Source: a virus
Lineage: Duplodnaviria; Caudoviricetes
Direction: 5' to 3' (one strand)
Length of the DNA stretch: 64,000 nt
IMG/VR virus record: IMGVR_UViG_3300032782_000002
The notes under the pieces were generated by a model, which was given only the letters and a program-made list of their open reading frames with translations, made no database searches and was not told the DNA's origin. The translations under genes and the position numbers were made by a program. Positions within the stretch are counted from its first letter, which is position 1; each line of letters begins with the position of its first letter. This document shows positions 1 through 64,000 of the stretch, piece by piece.

Positions 1-190
1 GCCCACAGGCCCCGCGCCGGGAGCCGGCCCCGAACCGGGCCCCCGAGCGCGCCCCAGAGCCCGAGCCGGAGCCCCCGAGCGCCCCGGAGCGGGCCGGAGC
101 AGGCGCCCCGAGCCCAGGGCGAGCCCCCGCACCCGCAGGAGGCCCAGGCCCAGGCGCAGGGCAGGGGCCAGGGGCTCAGGGGCTCAGGGG
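1..190 (+). repeat. T-free low-complexity GAGC/CCGAGC/CAGG repeat tract ending in five G-tracts
   Basis: No T in positions 1-175; G-runs at 159-161, 164-167, 171-174, 179-182, 187-190. Confidence 0.8.
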
Positions 191-191
191 C

Positions 192-1529
192 CTACACGTT
201 GCGTACTTCCATCTGAACGCCTGCCGGTTGGACCGCGAGCGCCGCGCTGGCTTGCGCCATCACGTAGAAGTCGTACGCGCCTGCTGGCAAGGCAGCAGGC
301 GCATCCCCACCAGCCCCGTACATGACGTTGAGCGGGTAGTTGATGGCCGTGTTGGCCGGCACTGTGGGGTGTGTCGCCGCGAAGGCGTAATCGGGGGTGG
401 TCGGCGCGGCGCTTCCAGTAGGCACTGCCGCCACGCCCATGATCATCGTGCGCGATGTTCCGGTCGCGTTCGTCCAGATGGCCGTGATGGACACGGCTGT
501 CTTGGACGTGCTGACGGTGAAGTTGGTGACCAGCGGCAGTGCTGCCCAGTTCGGGCTCGCAGGGATTGCGCCGAACGGCCCCTGATCATCAGCCCACGCG
601 CTCGTGCGCGCGGCCGCGAGTTGATCGAGTGCGGCGGCGACCTGCGCCGGTGCGGGCGACCAGTTGCCTGGCGTCGATGGTGTGTACCCGACACCCTGGA
701 ACGCACCGGGATCGAGTGGGCCTGCGAGATCGGTGTACGTGAGCGTGCCGCCGGAGCCCTGCGGCGTCTCGACCTCGCTGCCCGAGCTGACGAACGACTC
801 CCAGGTCCCGCCGTTCGACGTGGCGATGGCGTTGCCGTGGATGGAGCTGTTCTCACGCCCGTTGGTCTGCCCCGTGGCCGCCCCCGCGAACTCGATGACG
901 GCGTGGGTGCCGTCACCGATCCCACCGGTCACGAGGTTCACCCAGCAGTACGAGCCCGCCCCGGCCTTCACGAAGCGGCCGGCGCCCGCCATGTTCAGGA
1001 CCGCGAACTGGTCGATGGTGAGGTTGAACTCCATGCCGGCCGTCAGCGTGACGACCGCGCCCGACGACGCCTCGCCGAGCACGTTGAGCCAGCCGGTGAA
1101 CGTGAGGACGCCGCCGGTGAAGTGGACGCCGTCCGCGAGCGTCAGCCGGGCGCCGCCCGTCGCCGAAGCGTAGCTGCTGGTGCCGGTGAACGTCACGTTG
1201 TCGACGTCGTAAGTCCCGGCGGGGATGACGACAGGCGAGGTGATCGAGTCGTCGATCAGGATGATCTTGGGGCCTTGCACCGTCGCGAGTACGGCGTAGA
1301 GCGCGGGCCAGTCGGTGTAGACGTTGTCCCCTGCGACGCCGCCGGGCCGATAGACGAACGCATACGGCTGGGTCGCCGCGTCGTGCGCCGCCAGCTCGTC
1401 GAGTGCCGCGCCAACATCGTCGGGCGCCGATGCCCAGTTGCCTGGAGTACCCGGTTCGTAGTTGATGTCGTCCGCATCGAGCGCGATCGGCCCGCGGCCA
1501 CCACCAATCTGAACGCTGCGCTTGGCCAT
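192..1529 (-). CDS. Fibre/spike-like structural protein (paralogue of 1533-2798)
   Basis: Gly/Thr/Ala beta-rich; two copies of Y.P.TPGNW...P..V.AALD.LAA, resembling phage fibre trimer motifs. Confidence 0.6.
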   Translation of the reverse strand: MAKRSVQIGGGRGPIALDADDINYEPGTPGNWASAPDDVGAALDELAAHDAATQPYAFVYRPGGVAGDNVYTDWPALYAVLATVQGPKIILIDDSITSPVVIPAGTYDVDNVTFTGTSSYASATGGARLTLADGVHFTGGVLTFTGWLNVLGEASSGAVVTLTAGMEFNLTIDQFAVLNMAGAGRFVKAGAGSYCWVNLVTGGIGDGTHAVIEFAGAATGQTNGRENSSIHGNAIATSNGGTWESFVSSGSEVETPQGSGGTLTYTDLAGPLDPGAFQGVGYTPSTPGNWSPAPAQVAAALDQLAAARTSAWADDQGPFGAIPASPNWAALPLVTNFTVSTSKTAVSITAIWTNATGTSRTMIMGVAAVPTGSAAPTTPDYAFAATHPTVPANTAINYPLNVMYGAGGDAPAALPAGAYDFYVMAQASAALAVQPAGVQMEVRNV

Positions 1530-1532
1530 GGG

Positions 1533-2798
1533 TTAGCCGAGGTCGAGAATCGCCCAGTTGATCGCCTGCGCCGCGATCGTGAACGTCGAGCCTCCGCCTC
1601 CGGCGAACACCAGCGAGTAGGCCACGGGCGAGTCGCCCGAGTCGTCGATCGCGGAGATGGTCCCGCCGAACTTGCCCGTGCTGTCCGGCTGGCAGTAGAT
1701 CGGTACTCCGATCGTGTTGCCGTTCTCCTGCAGCGTCACGCTGACGGCTGCGCTGGCCTCGCCGTTGCACGTACCACGGAACGACGCGCTCACGAACGTC
1801 GCCTTGGCTCCTGTGCCGGGCGTGTAATTCGTAGCCGACAGCGTCTGCGGCGTCGGCTGCGTGACGATTCCGCCCGCGTTCGTCTTGTTGGTGTTGTTCT
1901 TGGCGGCGAGCGCGTCGAGGGCGTCGCCGACGTCGGTCGGTGCCGTGACCCAGTCGGTTGGCTCGCCCGGATCGTAGCCGACTCTGTAGGCGTCGTCCGC
2001 GAACGCGACGGTGACGTCTCCGGGCTGCGTGTGGACGTTGCTGCTGGCGTCGTGCCTGATCTGCGTGCCGCCCGAGAAGGCCGCGTCGGTTGCCGACGCG
2101 GCGATCGTCGTGCCGTCGTAGGCCTGCACGAACATGTTGCCCCCGGTGTTGCCGAGGAGCGTCGTGTGCGTGCCGTCGCCGATCAGGCTGGAGTTGCTCA
2201 CGACCTCGACGAAGCCGCCCGTGTCGGCTTTCGCGAATGGGCCTGTCGACGTGCTCGCCAGGCTCGTGCTGTACAGATAGATGTTCGCCTCGGTGTTCGA
2301 GGGCGTCTCGATGCACGGGGCGCTGCCGGCAAACGTCACGTCGAGGCTCGAAAACCAGATCGTGGTCTGCGGGCTGATGCTCACGCCGTCGGCGAGCTGC
2401 AACGCCGCGCCGCCGCTCGCCGTGTTGAAGTTGGGGGCGCCCTCGAAGTGCCAGTCCGAGAGAGCGTAGGATCCGCCACCCGTCTTCGGAGGCACTACGG
2501 CCGGCGATGTAATGCTGTCGTCGACCACGACACGCACACCCCCCGCGATGGCGACGGCCGCCGCGTACAATGCGTTGAAGTCCGTGTAGACGTTGCCGCC
2601 TGCGACGCCGCCGGGCTGGTAGACGACCGAGTAGGTCTGCCCGCCGCCGCCCTTGGCCGCGAGCTGGTCGAGCGCTCGCCCGACGTCTTCGGGCGGGGGC
2701 GACCAGTTGCCCGGTGTCTCGGGCTCGTAGCTGACATCGTCGGCGTCGATCTCCAGGTAGCCCCGTCCGCTACCGACGTAGATGCCTCTGGGCCGCAT
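1533..2798 (-). CDS. Fibre/spike-like structural protein
   Basis: Shares DADD.Y.P.TPGNW..DVG.ALD.LAA and VY.PGGVAG.NVYTD..ALYA...DDSITSP with 192-1529; start 2798 chosen because TACCAT lies 7 nt upstream. Confidence 0.6.
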   Translation of the reverse strand: MRPRGIYVGSGRGYLEIDADDVSYEPETPGNWSPPPEDVGRALDQLAAKGGGGQTYSVVYQPGGVAGGNVYTDFNALYAAAVAIAGGVRVVVDDSITSPAVVPPKTGGGSYALSDWHFEGAPNFNTASGGAALQLADGVSISPQTTIWFSSLDVTFAGSAPCIETPSNTEANIYLYSTSLASTSTGPFAKADTGGFVEVVSNSSLIGDGTHTTLLGNTGGNMFVQAYDGTTIAASATDAAFSGGTQIRHDASSNVHTQPGDVTVAFADDAYRVGYDPGEPTDWVTAPTDVGDALDALAAKNNTNKTNAGGIVTQPTPQTLSATNYTPGTGAKATFVSASFRGTCNGEASAAVSVTLQENGNTIGVPIYCQPDSTGKFGGTISAIDDSGDSPVAYSLVFAGGGGSTFTIAAQAINWAILDLG

Positions 2799-2852
2799 GG
2801 TGACCATGGTACTCGGCCGCGCTCGCCATGGCCACGATCGTGGCTTGACAGG

Positions 2853-2871
2853 TTGATTGAGATCTGATTAG
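2853..2871. promoter_or_regulatory. AT-rich operator-like box TTGATTGAGATCTGATTAG
   Basis: 16/19 identical to boxes at 3956 and 24342; 55-73 nt upstream of predicted start 2798. Confidence 0.6.
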
Positions 2872-3320
2872 CCGCTACGCGCCCAGTCGTCGACGAGGCG
2901 CTCAGCGCCCGCGGCGGCAACCACGTCCTCGCAGCGTGGCATGATGGACAGGTCCAGGTAGGGGCCTCCACCCAGGTGGATCGACCATGCGCGTCGACCG
3001 TGAGGCTTGTGCGCTGGGTTGGGCAGGGAGCCTGGCGGCGGCTCCCACTTCGCGGACGCCGTCCAGCCCGCAGGCCCCACCGCGCACCCCATCACAGCCT
3101 CGCAGGCGGCGTGAATGGCCCGCGCGAGCGTGTCAGCATCGAACGCGCCGTCGCGCCACGGTACGGCGAGCAGATCGATGTCGCGCTCCAGCGATCCATG
3201 AACGGCAAGAGCGTACCCGTGACGGCGCGCCACCTCGCGCAGCGCCGGCAGCAGGATCGCCACCAGCTTGTGCGCGCGCCGGATGTGGTCCTCGCTCGGC
3301 CGACTGTCGGTCTCGCTCAA
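2868..3320 (-). CDS. Nucleotidyltransferase-fold-like phage protein
   Basis: AVHGSLERDIDLLAV matches hGS...DxD; TTG start overlaps upstream TGA. Confidence 0.5.
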   Translation of the reverse strand: MSETDSRPSEDHIRRAHKLVAILLPALREVARRHGYALAVHGSLERDIDLLAVPWRDGAFDADTLARAIHAACEAVMGCAVGPAGWTASAKWEPPPGSLPNPAHKPHGRRAWSIHLGGGPYLDLSIMPRCEDVVAAAGAERLVDDWARSG

Positions 3321-3505
3321 TCCGGCTCGCCCTCGTAGATGAACCCGTCGGCGCTGCGCCGGATGTTGACAGGACCCCAAGCGAAGCCCACGCGCCCCTG
3401 GATGACTAGCCGGTGGGAAGCCGTCTCGATGAGCACGCGCTGCGAGAAGTACTCGTGCTCGACGACGCGATAGTTGGCCCGGCGGCTCTTACGGGTCGTG
3501 GCCAC
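3317..3505 (-). CDS. Hypothetical protein
   Basis: 62 aa ORF coupled to the downstream gene. Confidence 0.5.
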   Translation of the reverse strand: MATTRKSRRANYRVVEHEYFSQRVLIETASHRLVIQGRVGFAWGPVNIRRSADGFIYEGEPD

Positions 3506-3517
3506 GAGCCGCCTCGG

Positions 3518-3904
3518 TCAGCGACCCTTGCCGCGCACGAGCCCCACGACGACCATGGTGACGGCGGCGATCAGCGCCGAGGCGGGCAGCGGCGTCTCGT
3601 AGGTCGAGCAGACCGGATCGCTCGCGGGCAGAGCGCTGCCGGGGACCGGCTGGCCGCTCTGGGCGTCGTACCAGGGGCAGCGCGTGTACGCGTAGGTCCC
3701 GACGGCCAGGACAGCCACGGCGAGCGCCGCGCCGGGCAGCAGGGGCGCACCGATGAGGTAGGCCCCCAGCAGGCCCGCCGGGAGCCCGTAGAGGGCCGGC
3801 TTGGTCCACTCGCTGGCTGGTGACGCGAGCGCCGCGGTGCCCTGCTGGCCGACTGCGGTGTGGATGCGCCTGCGGCGCGGTACGAGGTAGAAGACACTCG
3901 CCAT
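3518..3904 (-). CDS. Small membrane protein
   Basis: Three hydrophobic segments; N-terminus MASVFYLVPRR; TACAAT 6 nt upstream of ATG. Confidence 0.65.
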   Translation of the reverse strand: MASVFYLVPRRRRIHTAVGQQGTAALASPASEWTKPALYGLPAGLLGAYLIGAPLLPGAALAVAVLAVGTYAYTRCPWYDAQSGQPVPGSALPASDPVCSTYETPLPASALIAAVTMVVVGLVRGKGR

Positions 3905-3955
3905 GGCCCGATTGTAGCCGATGTCGGACTGCGGGGGCGCGCGACCTCGCAGGGG

Positions 3956-3974
3956 CTAATCAGGAATCAATCAA
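3956..3974. promoter_or_regulatory. AT-rich operator-like box (reverse complement TTGATTGATTCCTGATTAG)
   Basis: Exact 19-bp reverse complement of 24342-24360. Confidence 0.65.
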
Positions 3975-4354
3975 CGGCTGAATGCTGCCGCCGAGCGCGT
4001 CGCCATTCCCTCGGCCAGCGACCGCCCCGCGGCGACCGCCTCGCGGATGGTGCCGTAGAGCTTCGCGCGCGTGCCGGCGCCAGCGACGACCGGGTAGTAG
4101 GTGCCCTGCGCGGTCTCGTAGACGCGGATCTCGCGCCCGCCCTGGTAGGCGGTGGCCACGGTCTTGGGCAGCGCCGGCACGTCCCCGTGCGTGCCGCGCT
4201 GCTCGTAGCGGCGAATGCGATCGAGGGCGCTGTGGGCGGCCCGCTTGGTGCGGAAGTTGTAGGTGCTGCCGTGCCACTCCACGTTCCACGAGCCCCTGGC
4301 GAGGCGCGTGATGCGCGCACGAGGCCGCGCTGCTGCTGTGCGATGCGTGTTCAC
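3971..4354 (-). CDS. Hypothetical basic protein, paralogue of 7751-8146
   Basis: VATAY.GREIRVYE...YY..V.G...GTIREA shared; TAGACT 6 nt upstream of GTG. Confidence 0.65.
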   Translation of the reverse strand: MNTHRTAAARPRARITRLARGSWNVEWHGSTYNFRTKRAAHSALDRIRRYEQRGTHGDVPALPKTVATAYQGGREIRVYETAQGTYYPVVAGAGTRAKLYGTIREAVAAGRSLAEGMATRSAAAFSR

Positions 4355-4363
4355 CGCGCCAGT

Positions 4364-6604
4364 CTACTCGATCTCGTACAGCTCGCGCAGCTCTCGACTG
4401 CCCTCGGCCTCGGGGGTTGTCCTACCCGGCACGAAGGGCGCGCTCTCGACACCTCCGAGATCGCGGACGATGAGGCGCGACATGGGCCCACCGCGCTGCA
4501 GCTTGCGCTCACGCTTCGGGAAGGGATCGAAGTTGACGAGGGTCGTGTGATCCTGCCAGGTGCCGTAGGTCCCGGCGCGGATCTCGCCGGCCTTGAAGCG
4601 GAAGCCGACCAGACCGCACGAGGGACAGCCCACCTCGGGCACGCCGGGGAAGTCGGTGCCGCACCGGCAGCGGCTCATGCCCACGAGCGACGCCTTGAGC
4701 GCGAAGAACCGACGCGCGACGACCGGCACAGTCATCGTGAAGTCCTTGCGATCCCACGTCTCCCAGGCGCGCAGCATGGACGGCGCGGCGGCGAGCAGCT
4801 CCGAGCGTCCGAGGCCGCGGGCGCGCGCCTTGTCCATGTCGAGGCTGAAGAACAGCCCCGGCCGGACGAAGAGGGCCCCGGACGGCTCGACGTCGTGCGT
4901 CCAGCCGCCCAGGCCCTGCCGCTCCTCGTGCAAGCCGAGATTGCGCGCGGCATAGATGCCGTCGGTGGACACGGTGAGCACGTCGCGTCCGTGCCGGAAG
5001 AGCACCCCGAGGACGACGGCGCGCGTATGGGCGGTCATGTTGCCGGCCCAGATGTAGCTCTGGAACTTGTGGGACCCGACGCCCTGCGAGAGCTTGCCGC
5101 CGCAAGCGTTCATGCCGTTCTTGAGCACCTTGCCGGCGGCGTCCTTGCCGAGGCGCACGCGTTCGTCGTACGCCTCGCGCATGAACCCGAAGGGTCGATG
5201 ACTGCAGTCGGTCTCGTAGATCCACGCTTCGTGTGCATCGACCAGACCGGGCCAGCCGCGCACGGCGGCGAGGAACTCCGAGCGCCACGCCCACCCTCGG
5301 AAGCCCGTACCGAAGACGAGCGATCCGTTCTCGTCACGACACGGCAGGGGCGCCCAGTACATCTGCTCGCGTTCGCTCGCGCGGGCGCTGCGAACCTCGA
5401 AGCGCACACACGCGAGCGTCGCGCGCTCGATCGCACGGGCCAGCCCACGACCCTTGACGTGGCGCCACCGCCCACACCGCAGACACGGCATGTCCTGCAG
5501 CGCTGCGGGGTAAGCCGCCGTGATGTCGAAGCCGTGCGCGGGTCGATCGAAGCGGCCGATGATCGCCTGCTCGAAGCGGCCGCCGAAGTCGGCGCGCATG
5601 ACGGCATCCCGCAAGTCGGAATCGAGCGACTCCATGCGCGGCCCCATGAAGCGCTGCACGCCGTGCCGCTTGAGCATCGCCGTCGCGCTCGCGCCCGATC
5701 CGTCGTAGCGCGTCAGCTGCAGCCCCAGCCTGGTATGCGCGTCCACCACCTGCCGCATCATCCGAGCCAGCAGAGCACACTCCAGCTGGCAGTACCGCTC
5801 GATCTCGGGCGCCGGCAGGGACGCGAACTCGGGGCGCCGCTTCTTCATCGCGGCGATGACGTCGCGCTCCTCGGGCGTGCCGATGCCGAACGCGGTCAGG
5901 GCGTCGACGAAGCTCGTCTGGAAGAACCGCCACGCATCCCAGACCCGTGCGGTTCTACCGTCCTGACCGACCGTGAAGGTGCCGCGCAGAAAGTCGTAGT
6001 GGCGCGGCCCGATGCGCAGACTGCGGGTGAAGCCGCGCACCGATCGCGACCGGCACTTGGGGCAACGCCGGATCGTGGCGAGCGTCCAGCGATGTGCGCA
6101 GCTCTTGCAGACGTAGCCCTTGCGCATGTCGGGGTGCGCGAGGCCGTAGCGATCCTCGATGGCGAGCCCCTCGACGATCTTGGTCGCGTCGTAGCTGAAG
6201 CTGAAGCCGACCTTGAGCGTCGCGCGCGGAATGGACAGCAGCGTCTCGACGCACTGATCGTGGGTCAGCCCCGCCGCGTTGCGGGCTTCGGCGACCAGAC
6301 GGCCACGCTCGTCGACCGCGCACAGATACGTGTAGACGTGGCGGCCATCGGGCGTGTCGTGCCCCTCGCCGTCGACACCAACGATGTAGCGCGCGGCCTG
6401 CCGGTTCGGGCGGTCGGCGTCGTACCGCTTGCGCGAGCGCAGCCGGCGCTTGCTGGGGTGAGCGCTCGCCGGGCGGTGGCAGTGGGCGCACGGATCTCCC
6501 TTGGGCGCGTGCCATAGGCGCTCGCGCGCCTTGCGATGACGGCAAGCCGGGGCGCCGCAGCGCGTGCACGGATCGCCCTTGGCGGCGTGCTCGATCTTGG
6601 GCAC
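4364..6604 (-). CDS. polB: Family B DNA polymerase (protein-primed/piPolB-like) with extra Cys/His zinc-finger modules
   Basis: ExoI GVDGEG, ExoII FSYD, ExoIII YCQLE, DFGGRFE, motif A FDITAAYP, motif B KNGMNACGGK, motif C VSTDGIY. Confidence 0.85.
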   Translation of the reverse strand: MPKIEHAAKGDPCTRCGAPACRHRKARERLWHAPKGDPCAHCHRPASAHPSKRRLRSRKRYDADRPNRQAARYIVGVDGEGHDTPDGRHVYTYLCAVDERGRLVAEARNAAGLTHDQCVETLLSIPRATLKVGFSFSYDATKIVEGLAIEDRYGLAHPDMRKGYVCKSCAHRWTLATIRRCPKCRSRSVRGFTRSLRIGPRHYDFLRGTFTVGQDGRTARVWDAWRFFQTSFVDALTAFGIGTPEERDVIAAMKKRRPEFASLPAPEIERYCQLECALLARMMRQVVDAHTRLGLQLTRYDGSGASATAMLKRHGVQRFMGPRMESLDSDLRDAVMRADFGGRFEQAIIGRFDRPAHGFDITAAYPAALQDMPCLRCGRWRHVKGRGLARAIERATLACVRFEVRSARASEREQMYWAPLPCRDENGSLVFGTGFRGWAWRSEFLAAVRGWPGLVDAHEAWIYETDCSHRPFGFMREAYDERVRLGKDAAGKVLKNGMNACGGKLSQGVGSHKFQSYIWAGNMTAHTRAVVLGVLFRHGRDVLTVSTDGIYAARNLGLHEERQGLGGWTHDVEPSGALFVRPGLFFSLDMDKARARGLGRSELLAAAPSMLRAWETWDRKDFTMTVPVVARRFFALKASLVGMSRCRCGTDFPGVPEVGCPSCGLVGFRFKAGEIRAGTYGTWQDHTTLVNFDPFPKRERKLQRGGPMSRLIVRDLGGVESAPFVPGRTTPEAEGSRELRELYEIE

Positions 6605-6985
6605 TCAGTTTCTCGCGTTCATGTAGCGATCGAAACGCTTGCGATCGTACAGGTTGATGTACGCAGGGGGCATGTGGGCCTGGCGTGCGATGTCGTGTGC
6701 GAGCACCTCGATGAGCGCGTAGGCGCGGCACCGGCATTCGGTGGTGTCCTGCGGATGCCCGAGCAGCCGGATGACGTGCATGGCTCGCGGGACGGCCGAT
6801 GCGAGCATCTTGGTGATCGTGCGCGTCGCCTGCGCGACATCCTGCCCGGCGACATGCGGGCGCGCGATGTGCGAGGCGACGATGTCCGCCACGGCCTGCG
6901 CCCAGCAGGGTTCGAGATCACGCCGCGTAGTGCGACGCGGCTTCTTGGTGCGCTTGGACTTGATGTTTTTCTTCGCTGCCGGCAT
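6605..6985 (-). CDS. Hypothetical protein directly upstream of polB
   Basis: 126 aa ORF abutting the polB start, Lys/Arg-rich N-terminus. Confidence 0.6.
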   Translation of the reverse strand: MPAAKKNIKSKRTKKPRRTTRRDLEPCWAQAVADIVASHIARPHVAGQDVAQATRTITKMLASAVPRAMHVIRLLGHPQDTTECRCRAYALIEVLAHDIARQAHMPPAYINLYDRKRFDRYMNARN

Positions 6986-6992
6986 GCCCTTC

Positions 6993-7421
6993 TCACAGCA
7001 TCTGGGGTGAGAACCACTCGTCGCGCGCGGCGCGGGTTGTGAAGCCCAGCTCCTCGGCGCGCGCCAGGAACGCGAGCCACGCCGGATCGTTGTTGTCGAT
7101 CATGGCGACGAGCACCTTCCAGTCGGCGCGCAGCTTGCCGTGCAGCCCGTCGGCGGCCGCGTAGCGCGCCTGGCGGAACCAGCGCGTGCGCCAACCCTTC
7201 TTGGCCCTGCGGCTGCGCGCGCGCTTGTTCTTGCGGCGCGTCTCCCAGCCCTTGATCGCAGCCTGCTGGCGGATCTTGGCGAGACGGCGGGCCTCGCGCT
7301 CGCGCGCTAGAGCTTTGCGCCTGCGGGTGTCCCATCCCTTGAGGGCTGCCTGGACGCGTACGGGATCCTTCGCACGCGGGCGGCGCGGCGTCTTCTTCCT
7401 CTTGTCGACCCCTCGCGCCAC
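6993..7421 (-). CDS. Arg/Lys-rich protein with three KGW.TR repeats (probably DNA-binding)
   Basis: KGWDTRR, KGWETRR, KGWRTRW. Confidence 0.6.
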   Translation of the reverse strand: MARGVDKRKKTPRRPRAKDPVRVQAALKGWDTRRRKALAREREARRLAKIRQQAAIKGWETRRKNKRARSRRAKKGWRTRWFRQARYAAADGLHGKLRADWKVLVAMIDNNDPAWLAFLARAEELGFTTRAARDEWFSPQML

Positions 7422-7470
7422 GGTCTGCCCACCCTACCGCCGAGGTCGGGGCTGCTCAAGATGAATCAGC

Positions 7471-7499
7471 TTGAATAGCGCGACGCAGCTGGCTAGCAT
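7471..7499 (+). promoter_or_regulatory. Sigma70-type promoter
   Basis: TTGAAT-N17-TAGCAT, 9 nt before ATG 7509. Confidence 0.6.
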
Positions 7500-7508
7500 C
7501 ACCGCTCG

Positions 7509-7754
7509 ATGACGCTGCGTCAGCTCGCACGCAAGCACCTTGCGCCGGGGCTCGCCGACAACCCGAAGCTCGTGCTCGTGCTGGCTGCGCGCTGCGACGT
7601 GAGCCCCAACACCATCCGGCGGTACTTGCTCACCGCCGAGCCGATGCAGCCGGCGTCCATTCGACGCATCGAGCGCACCCTGGCGAACGACGATCCGGAG
7701 CTGCGCGCCGCGCTGCCGATCGACAGCTGGCTCGCGGCGGTCACGCACCGCTAG
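7509..7754 (+). CDS. Small HTH-like regulator, divergent from the polB operon
   Basis: LAARCDVSPNTIRRYL resembles a helix-turn-helix; has its own promoter. Confidence 0.55.
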   Translation: MTLRQLARKHLAPGLADNPKLVLVLAARCDVSPNTIRRYLLTAEPMQPASIRRIERTLANDDPELRAALPIDSWLAAVTHR

Positions 7755-8146
7755 CGGCGCTTGCGGCGGCGCTTGTAATTGCCGAGCATCGACTTGCCGT
7801 GCGACGCGGCCTCACGGATGGTCCCGAACGGACCGGGCACGCCCGTCATGCCGGGGACCTCGACGTAGTAGCCGTTCTTGTGCTCGTAGACGCGGATCTC
7901 GCGACCGCGCGCGTATGCCGTCGCCACTAGGGCGTCGCCGAACCGAGAGCGCCGCGACATGCGCGTCTCGGCGTGGAGCAGTCCACGGCTCTGCAGCTCG
8001 TAGGCGGCGCGCTTGAGCGTCTTGGGATCGGGGGCGTCCGGCTGCGCGTGACCGCCGCGCGTGAGCTTGCCGATGTACGCGTCCGCCGCGTAGACGGCGT
8101 AGCCGCCACCGCGAAGGCGCTCGAAGCGAAGGCCGCGCAGCGCCAT
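7751..8146 (-). CDS. Hypothetical basic protein, paralogue of 3971-4354
   Basis: ATG overlaps upstream TGA; shared GREIRVYE domain. Confidence 0.6.
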   Translation of the reverse strand: MALRGLRFERLRGGGYAVYAADAYIGKLTRGGHAQPDAPDPKTLKRAAYELQSRGLLHAETRMSRRSRFGDALVATAYARGREIRVYEHKNGYYVEVPGMTGVPGPFGTIREAASHGKSMLGNYKRRRKRR

Positions 8147-9072
8147 CAGTGCCTCTCGCGCAAGCCGGGGAACCAGCGCTCGACCGCACGCCGTACGCGC
8201 GCGGAGTCCTTGTCGCGGATCAGGTTGATGGACCTGCCGCGCGAGTCGTAGATGACGGCCGTCCAGACGCGGTAGTCCGGCTCGTAGGTCATCTTGAAGT
8301 GGTGCGCCTTGCGGGCGCGCGCGTTGCCGTAGCGGCGACCGGCGATGCCGAGCTTCATGTCGCCGCGCGTGGCCTTCTGGGCTTCGTGGACGAGCGGTCC
8401 GCCGTGGAGCCGCGCGACGATGCGCTCGGCGCGCGCGGCGCGGCGTTCGTGGGCTGCCAGCTCGGCGCGCCACTGCTTGAGCAACGCACCCTTGGCCTTG
8501 TGCTTGACGATCGCCTCGCGGATCCCCTGCGCGCCACGCCGCTCCCAGTAGGCGTACTGCCTGTAGCTCTCCGCGACCTTGGCCGGCTCGCCCTTGTAGA
8601 GCGGAAAGTCGCGGCTCGAACGGGCCTTGCGATTGCTCTCCTGCAGGCGCGCCTCCAGCTCCTCGCGGCGCTCGCGCGGCGTCTTGCGACGAGGCGGCTT
8701 GGCGGCTTTGACCCAGCGGCCCTCCACGCGCTTGTGGAGCGCGTTCGGCTTGCGCGTGAGCACGCACCGCGGGAGCCGCTTGGCCTGCCCGACCGGCTTG
8801 AGCATGTAGAGGTACGTGTACTCGACGTAGCACTTGCCCGACGCTTCCGAGAGCCGCTGTTCGTCATCCGAGGACCACTGCCGCACACGCGCGCGCTGGT
8901 CGTAGGCGACCCAGGCGCGCGGCCCGAGTGCCTCGTCGCCCCGGTACGGCGGCAGGATGCGCAGGATGACGCCGGGCGCTCCGTAGTCGTTGCGCACGAG
9001 CGTACCGACCCGAAAGCGGCCGCCGCTGCCGCCGAACCCCTTGACGTCGTATGCCTTGCGCGCCTTCGCCAT
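8146..9072 (-). CDS. Hypothetical basic multi-module protein
   Basis: 308 aa ORF with GAGG RBS, coupled to neighbours. Confidence 0.6.
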   Translation of the reverse strand: MAKARKAYDVKGFGGSGGRFRVGTLVRNDYGAPGVILRILPPYRGDEALGPRAWVAYDQRARVRQWSSDDEQRLSEASGKCYVEYTYLYMLKPVGQAKRLPRCVLTRKPNALHKRVEGRWVKAAKPPRRKTPRERREELEARLQESNRKARSSRDFPLYKGEPAKVAESYRQYAYWERRGAQGIREAIVKHKAKGALLKQWRAELAAHERRAARAERIVARLHGGPLVHEAQKATRGDMKLGIAGRRYGNARARKAHHFKMTYEPDYRVWTAVIYDSRGRSINLIRDKDSARVRRAVERWFPGLRERH

Positions 9073-9081
9073 CGCGACCTC

Positions 9082-9414
9082 TCAGGCGAAGCGGCCGGTC
9101 TTCGGATCGCGGTAGCGCGAACCGACGCGCGTGCGACGAGCGCGGGCGCGGATCTTCTGCTGCTTCTTGCCCCAGCGGCGCTTGCGGTCGCCGAACGTGC
9201 TGCGCGGGCCGGCGCTGCTCTCGCGCAACGGCTCGGCCTGGACGCGATGACGCCCGACGTGCCAGCGCTTGGCCATGCGCTTGGCGACCACCTCGGCATC
9301 GCTCGGGACGGTGCCCGGGATGTCGACGGTGCGGCCGACCGTGTGCAGCGGGAATTCCGTGCGGCCGGTACGGCGGTTGTGCCCGCCGTGGTGGATGTAG
9401 ACGCGCCACTTCAC
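9082..9414 (-). CDS. Arg-rich small protein
   Basis: Ends RDPKTGRFA; contains FGD. Confidence 0.6.
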   Translation of the reverse strand: MKWRVYIHHGGHNRRTGRTEFPLHTVGRTVDIPGTVPSDAEVVAKRMAKRWHVGRHRVQAEPLRESSAGPRSTFGDRKRRWGKKQQKIRARARRTRVGSRYRDPKTGRFA

Positions 9415-9416
9415 GG

Positions 9417-9899
9417 CTAGCGCGCCCTCGTGTAGCGGCCGGTGCGCGGGTTGCGGCGCGCGCGACGATGGCCACGAGCGCGGCTGGCCGCCGCGGGAGC
9501 CGGCGCGGGAGCCGGAGCGGTGCCGACCACCGGCGGTCCGTCGTCGCCGTACGCCGCGCGGCGCAGGTGCGAGAGGCTGCCGAGGGCGTTCTTGTACATG
9601 TGGTGCTCGGGATGGCCCTTGCGATGCGCGCCGCGGCGGCGCAGCGATCCGACCATCCGCTCCCAGCGCCGCGCCTCTGCGGCGTGGTAGCGAGAGCGGG
9701 TCGCGCGTCCGTAGCGGTTGCCGAAGTTGCCGTGGGCGGCGACTTCCTTGGCGACGTAGGCGCGGAACCGAGCGGCGTTGAAGCGCGGGTTCTGCGCCTG
9801 CAGCGTCGGAATCCAGCGGTCGATCTCTTCCTCGCGACGCGCCTTGTCGCGGATGGCAGCCAGGGTCTCGGCGACAGCGATGAAGTGCTTTTTCGTCAT
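9417..9899 (-). CDS. Arg-rich protein with N-terminal MTKKHF...NPRFNAARF phage module
   Basis: Ends RRNPRTGRYTRAR; start may be 9908. Confidence 0.55.
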   Translation of the reverse strand: MTKKHFIAVAETLAAIRDKARREEEIDRWIPTLQAQNPRFNAARFRAYVAKEVAAHGNFGNRYGRATRSRYHAAEARRWERMVGSLRRRGAHRKGHPEHHMYKNALGSLSHLRRAAYGDDGPPVVGTAPAPAPAPAAASRARGHRRARRNPRTGRYTRAR

Positions 9900-9965
9900 C
9901 CCGCTCATTGCACAGCAGATGCTACCACCCGCACTTGCAGCGGCCAACCACCACGCACGCATCGT

Positions 9966-9984
9966 TTGATTAGATCCCAATCAA
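9966..9984. promoter_or_regulatory. Palindromic AT box TTGATT-N7-AATCAA
   Basis: Perfect 6-bp arms; same family as the 2853/3956 boxes. Confidence 0.6.
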
Positions 9985-10541
9985 GCGAACTTCGCTTTGA
10001 GCAGGTCGTAGTAGTGGTTCACCTCGGCCATCTTGGCCGTGTCGCCGCCGCGATCGGGATGGTGACGCAGCACGAGCCGCCGATGCGCGCGTGTCAGCTC
10101 TTCGAGCGTGTAGCTCGTCGTCAGGCCGAACATGGAGCGCGCGGCGGCCAGCGCCTCGCTCTCGGGCGCCGGGCCGATCGTGATGTGTCCCGCCAATCGG
10201 CCACCGTCGTACTCGTTGGTGAAGTGCACCTGCACGAAGCTGCCTGCCGGCATGAAGATCCCGTTGACGGCGACGCGACCGGGCACGGTGCGCGAACGCA
10301 GGACCTGCTGGCCGTCAACGTAGATCTGCACGACGCCCGGCACCGCACACTGGAACTCGACGCGCGCCACCTGGGTGGCCTCGCTGCGGTAATCGAAGAG
10401 AGTGAGCGTGCCCTGACACTGCAGCGGGATGTTGAAGCTGACGGTGCGTGTGCCGCCCGTGCTGCTCGGCGGCGGTGGCGGAGGGGGCGGTGGCGGCGGG
10501 CCGGCGCGACGTGCTCGCGCGCGGCGGTTGTCGTAGACCAT
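9981..10541 (-). CDS. DnaJ (J-domain) protein with polyproline linker and beta domain
   Basis: C-terminal AHRRLVLRHHPDRGGDTAKMAEVNHYYDLL with the HPD motif. Confidence 0.8.
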   Translation of the reverse strand: MVYDNRRARARRAGPPPPPPPPPPPSSTGGTRTVSFNIPLQCQGTLTLFDYRSEATQVARVEFQCAVPGVVQIYVDGQQVLRSRTVPGRVAVNGIFMPAGSFVQVHFTNEYDGGRLAGHITIGPAPESEALAAARSMFGLTTSYTLEELTRAHRRLVLRHHPDRGGDTAKMAEVNHYYDLLKAKFA

Positions 10542-10544
10542 GAC

Positions 10545-11351
10545 CTACCTCACGAGGTGCCCGTCGAAGCCAGCGGGGAAGTGGCGGCGCGGGATTCCGG
10601 GGCGCGCGGCGCCCGCGAAGATCAGATGGCGTGGCGGATCGCGCAGGCCCGCACGCCACCACGCCGGATCGGTCAGGTCGTCGGCACGGAACTTCTCCCA
10701 ACCGAGCACCGTCTCACGCATGTACTGATCGTCGGCGTCGTCGCGGCCGCCGCCTCCGCCCGTCGAGCCGATGGAAGTGTCGACACGCACGATGGTGGGG
10801 ACTGGATGCCATGCGCGCATGCGGTGGTAGACCATCCACGCATCGAGCAGATCGTCCTCGCTCGTGCGGTAGACGTACTCGGGCAGGAGCGTCGCGCGCC
10901 AGCGCAGGAAGTGCGCGAGCATCGAGACGTGCATCGCGTAGCCGACCCCGACGCACGACGCGGTCGTGATGAAGCGCTCGCCGGCACGCGACGCGTCGAG
11001 CGCGCCGGGGTGGTGCAGATGCAACCCCACCAGCTCGTAGGGGACCACCGACAGGATGGCGCGAATCGCATCCCAGAAGAACGGCGGCACCGCGGTGTCG
11101 TCCTGCAGGAACACGCAGTGCCCGACGCCGTTCGACAGCTCCAGCGCGCGCGACCACATGCGCTCGCTCCAGACGCTGACGTGCACGCGATCGGTCATCT
11201 CGAACAGCGTGCAGTCCCTCGGCGCCGGCACGAGCCGCTCGCGCAGCCGCCCCATCGACGCCGCGCGCTCGGCGATCCATGGCGTGTGGCTGATGCCGAC
11301 GACTACCACGGGCTCACCCGCGCGACGGCCGACGGCTGCGAAGCACGACAC
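10545..11351 (-). CDS. GT-A-fold glycosyltransferase-like protein
   Basis: HCVFLQDD motif and a later SEDD; paralogue of 11527-12342. Confidence 0.6.
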   Translation of the reverse strand: MSCFAAVGRRAGEPVVVVGISHTPWIAERAASMGRLRERLVPAPRDCTLFEMTDRVHVSVWSERMWSRALELSNGVGHCVFLQDDTAVPPFFWDAIRAILSVVPYELVGLHLHHPGALDASRAGERFITTASCVGVGYAMHVSMLAHFLRWRATLLPEYVYRTSEDDLLDAWMVYHRMRAWHPVPTIVRVDTSIGSTGGGGGRDDADDQYMRETVLGWEKFRADDLTDPAWWRAGLRDPPRHLIFAGAARPGIPRRHFPAGFDGHLVR

Positions 11352-11508
11352 GTGTGCCGTCCGTGAGCCGCACCGTCCGGACCGTGTAGCCCCGCGAGCG
11401 GAGCGACCGGATGCGCGCCCGGCTCTGCGCCTTGGTGAGCCGCTCCGGACGGCGGCCGCGCCGCTTCCACCAGACCGTCACGGCGCTGATGATCGCGAGG
11501 GTGATCAC
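11314..11508 (-). CDS. Small membrane-anchored basic protein
   Basis: N-terminal hydrophobic helix followed by an Arg-rich tail. Confidence 0.4.
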   Translation of the reverse strand: MITLAIISAVTVWWKRRGRRPERLTKAQSRARIRSLRSRGYTVRTVRLTDGTRVVLRSRRPSRG

Positions 11509-11526
11509 ACCCCACAGCGTACTCCA

Positions 11527-12342
11527 TCAGCCCGCCTTGAAGAAGCGAGCGTACTCCGCCGGGCACTCGTCGGTTTCCACCGCGTAGAACCGGTCGAAGC
11601 TCGGCACGACCATGCGCGCCGCCCAGTGGGTCTTGCCGTACTGGCGACCCAGATGGACGCACGGGCCGCCCCAGAACTTGTGGTGGAGCATGTCCTCGAT
11701 CTTCCACCCGCAGATGTCGCCGTCGCTCCAGATGACGCGAGGGCGGCCTGCCGTCTGATCGGCGTTGGTCGATGCGATGCGCGTCTCGTGATCGATGACA
11801 GTCGGGATCGGGTGCAGGATGCGGCGGTCGGTGGAGACCGCCCAGACGTTGATGTGGCTGTCCTCGCTCAGCTCCTGGGCGGCGCCCGAACGCAGGTGGA
11901 CCGGGCGCCACGCTAGAAACGCACGCAGCGCGTCGGTCGGGAAGACGTAGCCGAGGCCGATGAGCCCATCGGCCGTCGAGGCCCAGCGGACACTCTTGCG
12001 CGCGAGCGTCATGGTTGCGGGGTGGATGCAGTGCAGCGAGATGACGTCGCGCGACCGCGCCGAGACCATCGCTGCCAGCGCCTCCCAGAAGCGCGGCATC
12101 GCGACGGCGTCGTCCTGCAGGAACACGACGTGCGATGCGCTCTGCTCGGCACCCCAGCGCCACTGGTTCTCGCTCCAGAGCCACCACGGCGCGCGCTGGC
12201 TCTCCTCGTGGTAGGCCACAGCGTGATCGCACCGGTCGCCATGAACGCCGAGGGCGGTGCGCAGCAGAGACATGGAGTGCGCCCTGGCGGGGATCCAGGG
12301 GCAGTGAGTGATGCTCAGCGCGAAGCTGCGATCGTCATGCAA
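11527..12342 (-). CDS. GT-A-fold glycosyltransferase-like protein
   Basis: HVVFLQDD, SEDS; aligns with 10545-11351; TTG start inferred. Confidence 0.6.
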   Translation of the reverse strand: MHDDRSFALSITHCPWIPARAHSMSLLRTALGVHGDRCDHAVAYHEESQRAPWWLWSENQWRWGAEQSASHVVFLQDDAVAMPRFWEALAAMVSARSRDVISLHCIHPATMTLARKSVRWASTADGLIGLGYVFPTDALRAFLAWRPVHLRSGAAQELSEDSHINVWAVSTDRRILHPIPTVIDHETRIASTNADQTAGRPRVIWSDGDICGWKIEDMLHHKFWGGPCVHLGRQYGKTHWAARMVVPSFDRFYAVETDECPAEYARFFKAG

Positions 12343-14329
12343 GAAGCACCTCTTTCCATCTAGGTAGCAGCGCGCTCGCACGCCTGTCGGGCACGCGCCC
12401 GGACGGCACGGTCCATTCATCCGGATGCCGGTACGCCTCCACGAACCGCTCGACGAACTCGCCCGCATCGCGCGTGAGCAGCGAGCAGCCCGCCAGCGTC
12501 TCGGGCAACGCGCCTGGATCGGCGAGCGTAAGCACGTGACAGCGTGCACCGAGCGCGAATGCAGTCGACGCGATGATACAGTTGTGCACGACGATCTCCT
12601 CGGCGATGAAGTTGTGCAGCCCCTCTACCTCCATGTCATAGACCGGGCCGCCTGCAATGCGGCGCACCGCCACCACACGATGGTTGCGCGGACCACGATG
12701 CGCACGGGCATGTGCGGCAGCGGCGCGCTTAGTCTCAAGATACGTCGGATCCTCGGCGAGCAGCCGACGATGCTCAGCTTGTGCCGCCTGTATATTCGCA
12801 CTGAGCCGCTCAGCACGACGCGCGGCGTACGCAGGATCCTTCATACGCTCAGCGATCGTCGCGCGCCACTTCGCCACACGGCGCGCCTCGAACGCGGCGC
12901 GCTCCTGCGGCGTCATCAGCTCTCTACGAGCGTGCGCTGCCGCACCGCCCTGCGAGGCGAACTCGATGCGCTCGGCAGCAGTCTTCGCCTGCATTCGCGC
13001 ATGCGATGCCGCGCCCGACAAACGGCGATGCGGGCCACTGATCATCTTGCCCGCGTGGGTCTTGCGGAAGTGATCAGCCTGGCTCATTACCGTCAGCATC
13101 TCGGGACGGTTGTCGAGACGGATAGGGTCGGTGTGATCGACATGCTCATCGGACCGCAGCGTGCGCCCGGCCATCCACTCGCCCACCAGTCGGTGCTCGT
13201 CACGCCACCGACCATCACCGTCTTGAATCGCAACGTTGTAACGGTAGTTGAGCGCGAGCAACCGCTGCCCCGGATGGATGTCACCGGCAGCTACCCACTC
13301 GCGATCGTACGTCATCACGAGGTGATCGGGCGTCACCCGCAACGTCGCGCCGCTGTCGAGATCAAGCGCGACCATCTCATCGGCGATCTTGCTCTGCCAT
13401 ACACGGCTGCACGTCGCGATCTTGAAGCGGTTAGCCGCAGTGTCATAGGCCCACACCGGGAAACCGCTCTTGCCGACAAGGTCTGCGATACGCGCTGTCG
13501 GCGGTCCACCGCGATGATCGCCGGGGATGGATACGCGAGTGTCCGGGTGGAGGCAGTGGGTCTCGGGGAACGAGTTGACGTAGAAGAGGCCCCCGGCGCC
13601 CCGCAGCGCTGCGATCACCCCGCGCCCGGTCAGCTGGCCAATCCACTCGATGCCGAGCTTCTGCATGCGCTCGGTCTCGGCCGCGGAGGGCTTGTCGTAG
13701 CCGTTGGTGGCCACGAGCAGGCGCGTCGTGCGCACCTCGGGGAAGTGGTCGCGGATGAGCGCGTAGGTGTCGATGGTTTCGGGCAGTCCCTTGACCGCGG
13801 CCGACGCGTAGACGAACACGTCCGGATCGCGCGCACCCGACTCGTAGCACTCGTCGAGCAACATCGGCGCGATGACATGGCACGACCAGACACCGCTGCG
13901 TCGATAGTGCGTCGAGTCGGCGTCGAGCGCCCGCACCTTGTCCGCAAGCCACGACGACACACAGACAGCCTCCGCACCCTCACCAAGCCATCTACGCTGA
14001 TGCGCGAACATCCAGCGCTCCGGGATGTCGTGAAGCGAGAACGCAAGCCGCTTGTGTTCGATGGGGGGCACGCGGCTCCAGCGAGATACGACGAGCGCCT
14101 GGCAAGACAGCTTCTCCTCGAAGGCGCGCGCGATGTGGCCGTACTCCACGCTGCCCTGCCGCCAGCTGCCATCGAGACGGCTGAGCACCAGCACGCGCAA
14201 TCCCTCACCCGCAAGCGCCTCGGCGAGCAGCATGAGCGTCCACTCGACCCCGCCCAGCCCCTTGTCCTGGGCAATCCGGGGCGAGAAGCCGGTGCTGCAG
14301 TCGTCGAAGAGGATGACGTCGTAGTTCAC
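12335..14329 (-). CDS. GT-B (GT4-like) glycosyltransferase containing an intein
   Basis: GLGGVE N-terminal motif, FVYASAAVKGL, FYVNSFPETH|C; GTG start overlaps upstream TGA. Confidence 0.75.
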   Translation of the reverse strand: MNYDVILFDDCSTGFSPRIAQDKGLGGVEWTLMLLAEALAGEGLRVLVLSRLDGSWRQGSVEYGHIARAFEEKLSCQALVVSRWSRVPPIEHKRLAFSLHDIPERWMFAHQRRWLGEGAEAVCVSSWLADKVRALDADSTHYRRSGVWSCHVIAPMLLDECYESGARDPDVFVYASAAVKGLPETIDTYALIRDHFPEVRTTRLLVATNGYDKPSAAETERMQKLGIEWIGQLTGRGVIAALRGAGGLFYVNSFPETHCLHPDTRVSIPGDHRGGPPTARIADLVGKSGFPVWAYDTAANRFKIATCSRVWQSKIADEMVALDLDSGATLRVTPDHLVMTYDREWVAAGDIHPGQRLLALNYRYNVAIQDGDGRWRDEHRLVGEWMAGRTLRSDEHVDHTDPIRLDNRPEMLTVMSQADHFRKTHAGKMISGPHRRLSGAASHARMQAKTAAERIEFASQGGAAAHARRELMTPQERAAFEARRVAKWRATIAERMKDPAYAARRAERLSANIQAAQAEHRRLLAEDPTYLETKRAAAAHARAHRGPRNHRVVAVRRIAGGPVYDMEVEGLHNFIAEEIVVHNCIIASTAFALGARCHVLTLADPGALPETLAGCSLLTRDAGEFVERFVEAYRHPDEWTVPSGRVPDRRASALLPRWKEVLLA
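12581..13555 (-). mobile_element. Intein with HNH homing endonuclease (325 aa)
   Basis: Starts CLHPDT, block B LRVTPDH, HNH (HVDH...DNRPEML...H), ends VYDMEVEGLHNFIAEEIVVHN|C. Confidence 0.9.
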
Positions 14330-14982
14330 GGCACGGGCATCACGTAGCGGCCGCCCTTGTTCAGGGCGCGCGAGCGCACCCACACCTGCAGCCCGACGTC
14401 GACGGCGACGTGCGTGCTCTTGAAGAGGCGCAGATCGGCCGCGCGGCAGATCTCTTCGAGCATCGGGCGGTCCTTCTCACGGCGCCAGGCGAACAGGCAC
14501 ACCGCCACATCGGACAGGAACGGGTAGTCGGTGAGCACCTCCAGCTCGTGACCCTCAGCGGAGACCTTGATCAGATCGGCGTGCGGCAGCTTGCTCGGAT
14601 GCAGCGCCGGCACCTCGATCACCTCGCCGCTGCGCGGGTTGAGGGTGGGATCGAGCGACGTGCCGCTCCAGTCCGATCCCACGTAGAGCTTGGTGGGCCC
14701 CTCGCGCGGCGTCACCGCAACCTCGTGCACGACGCAGCCCGGCGGCGCGTTGAGCGCACACACCGCGGCGGCTCCCGGGTGCGGCTCGTAGCAATCGATG
14801 AAAGCGCCGGTGCGCTTGTAGATCCAGCACGCGAAAGCACCGACGTTGGCGCCGATGTCGAGCGCGCGCCGGATGGGCTGCTCGTCAGGAAGCCTTGGCC
14901 AGTCGTACTCGCCCCCGAGCACCTTTCTTACGGACCCGGCCAGTGTCGGCGGGTACTGGAACGGCACGACGCCGTCGAGCAT
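14326..14982 (-). CDS. FkbM-family SAM methyltransferase
   Basis: LDIGANVGAF, YEPHP, LIKVSAEGHE; start may be as far up as 15057. Confidence 0.8.
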   Translation of the reverse strand: MLDGVVPFQYPPTLAGSVRKVLGGEYDWPRLPDEQPIRRALDIGANVGAFACWIYKRTGAFIDCYEPHPGAAAVCALNAPPGCVVHEVAVTPREGPTKLYVGSDWSGTSLDPTLNPRSGEVIEVPALHPSKLPHADLIKVSAEGHELEVLTDYPFLSDVAVCLFAWRREKDRPMLEEICRAADLRLFKSTHVAVDVGLQVWVRSRALNKGGRYVMPVP

Positions 14983-16357
14983 CAGGTTTGCGAGCGTCGG
15001 CGGCAGGTTTGCGGTCACGGCGCTTGGGATTGTCCCGCCTGCTGGATTGAGAGTCAATCAGAGTTGAGATGGCGTCTATCAACCGTCCTGACGACACGAC
15101 GTTCGCGAAGCCTGCCGTCTTGGCTTCGGCCGCGCGCGCCTTGGTGTCCACGACGCCTCGCAGACGCCCAGTGAGATCGATCTCGCCCCACGCACACATG
15201 TCCGCGGGCAGCGGCACGCCCTTGATGGCGCTCACGATGGCGAGTGCCACCGGCGCTTCGAGGCCGCGGTCGCTCACGTCCAGATCGCCGCAGACGTTGA
15301 CGGTGACGTCGACGTCGCTCGTGTCGACGTCGGCTCTCTGCGCCAGGACTTCGAGTACGAGGCGCACGCGATCGGCGGGGATGCCGCTCACGACCACGCG
15401 CGGCGGGTGCGCGAGCTTGCCCGTCTTCTCGTTGGTCTCGATGATGCTCGTCAGCGCCTGCACCTCGACGAGGACGGGTGCGGTACCTGCCTTGGCGGCC
15501 GTGCCCTTCCAGCCCTCGACGAGCACGACACCCACGCAGCTGCCGATCTCGCCAGCCACACGATCGGCGAGCAGATGGCTCGACGCGTCGGGCACGTCCA
15601 CCAGCCCCTGATCCTCGGTCATCCGCAGGAAGCGCACGCGCTCGGGGCCGTAGCGGTTCTTGCCACTCGACAGCACACGCAGCCCCTGGCCGTACTCGCG
15701 GCTCAGATGGAGCGTGGCGTCGACCCAGTGCTCGGTGGCCATGACGCCCGAGACGTCGCCGTCCTTGTTGATGTGGCCGATGAGCAGCCACGTCGTGCCA
15801 GTCTCGTGGGCATGCTCGGCGAGCTTGTGCGCGATCTCGTCGATGGGCTCCCCGCTGCGCTGCGAGAGCCCCTGGAGGCTGTCGAGGATCGCGATCTCGG
15901 CGCCGGCCACCCGCTCGATCAGCTCATCGACCGACTCGGCGGTCACTCCGCGTACGTGGCTCATGTCGAGCCCCAGGCGCATGGAGAGCGCGCCGATGAA
16001 GTCCTCACCGGGCTCCAAGAACGCGTAGATGACGCGCCTGCGGCGGCTCAGATGGACGGCCGTCTGGATGAGCAGGGTGCTCTTGCCGGCGCCGGGATCG
16101 CCGGTGAAGAGGTAGCAGATGCCCCGCACGATCCCGGGGCCGCTGGAGGCCACCTCGTTCAGGCCCACGATGGGCGTGGTCATGTAGTGGGGACGCTTGC
16201 CGGCACCGTCCCCCATGCCGATGGGCAGCGCCAGACCCCGCGCGCGGGCCTGCTCGATCGTGATGAGCGTCGAGTAGTTCCCGCAACTCGGACACCGCGA
16301 GCGGAACTTGATCCGCAGCTCGCCGCATACCGTACAGAGGAACCGCGGGGGCTTCAC
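14885..16357 (-). CDS. radA: RadA/Sms DNA recombination ATPase
   Basis: N-terminal C4 finger (CTVC...CPSC), Walker A GDPGAGKST, ILDSLQ, KNRYG, Lon-like C-domain (PVLVEVQAL, GEIDLTG). Confidence 0.9.
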   Translation of the reverse strand: MKPPRFLCTVCGELRIKFRSRCPSCGNYSTLITIEQARARGLALPIGMGDGAGKRPHYMTTPIVGLNEVASSGPGIVRGICYLFTGDPGAGKSTLLIQTAVHLSRRRRVIYAFLEPGEDFIGALSMRLGLDMSHVRGVTAESVDELIERVAGAEIAILDSLQGLSQRSGEPIDEIAHKLAEHAHETGTTWLLIGHINKDGDVSGVMATEHWVDATLHLSREYGQGLRVLSSGKNRYGPERVRFLRMTEDQGLVDVPDASSHLLADRVAGEIGSCVGVVLVEGWKGTAAKAGTAPVLVEVQALTSIIETNEKTGKLAHPPRVVVSGIPADRVRLVLEVLAQRADVDTSDVDVTVNVCGDLDVSDRGLEAPVALAIVSAIKGVPLPADMCAWGEIDLTGRLRGVVDTKARAAEAKTAGFANVVSSGRLIDAISTLIDSQSSRRDNPKRRDRKPAADARKPDARRRRAVPVPADTGRVRKKGARGRVRLAKAS

Positions 16358-16394
16358 GTCGGCCCAGCATGCGCACGGGCCGATACGAAGTCAA

Positions 16395-16844
16395 TCAGCC
16401 GCCGGTGGCGGTGAAGACCTCGGTGGTCGAATACACCGGCGAGAAGCTCTCGCTGCCCGTGTACTGCACCTGGATGTTGTAGGCGCCCGGCGACGGGAAG
16501 ACCTCGGAAGCCAGCACGAAGTTTGCGGCGCCCTCCGCGAGGGTCGCCTGGCTGTACTCGGTGCCGTTGATGTAGAGGACGGCCGTCCCCTTGGGCGTGG
16601 CGGGTACGTCGGGGTTGCCCGAGGACACGGTCACGTGCGCGGTGGTGCCGGAGCTACCGCTCGTGGGCATGAGCGACAGCGTGATGTCGGTCATGTCGGG
16701 GACGTACAGGGGGCCGAAGCCGCCCACGTAGATCTCGGAGCCGTCCGAGAGCTGGGCCATCATGCCGAGCCCATTGAGCTTCATCGTGCGGCCGTCGGGC
16801 AGTGCCAGCACACCCTTGCCCTGGTTGATGTTGACGGTGATCAC
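16395..16844 (-). CDS. Ig-like (Big_3-type) domain protein
   Basis: P.GT..LYING...ATL..G.A...GAYNI.VQYTGSESF pattern. Confidence 0.65.
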   Translation of the reverse strand: MITVNINQGKGVLALPDGRTMKLNGLGMMAQLSDGSEIYVGGFGPLYVPDMTDITLSLMPTSGSSGTTAHVTVSSGNPDVPATPKGTAVLYINGTEYSQATLAEGAANFVLASEVFPSPGAYNIQVQYTGSESFSPVYSTTEVFTATGG

Positions 16845-16968
16845 GGAGTCCTTGTGGAGCTGGTTGTGCGCGTGGCGCGCGTCTTCTTCGCCTTCTTCTG
16901 CTTGTCGGCCTGCGCCTTACGGCTCGCCCCCGGAGCGCAGCGCATGCACAGGTGCCTCGTCTTGGCCA

Positions 16969-17133
16969 TCAGTCCTCTCCATCCACGACCATCCGAAAGA
17001 ACTTCTTGAGCAGATCGCCCTTGGGTGTCGTGGCGACCTTGACGGCGAACTTGACCACCTTGGCCGCGCCATTGGCGGCTGCGTGCAGGTCGCGATCCAG
17101 TTTCTCGTTCAGATCACGGCGATCCTGGGGCAC
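16969..17133 (-). CDS. Hypothetical 54 aa protein
   Basis: GAGGAGG RBS with GTG start; TGATG overlap to a further short basic ORF ending near 16841. Confidence 0.45.
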   Translation of the reverse strand: MPQDRRDLNEKLDRDLHAAANGAAKVVKFAVKVATTPKGDLLKKFFRMVVDGED

Positions 17134-17145
17134 GGCGGGACCTCC

Positions 17146-17616
17146 TCAGACGCTGACGTCGCGGCTCTGGCGAAGAAGCTCGGCCAGCTCACGGCTGTCG
17201 ACGTGCTCGACGACGAGGCCCGAGCCGCGCCCGGCATCGCGCTCGTTCTGCCAGAACGCCAGGTCCTCGGCGAGCTTGTTGCGGACGCGCACGTACGCCG
17301 GCTCCTGGCTCTTCCAGACCGTCTTGCTCAGCAGCACGCACGCTTCCTTGAGCGCGCCCTTGAGGCCGTCGTCGCTGCGCTCACGCAGCGGCACGCGAAC
17401 CGACGCGAGCACGAAGACGTGGCCCCCGCACTTGCTGCTCCACCCGGGCGGCTCGCTCGTGGACTCGTAGAAGCCCCAGCCGACGTAGCGCTCGGTCGTG
17501 GGATCGATGCCGATGAGGCAGAAGACGTCGACGAAGTCGGGGATCTTGCCGGCGAGGCGCAGCGGCCAGCTCTCGCTCAGCTCCTTGGTGATGAGGCTCG
17601 GGGCGGCGTTCATCAC
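17146..17616 (-). CDS. Hypothetical protein
   Basis: 156 aa ORF coupled to the upstream stop. Confidence 0.5.
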   Translation of the reverse strand: MMNAAPSLITKELSESWPLRLAGKIPDFVDVFCLIGIDPTTERYVGWGFYESTSEPPGWSSKCGGHVFVLASVRVPLRERSDDGLKGALKEACVLLSKTVWKSQEPAYVRVRNKLAEDLAFWQNERDAGRGSGLVVEHVDSRELAELLRQSRDVSV

Positions 17617-18239
17617 TGCGCCGCCGTGGCCGTGTTGTAGCGCTGGAAGATCGCGAACGCCTGCTGGACCGGCGCGAGCCCCGACGACTGCGCCGCCTGC
17701 TGCAGCGAGCCGTAGGTGGTGTTGAACTGGGTCTGGGTCGGGTTGTCGATGTACTGCAGCAGCGCCGCGTGCGTGATCTGCTCGTAGAGGCCGCCGTAGG
17801 AGTCGCCAGGGAAGGGCGAGGGCAGCGTCGCGAGCAGCTGCTGGGCGTCGGCCTGCGCCTGCAGCAGCACCGAGGGCTGCGTGGCAGGGGCAGTCCGCGT
17901 GGGCTGGCGCGTGGCCGCCATCGTGATCGGCAGCAGCACCTCGCCGGGCTTGCCGGGGATCGGTACGGCATGGGCGAGCGCCATGGCGCTGACGGCCACG
18001 CGCGCGGCGGCGGGAAGGTACACGCCGCCGGTCGGTGTCGCCGTGGGAGCCGACGTCGCAGCCGGGGCCGTCGCCTCGGCAGACGCCGAAGCCGGTGTGG
18101 TGGCGGCAGCCGACGGGGTGGCGGCAGCCGCAGCGGCCGTGCGCTTGCGGTACTCGTAGTAGACGATCCCGGCGACGAGCCCGACGACGGGCACACCGAC
18201 GAGCACCGGCAGGGGGATGGCAGCGAGCGAAAACGTCAT
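17613..18239 (-). CDS. Membrane-anchored Ala/Thr/Pro-rich protein
   Basis: N-terminus MTFSLAAIPLPVLVGVPVV followed by a TM segment. Confidence 0.65.
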   Translation of the reverse strand: MTFSLAAIPLPVLVGVPVVGLVAGIVYYEYRKRTAAAAAATPSAAATTPASASAEATAPAATSAPTATPTGGVYLPAAARVAVSAMALAHAVPIPGKPGEVLLPITMAATRQPTRTAPATQPSVLLQAQADAQQLLATLPSPFPGDSYGGLYEQITHAALLQYIDNPTQTQFNTTYGSLQQAAQSSGLAPVQQAFAIFQRYNTATAAQ

Positions 18240-18250
18240 GACGGGGGTCC

Positions 18251-18481
18251 CTACGCGTGCATGGGGAGGATGACGATGTGCGGATGCCCGGAGGTCGGTG
18301 CGGCCACGCCCGTTCCTCCTGCCGGCGGCGCGGCGGGCGCGGTCGCGACGACCGGCGGCAGCGCCGCGGCGGCTGCGGCCTGGCGGTGCTTGTACACCTC
18401 GTAGGCCACCACCCCGCCCACGAGGAGGACGGGGACCGCCACGAGGACGGGGGTCGGAATCGCTGCCAACGAGAAGGTCAT
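18251..18481 (-). CDS. Short membrane protein with the same N-terminus as 17613-18239
   Basis: MTFSLAAIPTPVLVAVPVL; AGGAG RBS. Confidence 0.65.
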   Translation of the reverse strand: MTFSLAAIPTPVLVAVPVLLVGGVVAYEVYKHRQAAAAAALPPVVATAPAAPPAGGTGVAAPTSGHPHIVILPMHA

Positions 18482-18487
18482 GGTCTC

Positions 18488-19318
18488 CTACTCCTGCTCG
18501 ACGCTGCCGATGAGCGCGAGCACGTCCTCGCGCGGGATGTCGGCGAACTCCAGCCCGGCCAGCTGCGGAGCCTCGCGGCTGAAGTTGCCGAAGCTGAAGT
18601 CGCCACCGCCACCGCTGCTGCCGCCGCGCTTGAACAGCGCGACGGGCTCGAACTCCTCGCTGCGCGTCGCGCGCTTGCGGATCGCGCCCGCACCCACGCC
18701 CGCAACCGTCGCGATGAACGGTCCGATGTACCAGACCGTGATGCCGATGATCCCGAGGATGGCGGCCCACTTGATCGCGTCGGGCCATCCGACCGACGAC
18801 GACGCCGCCGCCGACGCATCGGCCGGCGCACCCGCGGCGCCGCACCCGAAACCGAAGGTGCGGCACATCCACGAGCCCTGCGCGGTCGTCCCGCCACCAC
18901 TCGGCTGCGACGCCGGACCAGGCAGCGGCTGGTAGTTCGCGCACGCCGCATGAACACGCGCCTGCCACGCCGACGCCTGCGACTGGTAGCTCTTGAGCTT
19001 CGAGAGCGCGGTGGCCCAGTTGCGGCCGTAGGTGAACTCGCAGCTCACCGTCGGCGGCGCGTACTGATCGGCGGGCACGCCCGCGATGCAGCTCTGCAGA
19101 TCCTGATCGAAGGTCTGCCATGCGCTGTAGATGCCGTTCCACGCCTGCACGTCCGATGGCGCCATTGCCGCGCAGCCCATGACGGCACCGTTTGTGGCGT
19201 CCATCAGCGCGGAGACCTGGCCTTCGAGATCCTGCACGTCGCCGGCCGCGTTGGCGCCCGTCATCTCGGTTTGACCAGAGGGAGTGATGACGAGCTGGAA
19301 CTGACGAGGCAGGGCCAT
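18488..19318 (-). CDS. Membrane protein (helical, one TM)
   Basis: WAAILGIIGITVWYIG TM segment. Confidence 0.6.
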   Translation of the reverse strand: MALPRQFQLVITPSGQTEMTGANAAGDVQDLEGQVSALMDATNGAVMGCAAMAPSDVQAWNGIYSAWQTFDQDLQSCIAGVPADQYAPPTVSCEFTYGRNWATALSKLKSYQSQASAWQARVHAACANYQPLPGPASQPSGGGTTAQGSWMCRTFGFGCGAAGAPADASAAASSSVGWPDAIKWAAILGIIGITVWYIGPFIATVAGVGAGAIRKRATRSEEFEPVALFKRGGSSGGGGDFSFGNFSREAPQLAGLEFADIPREDVLALIGSVEQE

Positions 19319-19395
19319 GGCTTCGCGTCTCATCCTACAGCTTCCCGCTGCAGGTCACCAGCCCCGACGCAAACCGTATATCAAGTCTAATATGC

Positions 19396-20333
19396 TTATA
19401 TCAACTTCAGATAAGCAACTGTTCGATCTCGATGTGCACTTCGTCGGTGCCCGGCGTGTACGAGCCGCTCGTGGTCGAGACGACGTAGTGGACGCCCTGG
19501 CTGAACGCGCGGGGGTTGATGAAGCGAGTCAGCAGCAGACCCGGGTAGGGGTTGACGCCCAAGGGGTACTCCGCCACCGGCGTCAGGCCCGTCGCGTCGG
19601 GCTTGTTCGTGTCGTAGAGCTGCAGGTAGCGCGTGCCGCCCGCGATGGCCGTCAGGTGTGCCTCGACGGACAGCACGCGCGCCGCGGTGTCGATGAGGGT
19701 GCCCTCGATGGAGTTGTTGGCGGTGATGAATTGTGATGCGACGTACGGCAGGCCGCGGATACCGCGTGCCACCTGCACCTCGACGGTCGCGGGCGACTGC
19801 AGCGCGAGATCCGACGCGACGTACGGCGCGGGCGTCTCGCCCACGGCGAACTCCGTCTCGCCCACGAAGATGATCACCTGAGCGAAGCCCGCAACGACCG
19901 GCACGTCGGCGCGGTAGTCGCAGCGCACGAAGCGCGCCGCGTTGGTGGAGCCGTTGCCGTAGACGACCTTGGCCCAGACGGTGAGCGGCGTGTTGTTGGA
20001 CTTGTCGAGACCCGGCGGGACGTCGACGTCGATGGAGAGCGTGAGCGGCTCGCTCACCTCCAGCTCGACACGAGCCATCTCCTGAGTCCGCCCATCGGGC
20101 AGGAGATCGTTGGTGCCGCGACCCCAGCCCGACTCGGTGTCGGGACGGTGGTGCGGGCGGCGGACGGGCGCGGGCGGCGCGTCCATCGGCGCACCCCAGG
20201 GCACGACGGGTGAGCCCCTCTCCGGCCGACCGGTGGCGGCGAGCGCCGCGGTCGTCGCAGCCTGCACGACCTCGGGGGCCGAGATCGGCTCCGGGCGATG
20301 CACGAGATCGGGACGGCGAAGGTCCTGCGTCAT
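19396..20333 (-). CDS. Beta-rich putative virion protein
   Basis: Alternating hydrophobic strands; ATG overlaps upstream TGA. Confidence 0.55.
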
Positions 20334-20977
20334 TCGGGGGCTCCCTGGCTGCACCCGCAGCCTCCCACATGATGCTCCTGCTCGCTCGGCGGCGCCAGAG
20401 CAGGCACTCCCGCGACGAGCATGGTGGGCTTGGACTTGGCGTCGGTCGGGTCGCCGCACGCGCAGAGCTTGAAGTCGGTCCACTGGCCCGCCTTCAAGGG
20501 CCAGCCCTCTTCCTTGTAGAGGCGCGCGGTGGCGTCGCCCACGTGAGTCGGGGCGGCATCGAGCACGGTGCCCGACGTCGCCTCGGCGCGCAGCTTCGCC
20601 ATGGCCGCCTGTACCGCCTGGACTTGGGGGCCCATCGCCTTCCAGACCAGCTCGTAGCGCTGCCTGTCTCCGGGCTTGGACGGGGCGATGATCGCCGCGG
20701 CGTCCTCGGGAGATCCGAGCGCCGAGCGCATCATCGTGCGCGCGCACCGCGAGCAGATCTCGGGGTGCTCGGCGATGGCGATACCCACCTGCTGGCAGAC
20801 CTGCTCGATTGCCGCACGCACCCGCGTGCCGACCGCCGCGACCAGCTCGGGCGACAGCACACGCGTGGGCAGTGGGCCCACATGCGCGATGGAGCGACCG
20901 AGCGGCGAGTCGTAGCCGACACCGATCCACGACGCGGGGCCGCGCCAGATGACCTGGGGCCGGACTACGACAGCCAA
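20330..20977 (-). CDS. Hypothetical protein with three HVG motifs
   Basis: AHVGP, THVGD, HHVGG. Confidence 0.55.
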   Translation of the reverse strand: MAVVVRPQVIWRGPASWIGVGYDSPLGRSIAHVGPLPTRVLSPELVAAVGTRVRAAIEQVCQQVGIAIAEHPEICSRCARTMMRSALGSPEDAAAIIAPSKPGDRQRYELVWKAMGPQVQAVQAAMAKLRAEATSGTVLDAAPTHVGDATARLYKEEGWPLKAGQWTDFKLCACGDPTDAKSKPTMLVAGVPALAPPSEQEHHVGGCGCSQGAPE

Positions 20978-20986
20978 GAGGACCTC

Positions 20987-22357
20987 CTAGCCGACGTCCT
21001 CCCCGAGCCCCATCACGCCCTCGATGTGCGCGTCGGAGCGGACGTCGAGTCCGCGCTGGCGCAGCGGCGTCGCCCAGGTGTCGGGGATGTTGATCTCGTC
21101 GCCCGCACGCAGCTGGCGCATCACGCCGCCGGGCGCCAGGTGCGGGTTGATGTCGGCCAGGTGCTTGAGCGAGCCCTGCGTGCCGCGCGCGACACCCGAG
21201 CCGATCTCGGTGATCTTGCGCGGCCAGATGTTGTCGGACGGCCGCATGTGGACGAACCAGCCGCCCTTGGGACGGCTCGTGGGCATCGCCGCAGCCGCAG
21301 CCAGCGCCGCCGTCGCTGCGCTTGCCGCCGCACCCGCCATGTCCTTCTTCTTCGTGACGGCCTGACGCTGACGCACGGGGTTGCCCTGCACGTCTTCGCC
21401 GAGGCCCTGCACTTCGTCCTCACCCAGACCCTGCACGACCTCGCCGAGACCCTGGACACCTTCTCCGAGGCCCTGAACGCCCTCGCCCAGCCCCTGGACG
21501 CCCTCGCCCAGACCGCTGACGCGCGTCAGGTTCGCGCCCTTGGCGCCGTAGCGGGTGTCGCCGGGGCCGCCGCCCTCGGACGGGTAGGCCGCGTAGCTGC
21601 CCTGCCCCTGGACGCCCTCGCCGAGACCCGCCGTTGCCGTGCCGCCGCACGCTGCGGGCGCAGGCACCGCGCCGCCGAGCGCCTTGGCCACGGCATCCGC
21701 CGTCGGCTGCTCGTACTTGCCCGTGCCGATGGGCACCACGTTGCTCGGGAACGCGACGTTCCAGACGAGCTTGAAGTTGTGCACCGCCGAGTTCACCGGC
21801 GTGCCGGCGATGCCGACGTTCGTGCAGTAGTGCGGATCGGACGCGATGGCGATGGCGACGGCCTGCGCGGCCTTCTGCACCGCCGCGGGAACCGGGGGCG
21901 GCGCGGGCGCAACAGGCGGCGGCACCGAAGGCGACTGCTGCGCAGCTGTAGCCACGGAAGCCGCGGTCGTCGGTGCCGGGGGCTGGCCGGACTGGCTGGA
22001 CGGCGAAGGCGGCGGCGCCGGGGTGTCGATGACGGCCGACGGCGCCGCCGTCGAGGGCGACGGAGGCGGCGAGCCCTGACTGCCGTTCAGCTCCCAGGCG
22101 CGGTAGTTCAGCTCGTAGGTCGTCCAGGGGTACTTGCCGTACTTGGCGGCCAGCTGCATCAGCGGCGCGGCGCTCGTCGAGGACATGATCGCCGCGATGA
22201 CCGCCTGCTTGTCGGCGTCCGGCAGATCGGCGTCGAGCGTGATCTGGCGCGGCGGAGCGGACGACGAGGCGCCGGGACCCCACTTCTCGTACCAGAGGAA
22301 GCCGCCACCGGCGCCGAGCAGCAGGACAGCGAGCAGGCCAATCGTGATGGGATCCAT
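20987..22357 (-). CDS. Membrane-anchored protein with PG-binding-like and LysM-like domains and GLGEGVQ heptad repeats
   Basis: N-terminal TM; VHNFK...GTGKYEQPTADAV; FVHMRPSD...LADINP...LRAGDEINIP. Confidence 0.6.
   Translation of the reverse strand: MDPITIGLLAVLLLGAGGGFLWYEKWGPGASSSAPPRQITLDADLPDADKQAVIAAIMSSTSAAPLMQLAAKYGKYPWTTYELNYRAWELNGSQGSPPPSPSTAAPSAVIDTPAPPPSPSSQSGQPPAPTTAASVATAAQQSPSVPPPVAPAPPPVPAAVQKAAQAVAIAIASDPHYCTNVGIAGTPVNSAVHNFKLVWNVAFPSNVVPIGTGKYEQPTADAVAKALGGAVPAPAACGGTATAGLGEGVQGQGSYAAYPSEGGGPGDTRYGAKGANLTRVSGLGEGVQGLGEGVQGLGEGVQGLGEVVQGLGEDEVQGLGEDVQGNPVRQRQAVTKKKDMAGAAASAATAALAAAAAMPTSRPKGGWFVHMRPSDNIWPRKITEIGSGVARGTQGSLKHLADINPHLAPGGVMRQLRAGDEINIPDTWATPLRQRGLDVRSDAHIEGVMGLGEDVG
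21384..21514 (-). repeat. Tandem 21-bp coding repeat (GLGE[GVD]VQ, six copies, one with an extra codon; one more near 21605-21628)
   Basis: Directly visible in the translation. Confidence 0.85.
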
Positions 22358-22364
22358 GGTTCTC

Positions 22365-22988
22365 CTAGAAGCCGAGCGCTTCGACTTGGGCGAGGCGCTG
22401 CGAGAGGCACGACACCGCGGCGGGGTTGCTGGCGTACTTCGAGATGAGCGCCCGCAGCGTCTTGGAGTCGGCGGACGTCAGCGCCCACTGGCAGACGGTC
22501 GCCACGTCGCCCGACACCGCCGGCACCGGCACCGGCACGGGGGTCACGAGCGAGGGGCCGACGATCTGGGGGCCGTAGCCGTCGTCCCACCAGCCGGGGC
22601 CCCACCAGCCACCACTCCAGCGACCACCCCAGTTGCGGCCGCCGCCGCCAGGGCCACCGTGACCACCACCGCCATGCCCGCCGCCGCCGTGGCCCGCCAT
22701 CATCATCGGGCGGGCATCGGTCGGAGAGGTCGCGAACGCCCATCCCGGCCAGCCGTAGCCGCCGTAGCCGCCGCGGTGTCCGCGGTGGCCGGTGTGCTCG
22801 CCACCCATCGCCGCGAGCACGGCCTGCTCGGCCATCGGACTCGCGGGCATGGAAGCCTGGTGCGCGATCGTGTTGAGGTGATCCCACACCGCGCCGGTCT
22901 GCGTGACCGGCGGTGGCGGCGCGGAAGCCTTGCGGGACACCCACGCGAGTGTCCCGATCGCACCCCAGAGGATGAGCGGCAGCAGCAT
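22365..22988 (-). CDS. Membrane-anchored Gly/His/Trp-rich protein
   Basis: MLLPLILWGAIGTLAW; GHGGGGHGGGG tract; GGAG RBS. Confidence 0.6.
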   Translation of the reverse strand: MLLPLILWGAIGTLAWVSRKASAPPPPVTQTGAVWDHLNTIAHQASMPASPMAEQAVLAAMGGEHTGHRGHRGGYGGYGWPGWAFATSPTDARPMMMAGHGGGGHGGGGHGGPGGGGRNWGGRWSGGWWGPGWWDDGYGPQIVGPSLVTPVPVPVPAVSGDVATVCQWALTSADSKTLRALISKYASNPAAVSCLSQRLAQVEALGF

Positions 22989-22999
22989 CTGCGTCTCCT

Positions 23000-23860
23000 C
23001 TACTGGCCCTGCGGCTGGACGTTGGCGACCATGGCGCTGTCGAGCGTGCTCGCAGCGAGCCCTGCGAGCGACTGCGCGGCCTGCGCGACGGCGTTCGGAT
23101 CGAGTCCGGGAACGACCGGCATCGAGGGCGGCAGAGGAGCCGCAGCTGCCACCGCGGCAGGCGCCGAGGGCGGAACGGGCGCCGGACCCACTGCGCTCGG
23201 AGCCGTCGCCGGAGCCGGCGCCGCCGCCACGACCGCCGCGGCCGCTCCCGCGTCGGTGCAGGTCAGCACGGTCGCGGTGCCGTCGCCCCAGCGGAACTCG
23301 ACGGAGCCCGGCCCCACGATGGCGAAAGTCGTCGGCGAGAGCACCGACAGCGTCGAGGCCATGCTGACGACCTGGAAGCCCTTGGGGTTGTTGGTCGGAT
23401 CGAAGGGTGTCGCGCCCGTGACGCCGACGAGCGTGCCGGCGGTCACGTTCATGTTTGGCGAGCCCGGAGCGACCTGCATCTGGTTGAGCGACATCTGGCC
23501 GAGGTTGCCGGCCTTCGAGGTGGAGCGGACCGCAGCAGCCGCTGCGATCTGGGCGGCGGTCGGGGGAGCCGGGGGCGTGCCCTTGCTGCCCGAGAGCGTC
23601 CATGCGCGGCACGCCAGGCAGTAGGCCGCCTGCACGTAGCCGCCCTGCACGAGCGAGTCGGCGAGGGCGCGCAGCGCACTGGGGTCCTTCTGCGAGGCCA
23701 CCTGCGCGAGCACGACCTGCTTCATCTGATCGGGCATGTCGGTCTCGATGTCGCACACGACCGGACCGCTGCCCGAGCCACCCCACCACTGATGCGAGCG
23801 GCCGTACAGGAAGACCAGGCCGACAGCGACTGCACCGAGAATCCACTCCATGACGATCAC
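23000..23860 (-). CDS. Membrane-anchored Ala/Pro-rich protein
   Basis: N-terminal TM; D.D[LM]PD..KQ.V...L..LA...RAW.L.G segment shared with 20987-22357. Confidence 0.6.
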   Translation of the reverse strand: MIVMEWILGAVAVGLVFLYGRSHQWWGGSGSGPVVCDIETDMPDQMKQVVLAQVASQKDPSALRALADSLVQGGYVQAAYCLACRAWTLSGSKGTPPAPPTAAQIAAAAAVRSTSKAGNLGQMSLNQMQVAPGSPNMNVTAGTLVGVTGATPFDPTNNPKGFQVVSMASTLSVLSPTTFAIVGPGSVEFRWGDGTATVLTCTDAGAAAAVVAAAPAPATAPSAVGPAPVPPSAPAAVAAAAPLPPSMPVVPGLDPNAVAQAAQSLAGLAASTLDSAMVANVQPQGQ

Positions 23861-23897
23861 CTAATCCTTGGTTTGACGTGCGATTCTACCGCACTCC

Positions 23898-24107
23898 TCA
23901 CGCACGCACGAGACCGTGGTAGACGCCGTTGTGGGCGGGAATCGCGATGCCACGCCATCGCGTCGCGCCTGTCGTCTGCGGCTGGCAACCCGGCGACAGC
24001 GCGCGCCACCCCTCACAGGGCGCCGACAGCGCGTAGCCGATCAGGTTGAGCGCCGTCAGCCCGAGGAGGAACGTCATCCACGGGTGGGCCATCACCCAGG
24101 CTTGCAT
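23898..24107 (-). CDS. Small membrane protein (tandem paralogue)
   Basis: AHPWMTF...TTGA...NGVYHGLVRA*. Confidence 0.65.
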   Translation of the reverse strand: MQAWVMAHPWMTFLLGLTALNLIGYALSAPCEGWRALSPGCQPQTTGATRWRGIAIPAHNGVYHGLVRA

Positions 24108-24328
24108 CAGGCCCTCACCAGCCCGTGGTAGACGCCGTTGCCGTGCGGGAACGCGAGGGCGCCCAATCCCGGGATGGGGATGTGCACGGCACCCGTCGTG
24201 GTCACCGGCGTGCCGCCCAGGCAGTTGCACTTGGGGCAGCTCGGCGAGAGGATCGCGCGCGCGGCGTCGATGATGCCGAGCGCGATGAAGAACGTCATCC
24301 ACGGATGTGCGGCCATCCAGGGGACCAT
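24107..24328 (-). CDS. Small membrane protein (tandem paralogue)
   Basis: AHPWMTF...TTGA...NGVYHGLVRA*. Confidence 0.65.
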   Translation of the reverse strand: MVPWMAAHPWMTFFIALGIIDAARAILSPSCPKCNCLGGTPVTTTGAVHIPIPGLGALAFPHGNGVYHGLVRA

Positions 24329-24341
24329 GGGCAAACCTCGT

Positions 24342-24371
24342 TTGATTGATTCCTGATTAGGAATCAGTCAA
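24342..24371. promoter_or_regulatory. AT box within a 13-bp imperfect inverted repeat
   Basis: TTGATTGATTCCT-GATT-AGGAATCAGTCAA. Confidence 0.6.
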
Positions 24372-24440
24372 TGCCGACTGATCCCTTCGAACGTAGGTTA
24401 CACCGCCGCCGCCGTAGCACAACGGATCAGTGGTGCGGGA

Positions 24441-26048
24441 CTAACTGCGAAGCGCCTGCACGAGACCTACGATGGCGCCAACACCCAAGATCGGCAGCGC
24501 GACGTAGGGCACACCGTACGCGAGCGCGGCGCTCGCACCGATGAGCGTGATCATCCCGACAGGGCTCGGCTTGATGGGCGGCGGGATCTCGCTCTTGGAG
24601 GGCGCGGCGCCCGGATGCAGCGTCAGCCCAGTCGGATGGCTCGTGGGCGACGAGGGTTTGACCTTGATGGGTGGCGGCAGCACCGCATGGGTCGCGAAGT
24701 TCGACGGCACCGGCTTGCCGCCGACCGTCTTGATCGGCAGCAGCACCACTTTCTTGGGGGGCGCTGTTGTTGGCATCATGCCGTACAGGTCGCGGATGGA
24801 CTGCAGCAGCGGCCCGGTATTGAGGTAGAGCGGCACGTCCTGAGCGCGCGGATCGTTCATGATGAAGCGGCGCGCGAAGTCGCCCGTCTTCACCCGCCCC
24901 TGCCAGAACGCGGCGATGTCCTCGACAGGCATCGACGACGTCTTGCCCTGCCAGGTGCTCGTCACGTAGGTCGTCGGTCCCTGCGTATTGAGCTGGATGC
25001 GCGTGCCCGGCTCGTGGGTCGCGTTCCAGCCCCACACCATGTTCTCGATGACGTCGCGCAGGTTGATCTCGCCGGGACCTGCGGGGATCGGCGTGAACTG
25101 GTTTTGACCCGTCTGCTGCGACGCGCTGACGACCGGCCGCGGCCCCTGCGCGTTCATGTACTGCTCCAGCAGCATCATGATCGTGTGGGCCACCGCGTAG
25201 TCGAAGCCGTCCTTCGGGAAGGGCTGCACGAACTTCGCGCCCGGTGTGCCCGCTGGGACAGGCAGCGCGGGTGCGGCTTGCCCGAGAAACGACTTGAGCG
25301 ACGGTGGTGTGCCGACCCACGCGCCACTCAGCACGTAAGGCAGATCGAGAAACTGCCCGGAGACGTAGCCGGTGCCAGGCCCGCTCTGGGTGCACACCCA
25401 GCGGTTGAGACCCTGCGTGCCCATGTCCACGGTCGGCAGATCGTCGGCGCACTGGCCGTCGTTGCTGCCGCCCGCCCCTGCGACGAGCGGGCCGTGCGTC
25501 GTCTTGTTGTCCCACTTGATCCAGCGCGGATCGGGCGTGCCATCAGGCTGCGTCGGCTGCACGGGCGCCTTGTGCTGCCAGACGTCCCAGCCGCCGTACC
25601 ACATCTGCCCGTTGCTCGTGCACGCCTGGCATTCGTCGGCCGCGCCATGCGCCGTGCCGCCAAGCATCTGGACGATGGCCGGCACCGCGTCGAGACCCGC
25701 AGCGGCTGCCGATCCGATGGGGCCGCCGCCCATCGACATCACGGACTCCATGCCGCGGTAGAGCAGCATCGTCGCGGCCGCCGGGTTGTGCTGCGCGAGC
25801 GCCGTGATGCCGTTGACGATCGCGGGGCCCATGGCGCTCGCCAGCTGATCGCCGGTCAGACCCGGCACGGCCAGCAGCTCCTTCTTGACCTCCTCGTACT
25901 TCCTGCCGACCGCCGCCGGCAGCTGCGACACGTCGGCGGCACCGAACGCGTCGAGCACGGGGCTGAGCATCATATCGATCGCGCCGCCCGTCGAGGCGCT
26001 CGCCGAGACGGACTGGCCGACGTGCTGGCGCAGATGAATGTGGCGCAT
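24441..26048 (-). CDS. Large putative virion protein with C-terminal TM pair
   Basis: Starts MRHIHLRQHVGQ; C-terminal SPVG..TL...LA.G.P..AL shared with 26048-27280. Confidence 0.6.
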   Translation of the reverse strand: MRHIHLRQHVGQSVSASASTGGAIDMMLSPVLDAFGAADVSQLPAAVGRKYEEVKKELLAVPGLTGDQLASAMGPAIVNGITALAQHNPAAATMLLYRGMESVMSMGGGPIGSAAAAGLDAVPAIVQMLGGTAHGAADECQACTSNGQMWYGGWDVWQHKAPVQPTQPDGTPDPRWIKWDNKTTHGPLVAGAGGSNDGQCADDLPTVDMGTQGLNRWVCTQSGPGTGYVSGQFLDLPYVLSGAWVGTPPSLKSFLGQAAPALPVPAGTPGAKFVQPFPKDGFDYAVAHTIMMLLEQYMNAQGPRPVVSASQQTGQNQFTPIPAGPGEINLRDVIENMVWGWNATHEPGTRIQLNTQGPTTYVTSTWQGKTSSMPVEDIAAFWQGRVKTGDFARRFIMNDPRAQDVPLYLNTGPLLQSIRDLYGMMPTTAPPKKVVLLPIKTVGGKPVPSNFATHAVLPPPIKVKPSSPTSHPTGLTLHPGAAPSKSEIPPPIKPSPVGMITLIGASAALAYGVPYVALPILGVGAIVGLVQALRS

Positions 26049-27280
26049 CACACGTACCTCAACGTGAGCGCACCCGCGCCGCCTCCGAGGAGCAGCCCGA
26101 GCGCGAGCCACGGCATTCCGATGGCCAGCGCAAAGCCGGTCGCCGCGAGTGTGGTCAGCCCCACGGGACTGGCCGGAGGCGACGCCGGCCGCGCGCTCGG
26201 GCGCAGCAGGGTAGCGGGGCTCATGCCCAGATGGAGCCCCGTAGCGGACGGGTACAGGTGAGGAGAAGCAGGCGGCGGCTTGTTCGGAGCGGCTCCCGCC
26301 GGGATGAGCGAGGCGCCCGCCGGGATGAAGTTCGTCGGGTTGCTCGGCGCAGTCGACGGCGGCGCGTACGGCTGCGGGGCCTTGCGAGCCACGATGACCG
26401 ACACGGTCGTGTTCTTGTTGATCGGCAAGCCAGCTGCGCGCGCGAGCCCGGCGAACGCCGTCGCGATCATGTCCTGCGAGATACCGGCCGCGCCGTAGAC
26501 GTTGCGCGTCACCGTGTACGGCTTGCCGTACTCCCACTGCAGGCCGACCTGCGGACCGGGAGGTCCATTCCAGTTACCCACGGAGTGCGGATGCGCCTTG
26601 TTCCAAGCCGCCACGAACGCGGGCAGGAGCGTGCCCAGGTACTGCTGCCCCCACAGCTTCAAGTCGACGTTCTTCTGAAGCAGGCCGCACGCGACAGGTG
26701 CAGAGATCTGCTTGTTGTACGCGTCGATGAGCACCTGATTGAGCGCGTCCTCGAATTCACCCGCCGAGAAGCACCCCCACGTACCGTCCGGGCACGTGCC
26801 GTACGAGGTCGCTAGCCCGTAGTTCTTGACCGCCGCCTCGTCGTAGGAGTCCAGCGAGCTGCCCGCGACGTTCGGATCGGCGTAGACCGTGTAGAGCGCG
26901 CTCGGGCACGGCCGGGTGTTGGCGATGACGCTCTCGCAACCCGGCACGGTGCACGGCGGCGTCGGGCCGTAGAAGAGCGCCGACATCCCCGCCACGAGTC
27001 CCTCGAAGAGGGCACCCGCGATGGGCGTACCCAGCGTCGAGAGGATGAGCGCGTCGACGTGTGTGGCCGCCGCCCCGTAGTCGCCGTCCTGAATGTCCTG
27101 CGAGATCTGGGCGACCTTGGCCGGGTCGACACCGATGTCGGTGGACGCCGTGTCGAGAACGTACTGCCCGGGATCCTGCCCCTGCGTGAAGAGCTGCTCG
27201 GCCAGCCCCACGCCCGCCGAACCCGCGTCGCCCGTGTGCTGGCGGCGGGTGTGAACGAGGCCGGCGTAGACGCTGGGCAT
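26048..27280 (-). CDS. Putative virion protein with C-terminal TM pair
   Basis: Starts MPSVYAGLVHTRRQHTGD; Cys-containing middle region. Confidence 0.6.
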   Translation of the reverse strand: MPSVYAGLVHTRRQHTGDAGSAGVGLAEQLFTQGQDPGQYVLDTASTDIGVDPAKVAQISQDIQDGDYGAAATHVDALILSTLGTPIAGALFEGLVAGMSALFYGPTPPCTVPGCESVIANTRPCPSALYTVYADPNVAGSSLDSYDEAAVKNYGLATSYGTCPDGTWGCFSAGEFEDALNQVLIDAYNKQISAPVACGLLQKNVDLKLWGQQYLGTLLPAFVAAWNKAHPHSVGNWNGPPGPQVGLQWEYGKPYTVTRNVYGAAGISQDMIATAFAGLARAAGLPINKNTTVSVIVARKAPQPYAPPSTAPSNPTNFIPAGASLIPAGAAPNKPPPASPHLYPSATGLHLGMSPATLLRPSARPASPPASPVGLTTLAATGFALAIGMPWLALGLLLGGGAGALTLRYV

Positions 27281-27292
27281 CGCGGCCCTGCC

Positions 27293-27730
27293 TTACTTCG
27301 CGGCGACGGCGGTCGGCTGCGAGATCGTCGCGGTGAGCTTGAAGATCGCGAGAGGCGACACCGTCGCGCCGGTCTTCCACAGCGCGATCTGCACGGGCAC
27401 CGACGCCGCCGGCATGGCCGGATCGGGCGTGAAGGTCGCGCTCATCGCCGTGCTCGTCGTCTTCTTGAGCCCTGGGCCTGCGCTGAACCCCCACGAGTAG
27501 CCGGCCGGCGGCGCGTACGTGTTGATCACCAGCGAGTCGTTCGGGCCGAGACCGAACTGGCCTAGATCACCCTGGATGGTGGTCTGGTCGATGTTGATCG
27601 TCGTGATCCCGACGCCATTGGCGAACGAGCTGGCCAGGTTGTTCCCGAGAGCCTTGGCGGCACCGACGACACGCTCGTACGCCAGGTACCCAAGGACACC
27701 CACAACCGCAAAGCCGATGAGCCAGGGCAT
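27293..27730 (-). CDS. Membrane-anchored beta-domain protein
   Basis: N-terminal TM; GAGG RBS. Confidence 0.6.
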   Translation of the reverse strand: MPWLIGFAVVGVLGYLAYERVVGAAKALGNNLASSFANGVGITTINIDQTTIQGDLGQFGLGPNDSLVINTYAPPAGYSWGFSAGPGLKKTTSTAMSATFTPDPAMPAASVPVQIALWKTGATVSPLAIFKLTATISQPTAVAAK

Positions 27731-27763
27731 TGGCAGCTACCTCTGCCCTGGAACGTACCGCGA

Positions 27764-28333
27764 TTACGGACGACGGACCAGACCCGCGTACACGCCGTTG
27801 CCGGACGGGGGCATTCGCTTGGGCAGGTCGCGCGCCAGCTGGGCGCCGACGTGCACCGCGTGACGGATGACCGCCCCGGCGGACTGCTGGGTGGCCTTGC
27901 GCCAGACGCGCACGCCATCGAGGTTGAACGTTTGCGGCTGGGCATCCGGCGGCAGGGTCGCCTCGACACGCAGCGCGTCGCCGGTGTCGGGCCAGTCGTT
28001 CGGGAACGCCTCGCCGGGCTTGTAGATGGTGACGTTGGTGAAGCCGGCAGAGGCCAGGTGGCTGGGGATCATCGCCATCACCATGAAGTTCTGGGGCGGC
28101 GCGCTCGCACGGTAGTCGGCGCCCGGCGCGAGCTGCTGGCCCTCGGGGATCTCCTGCCAGGAGACGGTCGGGGAAGCCGGGGCCGGAGATGGAGTCGGGT
28201 CCGACGGCTGCGGATCGGACGGCAGCGCATCGAGGTCGACCACGTTCTGGGGAGCCGGGGGCGGCGCAGCGTCGGCGGTGTAGTGCCGGTACAGCAAGTA
28301 GAGCGCCACGCCCGCGATGACGAACGGAACCAT
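27764..28333 (-). CDS. Membrane-anchored protein
   Basis: N-terminal TM; ends AVHVGA...GNGVYAGLVRRP*. Confidence 0.6.
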   Translation of the reverse strand: MVPFVIAGVALYLLYRHYTADAAPPPAPQNVVDLDALPSDPQPSDPTPSPAPASPTVSWQEIPEGQQLAPGADYRASAPPQNFMVMAMIPSHLASAGFTNVTIYKPGEAFPNDWPDTGDALRVEATLPPDAQPQTFNLDGVRVWRKATQQSAGAVIRHAVHVGAQLARDLPKRMPPSGNGVYAGLVRRP

Positions 28334-28345
28334 ATCAGCCCTATA

Positions 28346-29293
28346 TCAGAGGAGCGCCGACACGACATCCTCGGGCCGGACGCGCTCGTAGTGCGCCCGC
28401 CCGGCGATCTCGGGCGGCGGCCGCACGAGGCCCATCCAGGCGAGGCTCGTGTCCATCGAGCCACCCGCGGTCTGTTCGGGCACCTTGGCGGCGGGCACGA
28501 GGTTCGAGCACGCGCCGGCCATGCCGAGGCGGCACGACGGATCTTCGATGTCGCCGGACTGTCGGCGAACGCGGATGTGGTAGAGGATGACGTCCGGGCT
28601 CTTGCGGTGCTCGACAGTGTGGTTGGCCCGCTCGCCGCTGTGGCGAAGCTCCGAGACGCGGTAGCTCGCGAGATCCTCGCAGTCCGCCGCGCCCAGCTCC
28701 AACGTGCGTGGGATGTCCTGCCACTCATCCTTGCCGAGCTTCTCTTCCTGGTAGACGACACCGCTCTGGTAGAGCGGAGGCGCCTTGCCACCTGCGGCAA
28801 GCCACTGCTTGTTGGCCTCGTGCAGGACGTCGAGCATCTTGCAGATGACCGTCATCTTCAGCTCGGCGGGCGTCGTCTCGAAGCTCGTGAACTCCAGCGT
28901 CGGAGTCCACATGGCGTTCTGCGACAGCGCGTTGAGGCCGTCGGTCCAGCGCACGCCCTGGCAGGGATCCTCGCGCGTGCCGTTGGCGCGCTGCACGAGC
29001 AGGCGCCCATCGGCGGTCGCCACCCAGAGCGCCTTCTCACCGGCTTTGCGCAGCTCTGCGACACGCCATGCGACCGCCGACGGGCAGCTCATCTGGCGAA
29101 GCTCCATCGCACGCGCGGCGTCCTGCCACGACGAGCCGTCGGAGACGACGCGAATGGACGACGACGGCGGTCGGGGGCGCGCGTCGACGACGTTGGCCTG
29201 CACGAGCGCGCCCAGCAGCTTGCCGAAAACGGGCAGGCGGGTGCCCACCGGCAGCATCTCGAAGCTCTTGAGGAAGTACTGGGGTGCGTACAA
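28346..29293 (-). CDS. Transglutaminase-like Cys protease (tandem domains)
   Basis: ADCEDLA (Cys), YHIRV (His), EDPS (Asp); degenerate N-terminal copy. Confidence 0.65.
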   Translation of the reverse strand: MYAPQYFLKSFEMLPVGTRLPVFGKLLGALVQANVVDARPRPPSSSIRVVSDGSSWQDAARAMELRQMSCPSAVAWRVAELRKAGEKALWVATADGRLLVQRANGTREDPCQGVRWTDGLNALSQNAMWTPTLEFTSFETTPAELKMTVICKMLDVLHEANKQWLAAGGKAPPLYQSGVVYQEEKLGKDEWQDIPRTLELGAADCEDLASYRVSELRHSGERANHTVEHRKSPDVILYHIRVRRQSGDIEDPSCRLGMAGACSNLVPAAKVPEQTAGGSMDTSLAWMGLVRPPPEIAGRAHYERVRPEDVVSALL

Positions 29294-29359
29294 TGGCCGT
29301 TTCTAGAAGCGTACTCACAAAACGTCGAAAAACGTTATAGTCTATGTCGTCAAACGATC

Positions 29360-30526
29360 GTGCCCCGCATCTTCACCTGCCCGACCTGCCACCAACAGGG
29401 ACACTACGCCAAGTCGTGCCCGCAGGATCCTGCGCGCAACCTGCAGGACAAGCCCTTCGGACGCTGGACCGTCATCGGACCCGCCGAACGCGACACGAAG
29501 CACCTGCGCTGGCTCTGGCCGTGCCGGTGCTCGTGCCCCGCCCGCACCGAAAAGCTCGTCCCCGAAGACGCGCTGCGCCGCGGCGAGAGCGTCTCGTGTG
29601 GCTGCGCCCCGAAGGGCAAGCCGCCGGGCAGCGTCGTCCACTGCGCGAATTGCGGCCAGCGCGGACACCACGCGAATACGTGCGCCGAGCCGCCCAAGAC
29701 GTCGAACGAGACACGACTGTGCTCCGTGTGCGGCCCGAAGCCTGCCACCGACTTCAGCCCGAACAACTCGCGGTGCCGTCCATGCAACGCCGCATACAAC
29801 CGTGCGCGCAACGCACGGCTCACGACGTCGAAGATCGCGCGCCCATGTCGGGCGTGCGGGGCACCGACAGCCCACTACCGTGCGGGACGGCCGATCTGCG
29901 CCGGCTGCGACAACGAACGCCAGGTGAAGTACCGCGCCGACGCAAAAGCCGAGGGGCGCGATGTTGATCGTCGATCACACCTGCATAGCGAATACGGCAT
30001 CACGCCGGAGCAGTACGACGCACTGTTGGCGGCGCAGGGCGGGTGCTGCGCGATCTGCAAGACCGACAAACCGAACCGCCACCAGCGCTTCAAGCACCTT
30101 CAGGTCGATCACATCAAGGGCACAACCCACGTGCGAGGGCTGCTGTGCGATGCCTGCAACCTCGGAATCGGCAACGCACACCACGAGCCCACAACACTCC
30201 GCGCCGCCGCCGACTACCTCGAAGATCCGCCGCTCGCCATCTACCCCAGCAGAGAGCGCGGCGCGCCCCCTGACCGCCAGATCCAGCGGGCGGAGCGACT
30301 ACGGTTGCGGGTCGCGTACCCCACACTGGACCAGGCACTCAACACCACCTGCCCCATCTGCCGATCGCGACCTGCCACGGACGTGGATCACGACCACAAA
30401 ACCGACAGAATCCGGGGCGCCACGTGCAACGGCTGCAACACGACGCTCGGGCACTTCAAGAACAACCCCGCGCTGCTGCGGATCGCTGCGACGTACCTCG
30501 AAGAGCGCGGCCCACAAAACGGCTGA
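29360..30526 (+). CDS. Free-standing homing-type endonuclease: CCHC knuckles plus two endonuclease VII domains
   Basis: CPTCHQQGHYAKSC, FGRWTV..WPCRCSC..SCGC, YGIT..Y..LL..Q..CAIC..VDH..VRGLLC..CN, second VDHDH..IRG.TC..CN. Confidence 0.8.
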   Translation: MPRIFTCPTCHQQGHYAKSCPQDPARNLQDKPFGRWTVIGPAERDTKHLRWLWPCRCSCPARTEKLVPEDALRRGESVSCGCAPKGKPPGSVVHCANCGQRGHHANTCAEPPKTSNETRLCSVCGPKPATDFSPNNSRCRPCNAAYNRARNARLTTSKIARPCRACGAPTAHYRAGRPICAGCDNERQVKYRADAKAEGRDVDRRSHLHSEYGITPEQYDALLAAQGGCCAICKTDKPNRHQRFKHLQVDHIKGTTHVRGLLCDACNLGIGNAHHEPTTLRAAADYLEDPPLAIYPSRERGAPPDRQIQRAERLRLRVAYPTLDQALNTTCPICRSRPATDVDHDHKTDRIRGATCNGCNTTLGHFKNNPALLRIAATYLEERGPQNG

Positions 30527-30527
30527 A

Positions 30528-30554
30528 GCCGTCGGCGGGAACACCGCCGACGGC
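30528..30554. terminator. GC hairpin between convergent genes
   Basis: GCCGTCGGCGG-GAACA-CCGCCGACGGC, perfect 11-bp stem. Confidence 0.6.
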
Positions 30555-30604
30555 CTCGAAGCCACTTCACACTCTATCCATAAGTGGCCGAAACCACTAC
30601 GGAT

Positions 30605-31189
30605 TTAGAATGCGCTCGTGCCAAACATCACCGCGCGGAAGGTCGCGGCCGTGACGTCGACGTTCGAGACGGCGACGACCACGTCCTGCGCGATGCTCGC
30701 CGTGTCGAGCGACAGGCGGACACCGACCGCGTTCTCGGCGAAGGCGCGCGCGGGGAGGCTGGTGGCCTCCACGAGCTGGCTCTTGTTCCCGATCTTGATG
30801 TCGTTGATCAGGAACGAGTCCGCCTGCGTCGAACCCGACTGTCCCGGCCAGGCGGGCGAATCGGGGATGACGAGGCGCTCACCGCGGAAGAGCACCTGCG
30901 GGCGGCTGATCACGTTGAACTGCCCGCCGTTGTTCGGGATGTTCGTCGCGAAGAAGCCGAGCGCGAGTGCGCGCGTGTCGCGGAGCTGGCGCTCCTGCAC
31001 GACGGGCTGGCCGCCGTAGGCGACGCCCGGTCCGCCACCGGAGCTGGGCTGCGCCGGGGGCGTCATGATGCCCATCGCGGCAGCGTGCTGCGCGACGAGC
31101 TGCTGGAACTGCGGGGTGGAAGCCACCGCAGTGAGGGCCGACTGCACCGCGGGGTGCATCATCTGGCCCGAGATCTCCATCTGTCCCAT
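30605..31189 (-). CDS. Candidate major capsid protein (single jelly-roll-like)
   Basis: Flexible N-arm plus about 125 aa all-beta domain (RPQVLFRGERLVIP, FLINDIKIG, LSLDTA, VAVSN, FRAVMFG); own promoter and terminator; fold is inferred. Confidence 0.45.
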   Translation of the reverse strand: MGQMEISGQMMHPAVQSALTAVASTPQFQQLVAQHAAAMGIMTPPAQPSSGGGPGVAYGGQPVVQERQLRDTRALALGFFATNIPNNGGQFNVISRPQVLFRGERLVIPDSPAWPGQSGSTQADSFLINDIKIGNKSQLVEATSLPARAFAENAVGVRLSLDTASIAQDVVVAVSNVDVTAATFRAVMFGTSAF

Positions 31190-31287
31190 GGTTCTACCTG
31201 CTTGTACTGCTCTGAGACTGCGCCTCAACGGCGCTTACGCACGACAGGGACCTACAAGGTCACTGCGGCGGAATCGGTGGGGGGCGC

Positions 31288-31830
31288 TCAGCCGTGGATC
31301 TGCTGCACGACGAAGCGCTGCGTGCCGGCGGGGACCGGCGAGTGGGCGGTCGGACCGCTCACGTGGTGGTGCATGCGACGCAGGCGCGCCGCGAGCATCG
31401 GCTGGTTGTGCGGGCCGTGAGCCAGCTGCCCGCTGATCTCCAAGCCGCTGGTCTTCTGGGGCGCCGCGGACGCCGAGGCCGCGCCGAACGCCGCGCCGGT
31501 GCGCGCCGCGTAGCTGGCGATGGCGCCCATGGCCACGTTGCTCAGGTGCTCCTCGTAGTCGTCGCCGACGAGGTCGAAGCACGAGAGGAGGGCCAGGGAG
31601 AGGCCGACGCCGAGGTCCGCCGGGACGGGCCCGACCATCAGCTCCCCACCCGCCGAGCGGGCGTTGAGGTAGCTGAACCCGGCCGCCGGCAGGGCGGTCT
31701 CCAGAACCTTCAGGCCGACGGAGGCGAGGCGCCCCTTGACCGGCTTGAGATCACCTGCGAGCGACTGGTGGGCGGCGGCCAGGTCACTCTCGATCGCCTG
31801 CATCGTCGCGTCATCGAGGTAGTAGGACAC
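31288..31830 (-). CDS. Gly/Ala-rich membrane protein upstream of the capsid candidate
   Basis: AGGAG RBS with GTG start; hydrophobic helices; LEISGQ motif. Confidence 0.6.
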   Translation of the reverse strand: MSYYLDDATMQAIESDLAAAHQSLAGDLKPVKGRLASVGLKVLETALPAAGFSYLNARSAGGELMVGPVPADLGVGLSLALLSCFDLVGDDYEEHLSNVAMGAIASYAARTGAAFGAASASAAPQKTSGLEISGQLAHGPHNQPMLAARLRRMHHHVSGPTAHSPVPAGTQRFVVQQIHG

Positions 31831-31856
31831 GTGGAATCTCCTGGGAGGGTGAGATG

Positions 31857-31981
31857 AGTGTGACGCCTCCGGACTGCAGACGTCAAGAGATTCGCGTAAT
31901 TGGCATATCAAAGTTGATAGCCGCTTATCGGTTTCGTATCGACTTCGTATAAACAACGCGCCAGGCCGTTTGCGGTACACT
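31857..31981. promoter_or_regulatory. Divergent promoter region with phased AT boxes
   Basis: Minus strand TTGACG(31881-86)-N18-CACACT; plus strand TACACT(31976-81) 7 nt before ATG 31989; TATC-N7-TATC-N7-TATA between them. Confidence 0.55.
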
Positions 31982-31988
31982 CCCGCGC

Positions 31989-32501
31989 ATGACGTGCCCT
32001 CAAGAACCCATCCCCGCTGGCTGGCGCGTGTGGCGCGGCAGCGTGCCGCCCGAGCTGACGCAGATCGCAATGGACGTGCGCGACCACGTCCGGCAGTACG
32101 CGCGCGGCACGATCGTGCAGACGCTCAACTACAACGGGCAGACCGTCGGCGTCTTCGTGTCGAGCCACACCTGGACGTACCGCAAGCAGGCCGACGGCAG
32201 CGTGAAGCTCGTAACGGGCATCTGCATCCCAGGCGTGTCGCTGCTCACGCAGCCGCCCGGTACCGGCGCGGCCCTCGGTGCCCCCGACGACACGACGCCG
32301 CCCGATGATCTGAGCACGCCGGATCCGGACATGGCCGTCTTCGGCGCGGACGATGTGCCGATCGGCGCGCTCGTACCGCTCGGCAGCGCGCTCGCCGGAG
32401 CCGTGGCGGGTTTCGTCTGCGCGGGGCCTGTCGGCGCGCTCGCCGGAGCCCTGATCGGCGCGACGATGGGGTGGGAGTGGGTCAAGAACAGCAACAGTTG
32501 A
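31989..32501 (+). CDS. Protein with C-terminal glycine-zipper TM segments
   Basis: GSALAGAVAGFVCAGPVGALAGALIG. Confidence 0.6.
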   Translation: MTCPQEPIPAGWRVWRGSVPPELTQIAMDVRDHVRQYARGTIVQTLNYNGQTVGVFVSSHTWTYRKQADGSVKLVTGICIPGVSLLTQPPGTGAALGAPDDTTPPDDLSTPDPDMAVFGADDVPIGALVPLGSALAGAVAGFVCAGPVGALAGALIGATMGWEWVKNSNS

Positions 32502-32531
32502 ACTCGCCGCGCCTGTTGATACAGTCGCTGC

Positions 32532-33410
32532 ATGAGCCAATCGGAAGTCAATCAGTCCCTCGACGGCGTCTCGGTCATGCTCTGCACGCCCGTACGCGGC
32601 GGCACGAGCCCGAGCTACAACGACGCGGTCGAGGCGCTGATGGCGTGGTGCCGCGCGCAGGGTGTGCCCATCGCGCGCCGGGTGGCCGCCGAGGCTCCGG
32701 TGGACTTCGCGCGCGACGGCCTGGCCGCGGAGTTTCTCGCCGCCACGACCGACGTCGGCAAGCCGTACACGCACTGCCTCATGATCGACTCGGGGGTTGG
32801 ATTCGGCGTCGAGTCGGCCAAGAAGCTGCTCATGGCCGACGAGGACTTCACCGCCGTAGCCGTACCTCTTCGTCGCAGTGACATCGAGAAGGCCGCCAAG
32901 ACGGGCGACGCGCGCAACGCCACCGTGTTCGCCATCAAGCTCACGCAGTACTCGCGCGAAACGGGCAAGATGCGCGTCGTGCAGAAGAACGGCGCCGCGC
33001 TGGCCGAGATCGACGGCATCGGCGCCGCGATGATCTGCGTGCGCCGCAAGGTCTACGAGAGGATGTTCGACGCGCACCCGGAGCTGCGTCACCGCGGAGG
33101 CTTTCGCTACTTCGAGCCGAGCGTGCTCGACGATGACGGCGAGTCGCACGTCACGAAGCTGCGGCGCGCTGTCGAGAAGGCCCTCGCCGCGGACAGCTCC
33201 ACGCAGGCTCGCGACATGCTGCGCGCGGCACTCGCGGTCGACCACGAGCAGTACGAGGCGCGCGGCGAGGACATCTCCTTCAGCATGCGCTGGCGGCGCC
33301 TGCACACCGAGGACAAGCCGGCGCAGGTCTGGATGCTCTGCGACGCGCCCGTCGTCCACGAGGGGCACGGCATGTTCACCGGCAACATCGCCGACGCGCT
33401 CGGCTTCTAG
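32532..33410 (+). CDS. GT-A-fold glycosyltransferase-like protein (phage type)
   Basis: LCTPVRGG, ARD.L, THCLMIDSG, GAAMICVRR, GEDISF. Confidence 0.65.
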   Translation: MSQSEVNQSLDGVSVMLCTPVRGGTSPSYNDAVEALMAWCRAQGVPIARRVAAEAPVDFARDGLAAEFLAATTDVGKPYTHCLMIDSGVGFGVESAKKLLMADEDFTAVAVPLRRSDIEKAAKTGDARNATVFAIKLTQYSRETGKMRVVQKNGAALAEIDGIGAAMICVRRKVYERMFDAHPELRHRGGFRYFEPSVLDDDGESHVTKLRRAVEKALAADSSTQARDMLRAALAVDHEQYEARGEDISFSMRWRRLHTEDKPAQVWMLCDAPVVHEGHGMFTGNIADALGF

Positions 33411-33817
33411 AGCCCGACGCCGCGCGCTCGCAGCGTCTGGCTGATCGCATCGAGCGACCAGCCGTAGTTCTGCGCCTGCGCGCGAATCGCCGGCCACGTC
33501 ATCCACGAGACGGGCAGCCCCTCGGCGGGCGAGCCCCGTCCGCGGGATCGCGGGGCGATGAAGACGTAGATGGGCGCGTCGCCCTCGCGCATGATCCCGA
33601 CGGGCACCAGCCCCACCGCCTGCACCGCCGTCTCTTCCTTCAGCTCACGCAGCGCTGCGGCCGCGGGCGACTCACCCACCTCGATGTGGCCGCCTGGAAT
33701 CGACCACTCATGAGGAGGTTCGGGCCGGCGCACGACCAGCCAATGACGACGACCGCGCTGACTGCGCGGTACGAGCACGATGGAGGCGCCTCGGTTCACG
33801 GCAGGAGCATCCCACAA
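33407..33817 (-). CDS. NUDIX hydrolase
   Basis: PGGHIEVGESPAAAALRELKEETAV Nudix box. Confidence 0.85.
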   Translation of the reverse strand: MWDAPAVNRGASIVLVPRSQRGRRHWLVVRRPEPPHEWSIPGGHIEVGESPAAAALRELKEETAVQAVGLVPVGIMREGDAPIYVFIAPRSRGRGSPAEGLPVSWMTWPAIRAQAQNYGWSLDAISQTLRARGVGL

Positions 33818-33822
33818 AAGAC

Positions 33823-33858
33823 GAGCGCCGCGTCTCCCGAATGAGGAGCGCGGCGCTC
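33823..33858 (-). terminator. Rho-independent terminator candidate
   Basis: GAGCGCCGCG...CGCGGCGCTC stem followed by GTCTTTT on the minus strand. Confidence 0.55.
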
Positions 33859-33877
33859 GGAGTCCGTCGGTCGGGGA

Positions 33878-34219
33878 CTACTTCTTCTTGCCCTTGCGCG
33901 CGGCCTTGCGGCGGCCGTGGCCCTTGGACACGGTCGCGGCGTAGACGCCGCCGCGGCGCGTGACCCACTTGAACTCGCTCTTGCGAGCGCCCGCGACCTG
34001 CCCGATCTTGTGCTTCCCGACGAGCTTGCGGCCCTTGCGGACGACGCTGCGCTTGTACGGGCGCTTCAGCTTGCGCTTGGTCGCATCGCCGAAGAGGCCG
34101 TAGTACGAGGAGGACTTCTTCTTGTGGTGGCGACGACGACGGTCGCCGAAGTCGCCTTCGAGGACTTCCAGATCGCCGAAGTCGGCGCCGATGACGCGGG
34201 AGGAACGTGTCGTAGCCAT
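33878..34219 (-). CDS. Very basic core/DNA-condensing-like protein with acidic N-terminal leader
   Basis: VIGADFGDLEVLEGDFGD followed by Arg/Lys-rich body; AGGAG RBS, own promoter and terminator. Confidence 0.6.
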   Translation of the reverse strand: MATTRSSRVIGADFGDLEVLEGDFGDRRRRHHKKKSSSYYGLFGDATKRKLKRPYKRSVVRKGRKLVGKHKIGQVAGARKSEFKWVTRRGGVYAATVSKGHGRRKAARKGKKK

Positions 34220-34265
34220 GATCTCTTGTCTCCTGGGAAACGATGCTCTCTATCGAGCTGCAGTC

Positions 34266-34363
34266 AGCATCCCGCGAGGTCACGCGCCCGTCAAGAGCCT
34301 CGCGCGTACGGGCATATATAACTTCGATATGACAATATCGACAGTCAATTGACTCTGAATCAA
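34266..34363 (-). promoter_or_regulatory. Promoter TTGACG-N17-GATGCT plus upstream phased AT boxes
   Basis: -35 at 34289-94, -10 at 34266-71; boxes at 34314-34363. Confidence 0.5.
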
Positions 34364-34367
34364 GTCG

Positions 34368-34820
34368 TCAGAGCACACCCGCCGCGTCGGCGACGGAGTT
34401 GATCTTCATCTCCGCCCGGAGCAGGGCAGCCAGCGGGTCGCGGCGCTGCCGCAGTATCTCGTAGCGGCTGCGATCGGTCGTCGTCCGGTAGACGAGCGCC
34501 TTGCGGCTCGGGCGCCCGCCGTTGACGAAGACCACGGGAATCCTGCGCAATCCGGCCATGACGGCCGCCGCCCGCCGGTGCGTCCCCGTCCAGTTCATGA
34601 AGTGCGCGCTGTCGAGGCGGAGCTTCACCTGTCCGCCGTCGAGCACTTCAACGGCGAGCGGGCGCCCCTGCCAGCCGTACTTGCGCATCCTCTGCACCAG
34701 CTCCTGCAGGTGGTGCATTCGCCGGATCTCGTGAAGAGGGATAATCCGACGAGGATCCACCATCACGACCCGAACTCGCCTGTTGTGGACTCGGGAAAGG
34801 CGGGGCATACTCGGTGTCAA
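34368..34820 (-). CDS. ParB/Srx N-terminal-like domain protein
   Basis: L...MRKYGWQGRPLAV...TGTHRRAAA...GL..IPV. Confidence 0.6.
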   Translation of the reverse strand: MTPSMPRLSRVHNRRVRVVMVDPRRIIPLHEIRRMHHLQELVQRMRKYGWQGRPLAVEVLDGGQVKLRLDSAHFMNWTGTHRRAAAVMAGLRRIPVVFVNGGRPSRKALVYRTTTDRSRYEILRQRRDPLAALLRAEMKINSVADAAGVL

Positions 34821-34831
34821 GAGGATACACC

Positions 34832-35506
34832 ATGCCGAGCGTTCACGACGGGCTTCTGCGTCACCACCATGTCGGCCAGGGCAGTGCAGCCGCGGCCGCG
34901 GCGCAGGCCATGGCGCGCCCCCCTTCGTTCGGACCCCGCTACACGCCGGGCTTCGGAGGGCCGCATCCGATCGGGCGCGGCATCGGGCACTTCCGACCGA
35001 CGCACACCGGCCTCGTGACCTTCGATCGCGATCACGTCGGGGCCAGGGGGACGGCGGAGATCAGCGGCCAGGAGGACGTGCAGCCGGCCGCCGGCAGCGC
35101 GCCCGACCAGAGCCACTACACCCCGGTCAGCAGCGGCCCGGTCACCGACACGAGCACGCCGGGCGGCGCGCTGAGCAGCCTGCTCGGCAGCTCGTTCGGG
35201 GATCTCGGGGGCCTGTTCGGCGGTGGCGGCGGCGGCTCGAACGCCGTGACGGCGGCGAGCGTCGCGGACTCCGCGTCCCAGACCAACGTGCCGGTGAGCT
35301 ACAACCCGCCGAGCGGCGGCGGCATCGCTCCCGCGCCGCGTCCCGCACCGACCACGATCGTCCAGCCGCAGGCCGCCAAGAGCAACTTGATCTGGTGGAT
35401 CATCGGCGGTGTCGCCGCCGTCGCCGTCGGCATCATCATCTGGCGCCACTTCGGCCACAAGGGCGTCAAGGCCGCCGCCAAGGCCGCCAGCTACGCCTTC
35501 CGCTGA
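34832..35506 (+). CDS. Gly/Pro-rich protein with C-terminal TM
   Basis: MPSVHDGLLRHHHVGQ...EISGQEDVQ...LIWWIIGGVAAVAVGIIIW. Confidence 0.65.
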   Translation: MPSVHDGLLRHHHVGQGSAAAAAAQAMARPPSFGPRYTPGFGGPHPIGRGIGHFRPTHTGLVTFDRDHVGARGTAEISGQEDVQPAAGSAPDQSHYTPVSSGPVTDTSTPGGALSSLLGSSFGDLGGLFGGGGGGSNAVTAASVADSASQTNVPVSYNPPSGGGIAPAPRPAPTTIVQPQAAKSNLIWWIIGGVAAVAVGIIIWRHFGHKGVKAAAKAASYAFR

Positions 35507-35513
35507 ACGGCCC

Positions 35514-35771
35514 GTGAGCGCGAGCCGCGCATACGCCACCATCGTCGGGCGCTTCCGGTGGCGGTTCGACACGCGCGCTCGCGCCTGGACCGTGCTGGGG
35601 CGTCGCGACATCCGCATCGTGCCCGTCATCCTCAAGGCGCGCGGCGGACGCCTCCATCCCGCGTGGCGCCTCGAACCGAGCGCCCGCATCTACCGCGAGT
35701 ACACCGATGCGATGATCGACGTGGACGCCGATCCGCCGTCCGCCGACCACCGCCCTTCCCGGAGATCCTAG
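35514..35771 (+). CDS. Hypothetical protein
   Basis: Fills the gap between plus-strand genes. Confidence 0.4.
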   Translation: MSASRAYATIVGRFRWRFDTRARAWTVLGRRDIRIVPVILKARGGRLHPAWRLEPSARIYREYTDAMIDVDADPPSADHRPSRRS

Positions 35772-36377
35772 ATGCCCGCCGAGACCTTCTCCGCCGCCAA
35801 GGCCCGCCTACTCGCGCAGCTGGCGCAGATGGGATGGACCGTCCGCAGTCAGCTCAAAGTCCCGTGGGCCGAGCCGCCGAGCCACGCCTACCGGATCTGG
35901 TTCAAGCCGCAGGCCGTGTACCTGAATGAGCACTCGCTGTTCATGGACATCCGGGGTATGCCGGCGGCAACCTTCATGGCGCACGTCGACCACGCCGTCG
36001 TCGTCGCCACGCGCTACGCCAGCCGCCTGGTCAATCCCCACAACCCCAGGAGCACTCCCAAGGCGACGCGTGCGGCGTCGAAGGAACGGCTGCTCGCGTA
36101 CCTGCAGGGGCGAGGGATGACACCCGAACAGGCGGAGCGCGAGTACCGCCGCCTGACGAGCTACAACTGGGCCAACGCCGAGGCGCCGCACTTCCAGATC
36201 AGCGCGCGGGCGACCCGCGGGGGCTGGCGTGGAGTCGCTACCCTCGGGGGCGGCGTCGTCGCCATGAAGACCGTACCGATCTTCCGGTCGAAGGACGACG
36301 CGGAGAAGGCCATCCGGGCGTGGCTCAAGGGGCGCGGCGCCCACGCCGATCGCCGCCGTCGGCGGCGGAAGCGCTAA
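35772..36377 (+). CDS. Hypothetical multi-module basic protein
   Basis: GGAG RBS; Arg-rich C-terminus. Confidence 0.6.
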   Translation: MPAETFSAAKARLLAQLAQMGWTVRSQLKVPWAEPPSHAYRIWFKPQAVYLNEHSLFMDIRGMPAATFMAHVDHAVVVATRYASRLVNPHNPRSTPKATRAASKERLLAYLQGRGMTPEQAEREYRRLTSYNWANAEAPHFQISARATRGGWRGVATLGGGVVAMKTVPIFRSKDDAEKAIRAWLKGRGAHADRRRRRRKR

Positions 36378-36483
36378 TCAACTTCGTATTCGTTTCTAAT
36401 CAATCCACACTAGAAACTAATCAATCGAAGGCGCGCGGAGGCGGCAAACTGCCTTGACGCCCCCTGTAGGGCACTTCTACCAT
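36374..36483 (+). promoter_or_regulatory. Three CTAATCAA repeats plus promoter TTGACG-N18-TACCAT
   Basis: Repeats at 36374, 36396, 36417; -10 ends 7 nt before ATG 36491. Confidence 0.65.
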
Positions 36484-36490
36484 ACAGACC

Positions 36491-36928
36491 ATGCCCACCT
36501 ACGAAGCTGGCGCAACGACACCGGCCGCCGGCTCTGCTGCCGCCTACGCCACGTTCAACACCAACGCGCGCCGCTCGTTCCTTCGCGAGATGGGCCTGTT
36601 CACGACCGCGGCGACCGCGTCGTCGATCGGTCTGGGCGTCCCTGGCAACACGCCCTCGACGATCTCCGGCATCACGCCGCAGCCGAAGGACGCCGCCGAC
36701 ATCGCGGCCACGGCGACGCTGGCCACGAGCTGGACGACAGTCCCCACCGCGCCCACGACGTTCTTCCGCAAGGTCACCTTGGGGGCGGCCGTCGGAGCAG
36801 GGGTCATCTGGAAGGTGGCTCTGGACGAGCGCTGGATCCTCGGCACGGGCACCAAGTACTACGTCTGGTGGAACTACGGCGGGAGCACCGGCTCCGCCCT
36901 GGACATGTACGTCGAGGAAGACGAGTAA
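36491..36928 (+). CDS. Thr/Ala-rich beta protein (putative virion component)
   Basis: First gene of the operon containing the giant fibre-like gene. Confidence 0.6.
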   Translation: MPTYEAGATTPAAGSAAAYATFNTNARRSFLREMGLFTTAATASSIGLGVPGNTPSTISGITPQPKDAADIAATATLATSWTTVPTAPTTFFRKVTLGAAVGAGVIWKVALDERWILGTGTKYYVWWNYGGSTGSALDMYVEEDE

Positions 36929-36933
36929 GGTCC

Positions 36934-37383
36934 ATGGCCGACAAGTCCACGAGCAAGACGCCGGACGCCCCCGCTCCGTCGGGGTGGGGCATCGTCTACC
37001 GGGGGCCCAAGGCGCCGACCAAGGTCGGTGGCTGCGGGCCCTGCCTGTCGGCCGCTGCGGGTCTCTGCAGCGCGCAGCCCCCGCACGCCAACTACACCGA
37101 GGGCTGCGGCCTGTGCCTGGCCGCGCGCGACAAGGTCTGCCGCACCCACGGCATGGGCGTCACACGTGCGCTGGACGAGTACGGCAAGTCGCTCACCGGC
37201 AGCGCCGCCAAGACGTTCGCGGCAACCCGCACGCTGGCGGACGCCGAGCTGACCGAGATCTCCGACACCGCGCAGGTGGAGATCGAACTGGGCGGCTCGC
37301 AGGGCGCCCACGTGGACGGCGCGGGCGCCGCCACCGGCGCGCCGGCTCGCGCGCTCATCCTGATCGTCCGGCAGACCGGCTGA
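36934..37383 (+). CDS. Hypothetical protein with duplicated GCGxCL...C..H motif
   Basis: GCGPCL..LC..H and GCGLCL..VC.TH. Confidence 0.55.
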   Translation: MADKSTSKTPDAPAPSGWGIVYRGPKAPTKVGGCGPCLSAAAGLCSAQPPHANYTEGCGLCLAARDKVCRTHGMGVTRALDEYGKSLTGSAAKTFAATRTLADAELTEISDTAQVEIELGGSQGAHVDGAGAATGAPARALILIVRQTG

Positions 37384-37422
37384 GCGGCCGAAGCGGGGCT
37401 GATACACCTGAGGAGGTAATCC

Positions 37423-40400
37423 GTGGCGATCGTCGGCGGCATCATCGTCGCTGGCGCGATCGGCACGCTGCAGGACACCGTCGCGCAGGCGTCCCTCGGC
37501 GCCATCGTGGCCGCCACAGTCCCGTCCGTTCCGGATCTGCCGCCCGCTCAGCTGCTCACAGGCGGCGTCTACGCGCTCAACGGCGCAACGAAGGAGGGGC
37601 GTGCCTTCACGTCCGGGCCTGGCGCCATCGGCGCGGGCGCCGGCACCCAGGGCACATCTCTCAAGTGGTACTTCATCAACGCGGCGGCCGCGGGCTCGTC
37701 GCACATGGCCCTCACCACCGGGCCCGCGCCCGCGACGGCGACGCTGGCGAGCACCGGGTGGACGGTCGGCACCACGGCGAGCGGCAACTACTCGGAGTTT
37801 CTCTACAACACCAAGCGAGCCGCTGCGACATTCGGCTCGACGGTGCTGCCTAACGCGGCTCCGACCACCAACGACTGCGCGCGCACGCAGAGCCCGTACA
37901 CCGGCTACTTCGCGGCCGGCACGTGGTCGATCAAGGTCTCGTTCATCGCCGGTGTCGCGGCGACCGGATCCGGCAACCTGCGCGTGCGCGTGTGGCGCAG
38001 CTCGAACCCCACCGGCTCCGGCGCCGTCGAACTCACGACGGCCACGCTTGCGCTCTCGGGTGTCAGCAACCTGACCACGAGCACCGCACAGAACACGAGC
38101 GTGACGTGGAACCCGGGGCCCATCACGCTCAACAACGAGTACCTGTTCTTCGAGATGGCGTGGAACATCACTGGCGCCAGCGCCAGTTCCACAGCCTCTG
38201 TCGAGTGGCGTACGGACGCGACCAACTCGATCATCACAGCACCGGCCTTCACCTCGACATCCGTAGGCGGCGCGATCGTCACCGGCGGCACCGAGCTGCC
38301 GACGATGTCGCAGAACCTGATCGGCATCACGCAGGCCGCCGACATCCTCTACCCGGTCCCGCTGCCGCCGACGCAGTACATCCAGCCTGGTGCCAACCTG
38401 CCCATCAAGGGCGGCGTGAACGTGACCGGTGCCCTCGGCACCCTGCTCGCGGGCTCGATGGCGGCGTTGCCGACCTACGTGGGCAACCTGGCCGTGGGCG
38501 AGGCCACGACGTCGGCGACCTTCGGAAGCAAGGTCAAGCCTGGGCGCGCGATCGTCGTCATCGTCGCCAACCAGGGAAGCTCGGGCGTGACCTTCACCGG
38601 CGTGACGGACACGGAAGGCAACACCTACGTGCCGGTCGGCAACGGCATCTACGACAACGTCACGAACAACACGCAGATGCAGTTCTACGTGGCGTTCAAC
38701 GTTGCCGGAGATCCGGTGACGCCAAACACGGTGTCGTTCACGACCTCGGGATCGACGTCCGCGCTAGCCATCTACGCCTTCGAGGTCTCCGGTATCGCGG
38801 CGTTCGACAACGGGGCGGGCGCCACAGGTTCGTCGGCGACAGCCGCCACCGGCGCATTCCAGGTGCACCACGGACAGTCGATCATCTTCGCTGCGACGAT
38901 CAACTCGGGTAGCGGGTCTGCCGCGACCGCTCCCTTCAAGTTGATCCAGAAGACCGCGAACTTCGCCGACATTCTGGAGTACGCCACGCTGGGAGGGCCG
39001 GGAGCGATCAACGCGCAAGCGGCGCTCAGCGGCTCGCAGACGTGGGGCATCGTCGCGGCGTCCTTCTACGCCCCATCGGACACGTCTTCGATCAACGCGC
39101 GTGTTGCGGCACCCGCCGTGTACACCGATCTGCCGGTACCTCTGGAGCAGATCTTCGCCGGAGTCGTACCCCCACCGCCCGTGCCGGTACCGTTCCAGAC
39201 GCTGTATTACGGGCTGCCGCCGCCGGTGCCCGACTTCCCGATCCTGCTGTCGCAGTTCCTGATGTCGGGTGAGGCCGAGGGCATCCTCGACTCGACGACC
39301 ATCGGTGTCGGCTCGGGCGTCTACCCGCTCGGCGGTTTGAACATCACGGGGCAGCTCGGCACGCTCTACGTGCAGGCATCCACCACACCCGCCATCGCCT
39401 TCAAGCAGGGCACGTCGGTCGAGCAGCCGGCCGGTAGCATCGCGTCCCCCGCCACGACAACCGCGTTCAGCTCGTCCAACGTGGCGGGCAACGCCATCGT
39501 CGTCTTCGTGCTCTGCGGCATGACGTATCCGCACAACGGCTTCCCCGGCACGACGGTCACGGACACGCAAGGCAACACGTACAACCTCGTGCAGCAGTGG
39601 GATGGCACCGCGAGCGCCAGCTTCGGCGCCACGTCCATGGGTGTGTACGTGGCGTTCGGCGTCAAAGGCGGCTCGGGCAATCAGGTCCTCTGCAACTTCA
39701 CGACGACCAACGTGCACGAGATGTCCGCCGTCGCCGTGGAGTACTCCGGCATCAACGCGTACGACGCCGGAGGCGCCGACGACACGAGCACGTTCGGCGC
39801 GCAGCTCGCCACGGTGGACACCGGAAGTTTCACCACCAACCAGGTGGGCGTCATTCTCGCTGCAGCGTCAAGCAGCGCCGCGAGCGTCAGCTCGGCCGGT
39901 GCAGGCTACGCGCTTCGACTGAGCACATCGATCGTCGCGACAGGCGCGGAGGACAAGGTCAACGCGGCGGCAGGGACCAACGACGCGACGCTCGTGTTCT
40001 CCGGTACCGGCAACTGGGGCATCATCGCCGCGAACTTCTACTGGTCCGGCGGTTCGGTCCCCACACCGTTCAACGCGCTCCGGCCCGCACCGAGCGACGC
40101 GGCGCTGCTGCCGATGCCGATGGCGCTCGACAACGGCGAGTCCCTCGGGATCACCGGAGCGTACGGCGCACAGATCACCACCGGGTTCGGCGGTGCCGGT
40201 CCGCCTCCCACAGCGGTCATCCTCAACAACATTCCGCTGCCGCCCACCGAGCTAGATCTGCCTCCCTTCCAGGCGCTCGACAACGGCGAGAGCTACGGGA
40301 TCACCGGCGCCTTCGGAGCCCAGATCACGACGGGCTTCGGTCAGCCCGCGCAGGTCGCGGTCATCTACGACAACCTTCTGCTGCCGCCGACGTTCCCGTT

Positions 40401-43400
40401 CGAGACGCCGCCACCCCAGGCGCTGTACGCCGGGCGTCCGTTCACGGTGGTCCAGACACCAACGCTGTTCGTCCAGGGCTCGTCGGCCATCTCGTTCTCG
40501 ACCGTCCCGACGCTCGATGCAGCAGCGTTCCCCAACGCACAGACCGCGGGCGACACGATCGTCGTGTTCGTGGGCACGAACGTCAAGACCGACATCGTCA
40601 CGGGCGTGACCGACACGGCCGGCAACCACTACGTACGTGGCGGCGTGCAGTTCGGCTCGCTCAACAACTTCACCGTCACGATGTACTACGCCACCAACAT
40701 CAAGGCGGCGAACGCCGGCACAAACGTCGTCACGGCGAGCTTCAGCCCGAACGCCGTGCACCCCGAGATCCTCGTCGCCGAGTACAGCGGCATCGGGAGC
40801 CTGTACACGACCGTCGGCGGTGAATCAGCCATCGCCACGCTGACGCTGACAGGTGCCTCGAATACGCCAGGCCAGATCTTTATCGGGAGCGCCAACTCCG
40901 CGTCCGGTTTGATCCCGCAGCCGCCCGCAAACCAGCGGGTGCTCGATGGGTACTCGGACGCGATCTACGATCTCATGGCGCCATCGCCAGGGACGTACAC
41001 CATCACCGAGTTCGGCTCGAACGCCGTCGGTCTGCTGGGCATCTTCACGCCCCAGTACAGCGCGAGCCTGAATACCACCGCGATCGGTGGCTTCAATTCC
41101 ATCGCGCTCGGAGCCAACGTCATCCAGCCGCCATCCATGCTGGCTCCGGCGCTGCTACCGCCCGATACGCGGCTGCCGCCACTCGACTATGTGCTCGCGG
41201 GTGTAGCGCCGACGACGACACAAGCCGTCATCCTGCAAGCGACGCAAGCTCCCGCCGCCGCCGACTTGCCGGCTTGGGAGCGGCTGACCAGCGGTCTCTA
41301 TCAGGACGCGAGCGTCATCGGCGCCATCGCACGCGGCGCGGGACAAGCAGCCCAGCCGCCTGTCGTCATCGTGGGCCCACCCGACGCACGCTCTCCGTGG
41401 CCGACCACGGTGGACGAACTGCTCGTCGGGTACGGCCAGGCCGCGCAACCGCCCGTCATCGTCAAGCCTTACCTGCTGCCTCCCAGTGCTGATCTGCCGC
41501 CGCTCGATTCCGTGCTCAAGGGCTACGGGCAAGCCGCTCAACCGCCCGTGCTCGTCGAGGCGTTCTTGCTACCGCCCGACACCCTGCTGCCTCCGTGGGA
41601 TCGACTCACGAGCGGCATCTACCAGGATGCGTCGGTGATCGGAGCGATTGCTCGCGGCGTCGGGCAAGCGGCGCAGCCACCCGTCATCATCGCGCAGCCC
41701 CTGGTAGCGCCCGAGACGCAGCTGCCGCCGCGCGACCAGCTCGGATCGGGGCAGGCGTTCATCGGCACGTGGGACGCCTTCACGGGCGGCTTCGGTCAGG
41801 CAGCGCAACCGCCGGTGATCGTCAAGCCGTTCATCCTGCCACCCGAGACGCAGCTGCCGCCCCACGACTACGTGCTGACCGGATACGGACAGGCCGCGCA
41901 GCCGCCGTTCTTCGTGCAACCGGTGCTGGTGCCGCCGTTCGCCGATCTGCCTCCCTGGGATCGGTTGACGTCCGGGATCTATCAGGACGCCTCCGTCGTC
42001 GGCGCCATTGCTCGTGGAGCCGGCCAGGCTGGTCAACCACCCGTCATCGTGCGGGCCGTCTTGCTGCCTCCGGACACACCGCTGCCGCCGTGGGAGCGCC
42101 TCACGAGCGGTGTGTACCAGGACGCCTCCGTGATCGGTGCCATCGCACGCGGCGCCGGGTATCCCGCGCAGCCCCCGGCCATCATCGTCGGCCCTGTCGA
42201 CCCACGGTCGCCGTGGCCGACCACTGTCGATGAGCTGCTCACGGGCTATGGCCAGGCAGCGCAACCTCCGGTCATCGTCAAACCCGATCTGCTGCCGCCG
42301 GCCACGGATCTGCCGCCGGTGGACACGATTCTCGCGGGCTACGGGCAGGCCGCCGAGGCGCCGTTCTTCGTACGCCCCTTCCTGCTGCCGCCCGAGACGC
42401 TCTTGCCCCCGAAGGACTACATCTTCGCGGGCGCAGGCCAAGCCGCTCAGCCTCCCGTCATCGTCTACGCGCGCACGATCCCGCCCGAGACCCAGCTGCC
42501 GCCGAACGACTACGTACTCAAGGGCTATGGACAGCCCGCACAACCGCCCGTCATCATGGTCGGGCCGATCGATCCCCGTGCGCCCTGGCCCACGACGACC
42601 GACGAGCTGCTCGTCGGGTACGGACAGCCCGCGCAGCCACCGGTCATCCTCGTCGGACCGCCGGACGCACGCTCGCCCTGGCCGACAACCGTGGACGAGC
42701 TGCTGACGGGGTACGGACAAGCCGCCCAGCCGCCAGCCATCATCAAGCCGTTCTTGCTCCCACCCGACACTCCGCTACCAGAGTGGCAGCGCCTCACCGC
42801 GGGAGCGATGCTCGATGCCGGCGTCATTGGCGCGATCTCGCGCGGAGCGGGCCAAGCCGCGCAGCCGCCTGTCATCGCGAAGCAGGATCTGCTCCCGCCG
42901 TTCACCACGCTGCCGGAGTGGCAGAGGCTGACTGCAGGGGCGCTGCTCGACAGCGCCGTCATCGGAGCCATCAGTCGCGGCTCCGGTCAGGCCGCACAGC
43001 CTCCGGTGATCGTGAAGCCGGATCTGCTGCCGCCCAGCGCCGATCTGCCCCCGCTCGACTACTCCATCGCGGGCTTCGGTCAGGCAGCGCAACCGCCCGT
43101 CATCATCTACGCGCGCGTCGTACCGCCGGACGCCGCGCTGCCGCCCACCGACTACGTCATCAAGGGGTTCGGCCAGGCGGCTCAGCCCCCCGTGATTGTC
43201 GTAGGCCCGGTCGACCCGAGATCGCCTTGGCCGACGACCGTCGATGAACTGCTGACCGGATACGGTCAGGCGGCTCAGCCTCCGGTCATCGTCTTCGCGC
43301 GTCTCATCCCACCGGAAGCGCCGCTGCCGCCGCCGCAGCAGATCGAGCCCGGCGCGGGCTTCCCGCCGCAGCCGCCGAACATCACCTTCCCGGTCATCGT

Positions 43401-44619
43401 GCCCCCGTACACGCTGCTGCCCGAGTGGCAGCGGCTGACGCCCGGAGCAATGCTGGATACTGGGGTCATCGGGGCCATCTCGCGCGGTGCTGGAGCGGCC
43501 GCACAGCCTCCGGTGATCGTCAAGGCGTTCGTGCTGCCGCCGACCACCGTGCTGCCGGAGTGGCAACGCCTGATGAACGGCGAGCAGCTGGAGGATGCCG
43601 GCGTCATCGGAGCCATCACCCGCGGGTCCGGCTTCCCGCCGCAGCCGCCCGTCATCATCACCGGACCGATCGATCCGCGCCCGCCCTGGCCGACCACGGT
43701 GGACGAGATCCTCACCGGCTACGGTCAGCCCGCGCAGCCACCGATCATCATCGTAGGGCCGCCCGATCCGCGGTCGCCTTGGCCCACGACGACCGACGAG
43801 CTGCTCACAGGCTACGGGCAAGCAGCGCAGCCCCCTGTGATCGTCAAGGCGTTCCTCCTGCCACCAGCCGCCGAGCTGCCGCCGCCGTACTTGCTCATCC
43901 CGGGCGCCAACCGGCCTGTCGAGGCGCAGATCATCGAGGCCACGCTGCTGCCGCCCGACGCGGAGCTGCCGCCCTCGCAGTGGCTGACAGCGGGCTCGCT
44001 GCTGAACCACGCGACCGTCGATGCCCTGACGGGCGGATTCGGTCAGCCCGCGCAGCCGCCGGTCATCCTCGCCTCGAAGCTGCCGTTCGTCGCCGAGCTG
44101 CCCCCGCGGCTCGTCGTGCTCGGCATCGGCCCGCTCGTCAAGCCGACCGCGAAGATCATCCTGGCGTTCGCGCTGCCGCCGCTGGCGGAGCTGCCGCCCT
44201 TCGACTCGATCATCCCCGGCGGCGGCGTGCTGCCGCCGGTGGTCACCAAGCGCCGTCGCCTGAGCGGCCAGGAAGACGTCTTCGTCTACGACGAGCGACC
44301 GATCATCCTGCAGCTGGCCGTGCAGGCCGTCATGGGCACGCTGGCCGCGCCCTCGACGCTGCCGACCGCTTCCCCCGCGACACCGCAGACCGCCGACCGG
44401 ATCCTCGTTGCGGTGGGCAACGATGCCATCGTGCGCGCGCCGGCTGCCGGGTGGCTGCGCACGGCATCGGGCGGCTCGCTGGGCCTGCGCGCCTCCATCG
44501 CGGGCGACGACGGTCTGTCCTACGCCGTGCTCAACCTCGGCACGATCGTCGGCCAGATCCCGCGCCGCGTCGTGGCGCACGAGATCATCGGCCGCACTCC
44601 TAAGAAGTCGGGCGCGTGA
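37423..44619 (+). CDS. Giant (2398 aa) surface/fibre-like protein: beta-sandwich modules plus Pro-rich repeat stalk
   Basis: GAGGAGG RBS; three IVV.V...VTDT.GN.Y modules; about 27 G.GQAAQPP repeats. Confidence 0.75.
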   Translation: MAIVGGIIVAGAIGTLQDTVAQASLGAIVAATVPSVPDLPPAQLLTGGVYALNGATKEGRAFTSGPGAIGAGAGTQGTSLKWYFINAAAAGSSHMALTTGPAPATATLASTGWTVGTTASGNYSEFLYNTKRAAATFGSTVLPNAAPTTNDCARTQSPYTGYFAAGTWSIKVSFIAGVAATGSGNLRVRVWRSSNPTGSGAVELTTATLALSGVSNLTTSTAQNTSVTWNPGPITLNNEYLFFEMAWNITGASASSTASVEWRTDATNSIITAPAFTSTSVGGAIVTGGTELPTMSQNLIGITQAADILYPVPLPPTQYIQPGANLPIKGGVNVTGALGTLLAGSMAALPTYVGNLAVGEATTSATFGSKVKPGRAIVVIVANQGSSGVTFTGVTDTEGNTYVPVGNGIYDNVTNNTQMQFYVAFNVAGDPVTPNTVSFTTSGSTSALAIYAFEVSGIAAFDNGAGATGSSATAATGAFQVHHGQSIIFAATINSGSGSAATAPFKLIQKTANFADILEYATLGGPGAINAQAALSGSQTWGIVAASFYAPSDTSSINARVAAPAVYTDLPVPLEQIFAGVVPPPPVPVPFQTLYYGLPPPVPDFPILLSQFLMSGEAEGILDSTTIGVGSGVYPLGGLNITGQLGTLYVQASTTPAIAFKQGTSVEQPAGSIASPATTTAFSSSNVAGNAIVVFVLCGMTYPHNGFPGTTVTDTQGNTYNLVQQWDGTASASFGATSMGVYVAFGVKGGSGNQVLCNFTTTNVHEMSAVAVEYSGINAYDAGGADDTSTFGAQLATVDTGSFTTNQVGVILAAASSSAASVSSAGAGYALRLSTSIVATGAEDKVNAAAGTNDATLVFSGTGNWGIIAANFYWSGGSVPTPFNALRPAPSDAALLPMPMALDNGESLGITGAYGAQITTGFGGAGPPPTAVILNNIPLPPTELDLPPFQALDNGESYGITGAFGAQITTGFGQPAQVAVIYDNLLLPPTFPFETPPPQALYAGRPFTVVQTPTLFVQGSSAISFSTVPTLDAAAFPNAQTAGDTIVVFVGTNVKTDIVTGVTDTAGNHYVRGGVQFGSLNNFTVTMYYATNIKAANAGTNVVTASFSPNAVHPEILVAEYSGIGSLYTTVGGESAIATLTLTGASNTPGQIFIGSANSASGLIPQPPANQRVLDGYSDAIYDLMAPSPGTYTITEFGSNAVGLLGIFTPQYSASLNTTAIGGFNSIALGANVIQPPSMLAPALLPPDTRLPPLDYVLAGVAPTTTQAVILQATQAPAAADLPAWERLTSGLYQDASVIGAIARGAGQAAQPPVVIVGPPDARSPWPTTVDELLVGYGQAAQPPVIVKPYLLPPSADLPPLDSVLKGYGQAAQPPVLVEAFLLPPDTLLPPWDRLTSGIYQDASVIGAIARGVGQAAQPPVIIAQPLVAPETQLPPRDQLGSGQAFIGTWDAFTGGFGQAAQPPVIVKPFILPPETQLPPHDYVLTGYGQAAQPPFFVQPVLVPPFADLPPWDRLTSGIYQDASVVGAIARGAGQAGQPPVIVRAVLLPPDTPLPPWERLTSGVYQDASVIGAIARGAGYPAQPPAIIVGPVDPRSPWPTTVDELLTGYGQAAQPPVIVKPDLLPPATDLPPVDTILAGYGQAAEAPFFVRPFLLPPETLLPPKDYIFAGAGQAAQPPVIVYARTIPPETQLPPNDYVLKGYGQPAQPPVIMVGPIDPRAPWPTTTDELLVGYGQPAQPPVILVGPPDARSPWPTTVDELLTGYGQAAQPPAIIKPFLLPPDTPLPEWQRLTAGAMLDAGVIGAISRGAGQAAQPPVIAKQDLLPPFTTLPEWQRLTAGALLDSAVIGAISRGSGQAAQPPVIVKPDLLPPSADLPPLDYSIAGFGQAAQPPVIIYARVVPPDAALPPTDYVIKGFGQAAQPPVIVVGPVDPRSPWPTTVDELLTGYGQAAQPPVIVFARLIPPEAPLPPPQQIEPGAGFPPQPPNITFPVIVPPYTLLPEWQRLTPGAMLDTGVIGAISRGAGAAAQPPVIVKAFVLPPTTVLPEWQRLMNGEQLEDAGVIGAITRGSGFPPQPPVIITGPIDPRPPWPTTVDEILTGYGQPAQPPIIIVGPPDPRSPWPTTTDELLTGYGQAAQPPVIVKAFLLPPAAELPPPYLLIPGANRPVEAQIIEATLLPPDAELPPSQWLTAGSLLNHATVDALTGGFGQPAQPPVILASKLPFVAELPPRLVVLGIGPLVKPTAKIILAFALPPLAELPPFDSIIPGGGVLPPVVTKRRRLSGQEDVFVYDERPIILQLAVQAVMGTLAAPSTLPTASPATPQTADRILVAVGNDAIVRAPAAGWLRTASGGSLGLRASIAGDDGLSYAVLNLGTIVGQIPRRVVAHEIIGRTPKKSGA
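41335..44220 (+). repeat. About 27 tandem coding repeats of 31 or about 45 aa
   Basis: G[YFA]GQ[AP]AQPPVI core with three subtypes. Confidence 0.9.
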
Positions 44620-45028
44620 GGTAGGCGATCCCGAGCAGGCCGATGGGCAGCCCGAAGGCCGCGCCCATCGCGACCGCCCAGCTCGCGCCGAGCCACTTGG
44701 CGACCGCGAAACCACCGAGCGCAAGGATCGCCATGCCGATGTGGGCCGACGTTACCTGGGGCACACCGCCGGTCACGGTCAGCACGTACGGATCGTACTG
44801 CGGTGGAGGCACGGGCACGGGCTGCCCTGGCGTACCGAATGCCCAGTCGTCGCCGCCGGCACGCTCGACGTGGACAGGACCCCCGCGCTGCTGGCGGTGC
44901 ATCCGGGTGTCGACGACCCAGTAGGCGGCCTCGCCCGAGTGCTCGGGGACGAAGTCCACACGCAGATTCGTATCCGCCCCGACGTAGATCTTGGGGTCTG
45001 CAGTCTGCGGCGCGGGGCTCGGCGTCAC
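44600..45028 (-). CDS. Membrane protein
   Basis: C-terminal TM pair; TAGACT 6 nt upstream of GTG. Confidence 0.6.
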   Translation of the reverse strand: MTPSPAPQTADPKIYVGADTNLRVDFVPEHSGEAAYWVVDTRMHRQQRGGPVHVERAGGDDWAFGTPGQPVPVPPPQYDPYVLTVTGGVPQVTSAHIGMAILALGGFAVAKWLGASWAVAMGAAFGLPIGLLGIAYLTRPTS

Positions 45029-45073
45029 GCGCCTAGTCTAGCAGCTACCCCGGGAGGGTGAAAACAGGCCGTC

Positions 45074-45472
45074 TCAGTTGCGCACGACGTGCTCGATCAG
45101 GTGCCGCACCGCGTGCACCATCTTGGCCACGTCCTGGGCGGCGGGCGGGTAGCTGATTCGGGATCCGGGGGCACCGTCGTTGCGCACCCAGGTCGCTGTC
45201 ATGCGGATGGCCCTGCCAGGCCCTGACGCCGACGGCTCGTTGATGCGTTCGATCACGAGCTTGCGCTCCAGCGTCTTGCCCTTCCAGCGATCGGCCCACC
45301 CGCGCGCCTCGTCGAGCGCCTCCTGGGTCTCCGGCTCGCCCGCCCACTCGGCCGGCGCGTCCTCCTCGCCGAGAATCACGCGGATGATGCGGGCCATGCC
45401 CGTGAACCACGCGTCGTCCACCTGCGGCGGGGGAGCCAGCACGCCCCCACCCACGATCTGCGTCTCGCCCAT
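45074..45472 (-). CDS. Hypothetical protein
   Basis: AGGAGG RBS. Confidence 0.6.
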   Translation of the reverse strand: MGETQIVGGGVLAPPPQVDDAWFTGMARIIRVILGEEDAPAEWAGEPETQEALDEARGWADRWKGKTLERKLVIERINEPSASGPGRAIRMTATWVRNDGAPGSRISYPPAAQDVAKMVHAVRHLIEHVVRN

Positions 45473-45481
45473 GACGTCCTC

Positions 45482-45847
45482 CTACGAGTAGTTCTCCTCG
45501 TCCAAGCGCATGTCCTCGGGGTTGTTGCGCCCCGAGTCCTGGCTGATCATCTTGAGGTACTTCTCGACCTTCTCGCGGATGACGCGACGGATCTGTTCGT
45601 CGTGCGCAGGAGTGCCGCTGGCGAAGCCCCTGGTGGCGAACGAGATGCAGAGCGCGGGTCTGCCCATCGCATCCGGATGGTTGAACACGATGAGCAAGGC
45701 CGGGATACGAAGCTCCGGCCGGCGCACGCGCGACTTCGGATCCTCGCCGAGCCACACGCACCGAAACTCGGCCTTGTCGATGCACTTGAGGTCCTTCAGG
45801 ACCTCCATGGCCAGCTCCTCGGTTCGCTTGTGCTTGACGCGTTCCAT
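45482..45847 (-). CDS. Hypothetical protein
   Basis: TGATG-coupled start MERVKHK. Confidence 0.55.
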   Translation of the reverse strand: MERVKHKRTEELAMEVLKDLKCIDKAEFRCVWLGEDPKSRVRRPELRIPALLIVFNHPDAMGRPALCISFATRGFASGTPAHDEQIRRVIREKVEKYLKMISQDSGRNNPEDMRLDEENYS

Positions 45848-46014
45848 CAGGCCAAACCTGCCTCTCGGATACGACGGAGCAACTCTTTTGCCGCGTCCAC
45901 ACGCTCCCAGCGCTCGCCGTTGTCCTCCATGTCTTGGAGCTTGCCGGGCGTGCCTGGATCCCCGAGCGCCATCTGCTCCTCGATGTACTTCTCGACGATC
46001 TCGACGGCGGTCAT
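45847..46014 (-). CDS. Hypothetical 55 aa protein
   Basis: ATGA coupling, GGAGG RBS. Confidence 0.5.
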   Translation of the reverse strand: MTAVEIVEKYIEEQMALGDPGTPGKLQDMEDNGERWERVDAAKELLRRIREAGLA

Positions 46015-46913
46015 CTCTTGTCCTCCCCGCGTTCTTTCTTCCAGACAGCCATGGCGCGGCTGGCGAGGCGCGCGCGATTGACGTCGCGGACCGCCTTGAG
46101 AAGCGTAGCACCGGGCATGTTGGCCAGGACCGCCACGTCGCGGGCGAGCGTGCCGCCGTAGCCGTCGCCAGCTACCAGGGGCGCGCGGCGACCAATGCGC
46201 CCATCGGCACGAAGCCCTGCGGTGACGCGCGCCATGTCGACACCGCGCCCCTCGCTCAGGACAGCCAGCTCGTTGGCCAGGCTGATGTTGGTCGCGAGCC
46301 ACGCATTGGTGGCGTGCTTGATCATCTCGGCCGTGGCCAGGTTGGTGCGCATGATCGGCGATGCGACCGAGATCCCGTCGAGCATCTCCGCAACGCGCGT
46401 CTGCGTATCCTGGTCGTCGGCACCGACCACGATCCGGTCGGCGTTGAGGAACGTGCGCACGCCATCGCCCAGACGCATGTTCTCGGGCACGTACGCAACG
46501 GGCGTCAGCAGCTCGTCTTGGATGCGCCGGCACGTACCGATGGGCACCTGGCTGCTGATGACGATACGCGGCGCCCAGCCGCGGTACACCTCCGTCGCCT
46601 GAGTCAGCACGGACAGATCCGGGCCGTCGTCGGGATTCGACGGGACGTCCATGGCCATCCACACCGCGTCGAACACCCCCGGCGGGCCCCCAGCAGTCGC
46701 CGGAAACACATGAAGGCGTCCGGCCGCCGTGCCCTCCCCGACGAGATCGGACAGGCGCGGCTCATGGACATCGAGGGTGGGCGCGACGCCGTCCGGGAAG
46801 CCACCTGTCTGGTGTGTGAGCGTGACGTCGTGGCCGATGTGCCCGAGACACGCCCAGGTCACGATGGCGTTCTGCCAGTCGCCCACCACCAGGATCTTCA
46901 TCTTGGGCTTCAC
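46011..46913 (-). CDS. UDP-glucose/GDP-mannose dehydrogenase-like protein, degenerate and truncated
   Basis: SQVPIGT, PENMRLG, RIVVG, AEMIKHATNAWLA..IS..NE, DGRIG; lacks GxGxxG, catalytic Cys and C-domain. Confidence 0.7.
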   Translation of the reverse strand: MKPKMKILVVGDWQNAIVTWACLGHIGHDVTLTHQTGGFPDGVAPTLDVHEPRLSDLVGEGTAAGRLHVFPATAGGPPGVFDAVWMAMDVPSNPDDGPDLSVLTQATEVYRGWAPRIVISSQVPIGTCRRIQDELLTPVAYVPENMRLGDGVRTFLNADRIVVGADDQDTQTRVAEMLDGISVASPIMRTNLATAEMIKHATNAWLATNISLANELAVLSEGRGVDMARVTAGLRADGRIGRRAPLVAGDGYGGTLARDVAVLANMPGATLLKAVRDVNRARLASRAMAVWKKERGEDKR

Positions 46914-48247
46914 AGCTTCTCCAGAGCGCGTTCGATCGACGCGATGTAGTTGGCGTGCGGGTTCCAGTCCCCGCGCGTGCGCAGCACGCAGGCGAGCGCC
47001 TCGGGCTTGGACATCTTCAGTCCTGCACGAAGCGCCATATAGCCCATCGCCGGCCCGCGGCTGCCGCCCATGCGGCAGTGACAGTAGAGGATCGTGCCGG
47101 ATTCGCTCAGGACGCGCTCGGCGAACTCGATACCCTTGCCTAGATCCGGAGGGTTCGAGCGGCGTTCGATCGGCTCACCGTCATCGTAGAACGGCAGCGC
47201 GCAGAGCCGATCGCGCGGCCACCACACCGCGTCGTTGTGCTCGTCGGCCGTGATGACATGCGTCACGCCCAGCTGCTTGATCTTGGCCAGGCTCTCGTGT
47301 GTCAGCAGACCGCCCACCAGAACACGATCGTGCGCCCAGTACATGCGCGCCTCGCCGAAGTTCGTCTTGTAGATCATGACGTGCCCGTCGCCCTTGGCGG
47401 GATCGAGGGGCGACGCGGCGACGAGGTTCGGCTTCCACACGTCGAGGCACTCGCGACACGCACGCAGACCGTCCGCGCGCAGAAACCCGCGGCGTAGACC
47501 CGGACCCGGACGGCACGCCGTGCATTCCGTCAGGAACGCGGGGCGTACGAACTTGAGCGTGCCGTAGTGGCCCCAGAAGCGCTCGCCCATCGTTTCGAGC
47601 GGCTCGCGGATGCGCTGCTCGACGCAGCGGAAGCCGCGACTCGCCAGAAACGCGCCGATGTAGAACTGGTCGGACCACTCGTGCCACTCCAGCATCACCG
47701 CGATGACGCCGTCGAGGTGCTTGTAGCCCTGCAGGATGGGGATCTCGGAGCCCTCCGTGTCGATCTTGAGCAGATCGCACGGCGGCAGATCGGCCGCCGA
47801 CACGGTCCGGACGCGGAAGGTCTTGTCGGGGCGCTGGCCGCCGGTGCACTCCAGACTCGCCATGCCGGACATGCCCGTGTCGCTGTCGGCTCCGTCGAAG
47901 AGCGGCACGTCGTCGAGCGGCACCATCTCACCGTCGGCGCGCTGGCAGTTGACGATCGCAGCCTCGACGAGGTCGACGTCGGGACAGTTCTTGCGGTACC
48001 AGCCGATGTTGATCGGGTGGGGCTCGTACGCGTGGACGGTGCAGCCTGGATACTCGAACTGCGCCCACTTGGTGAACGCGCCGATATTGGCGCCTGCGTC
48101 GATGAGGACGGGCGGCCGCCCAAGCTTGGCGATGTCGAGCACGTCGATCCGGTACTCGCCGTCGAGCACCTCTTGGAGCCCCTCGCGCACGCCCGGATGG
48201 TCGGGCATGAACGGCAGCTCGGGGCGCTTGAATTCGTCGTCGCTCAC
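46910..48247 (-). CDS. FkbM methyltransferase fused to a dual-specificity phosphatase
   Basis: IDAGANIGAF, LKIDTEGSE, CxxC..CxxC linker, HCRMGGSRG (CX5R). Confidence 0.75.
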   Translation of the reverse strand: MSDDEFKRPELPFMPDHPGVREGLQEVLDGEYRIDVLDIAKLGRPPVLIDAGANIGAFTKWAQFEYPGCTVHAYEPHPINIGWYRKNCPDVDLVEAAIVNCQRADGEMVPLDDVPLFDGADSDTGMSGMASLECTGGQRPDKTFRVRTVSAADLPPCDLLKIDTEGSEIPILQGYKHLDGVIAVMLEWHEWSDQFYIGAFLASRGFRCVEQRIREPLETMGERFWGHYGTLKFVRPAFLTECTACRPGPGLRRGFLRADGLRACRECLDVWKPNLVAASPLDPAKGDGHVMIYKTNFGEARMYWAHDRVLVGGLLTHESLAKIKQLGVTHVITADEHNDAVWWPRDRLCALPFYDDGEPIERRSNPPDLGKGIEFAERVLSESGTILYCHCRMGGSRGPAMGYMALRAGLKMSKPEALACVLRTRGDWNPHANYIASIERALEKL

Positions 48248-50256
48248 AGGCCCAGAACCTCCTCCCACTGCTTCGCGATGGTGTCCGGCGATCGGTCGGC
48301 GAGCTGCTCGCGCGGCGCGCACCAGTTGCCCTCCGGCTCGTCCAGCGCGAGCAGGAAGTCACGACCGAACGTCTCGGGATCGCTGGTCACCAGCCGGGAG
48401 TTGGTGAGCGCTTCGCGGATGCCGCCGATGCCGCGCAAGCACAGGATGTGCGGCCGCGTGCCAGCCATCTCGGCCAGGACCGCGAGGCAACAGTTGTGCA
48501 CTACAATGCCGTCTGCGACGAAGGTGTGGCATCCCTCGACTTCCATGTCAAACACGGGGCCCCCAGGAATACGGCGAACCTCCACGACCTTGTGGTTGCG
48601 CGCACGGCGTGCCTCCAGCGCACTCTCGATTCCGCCGTGCGTGCGCACCGCACGCAGCATCTCCCTCACGTACTTCGCGGTACTGCCGACACGGTCCGCG
48701 ATCTCAGCGACCGCGACCCCTTTGGCAGCCAGTTCAACAACTGTCGCAAAGCGCGCAGCACTCCGTGTACGACGCGTCTCGAAACTGGCGTTCGCTGCCT
48801 TCTGGCGTCCATGTCGAATCTGCGCGGCGTAGGCCGGATCCGTCAGGATCTTTCTGGCGCGCGTCGCGGCGCGCTTGTTCGCCTGTATCGACAACACCGC
48901 GGCCCGTTGCGCAAACGGCAAGCTAGCCAGCGCATCCCAGTAGCGCCGCAAGTTGTTCGCGTCGGACCGAATATCCCGCCCACAAAAAGTCTTGCGGAAG
49001 TGATCCGCCATCGACAGCACCTGCAGCATCTCGGGACTGTTATCGAGCCGCTCTGCGTCCAGATGATCTACATGCTCGTTCGAGTCCAGCGGACGCCCCC
49101 GCATCCACTCCCCAACCAGACGATGCTCGTTCGCCCATCGCCCATCGCCATCTTGGACTGCCACGTTGTAGCGGTAGTTCAACGCCAGCAGCCGGGTGCC
49201 CGGCTTCAGATCTCCGGCATGTACCCACTCACGATTCCACGTCATGACCAGATGCTCTGGCGTGACCCGTAGCGGGCCGCCCTCATCCAGTACGACTTCA
49301 ACCATCTCCGACGCGATCTTCGTCTGCCACACGCGGTTGCACGTCGCGATGCGAAAACGACTCTCAGCTTCGTCCCATGCGTACACAGGGAAGCCGCTCT
49401 TCCCGACGAGATCCGCAATGCGCACTGTCGGCTTACCACCACGATGATTGCCGGGCACCGAGATACGCGAATCGGGGTGTAGACAGAACACCTCCGCGAA
49501 CCGAGCCACGTAGAAGAGGCCCTCGCTCTCGGCGACGAGCCGACGGTACGACTCGATCGTCGGGGTCTCGACAGTGTGGATGCCGTAGCCCTCGGCCTCC
49601 TCGGGCATGTCGGGCAGCCCACCGGAGAACTCGGGGACGGCCACGGCGAGGCTCAGACCGAGCTTCGCGCGCGCTCCGGGGTGGCGCTCGTCGAGCTGCG
49701 ACATGAAGAACGCCCAGTAGCGCATCGTGTCCTTGAGCCCCTTGCGGGCAGCGCTGGCGTAGACGAACTGGCCGAGCTTCTTCTCGACGATCGGGGGCGC
49801 CTCGACGATCGGCGCAATGACCGCCTTGTGCTTCGCGAAGGGGTAGAGCGTGGTCTGCCACTTCGTGTTGCACACGAGGATCCCACCGTCGTGGGCGAGC
49901 AGGCGCGCCAGGGCGTCGTAGTCGCGCGCGTCGCAGTGATCGTTGCAGCGTACGACGGTGCGATCGGCGAGGACCTGCCGGCCCGGCGGAGGCAGCGTGT
50001 AGCGCTGCAGGTAGAGCGCCTTGACGCGCCGGGGCAGGTGCTTGTGCGACGTGTAGATCACGCCGTCGTCCATGCCGCAGTCCTCGTCGTCGAGATCGAG
50101 CGCGAGGGTCACGCGGTGTCCGCGCTTGGCGAGCGCCGTGGCGACCTGCACGAGTTCCAGCTCACTGCCGCCTGCACCGCAGCGCCGGAGCGTGGCCGCC
50201 GTCACGGGCGGCCCCACAGTGCTGTAGAGCAGCACGTCGGTGTCGTACACGCTCAT
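48244..50256 (-). CDS. GT-B (GT4-like) glycosyltransferase containing an intein
   Basis: GAGGSE, LAKRGHRV, FVYASAARKGL, FYVARFAEVF|C. Confidence 0.75.
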   Translation of the reverse strand: MSVYDTDVLLYSTVGPPVTAATLRRCGAGGSELELVQVATALAKRGHRVTLALDLDDEDCGMDDGVIYTSHKHLPRRVKALYLQRYTLPPPGRQVLADRTVVRCNDHCDARDYDALARLLAHDGGILVCNTKWQTTLYPFAKHKAVIAPIVEAPPIVEKKLGQFVYASAARKGLKDTMRYWAFFMSQLDERHPGARAKLGLSLAVAVPEFSGGLPDMPEEAEGYGIHTVETPTIESYRRLVAESEGLFYVARFAEVFCLHPDSRISVPGNHRGGKPTVRIADLVGKSGFPVYAWDEAESRFRIATCNRVWQTKIASEMVEVVLDEGGPLRVTPEHLVMTWNREWVHAGDLKPGTRLLALNYRYNVAVQDGDGRWANEHRLVGEWMRGRPLDSNEHVDHLDAERLDNSPEMLQVLSMADHFRKTFCGRDIRSDANNLRRYWDALASLPFAQRAAVLSIQANKRAATRARKILTDPAYAAQIRHGRQKAANASFETRRTRSAARFATVVELAAKGVAVAEIADRVGSTAKYVREMLRAVRTHGGIESALEARRARNHKVVEVRRIPGGPVFDMEVEGCHTFVADGIVVHNCCLAVLAEMAGTRPHILCLRGIGGIREALTNSRLVTSDPETFGRDFLLALDEPEGNWCAPREQLADRSPDTIAKQWEEVLGL
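48493..49485 (-). mobile_element. Intein with HNH endonuclease and HTH (331 aa)
   Basis: CLHPDS, LRVTPEH, HVDH...DNSPEML, VFDMEVEGCHTFVADGIVVHN|C. Confidence 0.9.
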
Positions 50257-50963
50257 TCGGGGCCGATCCCTTCCGGCGTCTCGATGGTGCGCAGCAGGAT
50301 CGGCAGGTAGCAGCCGCTGCGGGCGCCGTTACGCACGTGGCCGTCGGGCGCGAGCCAGAGCGGCTCGCCCATCTCCTTGACCCAGCGGTGGCTGAAGGAC
50401 ACGTCCTCGTAGCAGCGGATCCCCAGCTCGTTGTCGACCAGATCGAATGCGGGGACGCACGTGCCGGCATCCCGGGGCGCGCCTTGGCCCCGCAGGCCGT
50501 AGCGGGCGGCGACCTTCTTGGCTGCCGTGACGCGCATCATCAGCAGCCCGAAGCCGGAGAAGATGCACTGCACGAGGCGCTTGTCCTCGCTCCACACCCC
50601 GCGCCCCTGCCCGTCCACGATCGGCTCGACGCTCCAGCCCACCTCATGCGACTCGGCATTCTCCGCCGCCTTGAGCGGGTAGGCGCGCGCGATGACTTCC
50701 TCGGGGCGGTGCATCAGCTCGAAGATGAGATTGGCGTCCGCGTCGACGTCGCTGTCGAGCCACACGCCCCAGTCCTCATCGTTGTAACGACTCAGCACGT
50801 AGATCAGGCGGTTGCGCGCCTGATCGATGAGCTGCGCCAGCTTGCAGTCCTCGAAGATGAGGTTCACGTCGCGCTCGATGCAGCCGGCCTTGAGGTCGGC
50901 CACCATGTCGCGCTGCTCGACGGAGACCGAGCCGCGGCTCGGCGACAGGACGATGAGGTTCAC
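50253..50963 (-). CDS. GT-A-fold glycosyltransferase-like protein
   Basis: IDQARNRL, VWLDSDV, GFGLLMM, YEDVSF; related to 32532-33410. Confidence 0.65.
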   Translation of the reverse strand: MNLIVLSPSRGSVSVEQRDMVADLKAGCIERDVNLIFEDCKLAQLIDQARNRLIYVLSRYNDEDWGVWLDSDVDADANLIFELMHRPEEVIARAYPLKAAENAESHEVGWSVEPIVDGQGRGVWSEDKRLVQCIFSGFGLLMMRVTAAKKVAARYGLRGQGAPRDAGTCVPAFDLVDNELGIRCYEDVSFSHRWVKEMGEPLWLAPDGHVRNGARSGCYLPILLRTIETPEGIGPE

Positions 50964-50970
50964 GTCGCGC

Positions 50971-51408
50971 TTACGCCTTGTTGCGGCGACGCTTGCCGGT
51001 GACCTTGTCGACGGGACCGAGCATGGCGCGCGCGAGGATGTCGAAGCACCACTCACGCAGGCCGTCGGAGACCTCCTCCATGAACTGCACGCTCGACACG
51101 TAGACGTCGCGAACCGGATGGAGCGAGTCCACGTCCATCACGAAACCGCAGTCGAAGGCGCTCTGGGCACCGCCCCGCGGGCCGTTCGGGGTCATGACCA
51201 TGACGGGCGTGCGTGGGGGGCTCGGCACCACCAGGGCGCACTCCAGGGTCATCGTGCGGGTGGCCTTGTCGTACTCGCCCACCTTGCCAAGCCACGCCGC
51301 ACCGCTGACCTCGTTGACGAGCGCCCAGCCTTCGAGGCTCTTGGGGATGACGTGCTCGACGTCGTGATCCTTCACACGGATCCGGAAGCGGATCTCTTCT
51401 TCGGCCAC
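50971..51408 (-). CDS. Hypothetical protein
   Basis: AGGAG RBS with GTG start. Confidence 0.55.
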   Translation of the reverse strand: MAEEEIRFRIRVKDHDVEHVIPKSLEGWALVNEVSGAAWLGKVGEYDKATRTMTLECALVVPSPPRTPVMVMTPNGPRGGAQSAFDCGFVMDVDSLHPVRDVYVSSVQFMEEVSDGLREWCFDILARAMLGPVDKVTGKRRRNKA

Positions 51409-51566
51409 GGGGTGTCTCCTTTGCGGGCGCCGTCCAGTAGGGTGAGCCGGATCCAGGCGGACAGAGACAGACCGCGCGCCTGCGCCTGGCGCACGAACGC
51501 GTCTTTCTCCTCCGCCTTGACCTTGATGTGGATCTGCTCGTTACGGGGCAAGCTGATGCGTGACAT
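51372..51566 (-). CDS. Ribbon-helix-helix DNA-binding protein
   Basis: QIHIKV..EEK..F...A...GLSLSAWIR. Confidence 0.7.
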   Translation of the reverse strand: MSRISLPRNEQIHIKVKAEEKDAFVRQAQARGLSLSAWIRLTLLDGARKGDTPWPKKRSASGSV

Positions 51567-51657
51567 ACACAACGTGTAGACGGCCGTCAAGCTCGCTTCT
51601 GGCAGGAGCTGACGAGATCGGCTCACACCCGCGCCGATCTGCGCTAAACTACTCGCC

Positions 51658-51963
51658 ATGTCTGCCTGCCTGTCCGTCGGCTCGACGTCGAACGTCATGG
51701 TCGACCTCACGCCGGGCTACTGGGTCCTGCAGCCGGGACGGGCCGGCAGCCCCATCCAGCAGCTGACCGGCGGGGTCGAGGGCAGCGGCGCCATCGCCGC
51801 CCCCTCCGGCGCTACGGCGGCCGCTGCGGGCCTCGCCGCGCTCAGCAGCGCCCTGGTTGTCAAGATGGCCGGCGGAGGCGCCCTGGCCATGCTGGCGGCC
51901 GCCGCGGGCGTGCCGCTCGCCATCTTCGGCCTGATCTACCTGGCCGAGCGCAACAAATCGTAG
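51658..51963 (+). CDS. Small membrane protein
   Basis: Ala/Gly TM segments; TAAACT 7 nt upstream. Confidence 0.55.
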   Translation: MSACLSVGSTSNVMVDLTPGYWVLQPGRAGSPIQQLTGGVEGSGAIAAPSGATAAAAGLAALSSALVVKMAGGGALAMLAAAAGVPLAIFGLIYLAERNKS

Positions 51964-51964
51964 G

Positions 51965-52690
51965 TCACGCCGCTGCGAGGCGCGCCGGAGCCAGGTCCAG
52001 GCGGCACATCGCGCGCAGCACGCCCCCGAGCTTGTCGGAGAAGGCGTGATCGGGGTCCACTCCGCCGATCCCGGGGAGTGAGATCTGCAGGCTCTGACGG
52101 CAGCACACGCTGCGCTTCGAGACATCCCACGGACCGTAGGCGCCCCAGTAGCGATTGACGTCGGGGATCAGGTACTCCTGGCTCGGCGACAAGCCGGGGT
52201 CGAAGCCCTCGTAGATGACCGGCGTGCCGCCGACGCGCACCCCGTTCGGCCCGCACCAGGCCGTCGCGTGCGCAAACATCGCGGGCCCGCCGACCTTGAG
52301 CGACTCGTCGTCCATCGCGATGTGACAGTCGCTCAGGTAGCCGATCCCCTTGGCGTAGTTGCCCGCACACAGCCCGTCCTCGGCGCCCTGCTCGGCCGAG
52401 GGCATCCAGAGCCCCTTGCGGCAGTGCTGCACGAGCATCACGCAGAGCCCCGCATCGCAGAGCGCGCGCAGGCGGTCGGCGTTCATGTCCCAGGCGGAGC
52501 GGTTGCCCGGCAGGGGCACGTAGCCCCAGACGAACTTGATCAGCTGGCCGTTGGGCAGACGCGTCTTGAGCAGCGCCTGGATCTGCGTGTCGTTGTACTC
52601 GCCGGCCAGCACGCTGTCGATCCCCCAGCAGTCGGGCAGATCGATCGAACCGTAGGTCGGCGTCGTGATGTCGGGTGCGGGCGAGACCAT
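51965..52690 (-). CDS. DUF1906/GH25-like cell-wall hydrolase (endolysin candidate)
   Basis: GID...FVWGY...AGL.VMLVQ...G.EDG...IAMDDE...VIYEG pattern; AGGAGG RBS. Confidence 0.6.
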   Translation of the reverse strand: MVSPAPDITTPTYGSIDLPDCWGIDSVLAGEYNDTQIQALLKTRLPNGQLIKFVWGYVPLPGNRSAWDMNADRLRALCDAGLCVMLVQHCRKGLWMPSAEQGAEDGLCAGNYAKGIGYLSDCHIAMDDESLKVGGPAMFAHATAWCGPNGVRVGGTPVIYEGFDPGLSPSQEYLIPDVNRYWGAYGPWDVSKRSVCCRQSLQISLPGIGGVDPDHAFSDKLGGVLRAMCRLDLAPARLAAA

Positions 52691-52699
52691 GAAAACCTC

Positions 52700-52948
52700 C
52701 TAGCGAGAGCGGCGCGTGCGCGAAGCGTGCGGTCGCAGGTTGCGCAGCGTCCGACGCCCCGCCAGATGCTCCTCGATGAGCCACATCGCACGGAGCGTAG
52801 CTTCCGGACGGGTACGCCCTGACGTTACATCGAGAACCTTGCTGTCGCGAAAGACGGCCGCCTCGTACATGCGTGTGCCGCGATGCGAGGTGAGGTTCGT
52901 GCGGATGACGAACTCGCGATACGGCTCGTGCTTGACGCGTGTGCTCAT
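52700..52948 (-). CDS. Hypothetical basic protein
   Basis: ATGA-coupled ORF. Confidence 0.5.
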   Translation of the reverse strand: MSTRVKHEPYREFVIRTNLTSHRGTRMYEAAVFRDSKVLDVTSGRTRPEATLRAMWLIEEHLAGRRTLRNLRPHASRTRRSR

Positions 52949-53376
52949 CCGCTGCCTCGCACCGTGATGGTCGACGTCTGGGGCCGACCCTGGTTGTCTG
53001 ACCAGCTCACCGTCAGCTTGGCGACGCCGGCCTGCATCGGCTGGCGCATGCGCAGCAGCTGGCCGCCACGTGCGTCGGGCTCGGCCAGATAGCCCTGGCG
53101 ACCGGGCATGACCGCGTCGTTGTCGGAGGCGACGCTCGCGAAGGTGCCCTTGACGTAGAGATCGAGGAAGTTCGCGGGCATGGTCGCATCGGTGCCGAGA
53201 TCGACCTCACCGACGGAGCCGGGAAGCACGGAGACCTCGGTTGAGCCGCCGTGGCCGGGGACTGTCGGGGCCATGCCGGGGGCCGCGGTGTAGTAGCGCC
53301 GAACGGGCGCGACGACGCGCGTCTCCCACCAGTAGAGACCGACCACCACGACACCTGCAACGAGCCACTCGATCAT
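52945..53376 (-). CDS. Membrane-anchored beta protein
   Basis: MIEWLVAGVVVVGLYWW. Confidence 0.55.
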   Translation of the reverse strand: MIEWLVAGVVVVGLYWWETRVVAPVRRYYTAAPGMAPTVPGHGGSTEVSVLPGSVGEVDLGTDATMPANFLDLYVKGTFASVASDNDAVMPGRQGYLAEPDARGGQLLRMRQPMQAGVAKLTVSWSDNQGRPQTSTITVRGSG

Positions 53377-53654
53377 CGCCACCACGTCTCCTGGCGCTCG
53401 CGGCTCTCGCGCTTCGCGCGCGCCACCGCCTCGTAGCGCCCCTTGAGCAGCTGTATGCGCGCGCGAAGACGCTCCACCTCGGCGAGGGCTCGCTGCGCCT
53501 CCGCGGGCGGCGCCCGGCGCGCGTAGTTGAGCAGCGGCTGGATCTCGTCCTGGTACTGCTCCATCTTGGCGTCGAGCTGCGCGAGCACGCCCTGGTAGCG
53601 CTCTTGGGTCGCGTCCCCGTGACGCGACGTGCGGGTGGCACGACGCGAGCGCAT
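53373..53654 (-). CDS. Coiled-coil small protein
   Basis: MRSRRATRTSRHGD followed by a heptad helix. Confidence 0.55.
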   Translation of the reverse strand: MRSRRATRTSRHGDATQERYQGVLAQLDAKMEQYQDEIQPLLNYARRAPPAEAQRALAEVERLRARIQLLKGRYEAVARAKRESRERQETWWR

Positions 53655-54259
53655 CACCGCACGTGGTGGCTGACCTTGCCAAAGCGCAGCTTGCAGCCCG
53701 GGTAGGCCCTCTTGGCCGCGTCGCGGATCGCCTTGGCGCTGGAGCCGCGCCACCAGCGGTACTCCTCGGTGCCCTTGTCGGGGTTCTCGATGAGCACCAT
53801 CATGCGCTTGTAGGTGCGCGGCCCGTACACGGGAGTGCCCATGCGCGAGTCGCCATGACGACGGCGGCGCGTGCCGATGCGACTCTCCATGACGTGACGA
53901 ATGCGCTCTTCGTGTGCCGCGGCCGACATGCGCTCCATCGCCAGTCTCTCCTCGCCGCGCAGATGACTCACCCACCCGATCGACGCGGGGCGCGACACGT
54001 GGACCTGCGGCCAGCGCACACCGAGCTGCTTGCGCCAGTTGCGCATGTAGCGGGCCAGCTCTGCGGCGGGCATCGCCAGATCCTTGCCGCGACCGTGCCA
54101 TGTCGCTCCCTGACGGTCTGGCGAGAAGACCATGAAGCTGCTGCACCGCCCTGCGCGCATCTCCTTGTAGCCGCGCTTGATGAGCGCGATCGGCGCGCCA
54201 CTCTCGGTACGCAGCAGGTTGCCGCCATACGAGTAGTAGTGGATCTGAAACGCAGCCAT
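53654..54259 (-). CDS. Hypothetical basic two-module protein
   Basis: Modules joined by RRRRHGD. Confidence 0.55.
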   Translation of the reverse strand: MAAFQIHYYSYGGNLLRTESGAPIALIKRGYKEMRAGRCSSFMVFSPDRQGATWHGRGKDLAMPAAELARYMRNWRKQLGVRWPQVHVSRPASIGWVSHLRGEERLAMERMSAAAHEERIRHVMESRIGTRRRRHGDSRMGTPVYGPRTYKRMMVLIENPDKGTEEYRWWRGSSAKAIRDAAKRAYPGCKLRFGKVSHHVR

Positions 54260-54348
54260 CGAAGCCTCTTGCCGCAGAGCGTACCACCTGACCGCCCACC
54301 CGGACAACGCGACTCGGCAGCTCGTGTCAATCAAAAACGTATCAAGAA

Positions 54349-54624
54349 TTACTGGATGCCGCGCGCGACCATCGACGCGTCTTCGATAGCCGCCATGCGT
54401 GATTCGTCATCCGCCGCTGCGATCCGATCGATGGCGCTCTTGAGCGTCTGCTGGTTCACGAGCAGATCGGTGCAGCGCGTCTGCACGGCCGACAGGTTGT
54501 TGACGGCCTGCTCGTAGTCGCCGAGCAGCTTGAGCACCATGTGCGCCAGATACGACGCGTCGTCGACCTGCCGCCGCCCCTTGAGGACGTCGGCGGCGCG
54601 CTCGCGCACCTCGTTGGGGCTCAC
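54349..54624 (-). CDS. Hypothetical coiled-coil protein
   Basis: GTGA-coupled ORF. Confidence 0.55.
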   Translation of the reverse strand: MSPNEVRERAADVLKGRRQVDDASYLAHMVLKLLGDYEQAVNNLSAVQTRCTDLLVNQQTLKSAIDRIAAADDESRMAAIEDASMVARGIQ

Positions 54625-54833
54625 GTCTCGGGCGCCCCGCGACGCCGGCCGAACATCACGTAGTGCTCGATGGCCACGACAACGGCGTCGTCGGACATGA
54701 TCCCGATGGCCTCGTCGTCGAGCGACACCGCGATCAGCTCCCCCAGCGACAAGTCGGGGCGCTTGTCCCAGGCCACCGCGATCCGCCCCAGGATGTTGGC
54801 GCGGTGATTCTCCATCTTCATGGTGGAGCCCAC
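54621..54833 (-). CDS. Hypothetical protein
   Basis: W...PDL.LG.LI small phage-type motif. Confidence 0.5.
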   Translation of the reverse strand: MGSTMKMENHRANILGRIAVAWDKRPDLSLGELIAVSLDDEAIGIMSDDAVVVAIEHYVMFGRRRGAPET

Positions 54834-54837
54834 GGCG

Positions 54838-55020
54838 CTACTCCGGGAGAAGTCGGGGGAGCAGCCAGTCGTAGACGATCGCCCAGACGATCGGGATCGC
54901 GATAACGCCCACGATGATCGCCAGCGGCCAGGAGGCGCCGACCATCCGCGACACGAAGATGGCCCCTACCGGGACAAGCAGGGGCGCCGTGGGAATCAGT
55001 CCGCTGTAGACGCTCGCCAT
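54838..55020 (-). CDS. Small membrane protein
   Basis: MASVYSGLIP; GASWP turn; TACACT 6 nt upstream. Confidence 0.6.
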   Translation of the reverse strand: MASVYSGLIPTAPLLVPVGAIFVSRMVGASWPLAIIVGVIAIPIVWAIVYDWLLPRLLPE

Positions 55021-55034
55021 ACCCCGAGTGTAGC

Positions 55035-55295
55035 TCAGCTCTTGGCGTAGTACGCGTCTCTTCCGATTCCGAGCAGGTAGGCGAACGAGAACGCGCCCAT
55101 CGCGGACGCCCCGATGACAGGCCACGAGGCCCCGAGTGCGAATGCGATGCTGCCGCCGAACATGCCAATCACGATCGGCGTGACGAGCGACGCCGAGATG
55201 TACGGATTGAGCACGCCCTGGCCCTGAAAGGGGCTCACCGGCTCGATGACCCCCACCTGCTGCCGGCGCGGCACGAGGTAGAGCGCCGAGGCCAC
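55035..55295 (-). CDS. Small membrane protein
   Basis: MASALYLVPRRQQVG; GASWP turn. Confidence 0.55.
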   Translation of the reverse strand: MASALYLVPRRQQVGVIEPVSPFQGQGVLNPYISASLVTPIVIGMFGGSIAFALGASWPVIGASAMGAFSFAYLLGIGRDAYYAKS

Positions 55296-55483
55296 TACAG
55301 GCTCCAGCCGTGCAGGTAGACGAAGGCCCAGGCCACGATGGCGATGGTGCCGACGACGAAGAGCGGCACGCCGACGAAGTACCCGAAGGCGGCCGCGGCG
55401 ACGCCGATGCCGATGGAAGCAGCCATGCTGCCGAAGGTGACTGGCGGCAGCGCGCCCACGTGGATGTGGATGAGCGGGGTCAT
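55295..55483 (-). CDS. Small membrane protein
   Basis: MTPLIHIHVGA followed by two TM segments. Confidence 0.55.
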   Translation of the reverse strand: MTPLIHIHVGALPPVTFGSMAASIGIGVAAAAFGYFVGVPLFVVGTIAIVAWAFVYLHGWSL

Positions 55484-55902
55484 GGTCCGTAGGCAATGAT
55501 AGCAGTGGTATCGGGCGCCGCGCTCTGCAGATCGAGCACGCCGAACGCGACGCTCTCCTTGTAGACGGCCACGATCTGACCCTGAGGCTTGGTCAGGTTG
55601 AGGGTGATGCCGACTCCCGGCAGCGCCTGCGAGACGTCCACGGGCTCGCCGTCGAGCGTCATGCTGATGAAGTACGGCTGCGGCGCCACGACGGCGTTGC
55701 CGACTTTGAAGCCGCTGCCTTGTGTAGTCGTCGGCAGCATCAGCGTGATCTGGGGCCGCAGGCCGGTCGTATGCACGGTCACGTGGTGCGTGCCGAAACC
55801 GCTCGGCAGCTCCAGCCCGATACTGGCAAGCCCCTTGGCACGGAGCCACAACGCGGCGCCCACGCTGACCAGCGCCATGACGGCGAAGAGCGGCCAGGTC
55901 AC
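55480..55902 (-). CDS. Membrane-anchored beta protein
   Basis: N-terminal TM. Confidence 0.5.
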   Translation of the reverse strand: MTWPLFAVMALVSVGAALWLRAKGLASIGLELPSGFGTHHVTVHTTGLRPQITLMLPTTTQGSGFKVGNAVVAPQPYFISMTLDGEPVDVSQALPGVGITLNLTKPQGQIVAVYKESVAFGVLDLQSAAPDTTAIIAYGP

Positions 55903-55909
55903 GGCGAGG

Positions 55910-56251
55910 CTACTTCCGGTGGAGCGCGACGTGGTGCGCGCCGTCGAGCGGGATGGGGCACTGCGCGACGGTACCCCCGTTGAAGAGGCAGTCGAGCCAC
56001 GCCGGCCGGACGTCGGATTCGTACTCGCCGAGGACCGCAGCAAGACCGCTGTCGTCGGGGGCGAGCAAGCCCGCCTCGACCAGCTCCCCGTAGACGGTGA
56101 CGGCGACGGCGCTTGCGTCCAGGGAAGGCGGGGGAGGCGGCGGAGGCCCGGCGTCAGGAGTCGGCGTCGGCGAGGGCTGGCACGAAGCGCAGCCCGCACC
56201 GACGAACGAGATGGCCGTAGCGGCCACCAGGATGAACGCGCCCAGACGCAT
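55910..56251 (-). CDS. Putative lipoprotein
   Basis: Signal-like N-terminus ending VGAGC, Pro-rich linker. Confidence 0.55.
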   Translation of the reverse strand: MRLGAFILVAATAISFVGAGCASCQPSPTPTPDAGPPPPPPPSLDASAVAVTVYGELVEAGLLAPDDSGLAAVLGEYESDVRPAWLDCLFNGGTVAQCPIPLDGAHHVALHRK

Positions 56252-57267
56252 CACGGCTGCCCGAAGCCGGCCGCCAGGCCCGCATTGGCCGCTGCGATGG
56301 CCTGCGAGCGGGTGAGCAGGAGGTGGCCGCGGTTGATGCCGGCGGCCGCCCACTGCTCGGCCTGCGCGAGGGTGGCGGTGGTGGTCGGCGTCGGCGAGGG
56401 CGACGGCGAGGGCGACGGAGGCACCGGGAGGTTGCCGCCGAAGTAGAGGTTGAAGGCCGTGATGAGCGCGGCGGCGTTGACGCCACTCGGGGCGTTGCCG
56501 GATGCCTTGTTCACCCAGTCCATGTTGACGCGCACCGCGGCGCCGCCGCCCTGCGAGGGCACCATCCAGGCGGCGAGCGCCGCCCAGGTGATGAGGCCCA
56601 TCATGCCCCAGGTCGTGACGATGACGCCCTGCTCGGTCACATCGACGGCCTGGATCTGCTTCGGGTTGTAGCCGGCAGCGCCGATGCAATGCCCCGAGGC
56701 ACTGTTGGGCGAGCCGGCCGTCACGTCCCAGACGAAGCCGGGGCCGAGCGATGACATGCTCTGGATGATGGCGTCGGGGATGCCGAACCAGAGCTTGAGG
56801 TTGCCGAACTCCGAGAGCGCGAGGCGCACGAGCGCCTGGCTCGACGCGTCCACCAGCATCCAGCCGGCGTCCTTGGAGCCGTCGGCGTAGCCCTTCTGGA
56901 CGCGCCAGTTGAGGTCCGCGATCGGGTCGGTGCCCTGATCGCTGTTCGGATTGCTGGGGTTGAAGCCGGTGAGCGCGGCGTAGTCCGCCAGGGTCTGCGC
57001 GCGCGAGTACGCGTAGAGCGCGTTGGCGTTGCCCGTCAGGATGGCGAGGTAGTGCGCGTCCTCGGCCATGACACAGTCGCCGTACTGATCGTTGCCCTCG
57101 ATGTCGGTGATGACGGACATCGCAGGGCCCGACCAGTCGATGCTCGCGGGCGTCGAGGGCGGCGCGTCGCTCTTCAGGAACCAGTGGAGCTTGGGGGCGT
57201 GGAGCAGCGCGTGCTCCGAGGGCAGCTTGCAGGCGCCGACGACGCGGCCGTGGACGAGACGGGGCAT
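56251..57267 (-). CDS. Papain-like (C1-type) cysteine peptidase
   Basis: GNDQYGDCV (Cys), DQGT, GHC (His), GY, TWG. Confidence 0.7.
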   Translation of the reverse strand: MPRLVHGRVVGACKLPSEHALLHAPKLHWFLKSDAPPSTPASIDWSGPAMSVITDIEGNDQYGDCVMAEDAHYLAILTGNANALYAYSRAQTLADYAALTGFNPSNPNSDQGTDPIADLNWRVQKGYADGSKDAGWMLVDASSQALVRLALSEFGNLKLWFGIPDAIIQSMSSLGPGFVWDVTAGSPNSASGHCIGAAGYNPKQIQAVDVTEQGVIVTTWGMMGLITWAALAAWMVPSQGGGAAVRVNMDWVNKASGNAPSGVNAAALITAFNLYFGGNLPVPPSPSPSPSPTPTTTATLAQAEQWAAAGINRGHLLLTRSQAIAAANAGLAAGFGQP

Positions 57268-57277
57268 GACGGATCTC

Positions 57278-58042
57278 CTACTTGGCCGGGGCCGGGGTGA
57301 GCGGGTGGCCCATGCGGTACGCCTGGGCGTTCTTCTGGGCCGCGGGCGACATCAGGCCCGTGGTCATCAGCAGCGTGATGGCGGCGTTGATGATCCCGGC
57401 CACGTCGGCGCAGATCGCATCGGTCTGCGCGGTGCCCCCGAGGTCGGCGCACACGTCGCTGGCGATCTGCGTGTCGGTCTTGCCGGCTTCGAGGTCGGTC
57501 AGCACGGTCTGCTCGACGGCATTGAGCGTCGGGAAGAGCGCCTTGCTGCAGGCGAGCGTCGGGCCGAGCAGCGCGAAGACGAGGACGATCGCGGTGGCCG
57601 CCTTGGCCGCCGCAGCTGCCGCCGCCTTGAGAGCGTCACGGCGCATCTGCGTGAGGGTCGCGTGCACGTGCATCACGGCGCTCGGTGCCGCACCCGCGAT
57701 GAGCGCACCGACCGCCGCCATGATCCCGTAGAAGATGGCCGAACCGGTCAGCGATACGGGCGTCTGCGACGTGATGTAGCCGAGAAAGCCGCCGAGCGCG
57801 GTGGCGATCATCGTCACGTCGGGCAGCCACGCCTTGGGGGCGATCCAGCGACCGAGGACGGTGCCGGTCTGGATCCAGTTGTTGAGGATCCCGAGGACCA
57901 TCGAGAGCGCCATCACGATGCCGAGCGTCGGCGTCAGCGTGGGTGCCGGTCCGGGAGTCGGATTCTGGGCGAACGCCGTGGCGGCGAAGGTGACCATGGC
58001 CAAGGCGACCATGGCCGCAAACATGCGGGTGCGCGTCTTCAT
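57278..58042 (-). CDS. Multi-TM membrane protein (holin/spanin-like candidate)
   Basis: Signal peptide (AFA|Q), three TM segments, internal lipobox-like TLAC; TAGACT 7 nt upstream. Confidence 0.55.
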   Translation of the reverse strand: MKTRTRMFAAMVALAMVTFAATAFAQNPTPGPAPTLTPTLGIVMALSMVLGILNNWIQTGTVLGRWIAPKAWLPDVTMIATALGGFLGYITSQTPVSLTGSAIFYGIMAAVGALIAGAAPSAVMHVHATLTQMRRDALKAAAAAAAKAATAIVLVFALLGPTLACSKALFPTLNAVEQTVLTDLEAGKTDTQIASDVCADLGGTAQTDAICADVAGIINAAITLLMTTGLMSPAAQKNAQAYRMGHPLTPAPAK

Positions 58043-58176
58043 GCGCGGCAGTCTACCGCATCAGCTCGGCCAATGCAGCGAGCACACTGCTCGTCGCATA
58101 TCAACTTATATCAACACGATCCCCTGAGGGACAGGGAGCCGCGTGTCGGGCGAGGGCCAGCGACTATGGCGCCCGG

Positions 58177-58419
58177 CTAGCCATGCCTGATGATCCGCGC
58201 AACCTCCCGGTCGTTCGCCGCCCGGGTCCTCCGTCCCATCGGAAGCTTCTGCCCTTCCCGACGAAGGATCTGCATGATCGGACGAGCGCGCGGCGGGATG
58301 TCGCGCAAGAACCGCTTGAACTCCGCCGGGGTGAGCGACCCAAGAAAGCGCAGGAGTACAACCGCCTCGTGGACGCTCTTGCCAGCCTGTTTGAGCGCGG
58401 CGCGCGGGATCCGGGTCAT
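58177..58419 (-). CDS. Hypothetical basic protein
   Basis: AAGGAGG RBS. Confidence 0.5.
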   Translation of the reverse strand: MTRIPRAALKQAGKSVHEAVVLLRFLGSLTPAEFKRFLRDIPPRARPIMQILRREGQKLPMGRRTRAANDREVARIIRHG

Positions 58420-58445
58420 GATGACACCCTCCTTGCCTTACGGCC

Positions 58446-58649
58446 CTACGCGGCGGCGCGGCGATCGGCAGGCAGCGCGCGCGCGGCGAGCGCGGAGGCA
58501 ACCGGGTCGACGACGTCGACGTTCTCGGAGCCGCAGGTCGGGCACACGTCGCCGAAGGCGGGGACGTCACCGGGCCGCTCGCGGAAGAACCTGGAACGCG
58601 ACCCACGATGGTCGCAGCTGCGGCAGTGCGCGTGCATCCGAGACACCAT
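58446..58649 (-). CDS. Zinc-ribbon protein
   Basis: CRSC...CPTCGS. Confidence 0.55.
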   Translation of the reverse strand: MVSRMHAHCRSCDHRGSRSRFFRERPGDVPAFGDVCPTCGSENVDVVDPVASALAARALPADRRAAA

Positions 58650-58693
58650 GGTCACTGAGCGTACACGAGCTGTACCGTAGCTACAACGGCCCG

Positions 58694-59332
58694 TTACCAC
58701 TGCTCGAACTTGATCGGGGAGGGCGCAAGGGGAGCGGACGACGAGGCGCGCGGCGCGACCTTGGCCGAGGAAGGCGGGGCCGCGGGGATGGCCGCCAGGG
58801 GCACCGGCGGGATGGCGCTCGCTGCCGGCGGCGGCTTGACCACGACGATGGCGGTGGGCGAGCCGTCCGGCGACACAGAGGGGACGAGGGTAATCTGGCT
58901 CTGCGTCGCCTCGGTCTCGGTCTGCCGCGCGGCCACCTGGGTCGCGGTCTGCTGCAGGGTCTTCTGGGCCGCGATCACGTCGTCGAGGCGCTCCTCCACA
59001 GCGGCCATGCGCAGCGTCGTGTGCACCTGCACGCCGACCATCAGGGCCATGAAGGCCAGCAGAATCACGCCGCCACGCCAGGCGTTTCGCATCAGCTTCA
59101 GGATCTCATCGAGCGGCTCGACGATCTGATCGAGCGCGTCGACCAGACTGCGCTTCTTGGCGACCAGCTCCTCAGTGTCCGCTAGGCTTGCTTGGGAGCC
59201 GCGGGCGGATGGCAGCGAAGGGGGTGTCGACGGCGAGGGGATGGTCGCTGTCGCCGGGTTCTGTCCGGGGGACGGGGACTGCCCGTGGAGCTGACCGGGC
59301 TGCAGGTCGGGGGACTGCGGGTCGTTGGGCAT
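58694..59332 (-). CDS. Single-TM coiled-coil protein
   Basis: GGVILLAFMALMVGV TM; GAGGA RBS. Confidence 0.55.
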   Translation of the reverse strand: MPNDPQSPDLQPGQLHGQSPSPGQNPATATIPSPSTPPSLPSARGSQASLADTEELVAKKRSLVDALDQIVEPLDEILKLMRNAWRGGVILLAFMALMVGVQVHTTLRMAAVEERLDDVIAAQKTLQQTATQVAARQTETEATQSQITLVPSVSPDGSPTAIVVVKPPPAASAIPPVPLAAIPAAPPSSAKVAPRASSSAPLAPSPIKFEQW

Positions 59333-59588
59333 CGGGGGTCCTCGGCTGGGGAAGCGGGGGCGGCAAGGGGCGCGGCACGTCCGGCTTGACCGGCGCCATC
59401 TCCGGGATGGACGGCATCACGGCAGCTCGGATGTGTACCTCTTCGCGAATCGCGCGCAACCGCGCACGCAGTGCGTCGATCCCCTCCACCGACCGAAGCG
59501 GTTTAGCCCCCTGCACAGCCTGCGCGAAGTCGTCACTCGTGCGTTCGGCTTCCGCGCGACCCTTGCCCGTCAGCGACCAGCCCATCAC
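59172..59588 (-). CDS. Hypothetical Pro-rich protein (overlaps the downstream gene)
   Basis: GAGGAGG RBS, GTGA coupling. Confidence 0.4.
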   Translation of the reverse strand: MMGWSLTGKGRAEAERTSDDFAQAVQGAKPLRSVEGIDALRARLRAIREEVHIRAAVMPSIPEMAPVKPDVPRPLPPPLPQPRTPDAQRPAVPRPAARSAPRAVPVPRTEPGDSDHPLAVDTPFAAIRPRLPSKPSGH

Positions 59589-60028
59589 GCGCCTCCTCGT
59601 GGAACAGGAGCGCCACCCGGGGCCGATCCTCCCGCCGAGGATCCGCTGGGGGGCGTGAATCTACGATAACCCGTCGCGCGGACGGCCTCACGCACTACCT
59701 CGTTCAAGGTGCGCTCCATGGTCTTGGACGCCTCGGTGTTGGCCTTCACCGCCTCGTTGAGGGCATCGGTCGTGCCGACCAGCTCGTTGAGCGCTTCCTT
59801 CAGCTCGACCACCAGATTCGCGCTGGCCTGCGCCATCTCGCGGAACGTGCTGGCCGCCTCCTTCTGATCCTTGATGCGCAGCTCGTTCGCCTTGTTCCAC
59901 TTCACCACGAGCCAGACGATCGCGATGATGAGCAGCACGCACATGGCGCCGACGGCGCCGTACTGCAGCAGCGAGTTGCCGGCGTTGGTGACGGGGCCGT
60001 CGGGCAGCTCGGGGGCGAGCACGATCAC
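59585..60028 (-). CDS. Holin-like TM plus coiled-coil protein
   Basis: LLQYGAVGAMCVLLIIAIVWLV followed by a coiled coil. Confidence 0.55.
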   Translation of the reverse strand: MIVLAPELPDGPVTNAGNSLLQYGAVGAMCVLLIIAIVWLVVKWNKANELRIKDQKEAASTFREMAQASANLVVELKEALNELVGTTDALNEAVKANTEASKTMERTLNEVVREAVRATGYRRFTPPSGSSAGGSAPGGAPVPRGGA

Positions 60029-60232
60029 GCCGCATCCTCCTCATCTTCGTCGAGGGCCTCGGAGGCGAAGCCCGACCAATCGAGCGACGACGGGGTCGGC
60101 GGAGGCACGACGACGTCGGTCACGTCATCGAAAGGCGGGGGCGACGGGATTGTCGGGGCCGCGATGGGCGCCGGCAACGTGTCGTCGGGGATCATCGGGC
60201 ACTGCATGGCACAAGCTCTACCGTCTACTGTA

Positions 60233-60613
60233 TCAGGTCGCGGCCCCATGGGCGATCAAGAGCGCCTTGATCCCGATGGCTGCCCATACGATCGCCGCGC
60301 CGACGACGTATTCGAGGAAGTCGCTCATGTTGTCGGCGAAGGTCTGCTCGGGGACTTCGTAGTTGGCGTCGTAGATGAACTCTTTGGGCGCCGCCCAGCC
60401 GATGAGCAGCAGGCCGGTGAAGGCCCCGACGAGCTTGAGATCGGGCAAGCCGGGGATCGTGAAGAGCACGACGATCCCGAGGATGAGACCCGCCCAGCCC
60501 GAGTGCGCCATCGCGGCCAGGTAGTTGGCATTGTTCATCCAGCTGTTGGTGAGCTTCGCCTTGAGCCACCCGAGGATGCGCGACAGCACGGCGGCGCGCC
60601 TACTCCAGCACAC
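60233..60613 (-). CDS. Membrane protein
   Basis: Three TM segments; AH...KE..YD...D motif. Confidence 0.55.
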   Translation of the reverse strand: MCWSRRAAVLSRILGWLKAKLTNSWMNNANYLAAMAHSGWAGLILGIVVLFTIPGLPDLKLVGAFTGLLLIGWAAPKEFIYDANYEVPEQTFADNMSDFLEYVVGAAIVWAAIGIKALLIAHGAAT

Positions 60614-61127
60614 CCTGGAAGCGCTTGAGGCGGTAGTGCGTGCCCGGGATGTGCTTGCGCGCCCAGGCGTGCGCCGCGCGCTCGGTGCGGAACTTACCGC
60701 GCGAGATCGTCGAGAACGGCCCGGTCTTCTCGTGCGGGTGCCACTTGGTGGCGCCCCGACGGGGCTTGGTCAGGATGATCGTGAAGTAGTGGTACATACG
60801 CGGGCGCCGGCTGCTACGGCTGCCGCGAGCGCGGCTGCTGAAGGGGATCCCGGGATGCTGGCGCGAGAGATGCTCGCTCGACGTCATGGGCGTGCCCGTG
60901 TGGGTCGTGCTGACGACACCCCTCTGCATCGACATCTGCAGGAAGCGCGTGAGCGTCGTGCGCAGCAAGCTGGCATCCGGATCGTGACGCTTGGCGCGCC
61001 GCAGATCGCGATCGGCCTCGGCCTCGGTTCTGAAGGGCCCGTTGATGTGATGGACGCCGGCACGATCCCAGTAGCTGGTGCCGTACACGTACGTGTGATG
61101 CGCAGGATGCTTCTTTCTGCCAGCCAT
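60600..61127 (-). CDS. Basic two-module protein
   Basis: G.FRTE.[AE]A motif twice; GAGGAG RBS. Confidence 0.55.
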   Translation of the reverse strand: MAGRKKHPAHHTYVYGTSYWDRAGVHHINGPFRTEAEADRDLRRAKRHDPDASLLRTTLTRFLQMSMQRGVVSTTHTGTPMTSSEHLSRQHPGIPFSSRARGSRSSRRPRMYHYFTIILTKPRRGATKWHPHEKTGPFSTISRGKFRTERAAHAWARKHIPGTHYRLKRFQGVLE

Positions 61128-61136
61128 GGTGTCTCC

Positions 61137-61268
61137 TCAGCGAGCGCGCGAACGGCGGGTGCGGCCGCCGTAAGCCAGGTAGTGCTGCCGCTTGCGACCC
61201 GACGTCATGTTTTCGATCGCGGCCTTCAGCTCGACGCGGTTCTCGCGGATGAAGGCGCGCTTGCTCAC
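61137..61268 (-). CDS. 43 aa basic peptide
   Basis: GTGA coupling; not in the ORF track. Confidence 0.35.
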   Translation of the reverse strand: MSKRAFIRENRVELKAAIENMTSGRKRQHYLAYGGRTRRSRAR

Positions 61269-61354
61269 GTCTTGCCCGCTTCGATCCAGCTCGGGCCGCT
61301 GTAGACGGTGCCGATGTTGCCGACGATGACCTCATACTGCGTCCGACGCGCCAT
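61265..61354 (-). CDS. 29 aa leaderless peptide (possibly a truncated gene)
   Basis: TTGCCT-N18-TAGACT-N6-ATG; YEVIVGNIGTVYSG. Confidence 0.35.
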   Translation of the reverse strand: MARRTQYEVIVGNIGTVYSGPSWIEAGKT

Positions 61355-61414
61355 GCCCAGAGTCTACTCGGGCTCAGCCCTTGCAGGCAACTACGCGAGT
61401 TGATTGACTTTGTA

Positions 61415-61879
61415 TCAGCGCGCGCTGGCGGAGTCGCTCTGGATGATCTCGACGAACTTCGGGTTGTTGAGCGCGATGGCACCGCGCATACGCCGTACGA
61501 GCGCGATGGCCTGCGGGCGCGAGTAGCCGAGGTTGATCAGCGTGAGGGCCGCCGTCAGGGCGCTGCGGTTCAAGCCCATCTCGCAGGTGAAGAGGGCGTT
61601 GTAGCCGGCGGCGATGTGCTTGGTGGCGTAGGCCGCCGCGCGCTTGATGGACATACGCTGCACGCCGTCGAGGCCCCGGCGGCGATCGTCGGGCACGCCG
61701 GCCAGGATGACGCAGACGCCCGGGAACGTGTAGGCCGGCGGCTGGTAGCTGTCGGCCGCCAGGACGAGCATGGAGTAGCCGGCACGCGCGACCCAGGGTC
61801 CCTGGGGAGGCCGGGGCCCGATGGCGAAGAGCGCCCCGTTGGGCATGCGCACCGCCGTGCCGCGGACCGCGGGGCTCAT
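61415..61879 (-). CDS. Dual-specificity/tyrosine protein phosphatase
   Basis: FTCEMGLNRSA (CX5R), upstream PDD, AI.LVR..R...N..F. Confidence 0.8.
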   Translation of the reverse strand: MSPAVRGTAVRMPNGALFAIGPRPPQGPWVARAGYSMLVLAADSYQPPAYTFPGVCVILAGVPDDRRRGLDGVQRMSIKRAAAYATKHIAAGYNALFTCEMGLNRSALTAALTLINLGYSRPQAIALVRRMRGAIALNNPKFVEIIQSDSASAR

Positions 61880-62061
61880 CGAGGCAGCCACACGATCACG
61901 TCGGTGATCTTCGTCTTGTCCAGGCGGTGTAGCCCATCGCGACCACGGACCACGACGTCGTCGTGCCATCCGGTCGGCGTGAACACGCGCACCCGGTAGC
62001 CGGCCTTGTTGGGAATGAGCGCGCGCTCGTGCCCGATCCTGCTGCCTCGCGTGACGGCCAT
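61876..62061 (-). CDS. Hypothetical protein
   Basis: TAGAGT 7 nt upstream; ATGA coupling to the phosphatase. Confidence 0.5.
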   Translation of the reverse strand: MAVTRGSRIGHERALIPNKAGYRVRVFTPTGWHDDVVVRGRDGLHRLDKTKITDVIVWLPR

Positions 62062-62067
62062 GACTGC

Positions 62068-62074
62068 TACTCTA
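62068..62074. promoter_or_regulatory. Bidirectional overlapping -10 elements
   Basis: TACTCT (+) and TAGAGT (-) each 7 nt from divergent ATGs at 62081 and 62061. Confidence 0.55.
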
Positions 62075-62080
62075 CCAGCG

Positions 62081-62323
62081 ATGGCCTCGGCTCGCATCCC
62101 TCGCGCCAAGTTGAACGCCGCGGTCCACGCGATGCGGGTCTACCTGGGCAGCCTCGATTACGCGAGCGTGCGGCACCAGCAGCGTCTCTATCAGCATGCC
62201 GTGCGCGCGTGTAATGCCGTGGCGGCTGTTACGGGCATGAGCGATCAGAACGTCTGGATGCAGGTCGAAGCCGAGGCGCGCAGGCAGGGCATCCTCCGGC
62301 CGATCCCGGGGCAGCACATCTAG
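62081..62323 (+). CDS. Hypothetical helical protein
   Basis: Leaderless ATG. Confidence 0.5.
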   Translation: MASARIPRAKLNAAVHAMRVYLGSLDYASVRHQQRLYQHAVRACNAVAAVTGMSDQNVWMQVEAEARRQGILRPIPGQHI

Positions 62324-62928
62324 CGCTTGAAGGCGCCCAGCACCCACGACGGATCGGGGTGTCCGAAGAGCCGGTTGCGGAACATCGTGAGGGTCGGCCG
62401 GCCCCACGCCTCGCCGCGGCTGGTACCGCGCATGCGGGCGGTCTCCTCGCGATCGATGTCGAACGCCGCGGTGGCGAAGCGATCGATCCAGTACTCCTCC
62501 GGCTGCTCGTTTACGTGGTGGTGACCGCCCTGACCCGGCGTCGCGAACGTGATCACGACCAGACGGCACGCCTGCATCGTGGCCATCCAGTTGGCCATGT
62601 ACTTCTCTTCGACGTGCTCGACGAATTCAGCACACCACCCGAGATCGTAGTGGTCCTTCGGTGTGAAGGGCCCGGCCGTGTAGTCGTGGCGGTACATCGC
62701 GTCGGTGCGTCGCGCCGCGAACGCGGCCGGATCGCCCTCGACGCCGAGCGCGCGCACGCCCGCGTGGGCCCACCACTGCGTGACCCACCCGGCCCCGCAC
62801 CCGATGTCGATCATCGATCGGATGCGGTGGCGATCGATCAGGCCGCCCCAGACGTCGGGCATCCAGGTGTTGGCGTCGGGCTTGTCGTGGTGAGCACCGC
62901 CGAGGTGCGGGGGCGTGGGGGTGGTCAT
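62320..62928 (-). CDS. Class I SAM methyltransferase
   Basis: IDIGCGAG, EFVEHV, PGQGGHHHVNEQP..YW. Confidence 0.8.
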   Translation of the reverse strand: MTTPTPPHLGGAHHDKPDANTWMPDVWGGLIDRHRIRSMIDIGCGAGWVTQWWAHAGVRALGVEGDPAAFAARRTDAMYRHDYTAGPFTPKDHYDLGWCAEFVEHVEEKYMANWMATMQACRLVVITFATPGQGGHHHVNEQPEEYWIDRFATAAFDIDREETARMRGTSRGEAWGRPTLTMFRNRLFGHPDPSWVLGAFKR

Positions 62929-64000
62929 GTGGAGATGGTGGTTCCGTACTGATCGAGGACACGCGGAAGGATCGTGTAGATCTTCAGCTTGGGGTGGGAG
63001 TGGAACGTCATGCTGATGTCGATCGGGCCGTAGCAGCGTGCTTCGTCCTGCGTCTCGATGAGCGCCAGCAGGGCCTTGCGACGCACGAGGTAGCCGTGCG
63101 TGCACATCGGGTAGCGCACGTCGTAGAGGCCACCACCGAGCGAGCCCTTGACCTTGCCCTCCGTGCAGCAGCTGCCGACGTAGATCATGTCCCAGTCGCT
63201 CGGGGCGGCCTGCAGCGCCTTGCTCATGCGCTCGCGCCAATCGGGGGCGAAGACGGCATCGTCCTCGATGACGAAGAACTCCGTGTCGGGTAGCAGCAGC
63301 AGTGCCGCCCACAGCGCGCGATGCGATAGCCAGCAGCCGACCGCTTTGGCACCCATGTTGAAGCCGCTGCCGGGGTTGTCGACCTCGTAGGGGAGCGTCG
63401 TGACGATCCCGAGCTTGGGCGCGTGGATGCCGTAGAAGAACTGGACGTCGACGCCGCGCTCGACGAAGTGGTTGATGGTGTCCTGCGACGAGCGGGCCGT
63501 GGCGACTGGCCTGTCGTTGTAGAGACCGCCCATGCGCACGTACTCGCCGCGCACGGTCACACAGAAGGCGCGGGGGATGGCGATGGGACCCTGGGGCACG
63601 CCTGAGCGCAGAGCGGGCCTCGGGTGGGGATGCCGGGGCGCACGGAAGACACGCCACGAGCTACCCGCATCGGAGTGGTCCTCGACCAGCGTGTAGCCGT
63701 ACTTGTCCTGCAGCAGCTGCATCGCGTGCTGCATCGTCGCCCATCCGGTGTCGTCGGCGATCCAGTAGCCGCCGGGACGGACCTTGGCGTGCCACGCCTC
63801 GACCTCGGCGCAGCTCACCTCCATGGAGTGGTTGGAGTCGACGTGCAGCACGTCGATGGAGCCGTCGGCGTAGTTGGCGACGACGTCCTGCGAGCGCGCG
63901 CGAATGAGCCGCGCGACGGAGGTGAGCTGCAGGCGGTCCAGCGCACTCTTGGCGCCCGCCAAGATCGTCTCGTAGTCGAGCTTGGCCCACCACTCGTCGT
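62925..64000 (-). CDS. Methyltransferase (Methyltransf_24-like) fused to a GT25-like glycosyltransferase; 5' end outside the window
   Basis: IDVLHVDSNH...VRPGG...DD; GCWLSH, VIEDDA, WDMIYVG, THGYLV, PID. Confidence 0.75.
   Translation of the reverse strand, partial: DEWWAKLDYETILAGAKSALDRLQLTSVARLIRARSQDVVANYADGSIDVLHVDSNHSMEVSCAEVEAWHAKVRPGGYWIADDTGWATMQHAMQLLQDKYGYTLVEDHSDAGSSWRVFRAPRHPHPRPALRSGVPQGPIAIPRAFCVTVRGEYVRMGGLYNDRPVATARSSQDTINHFVERGVDVQFFYGIHAPKLGIVTTLPYEVDNPGSGFNMGAKAVGCWLSHRALWAALLLLPDTEFFVIEDDAVFAPDWRERMSKALQAAPSDWDMIYVGSCCTEGKVKGSLGGGLYDVRYPMCTHGYLVRRKALLALIETQDEARCYGPIDISMTFHSHPKLKIYTILPRVLDQYGTTIST

What the first reader, a model, noticed from the sequence alone, without database searches (positions are those of the whole stretch)
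192..44619. Candidate undescribed lineage of large tailless, membrane-containing bacterial virus
Seen: no terminase, portal, tail or HK97-like motifs in 64 kb. Also seen: over 20 small or TM-anchored proteins, a short all-beta protein with its own promoter and terminator (30605-31189), a nearby Cys protease, protamine-like proteins, fibre proteins and a pPolB/piPolB-type polymerase. Known: this combination (jelly-roll capsid, internal membrane, basic core proteins, maturation protease, PolB) typifies Varidnaviria-type viruses, and the classical bacterial ones such as PRD1 and PM2 are far smaller than this element. Inference: a large single-jelly-roll or otherwise novel virus of a high-GC host. 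A packaging ATPase is not visible and may lie outside the window.
Basis: partly seen in the sequence, partly recalled or inferred. Interest (0 to 1): 0.85.

Follow-up and report, generated by a model that had tools for sequence, protein, structure and literature searches.

The report
Giant virus-like element, jelly-roll core genes
This is the left 64 kb of a 221-kb virus-like genome from an undescribed family, probably of myxobacteria; it has a tectivirus-type protein-primed DNA polymerase and a conserved block of jelly-roll, protease and membrane proteins, but 157 kb could not be read, so a tailless virion is plausible and not shown.

Summary
Pfam and PHROG scans of every predicted protein of about 190 aa or more, bar two of about 210-225 aa, found no terminase, portal, HK97 capsid or tail family. 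The polymerase (4364-6604) is a protein-primed PolB. Its only phage relatives are actinobacterial Tectiviridae and His1 (phmmer E 1.6e-41).

Its C-terminal 125 aa fold with high confidence as an eight-stranded jelly roll. The top structural matches are capsid proteins of membrane-containing HHIV-2, HCIV-1 and SPV1, but only at Z 7.6-7.8, which is not specific. It is the most conserved of the genes that could be compared, is predicted to self-associate head to tail, and occurs elsewhere as five tandem copies in one chain.

The ORF at 19407-20354 is two tandem jelly rolls, not a canonical double jelly roll. A transglutaminase-fold Cys protease and about 15 membrane proteins complete a collinear conserved module.

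Relatives lie on 200-240 kb metagenome contigs. The core gene trio also sits in integrase-bearing islands of Myxococcota genomes.

Against the interpretation: no packaging ATPase was found, and the other 157 kb of the genome could not be read. I put tailless at about 0.4 and a divergent tailed jumbo phage at about 0.36.

The parts
1..191 (.). Contig end: GC-rich short-repeat, non-coding stretch
   Evidence: Read directly. The ENA contig also stops about 190 nt past g1. Whether this is a physical terminus is unknown.
192..2807 (-). g1 and g2: adjacent acidic paralogues (445 and 424 aa), beta-rich, each with a twice-repeated P-G-N-W...A-L-D-x-L-A motif; fibre- or spike-like by inference only
   Evidence: 35% identical to each other. 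phrog_5596, unknown function, E 7e-13. No Pfam or PDB match.
4364..6604 (-). g7: protein-primed family B DNA polymerase with extra Cys-rich insertions
   Evidence: phrog_11768 E 4.6e-30. tblastn hits only Tectiviridae of Actinobacteria plus His1. phmmer E 1.6e-41 to the Toil polymerase. Shared exonuclease and polymerase motifs.
6605..10541 (-). g8-g15: run of small, very basic proteins (pI 9.7-12), including g12 (308 aa); candidates for terminal protein or DNA-condensing proteins (inference)
   Evidence: pI values. No family hits. g10 (7509-7754) lies on the + strand.
12335..14329 (-). g19: protein carrying an intein with an HNH endonuclease
   Evidence: Intein_splicing E 6e-20. The relative's homologue is 349 aa without the intein.
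14885..16357 (-). g21: RadA/Sms-like ATPase, the only P-loop protein in the window
   Evidence: AAA_25 and ChlI hits. Walker A scan.
17146..17616 (-). g24: conserved small protein at the edge of the conserved module
   Evidence: 56% identical in contig_24511, in the same order.
18488..19318 (-). g27: membrane protein that travels with g28
   Evidence: TM segment 184-202. The g28-like and g27-like pair is also adjacent in a Myxococcales MAG.
19407..20354 (-). g28: disordered N-terminus plus two tandem jelly-roll domains (about 65-192 and 197-308)
   Evidence: 43 representative homologues. AF2 pLDDT 84. Structure searches.
20987..22357 (-). g30: N-terminally anchored, Pro-rich protein; homologues carry a peptidoglycan-binding domain
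   Evidence: TM segment 3-21. PG_binding_1 in homologues. Paralogue g32.
24441..27280 (-). g35 and g36: two C-terminally membrane-anchored proteins with Pro-rich stalks
   Evidence: TM segments near the C-terminus. Shared C-terminal region. No family hits.
27293..28333 (-). g37 and g38: N-terminally anchored proteins with beta-rich ectodomains
   Evidence: Sequences. Conserved at 38-49% in contig_24511.
28346..29293 (-). g39: transglutaminase-fold (papain-like) Cys protease; the C-terminal half is the conserved catalytic core
   Evidence: Invariant C205/H239/D251. Weak Transglut_core hits. Always adjacent to the g41 family.
29360..30526 (+). g40: endonuclease VII/HNH protein with a zinc knuckle, inserted between g39 and g41; likely a homing endonuclease
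   Evidence: Endonuclease_7 E 7e-33. Relatives have other genes at this spot.
30605..31189 (-). g41: the most conserved gene among those compared; N-terminal E-I-S-G motif, two helices, a Gly linker and a single jelly-roll domain (68-194)
   Evidence: 41 homologues. AF2 model. Structure searches. Self-association model. Five-domain fused forms.
31288..31830 (-). g42: hydrophobic helical partner with an E-I-S-G motif at residue 131
   Evidence: Motif. Conserved next to the g41 family, including in Myxococcota islands.
32532..33410 (+). g44: GT-A-like glycosyltransferase candidate, not a capsid protein
34832..35506 (+). g48: membrane-anchored protein carrying E-I-S-G-Q-E-D-V
37423..44619 (+). 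g53: 2398-aa acidic Pro-rich repeat protein with a C-terminal TM segment and S-G-Q-E-D-V at residue 2281

Best explanation
The window is the left end of a 220,885-bp genome. It belongs to an undescribed family of 200-240 kb virus-like elements whose hosts are probably Myxococcota (shown).

Proposed mechanism, all inferred. The genome carries a tectivirus-type protein-primed PolB close to its end, which would prime or patch linear ends. The 17-32 kb block is the particle-building module. In it, a very conserved single-jelly-roll protein (g41) assembles head to tail into rings or a lattice, and fused five-domain relatives suggest pentamers. g41 works with a hydrophobic partner (g42), a two-jelly-roll protein (g28) and a dozen membrane-anchored proteins. 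A transglutaminase-fold Cys protease (g39) trims these proteins at an E-I-S-G motif.

On this reading the particle is built from jelly-roll and membrane proteins rather than from an HK97 capsid with a tail.
For: Genome size and family: the contig is 220,885 bp, and homologues lie on contigs of 202-240 kb.

pPolB: the only phage relatives are Tectiviridae and His1. E-values are 1e-28 to 1e-35 by tblastn and 1.6e-41 by phmmer, with shared motifs.

g41:
- 70-88% identical in relatives where neighbouring enzymes are 41-54% identical.
- The jelly roll is modelled at pLDDT above 90.
- The top VIA matches are HHIV-2 (Z 7.8, rmsd 7.6, 112 aligned), HCIV-1 (Z 7.6, rmsd 2.8, 109 aligned) and SPV1 (Z 7.6, rmsd 2.9, 114 aligned), followed by other viral capsid jelly rolls.
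- The model of four copies supports self-binding. The score was 0.60 against a best control of 0.00. That mark was reached by 20 of 30 proteins solved as pairs of one chain and by 1 of 23 solved as single chains. The runs agree in at least 87% of contacts, the partner pLDDT is at least 82, and the interface is head to tail.
- Proteins with five tandem g41-type domains exist.

g28: two jelly rolls. Foldseek E values of 1e-4 to 2e-3 link it to two-jelly-roll proteins, including GH172/DUF2961, STIV MCP, PR772 P3 and PBCV-1.

Module conservation: the order g42-g41-g39-g38-g37-...-g32-g31-g30-g29-g28-g27-g24 is collinear in contig_24511.

Protease: the catalytic triad is invariant. The E-I-S-G motif occurs in g41, g42 and g48, S-G-Q-E-D-V occurs in g53, and the motif is conserved at the N-terminus across the g41 family.

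Hallmark genes: no tailed-phage family was found in the window or around homologues. g41 and g39 have no match in 50,697 phage records.

Host: all four GTDB-wide hits are Myxococcota.
Against: All known prokaryotic viruses of this size are tailed (my knowledge), and 157 kb of this genome were never seen.

There is no packaging ATPase in the window.

The jelly-roll matches are below Z 8. They tie with GOLD domains, PHM, nucleoplasmin and discoidin domains, so the fold is shown but a capsid role is not.

g28 does not superpose on double-jelly-roll capsid proteins as a rigid body. Similar small jelly rolls are common in tailed-phage proteins.

The Myxococcota islands carrying the g42-g41-g39 trio have no Walker A protein at all, checked in the roughly 22-kb Polyangium island. 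Apart from an integrase, the island genes scanned in Polyangium and in G002 (L012) have no PHROG hit. The module can therefore exist without any recognisable packaging motor.

The pPolB block (g1-g15) is not found at the corresponding place in the collinear relative, whose contig breaks inside a gene there. pPolB may therefore not be a core gene.
Confidence: 0.4

Rival explanations
1. A very divergent tailed jumbo phage. The head, portal, terminase and tail genes lie in the unseen 157 kb. The jelly-roll, protease and membrane block is an accessory module, for example decoration or fibre proteins, envelope remodelling, lysis or superinfection exclusion. The pPolB is an acquired gene.
For: Size of 221 kb. 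The first-stage notes also report about 38 tRNAs, CRISPR-Cas, a PolA fusion, inteins and homing endonucleases, which is typical huge-phage content. The window is only 29% of the genome. Jelly-roll domains are common in tailed-phage decoration, cement, fibre and baseplate proteins, such as KHP40 cement, 7-7-1 fibres and the R4C baseplate. Atlas neighbours of g28 are Uroviricota clusters. pPolB is absent at the syntenic place in a relative.
Against: No structural family was found in 64 kb or in any neighbourhood list seen. First-stage readers of all six windows noted none, which is weak evidence because they had no tools. Almost no gene is shared with 50,697 phage records. A 194-aa jelly-roll protein as the most conserved gene among those compared would be unusual for an accessory protein.
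Confidence: 0.36
2. Not a virus: a giant linear plasmid-like extrachromosomal element of a myxobacterium. The conserved jelly-roll, protease and membrane operon builds a cell-surface or envelope structure, for example a cross-linked or proteolytically matured appendage.
For: No virion hallmark of any kind was found. A ParA-like ATPase sits in the module of one relative. The operon occurs in chromosomal islands with an integrase but no ATPase. Ena spore-appendage subunits are among the fold matches. The protease weakly resembles the adhesin-processing protease LapG (4u65, E 0.93, not significant). Peptidoglycan-binding domains occur in g30 homologues.
Against: The element has dense, short, co-directional orphan genes, homing endonucleases and inteins. 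The first-stage notes also report a tRNA array and a CRISPR array whose spacers point at related elements, which fit a virus better. No conjugation or plasmid replication genes were seen. The few family hits are phage families.
Confidence: 0.12
3. The left 10.5 kb (g1-g15, with pPolB) is a separate protein-primed mobile element or satellite joined to the end of the large genome, so the tectivirus link says nothing about the large element.
For: The block is missing at the syntenic position in contig_24511. It sits at the very end of the contig. It contains the polymerase, small basic proteins and two fibre-like paralogues, which is a compact self-contained set.
Against: GC content and codon bias are the same as in the rest. 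The ENA assembly (98.7 kb) carries this block, and both the ENA and Logan assemblies match the window where I checked them. The relative's contig simply breaks inside a gene, so absence there is not shown. No capsid or ATPase gene of a tectivirus is present.
Confidence: 0.12

Closest known systems
Actinobacterial Tectiviridae (Rhodococcus phage Toil, Streptomyces phages WheeHeim and Forthebois, Microbacterium phage Badulia)
   Same: The protein-primed PolB is of the same clade: 25-30% identity over about 570 aa, with shared motif variants. The polymerase gene lies near the left end on the minus strand, preceded by small basic ORFs. There are many small membrane proteins.
   Different: The genome is 13 times larger. 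No other Toil or Badulia protein, including the packaging ATPase and the double-jelly-roll coat protein, matches any window protein. Inverted terminal repeats and a terminal protein are not shown.
Viruses with single-jelly-roll capsid proteins and an internal membrane (Sphaerolipoviridae: HHIV-2, HCIV-1, P23-77; Portogloboviridae: SPV1)
   Same: These are the best rigid-body matches of the g41 jelly roll, at Z 7.6-7.8, with P23-77 VP17 at 6.6. The size is similar, at about 190 aa. Membrane-protein genes follow downstream.
   Different: The scores are not specific. There is no adjacent second jelly-roll capsid gene, because g42 is helical. There is no ATPase-small MCP-large MCP block. The genomes of those viruses are 16-31 kb (my knowledge).
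Huge or jumbo tailed phages from metagenomes
   Same: Genome size. By the first-stage notes, also tRNAs, CRISPR-Cas, inteins and nucleotide and glycan-modifying enzymes.
   Different: No terminase, portal, HK97 capsid or tail family was detected in what could be read. pPolB is not known from such phages (my knowledge).
Bacterial transglutaminase-like cysteine proteases (LapG type) and the Cys maturation proteases of adenovirus-like viruses
   Same: g39 has a Cys-His-Asp core. Its putative substrates share a short Gly-containing motif, and one of them is a giant repeat protein.
   Different: Sequence support is weak. Cleavage is not shown. g39 has an extra, possibly inactive N-terminal copy of the domain (first-stage note, not tested).

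Membership tests
Protein-primed family B DNA polymerase (tectivirus clade) | Significant full-length sequence similarity to known pPolBs | tested here: met
   tblastn E 1e-28 to 1e-35 to 14 tectivirus records (16 records matched in all, two of them His1). phmmer E 1.6e-41 to Toil and 1e-38 to Badulia.
Protein-primed family B DNA polymerase (tectivirus clade) | Exonuclease and polymerase motifs in order | tested here: met
   V-D-G-E-G, F-S-F-S-Y-D, D-I-x-A-A-Y-P, K-x-G-M-N-x-C-x-G-K-L and T-D-G align with Toil and Badulia. The 'rewired' motifs are the norm for this clade.
Protein-primed family B DNA polymerase (tectivirus clade) | Terminal protein gene and inverted terminal repeats | not testable with these tools
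   The right end of the contig was not obtainable. g8, g9 and g12 are only candidates.
Varidnaviria, PRD1-adenovirus type (Bamfordvirae) | Vertical double-jelly-roll major capsid protein | tested here: inconclusive
   g28 has two jelly rolls and Foldseek E values of 1.4e-3 to 1.9e-3 to STIV and PR772 MCPs. There is no rigid-body match over both domains. Only two proteins could be folded.
Varidnaviria, PRD1-adenovirus type (Bamfordvirae) | FtsK/HerA (A32-like) packaging ATPase | tested here: not met
   Within the window the only P-loop protein is RadA. The other 157 kb are not testable.
Varidnaviria, PRD1-adenovirus type (Bamfordvirae) | Internal membrane in the virion | not testable with these tools
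   Only the abundance of membrane-protein genes is seen.
Single-jelly-roll, membrane-containing viruses (Sphaerolipoviridae-like) | Two adjacent vertical single-jelly-roll capsid genes next to an ATPase gene | tested here: not met
   g41 is a single gene here. Its neighbour g42 is helical and hydrophobic, and no ATPase is nearby. Tandem g41 paralogues exist in some relatives.
Single-jelly-roll, membrane-containing viruses (Sphaerolipoviridae-like) | Capsid-type jelly-roll fold | tested here: inconclusive
   The top matches are HHIV-2, HCIV-1 and SPV1 at Z 7.6-7.8. Non-viral jelly rolls follow at Z 7.2.
Caudoviricetes (tailed phages) | Terminase large subunit, portal and HK97-fold capsid protein | tested here: inconclusive
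   None was found by Pfam or PHROGs in the 64-kb window. Divergent forms and the remaining 157 kb were not tested.
Transglutaminase-like cysteine protease | Cys-His-Asp triad in the conserved order | tested here: met
   C205, H239 and D251 are invariant in 5 homologues at 36-62% identity.
Transglutaminase-like cysteine protease | Profile match to the family | tested here: inconclusive
   Transglut_core E 0.0095, below cut-off, in 2 of 5 members. LapG E 0.93.

The most novel reading that the evidence does not exclude
A family of 200-240 kb bacterial viruses, probably of Myxococcota, that are not tailed. Their particles are built from a self-assembling single-jelly-roll protein (pentamer-forming, and fused five-fold in one branch), a two-jelly-roll protein and a membrane. 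The proteins are matured by a transglutaminase-fold protease at an E-I-S-G site, and genome ends are replicated by a tectivirus-type protein-primed polymerase. Smaller integrase-bearing islands in myxobacterial chromosomes carry the same core trio, as relatives or satellites. This would be the first giant non-tailed virus lineage of bacteria.
Probability: 0.33. Interest if true: 0.95.

Novelty: new variant of a known kind. Interest (0 to 1): 0.72.

Why it matters
All bacterial viruses above about 100 kb described so far are tailed, as far as I know. Jelly-roll viruses reach large genome sizes only in eukaryotes. A 221-kb bacterial element is therefore a concrete, testable candidate for a giant non-tailed bacterial virus when its only clear viral kinship is a tectivirus-type polymerase, its most conserved gene among those compared is a self-associating jelly-roll protein, and it shows no tailed-phage hallmark in the third of the genome that could be read.

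If it turns out to be tailed, it is still a deep new branch with almost no genes shared with 50,697 known phages. It would also be the first jumbo phage with a protein-primed polymerase, and a first handle on large viruses of myxobacteria. The conserved jelly-roll, protease and hydrophobic-partner trio, with its short shared motif, is a new three-gene module whose function can be tested at the bench.

Tried and rejected
ATTEMPTS TO REACH THE REST OF THE GENOME.
- No whole genome is held.
- The contig is not in IMG/VR, nor in JGI metagenomes when queried with the polymerase.
- The ENA and Logan records give gene lists but no DNA.
- The relatives' records are not searchable as wholes.

WALKING THE RELATIVE contig_24511 TO ITS END. 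Its contig breaks inside a glycosyltransferase gene. It therefore neither confirms nor refutes a shared terminus, and neither confirms nor refutes the presence of pPolB.

g44 (32532-33410) AS A CAPSID CANDIDATE: rejected. It has GT-A-like motifs, a weak match to a pelagiphage ORF next to a glycosyltransferase, and no PDB hit.

SEQUENCE SEARCHES AGAINST SOLVED STRUCTURES. g7, g1, the g44 profile, the g39 profile and the two largest island proteins gave nothing significant.

OTHER SEARCHES.
- The ESM Atlas look-up for g28 gave scores below 0.9 only.
- Toil and Badulia proteomes against the window: only the polymerase matches.
- The island beta protein against the g28 profile: no relation.
- pPolB was not found with this query in the four Myxococcota genomes.
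- Megablast of 25 kb against phages: no match.
- Literature: no paper on giant jelly-roll bacterial viruses or jumbo phages of Myxococcota turned up in two searches. One query timed out.
- No tRNA gene lies in this window.

Full report
WHAT THE WINDOW IS

The DNA is 69% GC throughout. Raw ORF lists are therefore useless. I called 90 genes from the codon-position GC pattern, and the calls agree with those stored for the same contig in public assemblies. Genes run on the minus strand from 192 to 31830, on the plus strand to 44619, and then on the minus strand again.

The contig is 220,885 bp long, and the window is its left end. The ENA copy stops about 190 nt beyond g1, and the first 190 nt are GC-rich short repeats. 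First-stage notes on the other five windows report a PolA fusion, a TIGR-Tas array, about 38 tRNAs and a CRISPR-Cas locus. They report no terminase, portal or tail genes. Those notes are unchecked.

I could not obtain any DNA outside the window.

CHECKING THE OBSERVATION

Pfam and PHROG scans covered all proteins of about 190 aa or more except g68 (226 aa) and g80 (212 aa). They returned only the following:
- a DNA polymerase (g7);
- a RadA-like ATPase (g21);
- two intein-bearing paralogues (g19, g60);
- an endonuclease VII protein (g40);
- an Ig-like domain (g22);
- sugar and methyl transferases.

There is no terminase, portal, capsid or tail family. RadA is the only P-loop protein. About 15 membrane-anchored proteins and 13 very basic ones are present. 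Megablast and tblastn against 50,697 phage records find almost nothing. The g41 promoter was not found by a consensus scan, although a terminator hairpin is visible. g41 is also not beta over its whole length.

THE POLYMERASE

The only phage relatives of g7 are the polymerases of Tectiviridae infecting Rhodococcus, Streptomyces and Microbacterium, plus the archaeal virus His1. The records confirm the Tectiviridae taxonomy. phmmer gives E 1.6e-41.

As in those viruses, the gene lies a few kb from the left end on the minus strand, just downstream of small basic ORFs. No other tectivirus protein matches the window.

It has 41 homologues. The closest are 84-88% identical, on contigs where the neighbouring glycosyltransferase g44 is only about 52% identical. 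Homologues sit on contigs of 202, 213, 232 and 240 kb.

With this alignment AlphaFold gives pLDDT 84.5. Residues 68-194 score above 90 and form an eight-stranded sandwich. Foldseek finds nothing below E 1e-3.

The exhaustive structural alignment puts these matches first:
- HHIV-2, Z 7.8, rmsd 7.6, 112 aligned;
- HCIV-1, Z 7.6, rmsd 2.8, 109 aligned;
- SPV1, Z 7.6, rmsd 2.9, 114 aligned.

Nanovirus, STMV, the STIV turret and P23-77 VP17 and VP16 follow. GOLD, PHM, nucleoplasmin and discoidin domains are interleaved at Z 6-7. The protein therefore folds as a jelly roll, so the stated refutation did not happen. The score level does not prove a capsid role.

A model of four copies supports self-binding. 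The score was 0.60 against a best control of 0.00. That mark was reached by 20 of 30 proteins solved as pairs of one chain and by 1 of 23 solved as single chains. The runs agree in at least 87% of contacts and the partner pLDDT is at least 82. One face (119-160) meets the other face (72-112, 185-189) of the next copy, which is the geometry of rings or lattices.

A search for longer relatives found proteins of about 720 aa with five tandem g41-type domains. They lie on virus-like contigs of 60-101 kb.

THE SECOND CANDIDATE, g28 (19407-20354)

An exhaustive HMMER search found 43 cluster representatives. The model (pLDDT 84) has two tandem jelly rolls.

Foldseek gives 21 hits below E 1e-3, and more just above it, to two-jelly-roll proteins: SIDT1, GH172/DUF2961, PHM and XepA, and, at E 1.4e-3 to 1.9e-3, the STIV, PR772 and PBCV-1 capsid proteins. 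Rigid-body alignment matches only one domain at a time. So g28 is a two-jelly-roll protein but not a demonstrated double-jelly-roll capsid protein.

THE MODULE AND ITS RELATIVES

In the 213-kb relative contig_24511 the genes g42, g41, g39, g38, g37, g34/33, g32, g31, g30, g29, g28, g27 and g24 are collinear at 37-70% identity. g41 is the best conserved.

g39 has an invariant Cys-His-Asp set and weak transglutaminase-core hits. The motif E-I-S-G occurs at the N-terminus of g41, near the C-terminus of g42 and in g48. S-G-Q-E-D-V occurs in g48 and in the 2398-aa g53. The motif position is conserved across the g41 family and in distant g42-like proteins. A shared cleavage site for g39 is the simplest reading, but it is not shown.

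HOST

A scan of one genome per prokaryotic species found the g41 family in four genomes, all Myxococcota. A profile search found it in 4 of 401 sampled genomes of that phylum. In each case a g39-like gene, and where the region is intact a g42-like gene as well, flank it.

In Polyangium sp. 15x6 the trio lies in a roughly 22-kb island of lower GC content next to an integrase, inside host DNA. That island has no Walker A motif in any frame. Apart from the integrase, the island genes scanned there and in G002 (L012) have no PHROG hit. In a Myxococcales MAG a g28-like and a g27-like gene are adjacent in a chromosomal contig.

These islands make Myxococcota the likely hosts. They also show that the core trio can exist without any recognisable packaging motor, which weakens a strict PRD1-like reading.

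WHAT WEAKENS THE POLYMERASE ARGUMENT

I walked contig_24511 to its end. Its homologues of g16-g19 are followed by different small genes, and the contig breaks inside a gene. No pPolB, RadA or g1-g15 homologue is there. pPolB may lie elsewhere in that genome, or it may be a variable terminal gene.

WEIGHING

For a non-tailed, jelly-roll and membrane particle:
- the tectivirus-type polymerase;
- a small, self-associating jelly-roll protein as the most conserved gene among those compared;
- a second jelly-roll protein;
- a protease with a shared motif;
- a long run of membrane proteins;
- no tailed hallmark anywhere I could look.

Against it:
- the strong prior that all large prokaryotic viruses are tailed;
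- 71% of the genome unseen;
- no packaging ATPase;
- non-specific fold scores;
- ATPase-free islands.

My estimates are about 0.40 for the tailless reading, 0.36 for a divergent tailed jumbo phage and 0.12 for a non-viral element. The chance that the pPolB block is a separate rider is 0.12, and it overlaps with the other three.

Whichever reading is right, this is a deep new lineage. The full contig would settle the question in an afternoon of profile and structure searches.

Noticed in passing
window 12335-14329 (-) and 48244-50256 (-): g19 and g60 are paralogues, 39% identical over about 660 aa, and g19 matches Pfam Intein_splicing plus an HNH endonuclease, while g60 was scanned against PHROGs only and matches HNH endonuclease families at the corresponding position. 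The homologue of g19 in contig_24511 is 349 aa and lacks the intein.
   Followed up: partly
window 29360-30526 (+): An endonuclease VII/HNH protein with a zinc knuckle sits on the opposite strand exactly between g39 and g41. One relative has a ParA-like ATPase gene there and another has unrelated small genes. It looks like a homing endonuclease insertion.
   Followed up: partly
P0094-P0098; locus L026 10001-12169: Proteins of about 720 aa consist of five tandem copies of the g41-type jelly-roll domain joined by Ser/Pro-rich linkers. They lie on virus-like contigs of 60-101 kb and look like a single-chain version of a five-membered assembly.
   Followed up: partly
L011 2745-20216 plus L019 1-5300 (Polyangium sp. 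15x6, contig C133, about 87.7-110 kb): A roughly 22-kb lower-GC island starts with a tyrosine integrase. It carries g42-like, g41-like (with a coiled-coil N-terminal part) and g39-like genes, then about ten orphan genes including proteins of 824 and 795 aa. It has no P-loop protein. The same operon order is seen in G383 contig C2 and in L009.
   Followed up: partly
window 32532-33410 (+): g44 has GT-A-like motifs and a weak but full-length match (21% identity, E 9e-11) to gp81 of Pelagibacter phage HTVC027P, which lies next to a glycosyltransferase.
   Followed up: yes
window 192-2807 (-): g1 and g2 each contain two copies of a motif of the form Y-x-P-x-x-P-G-N-W ... D-V-x-x-A-L-D-x-L-A flanking a beta-rich middle part. 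A short stretch matches hypothetical proteins of Leptospira phages.
   Followed up: partly
window 36491-36928 (+) and 36544-36855 (-): Two overlapping ORFs on opposite strands both show coding-like GC3 bias. Public gene calls take the plus-strand one (145 aa). The strand was not settled here.
   Followed up: no
L012 9590-11487 (G002 contig C693): Two g41-like genes lie in tandem and are 85% identical over their jelly-roll parts, with His/Tyr/Pro-rich low-complexity N-termini. P0093 shows the same duplication on a 200-kb metagenome contig.
   Followed up: no
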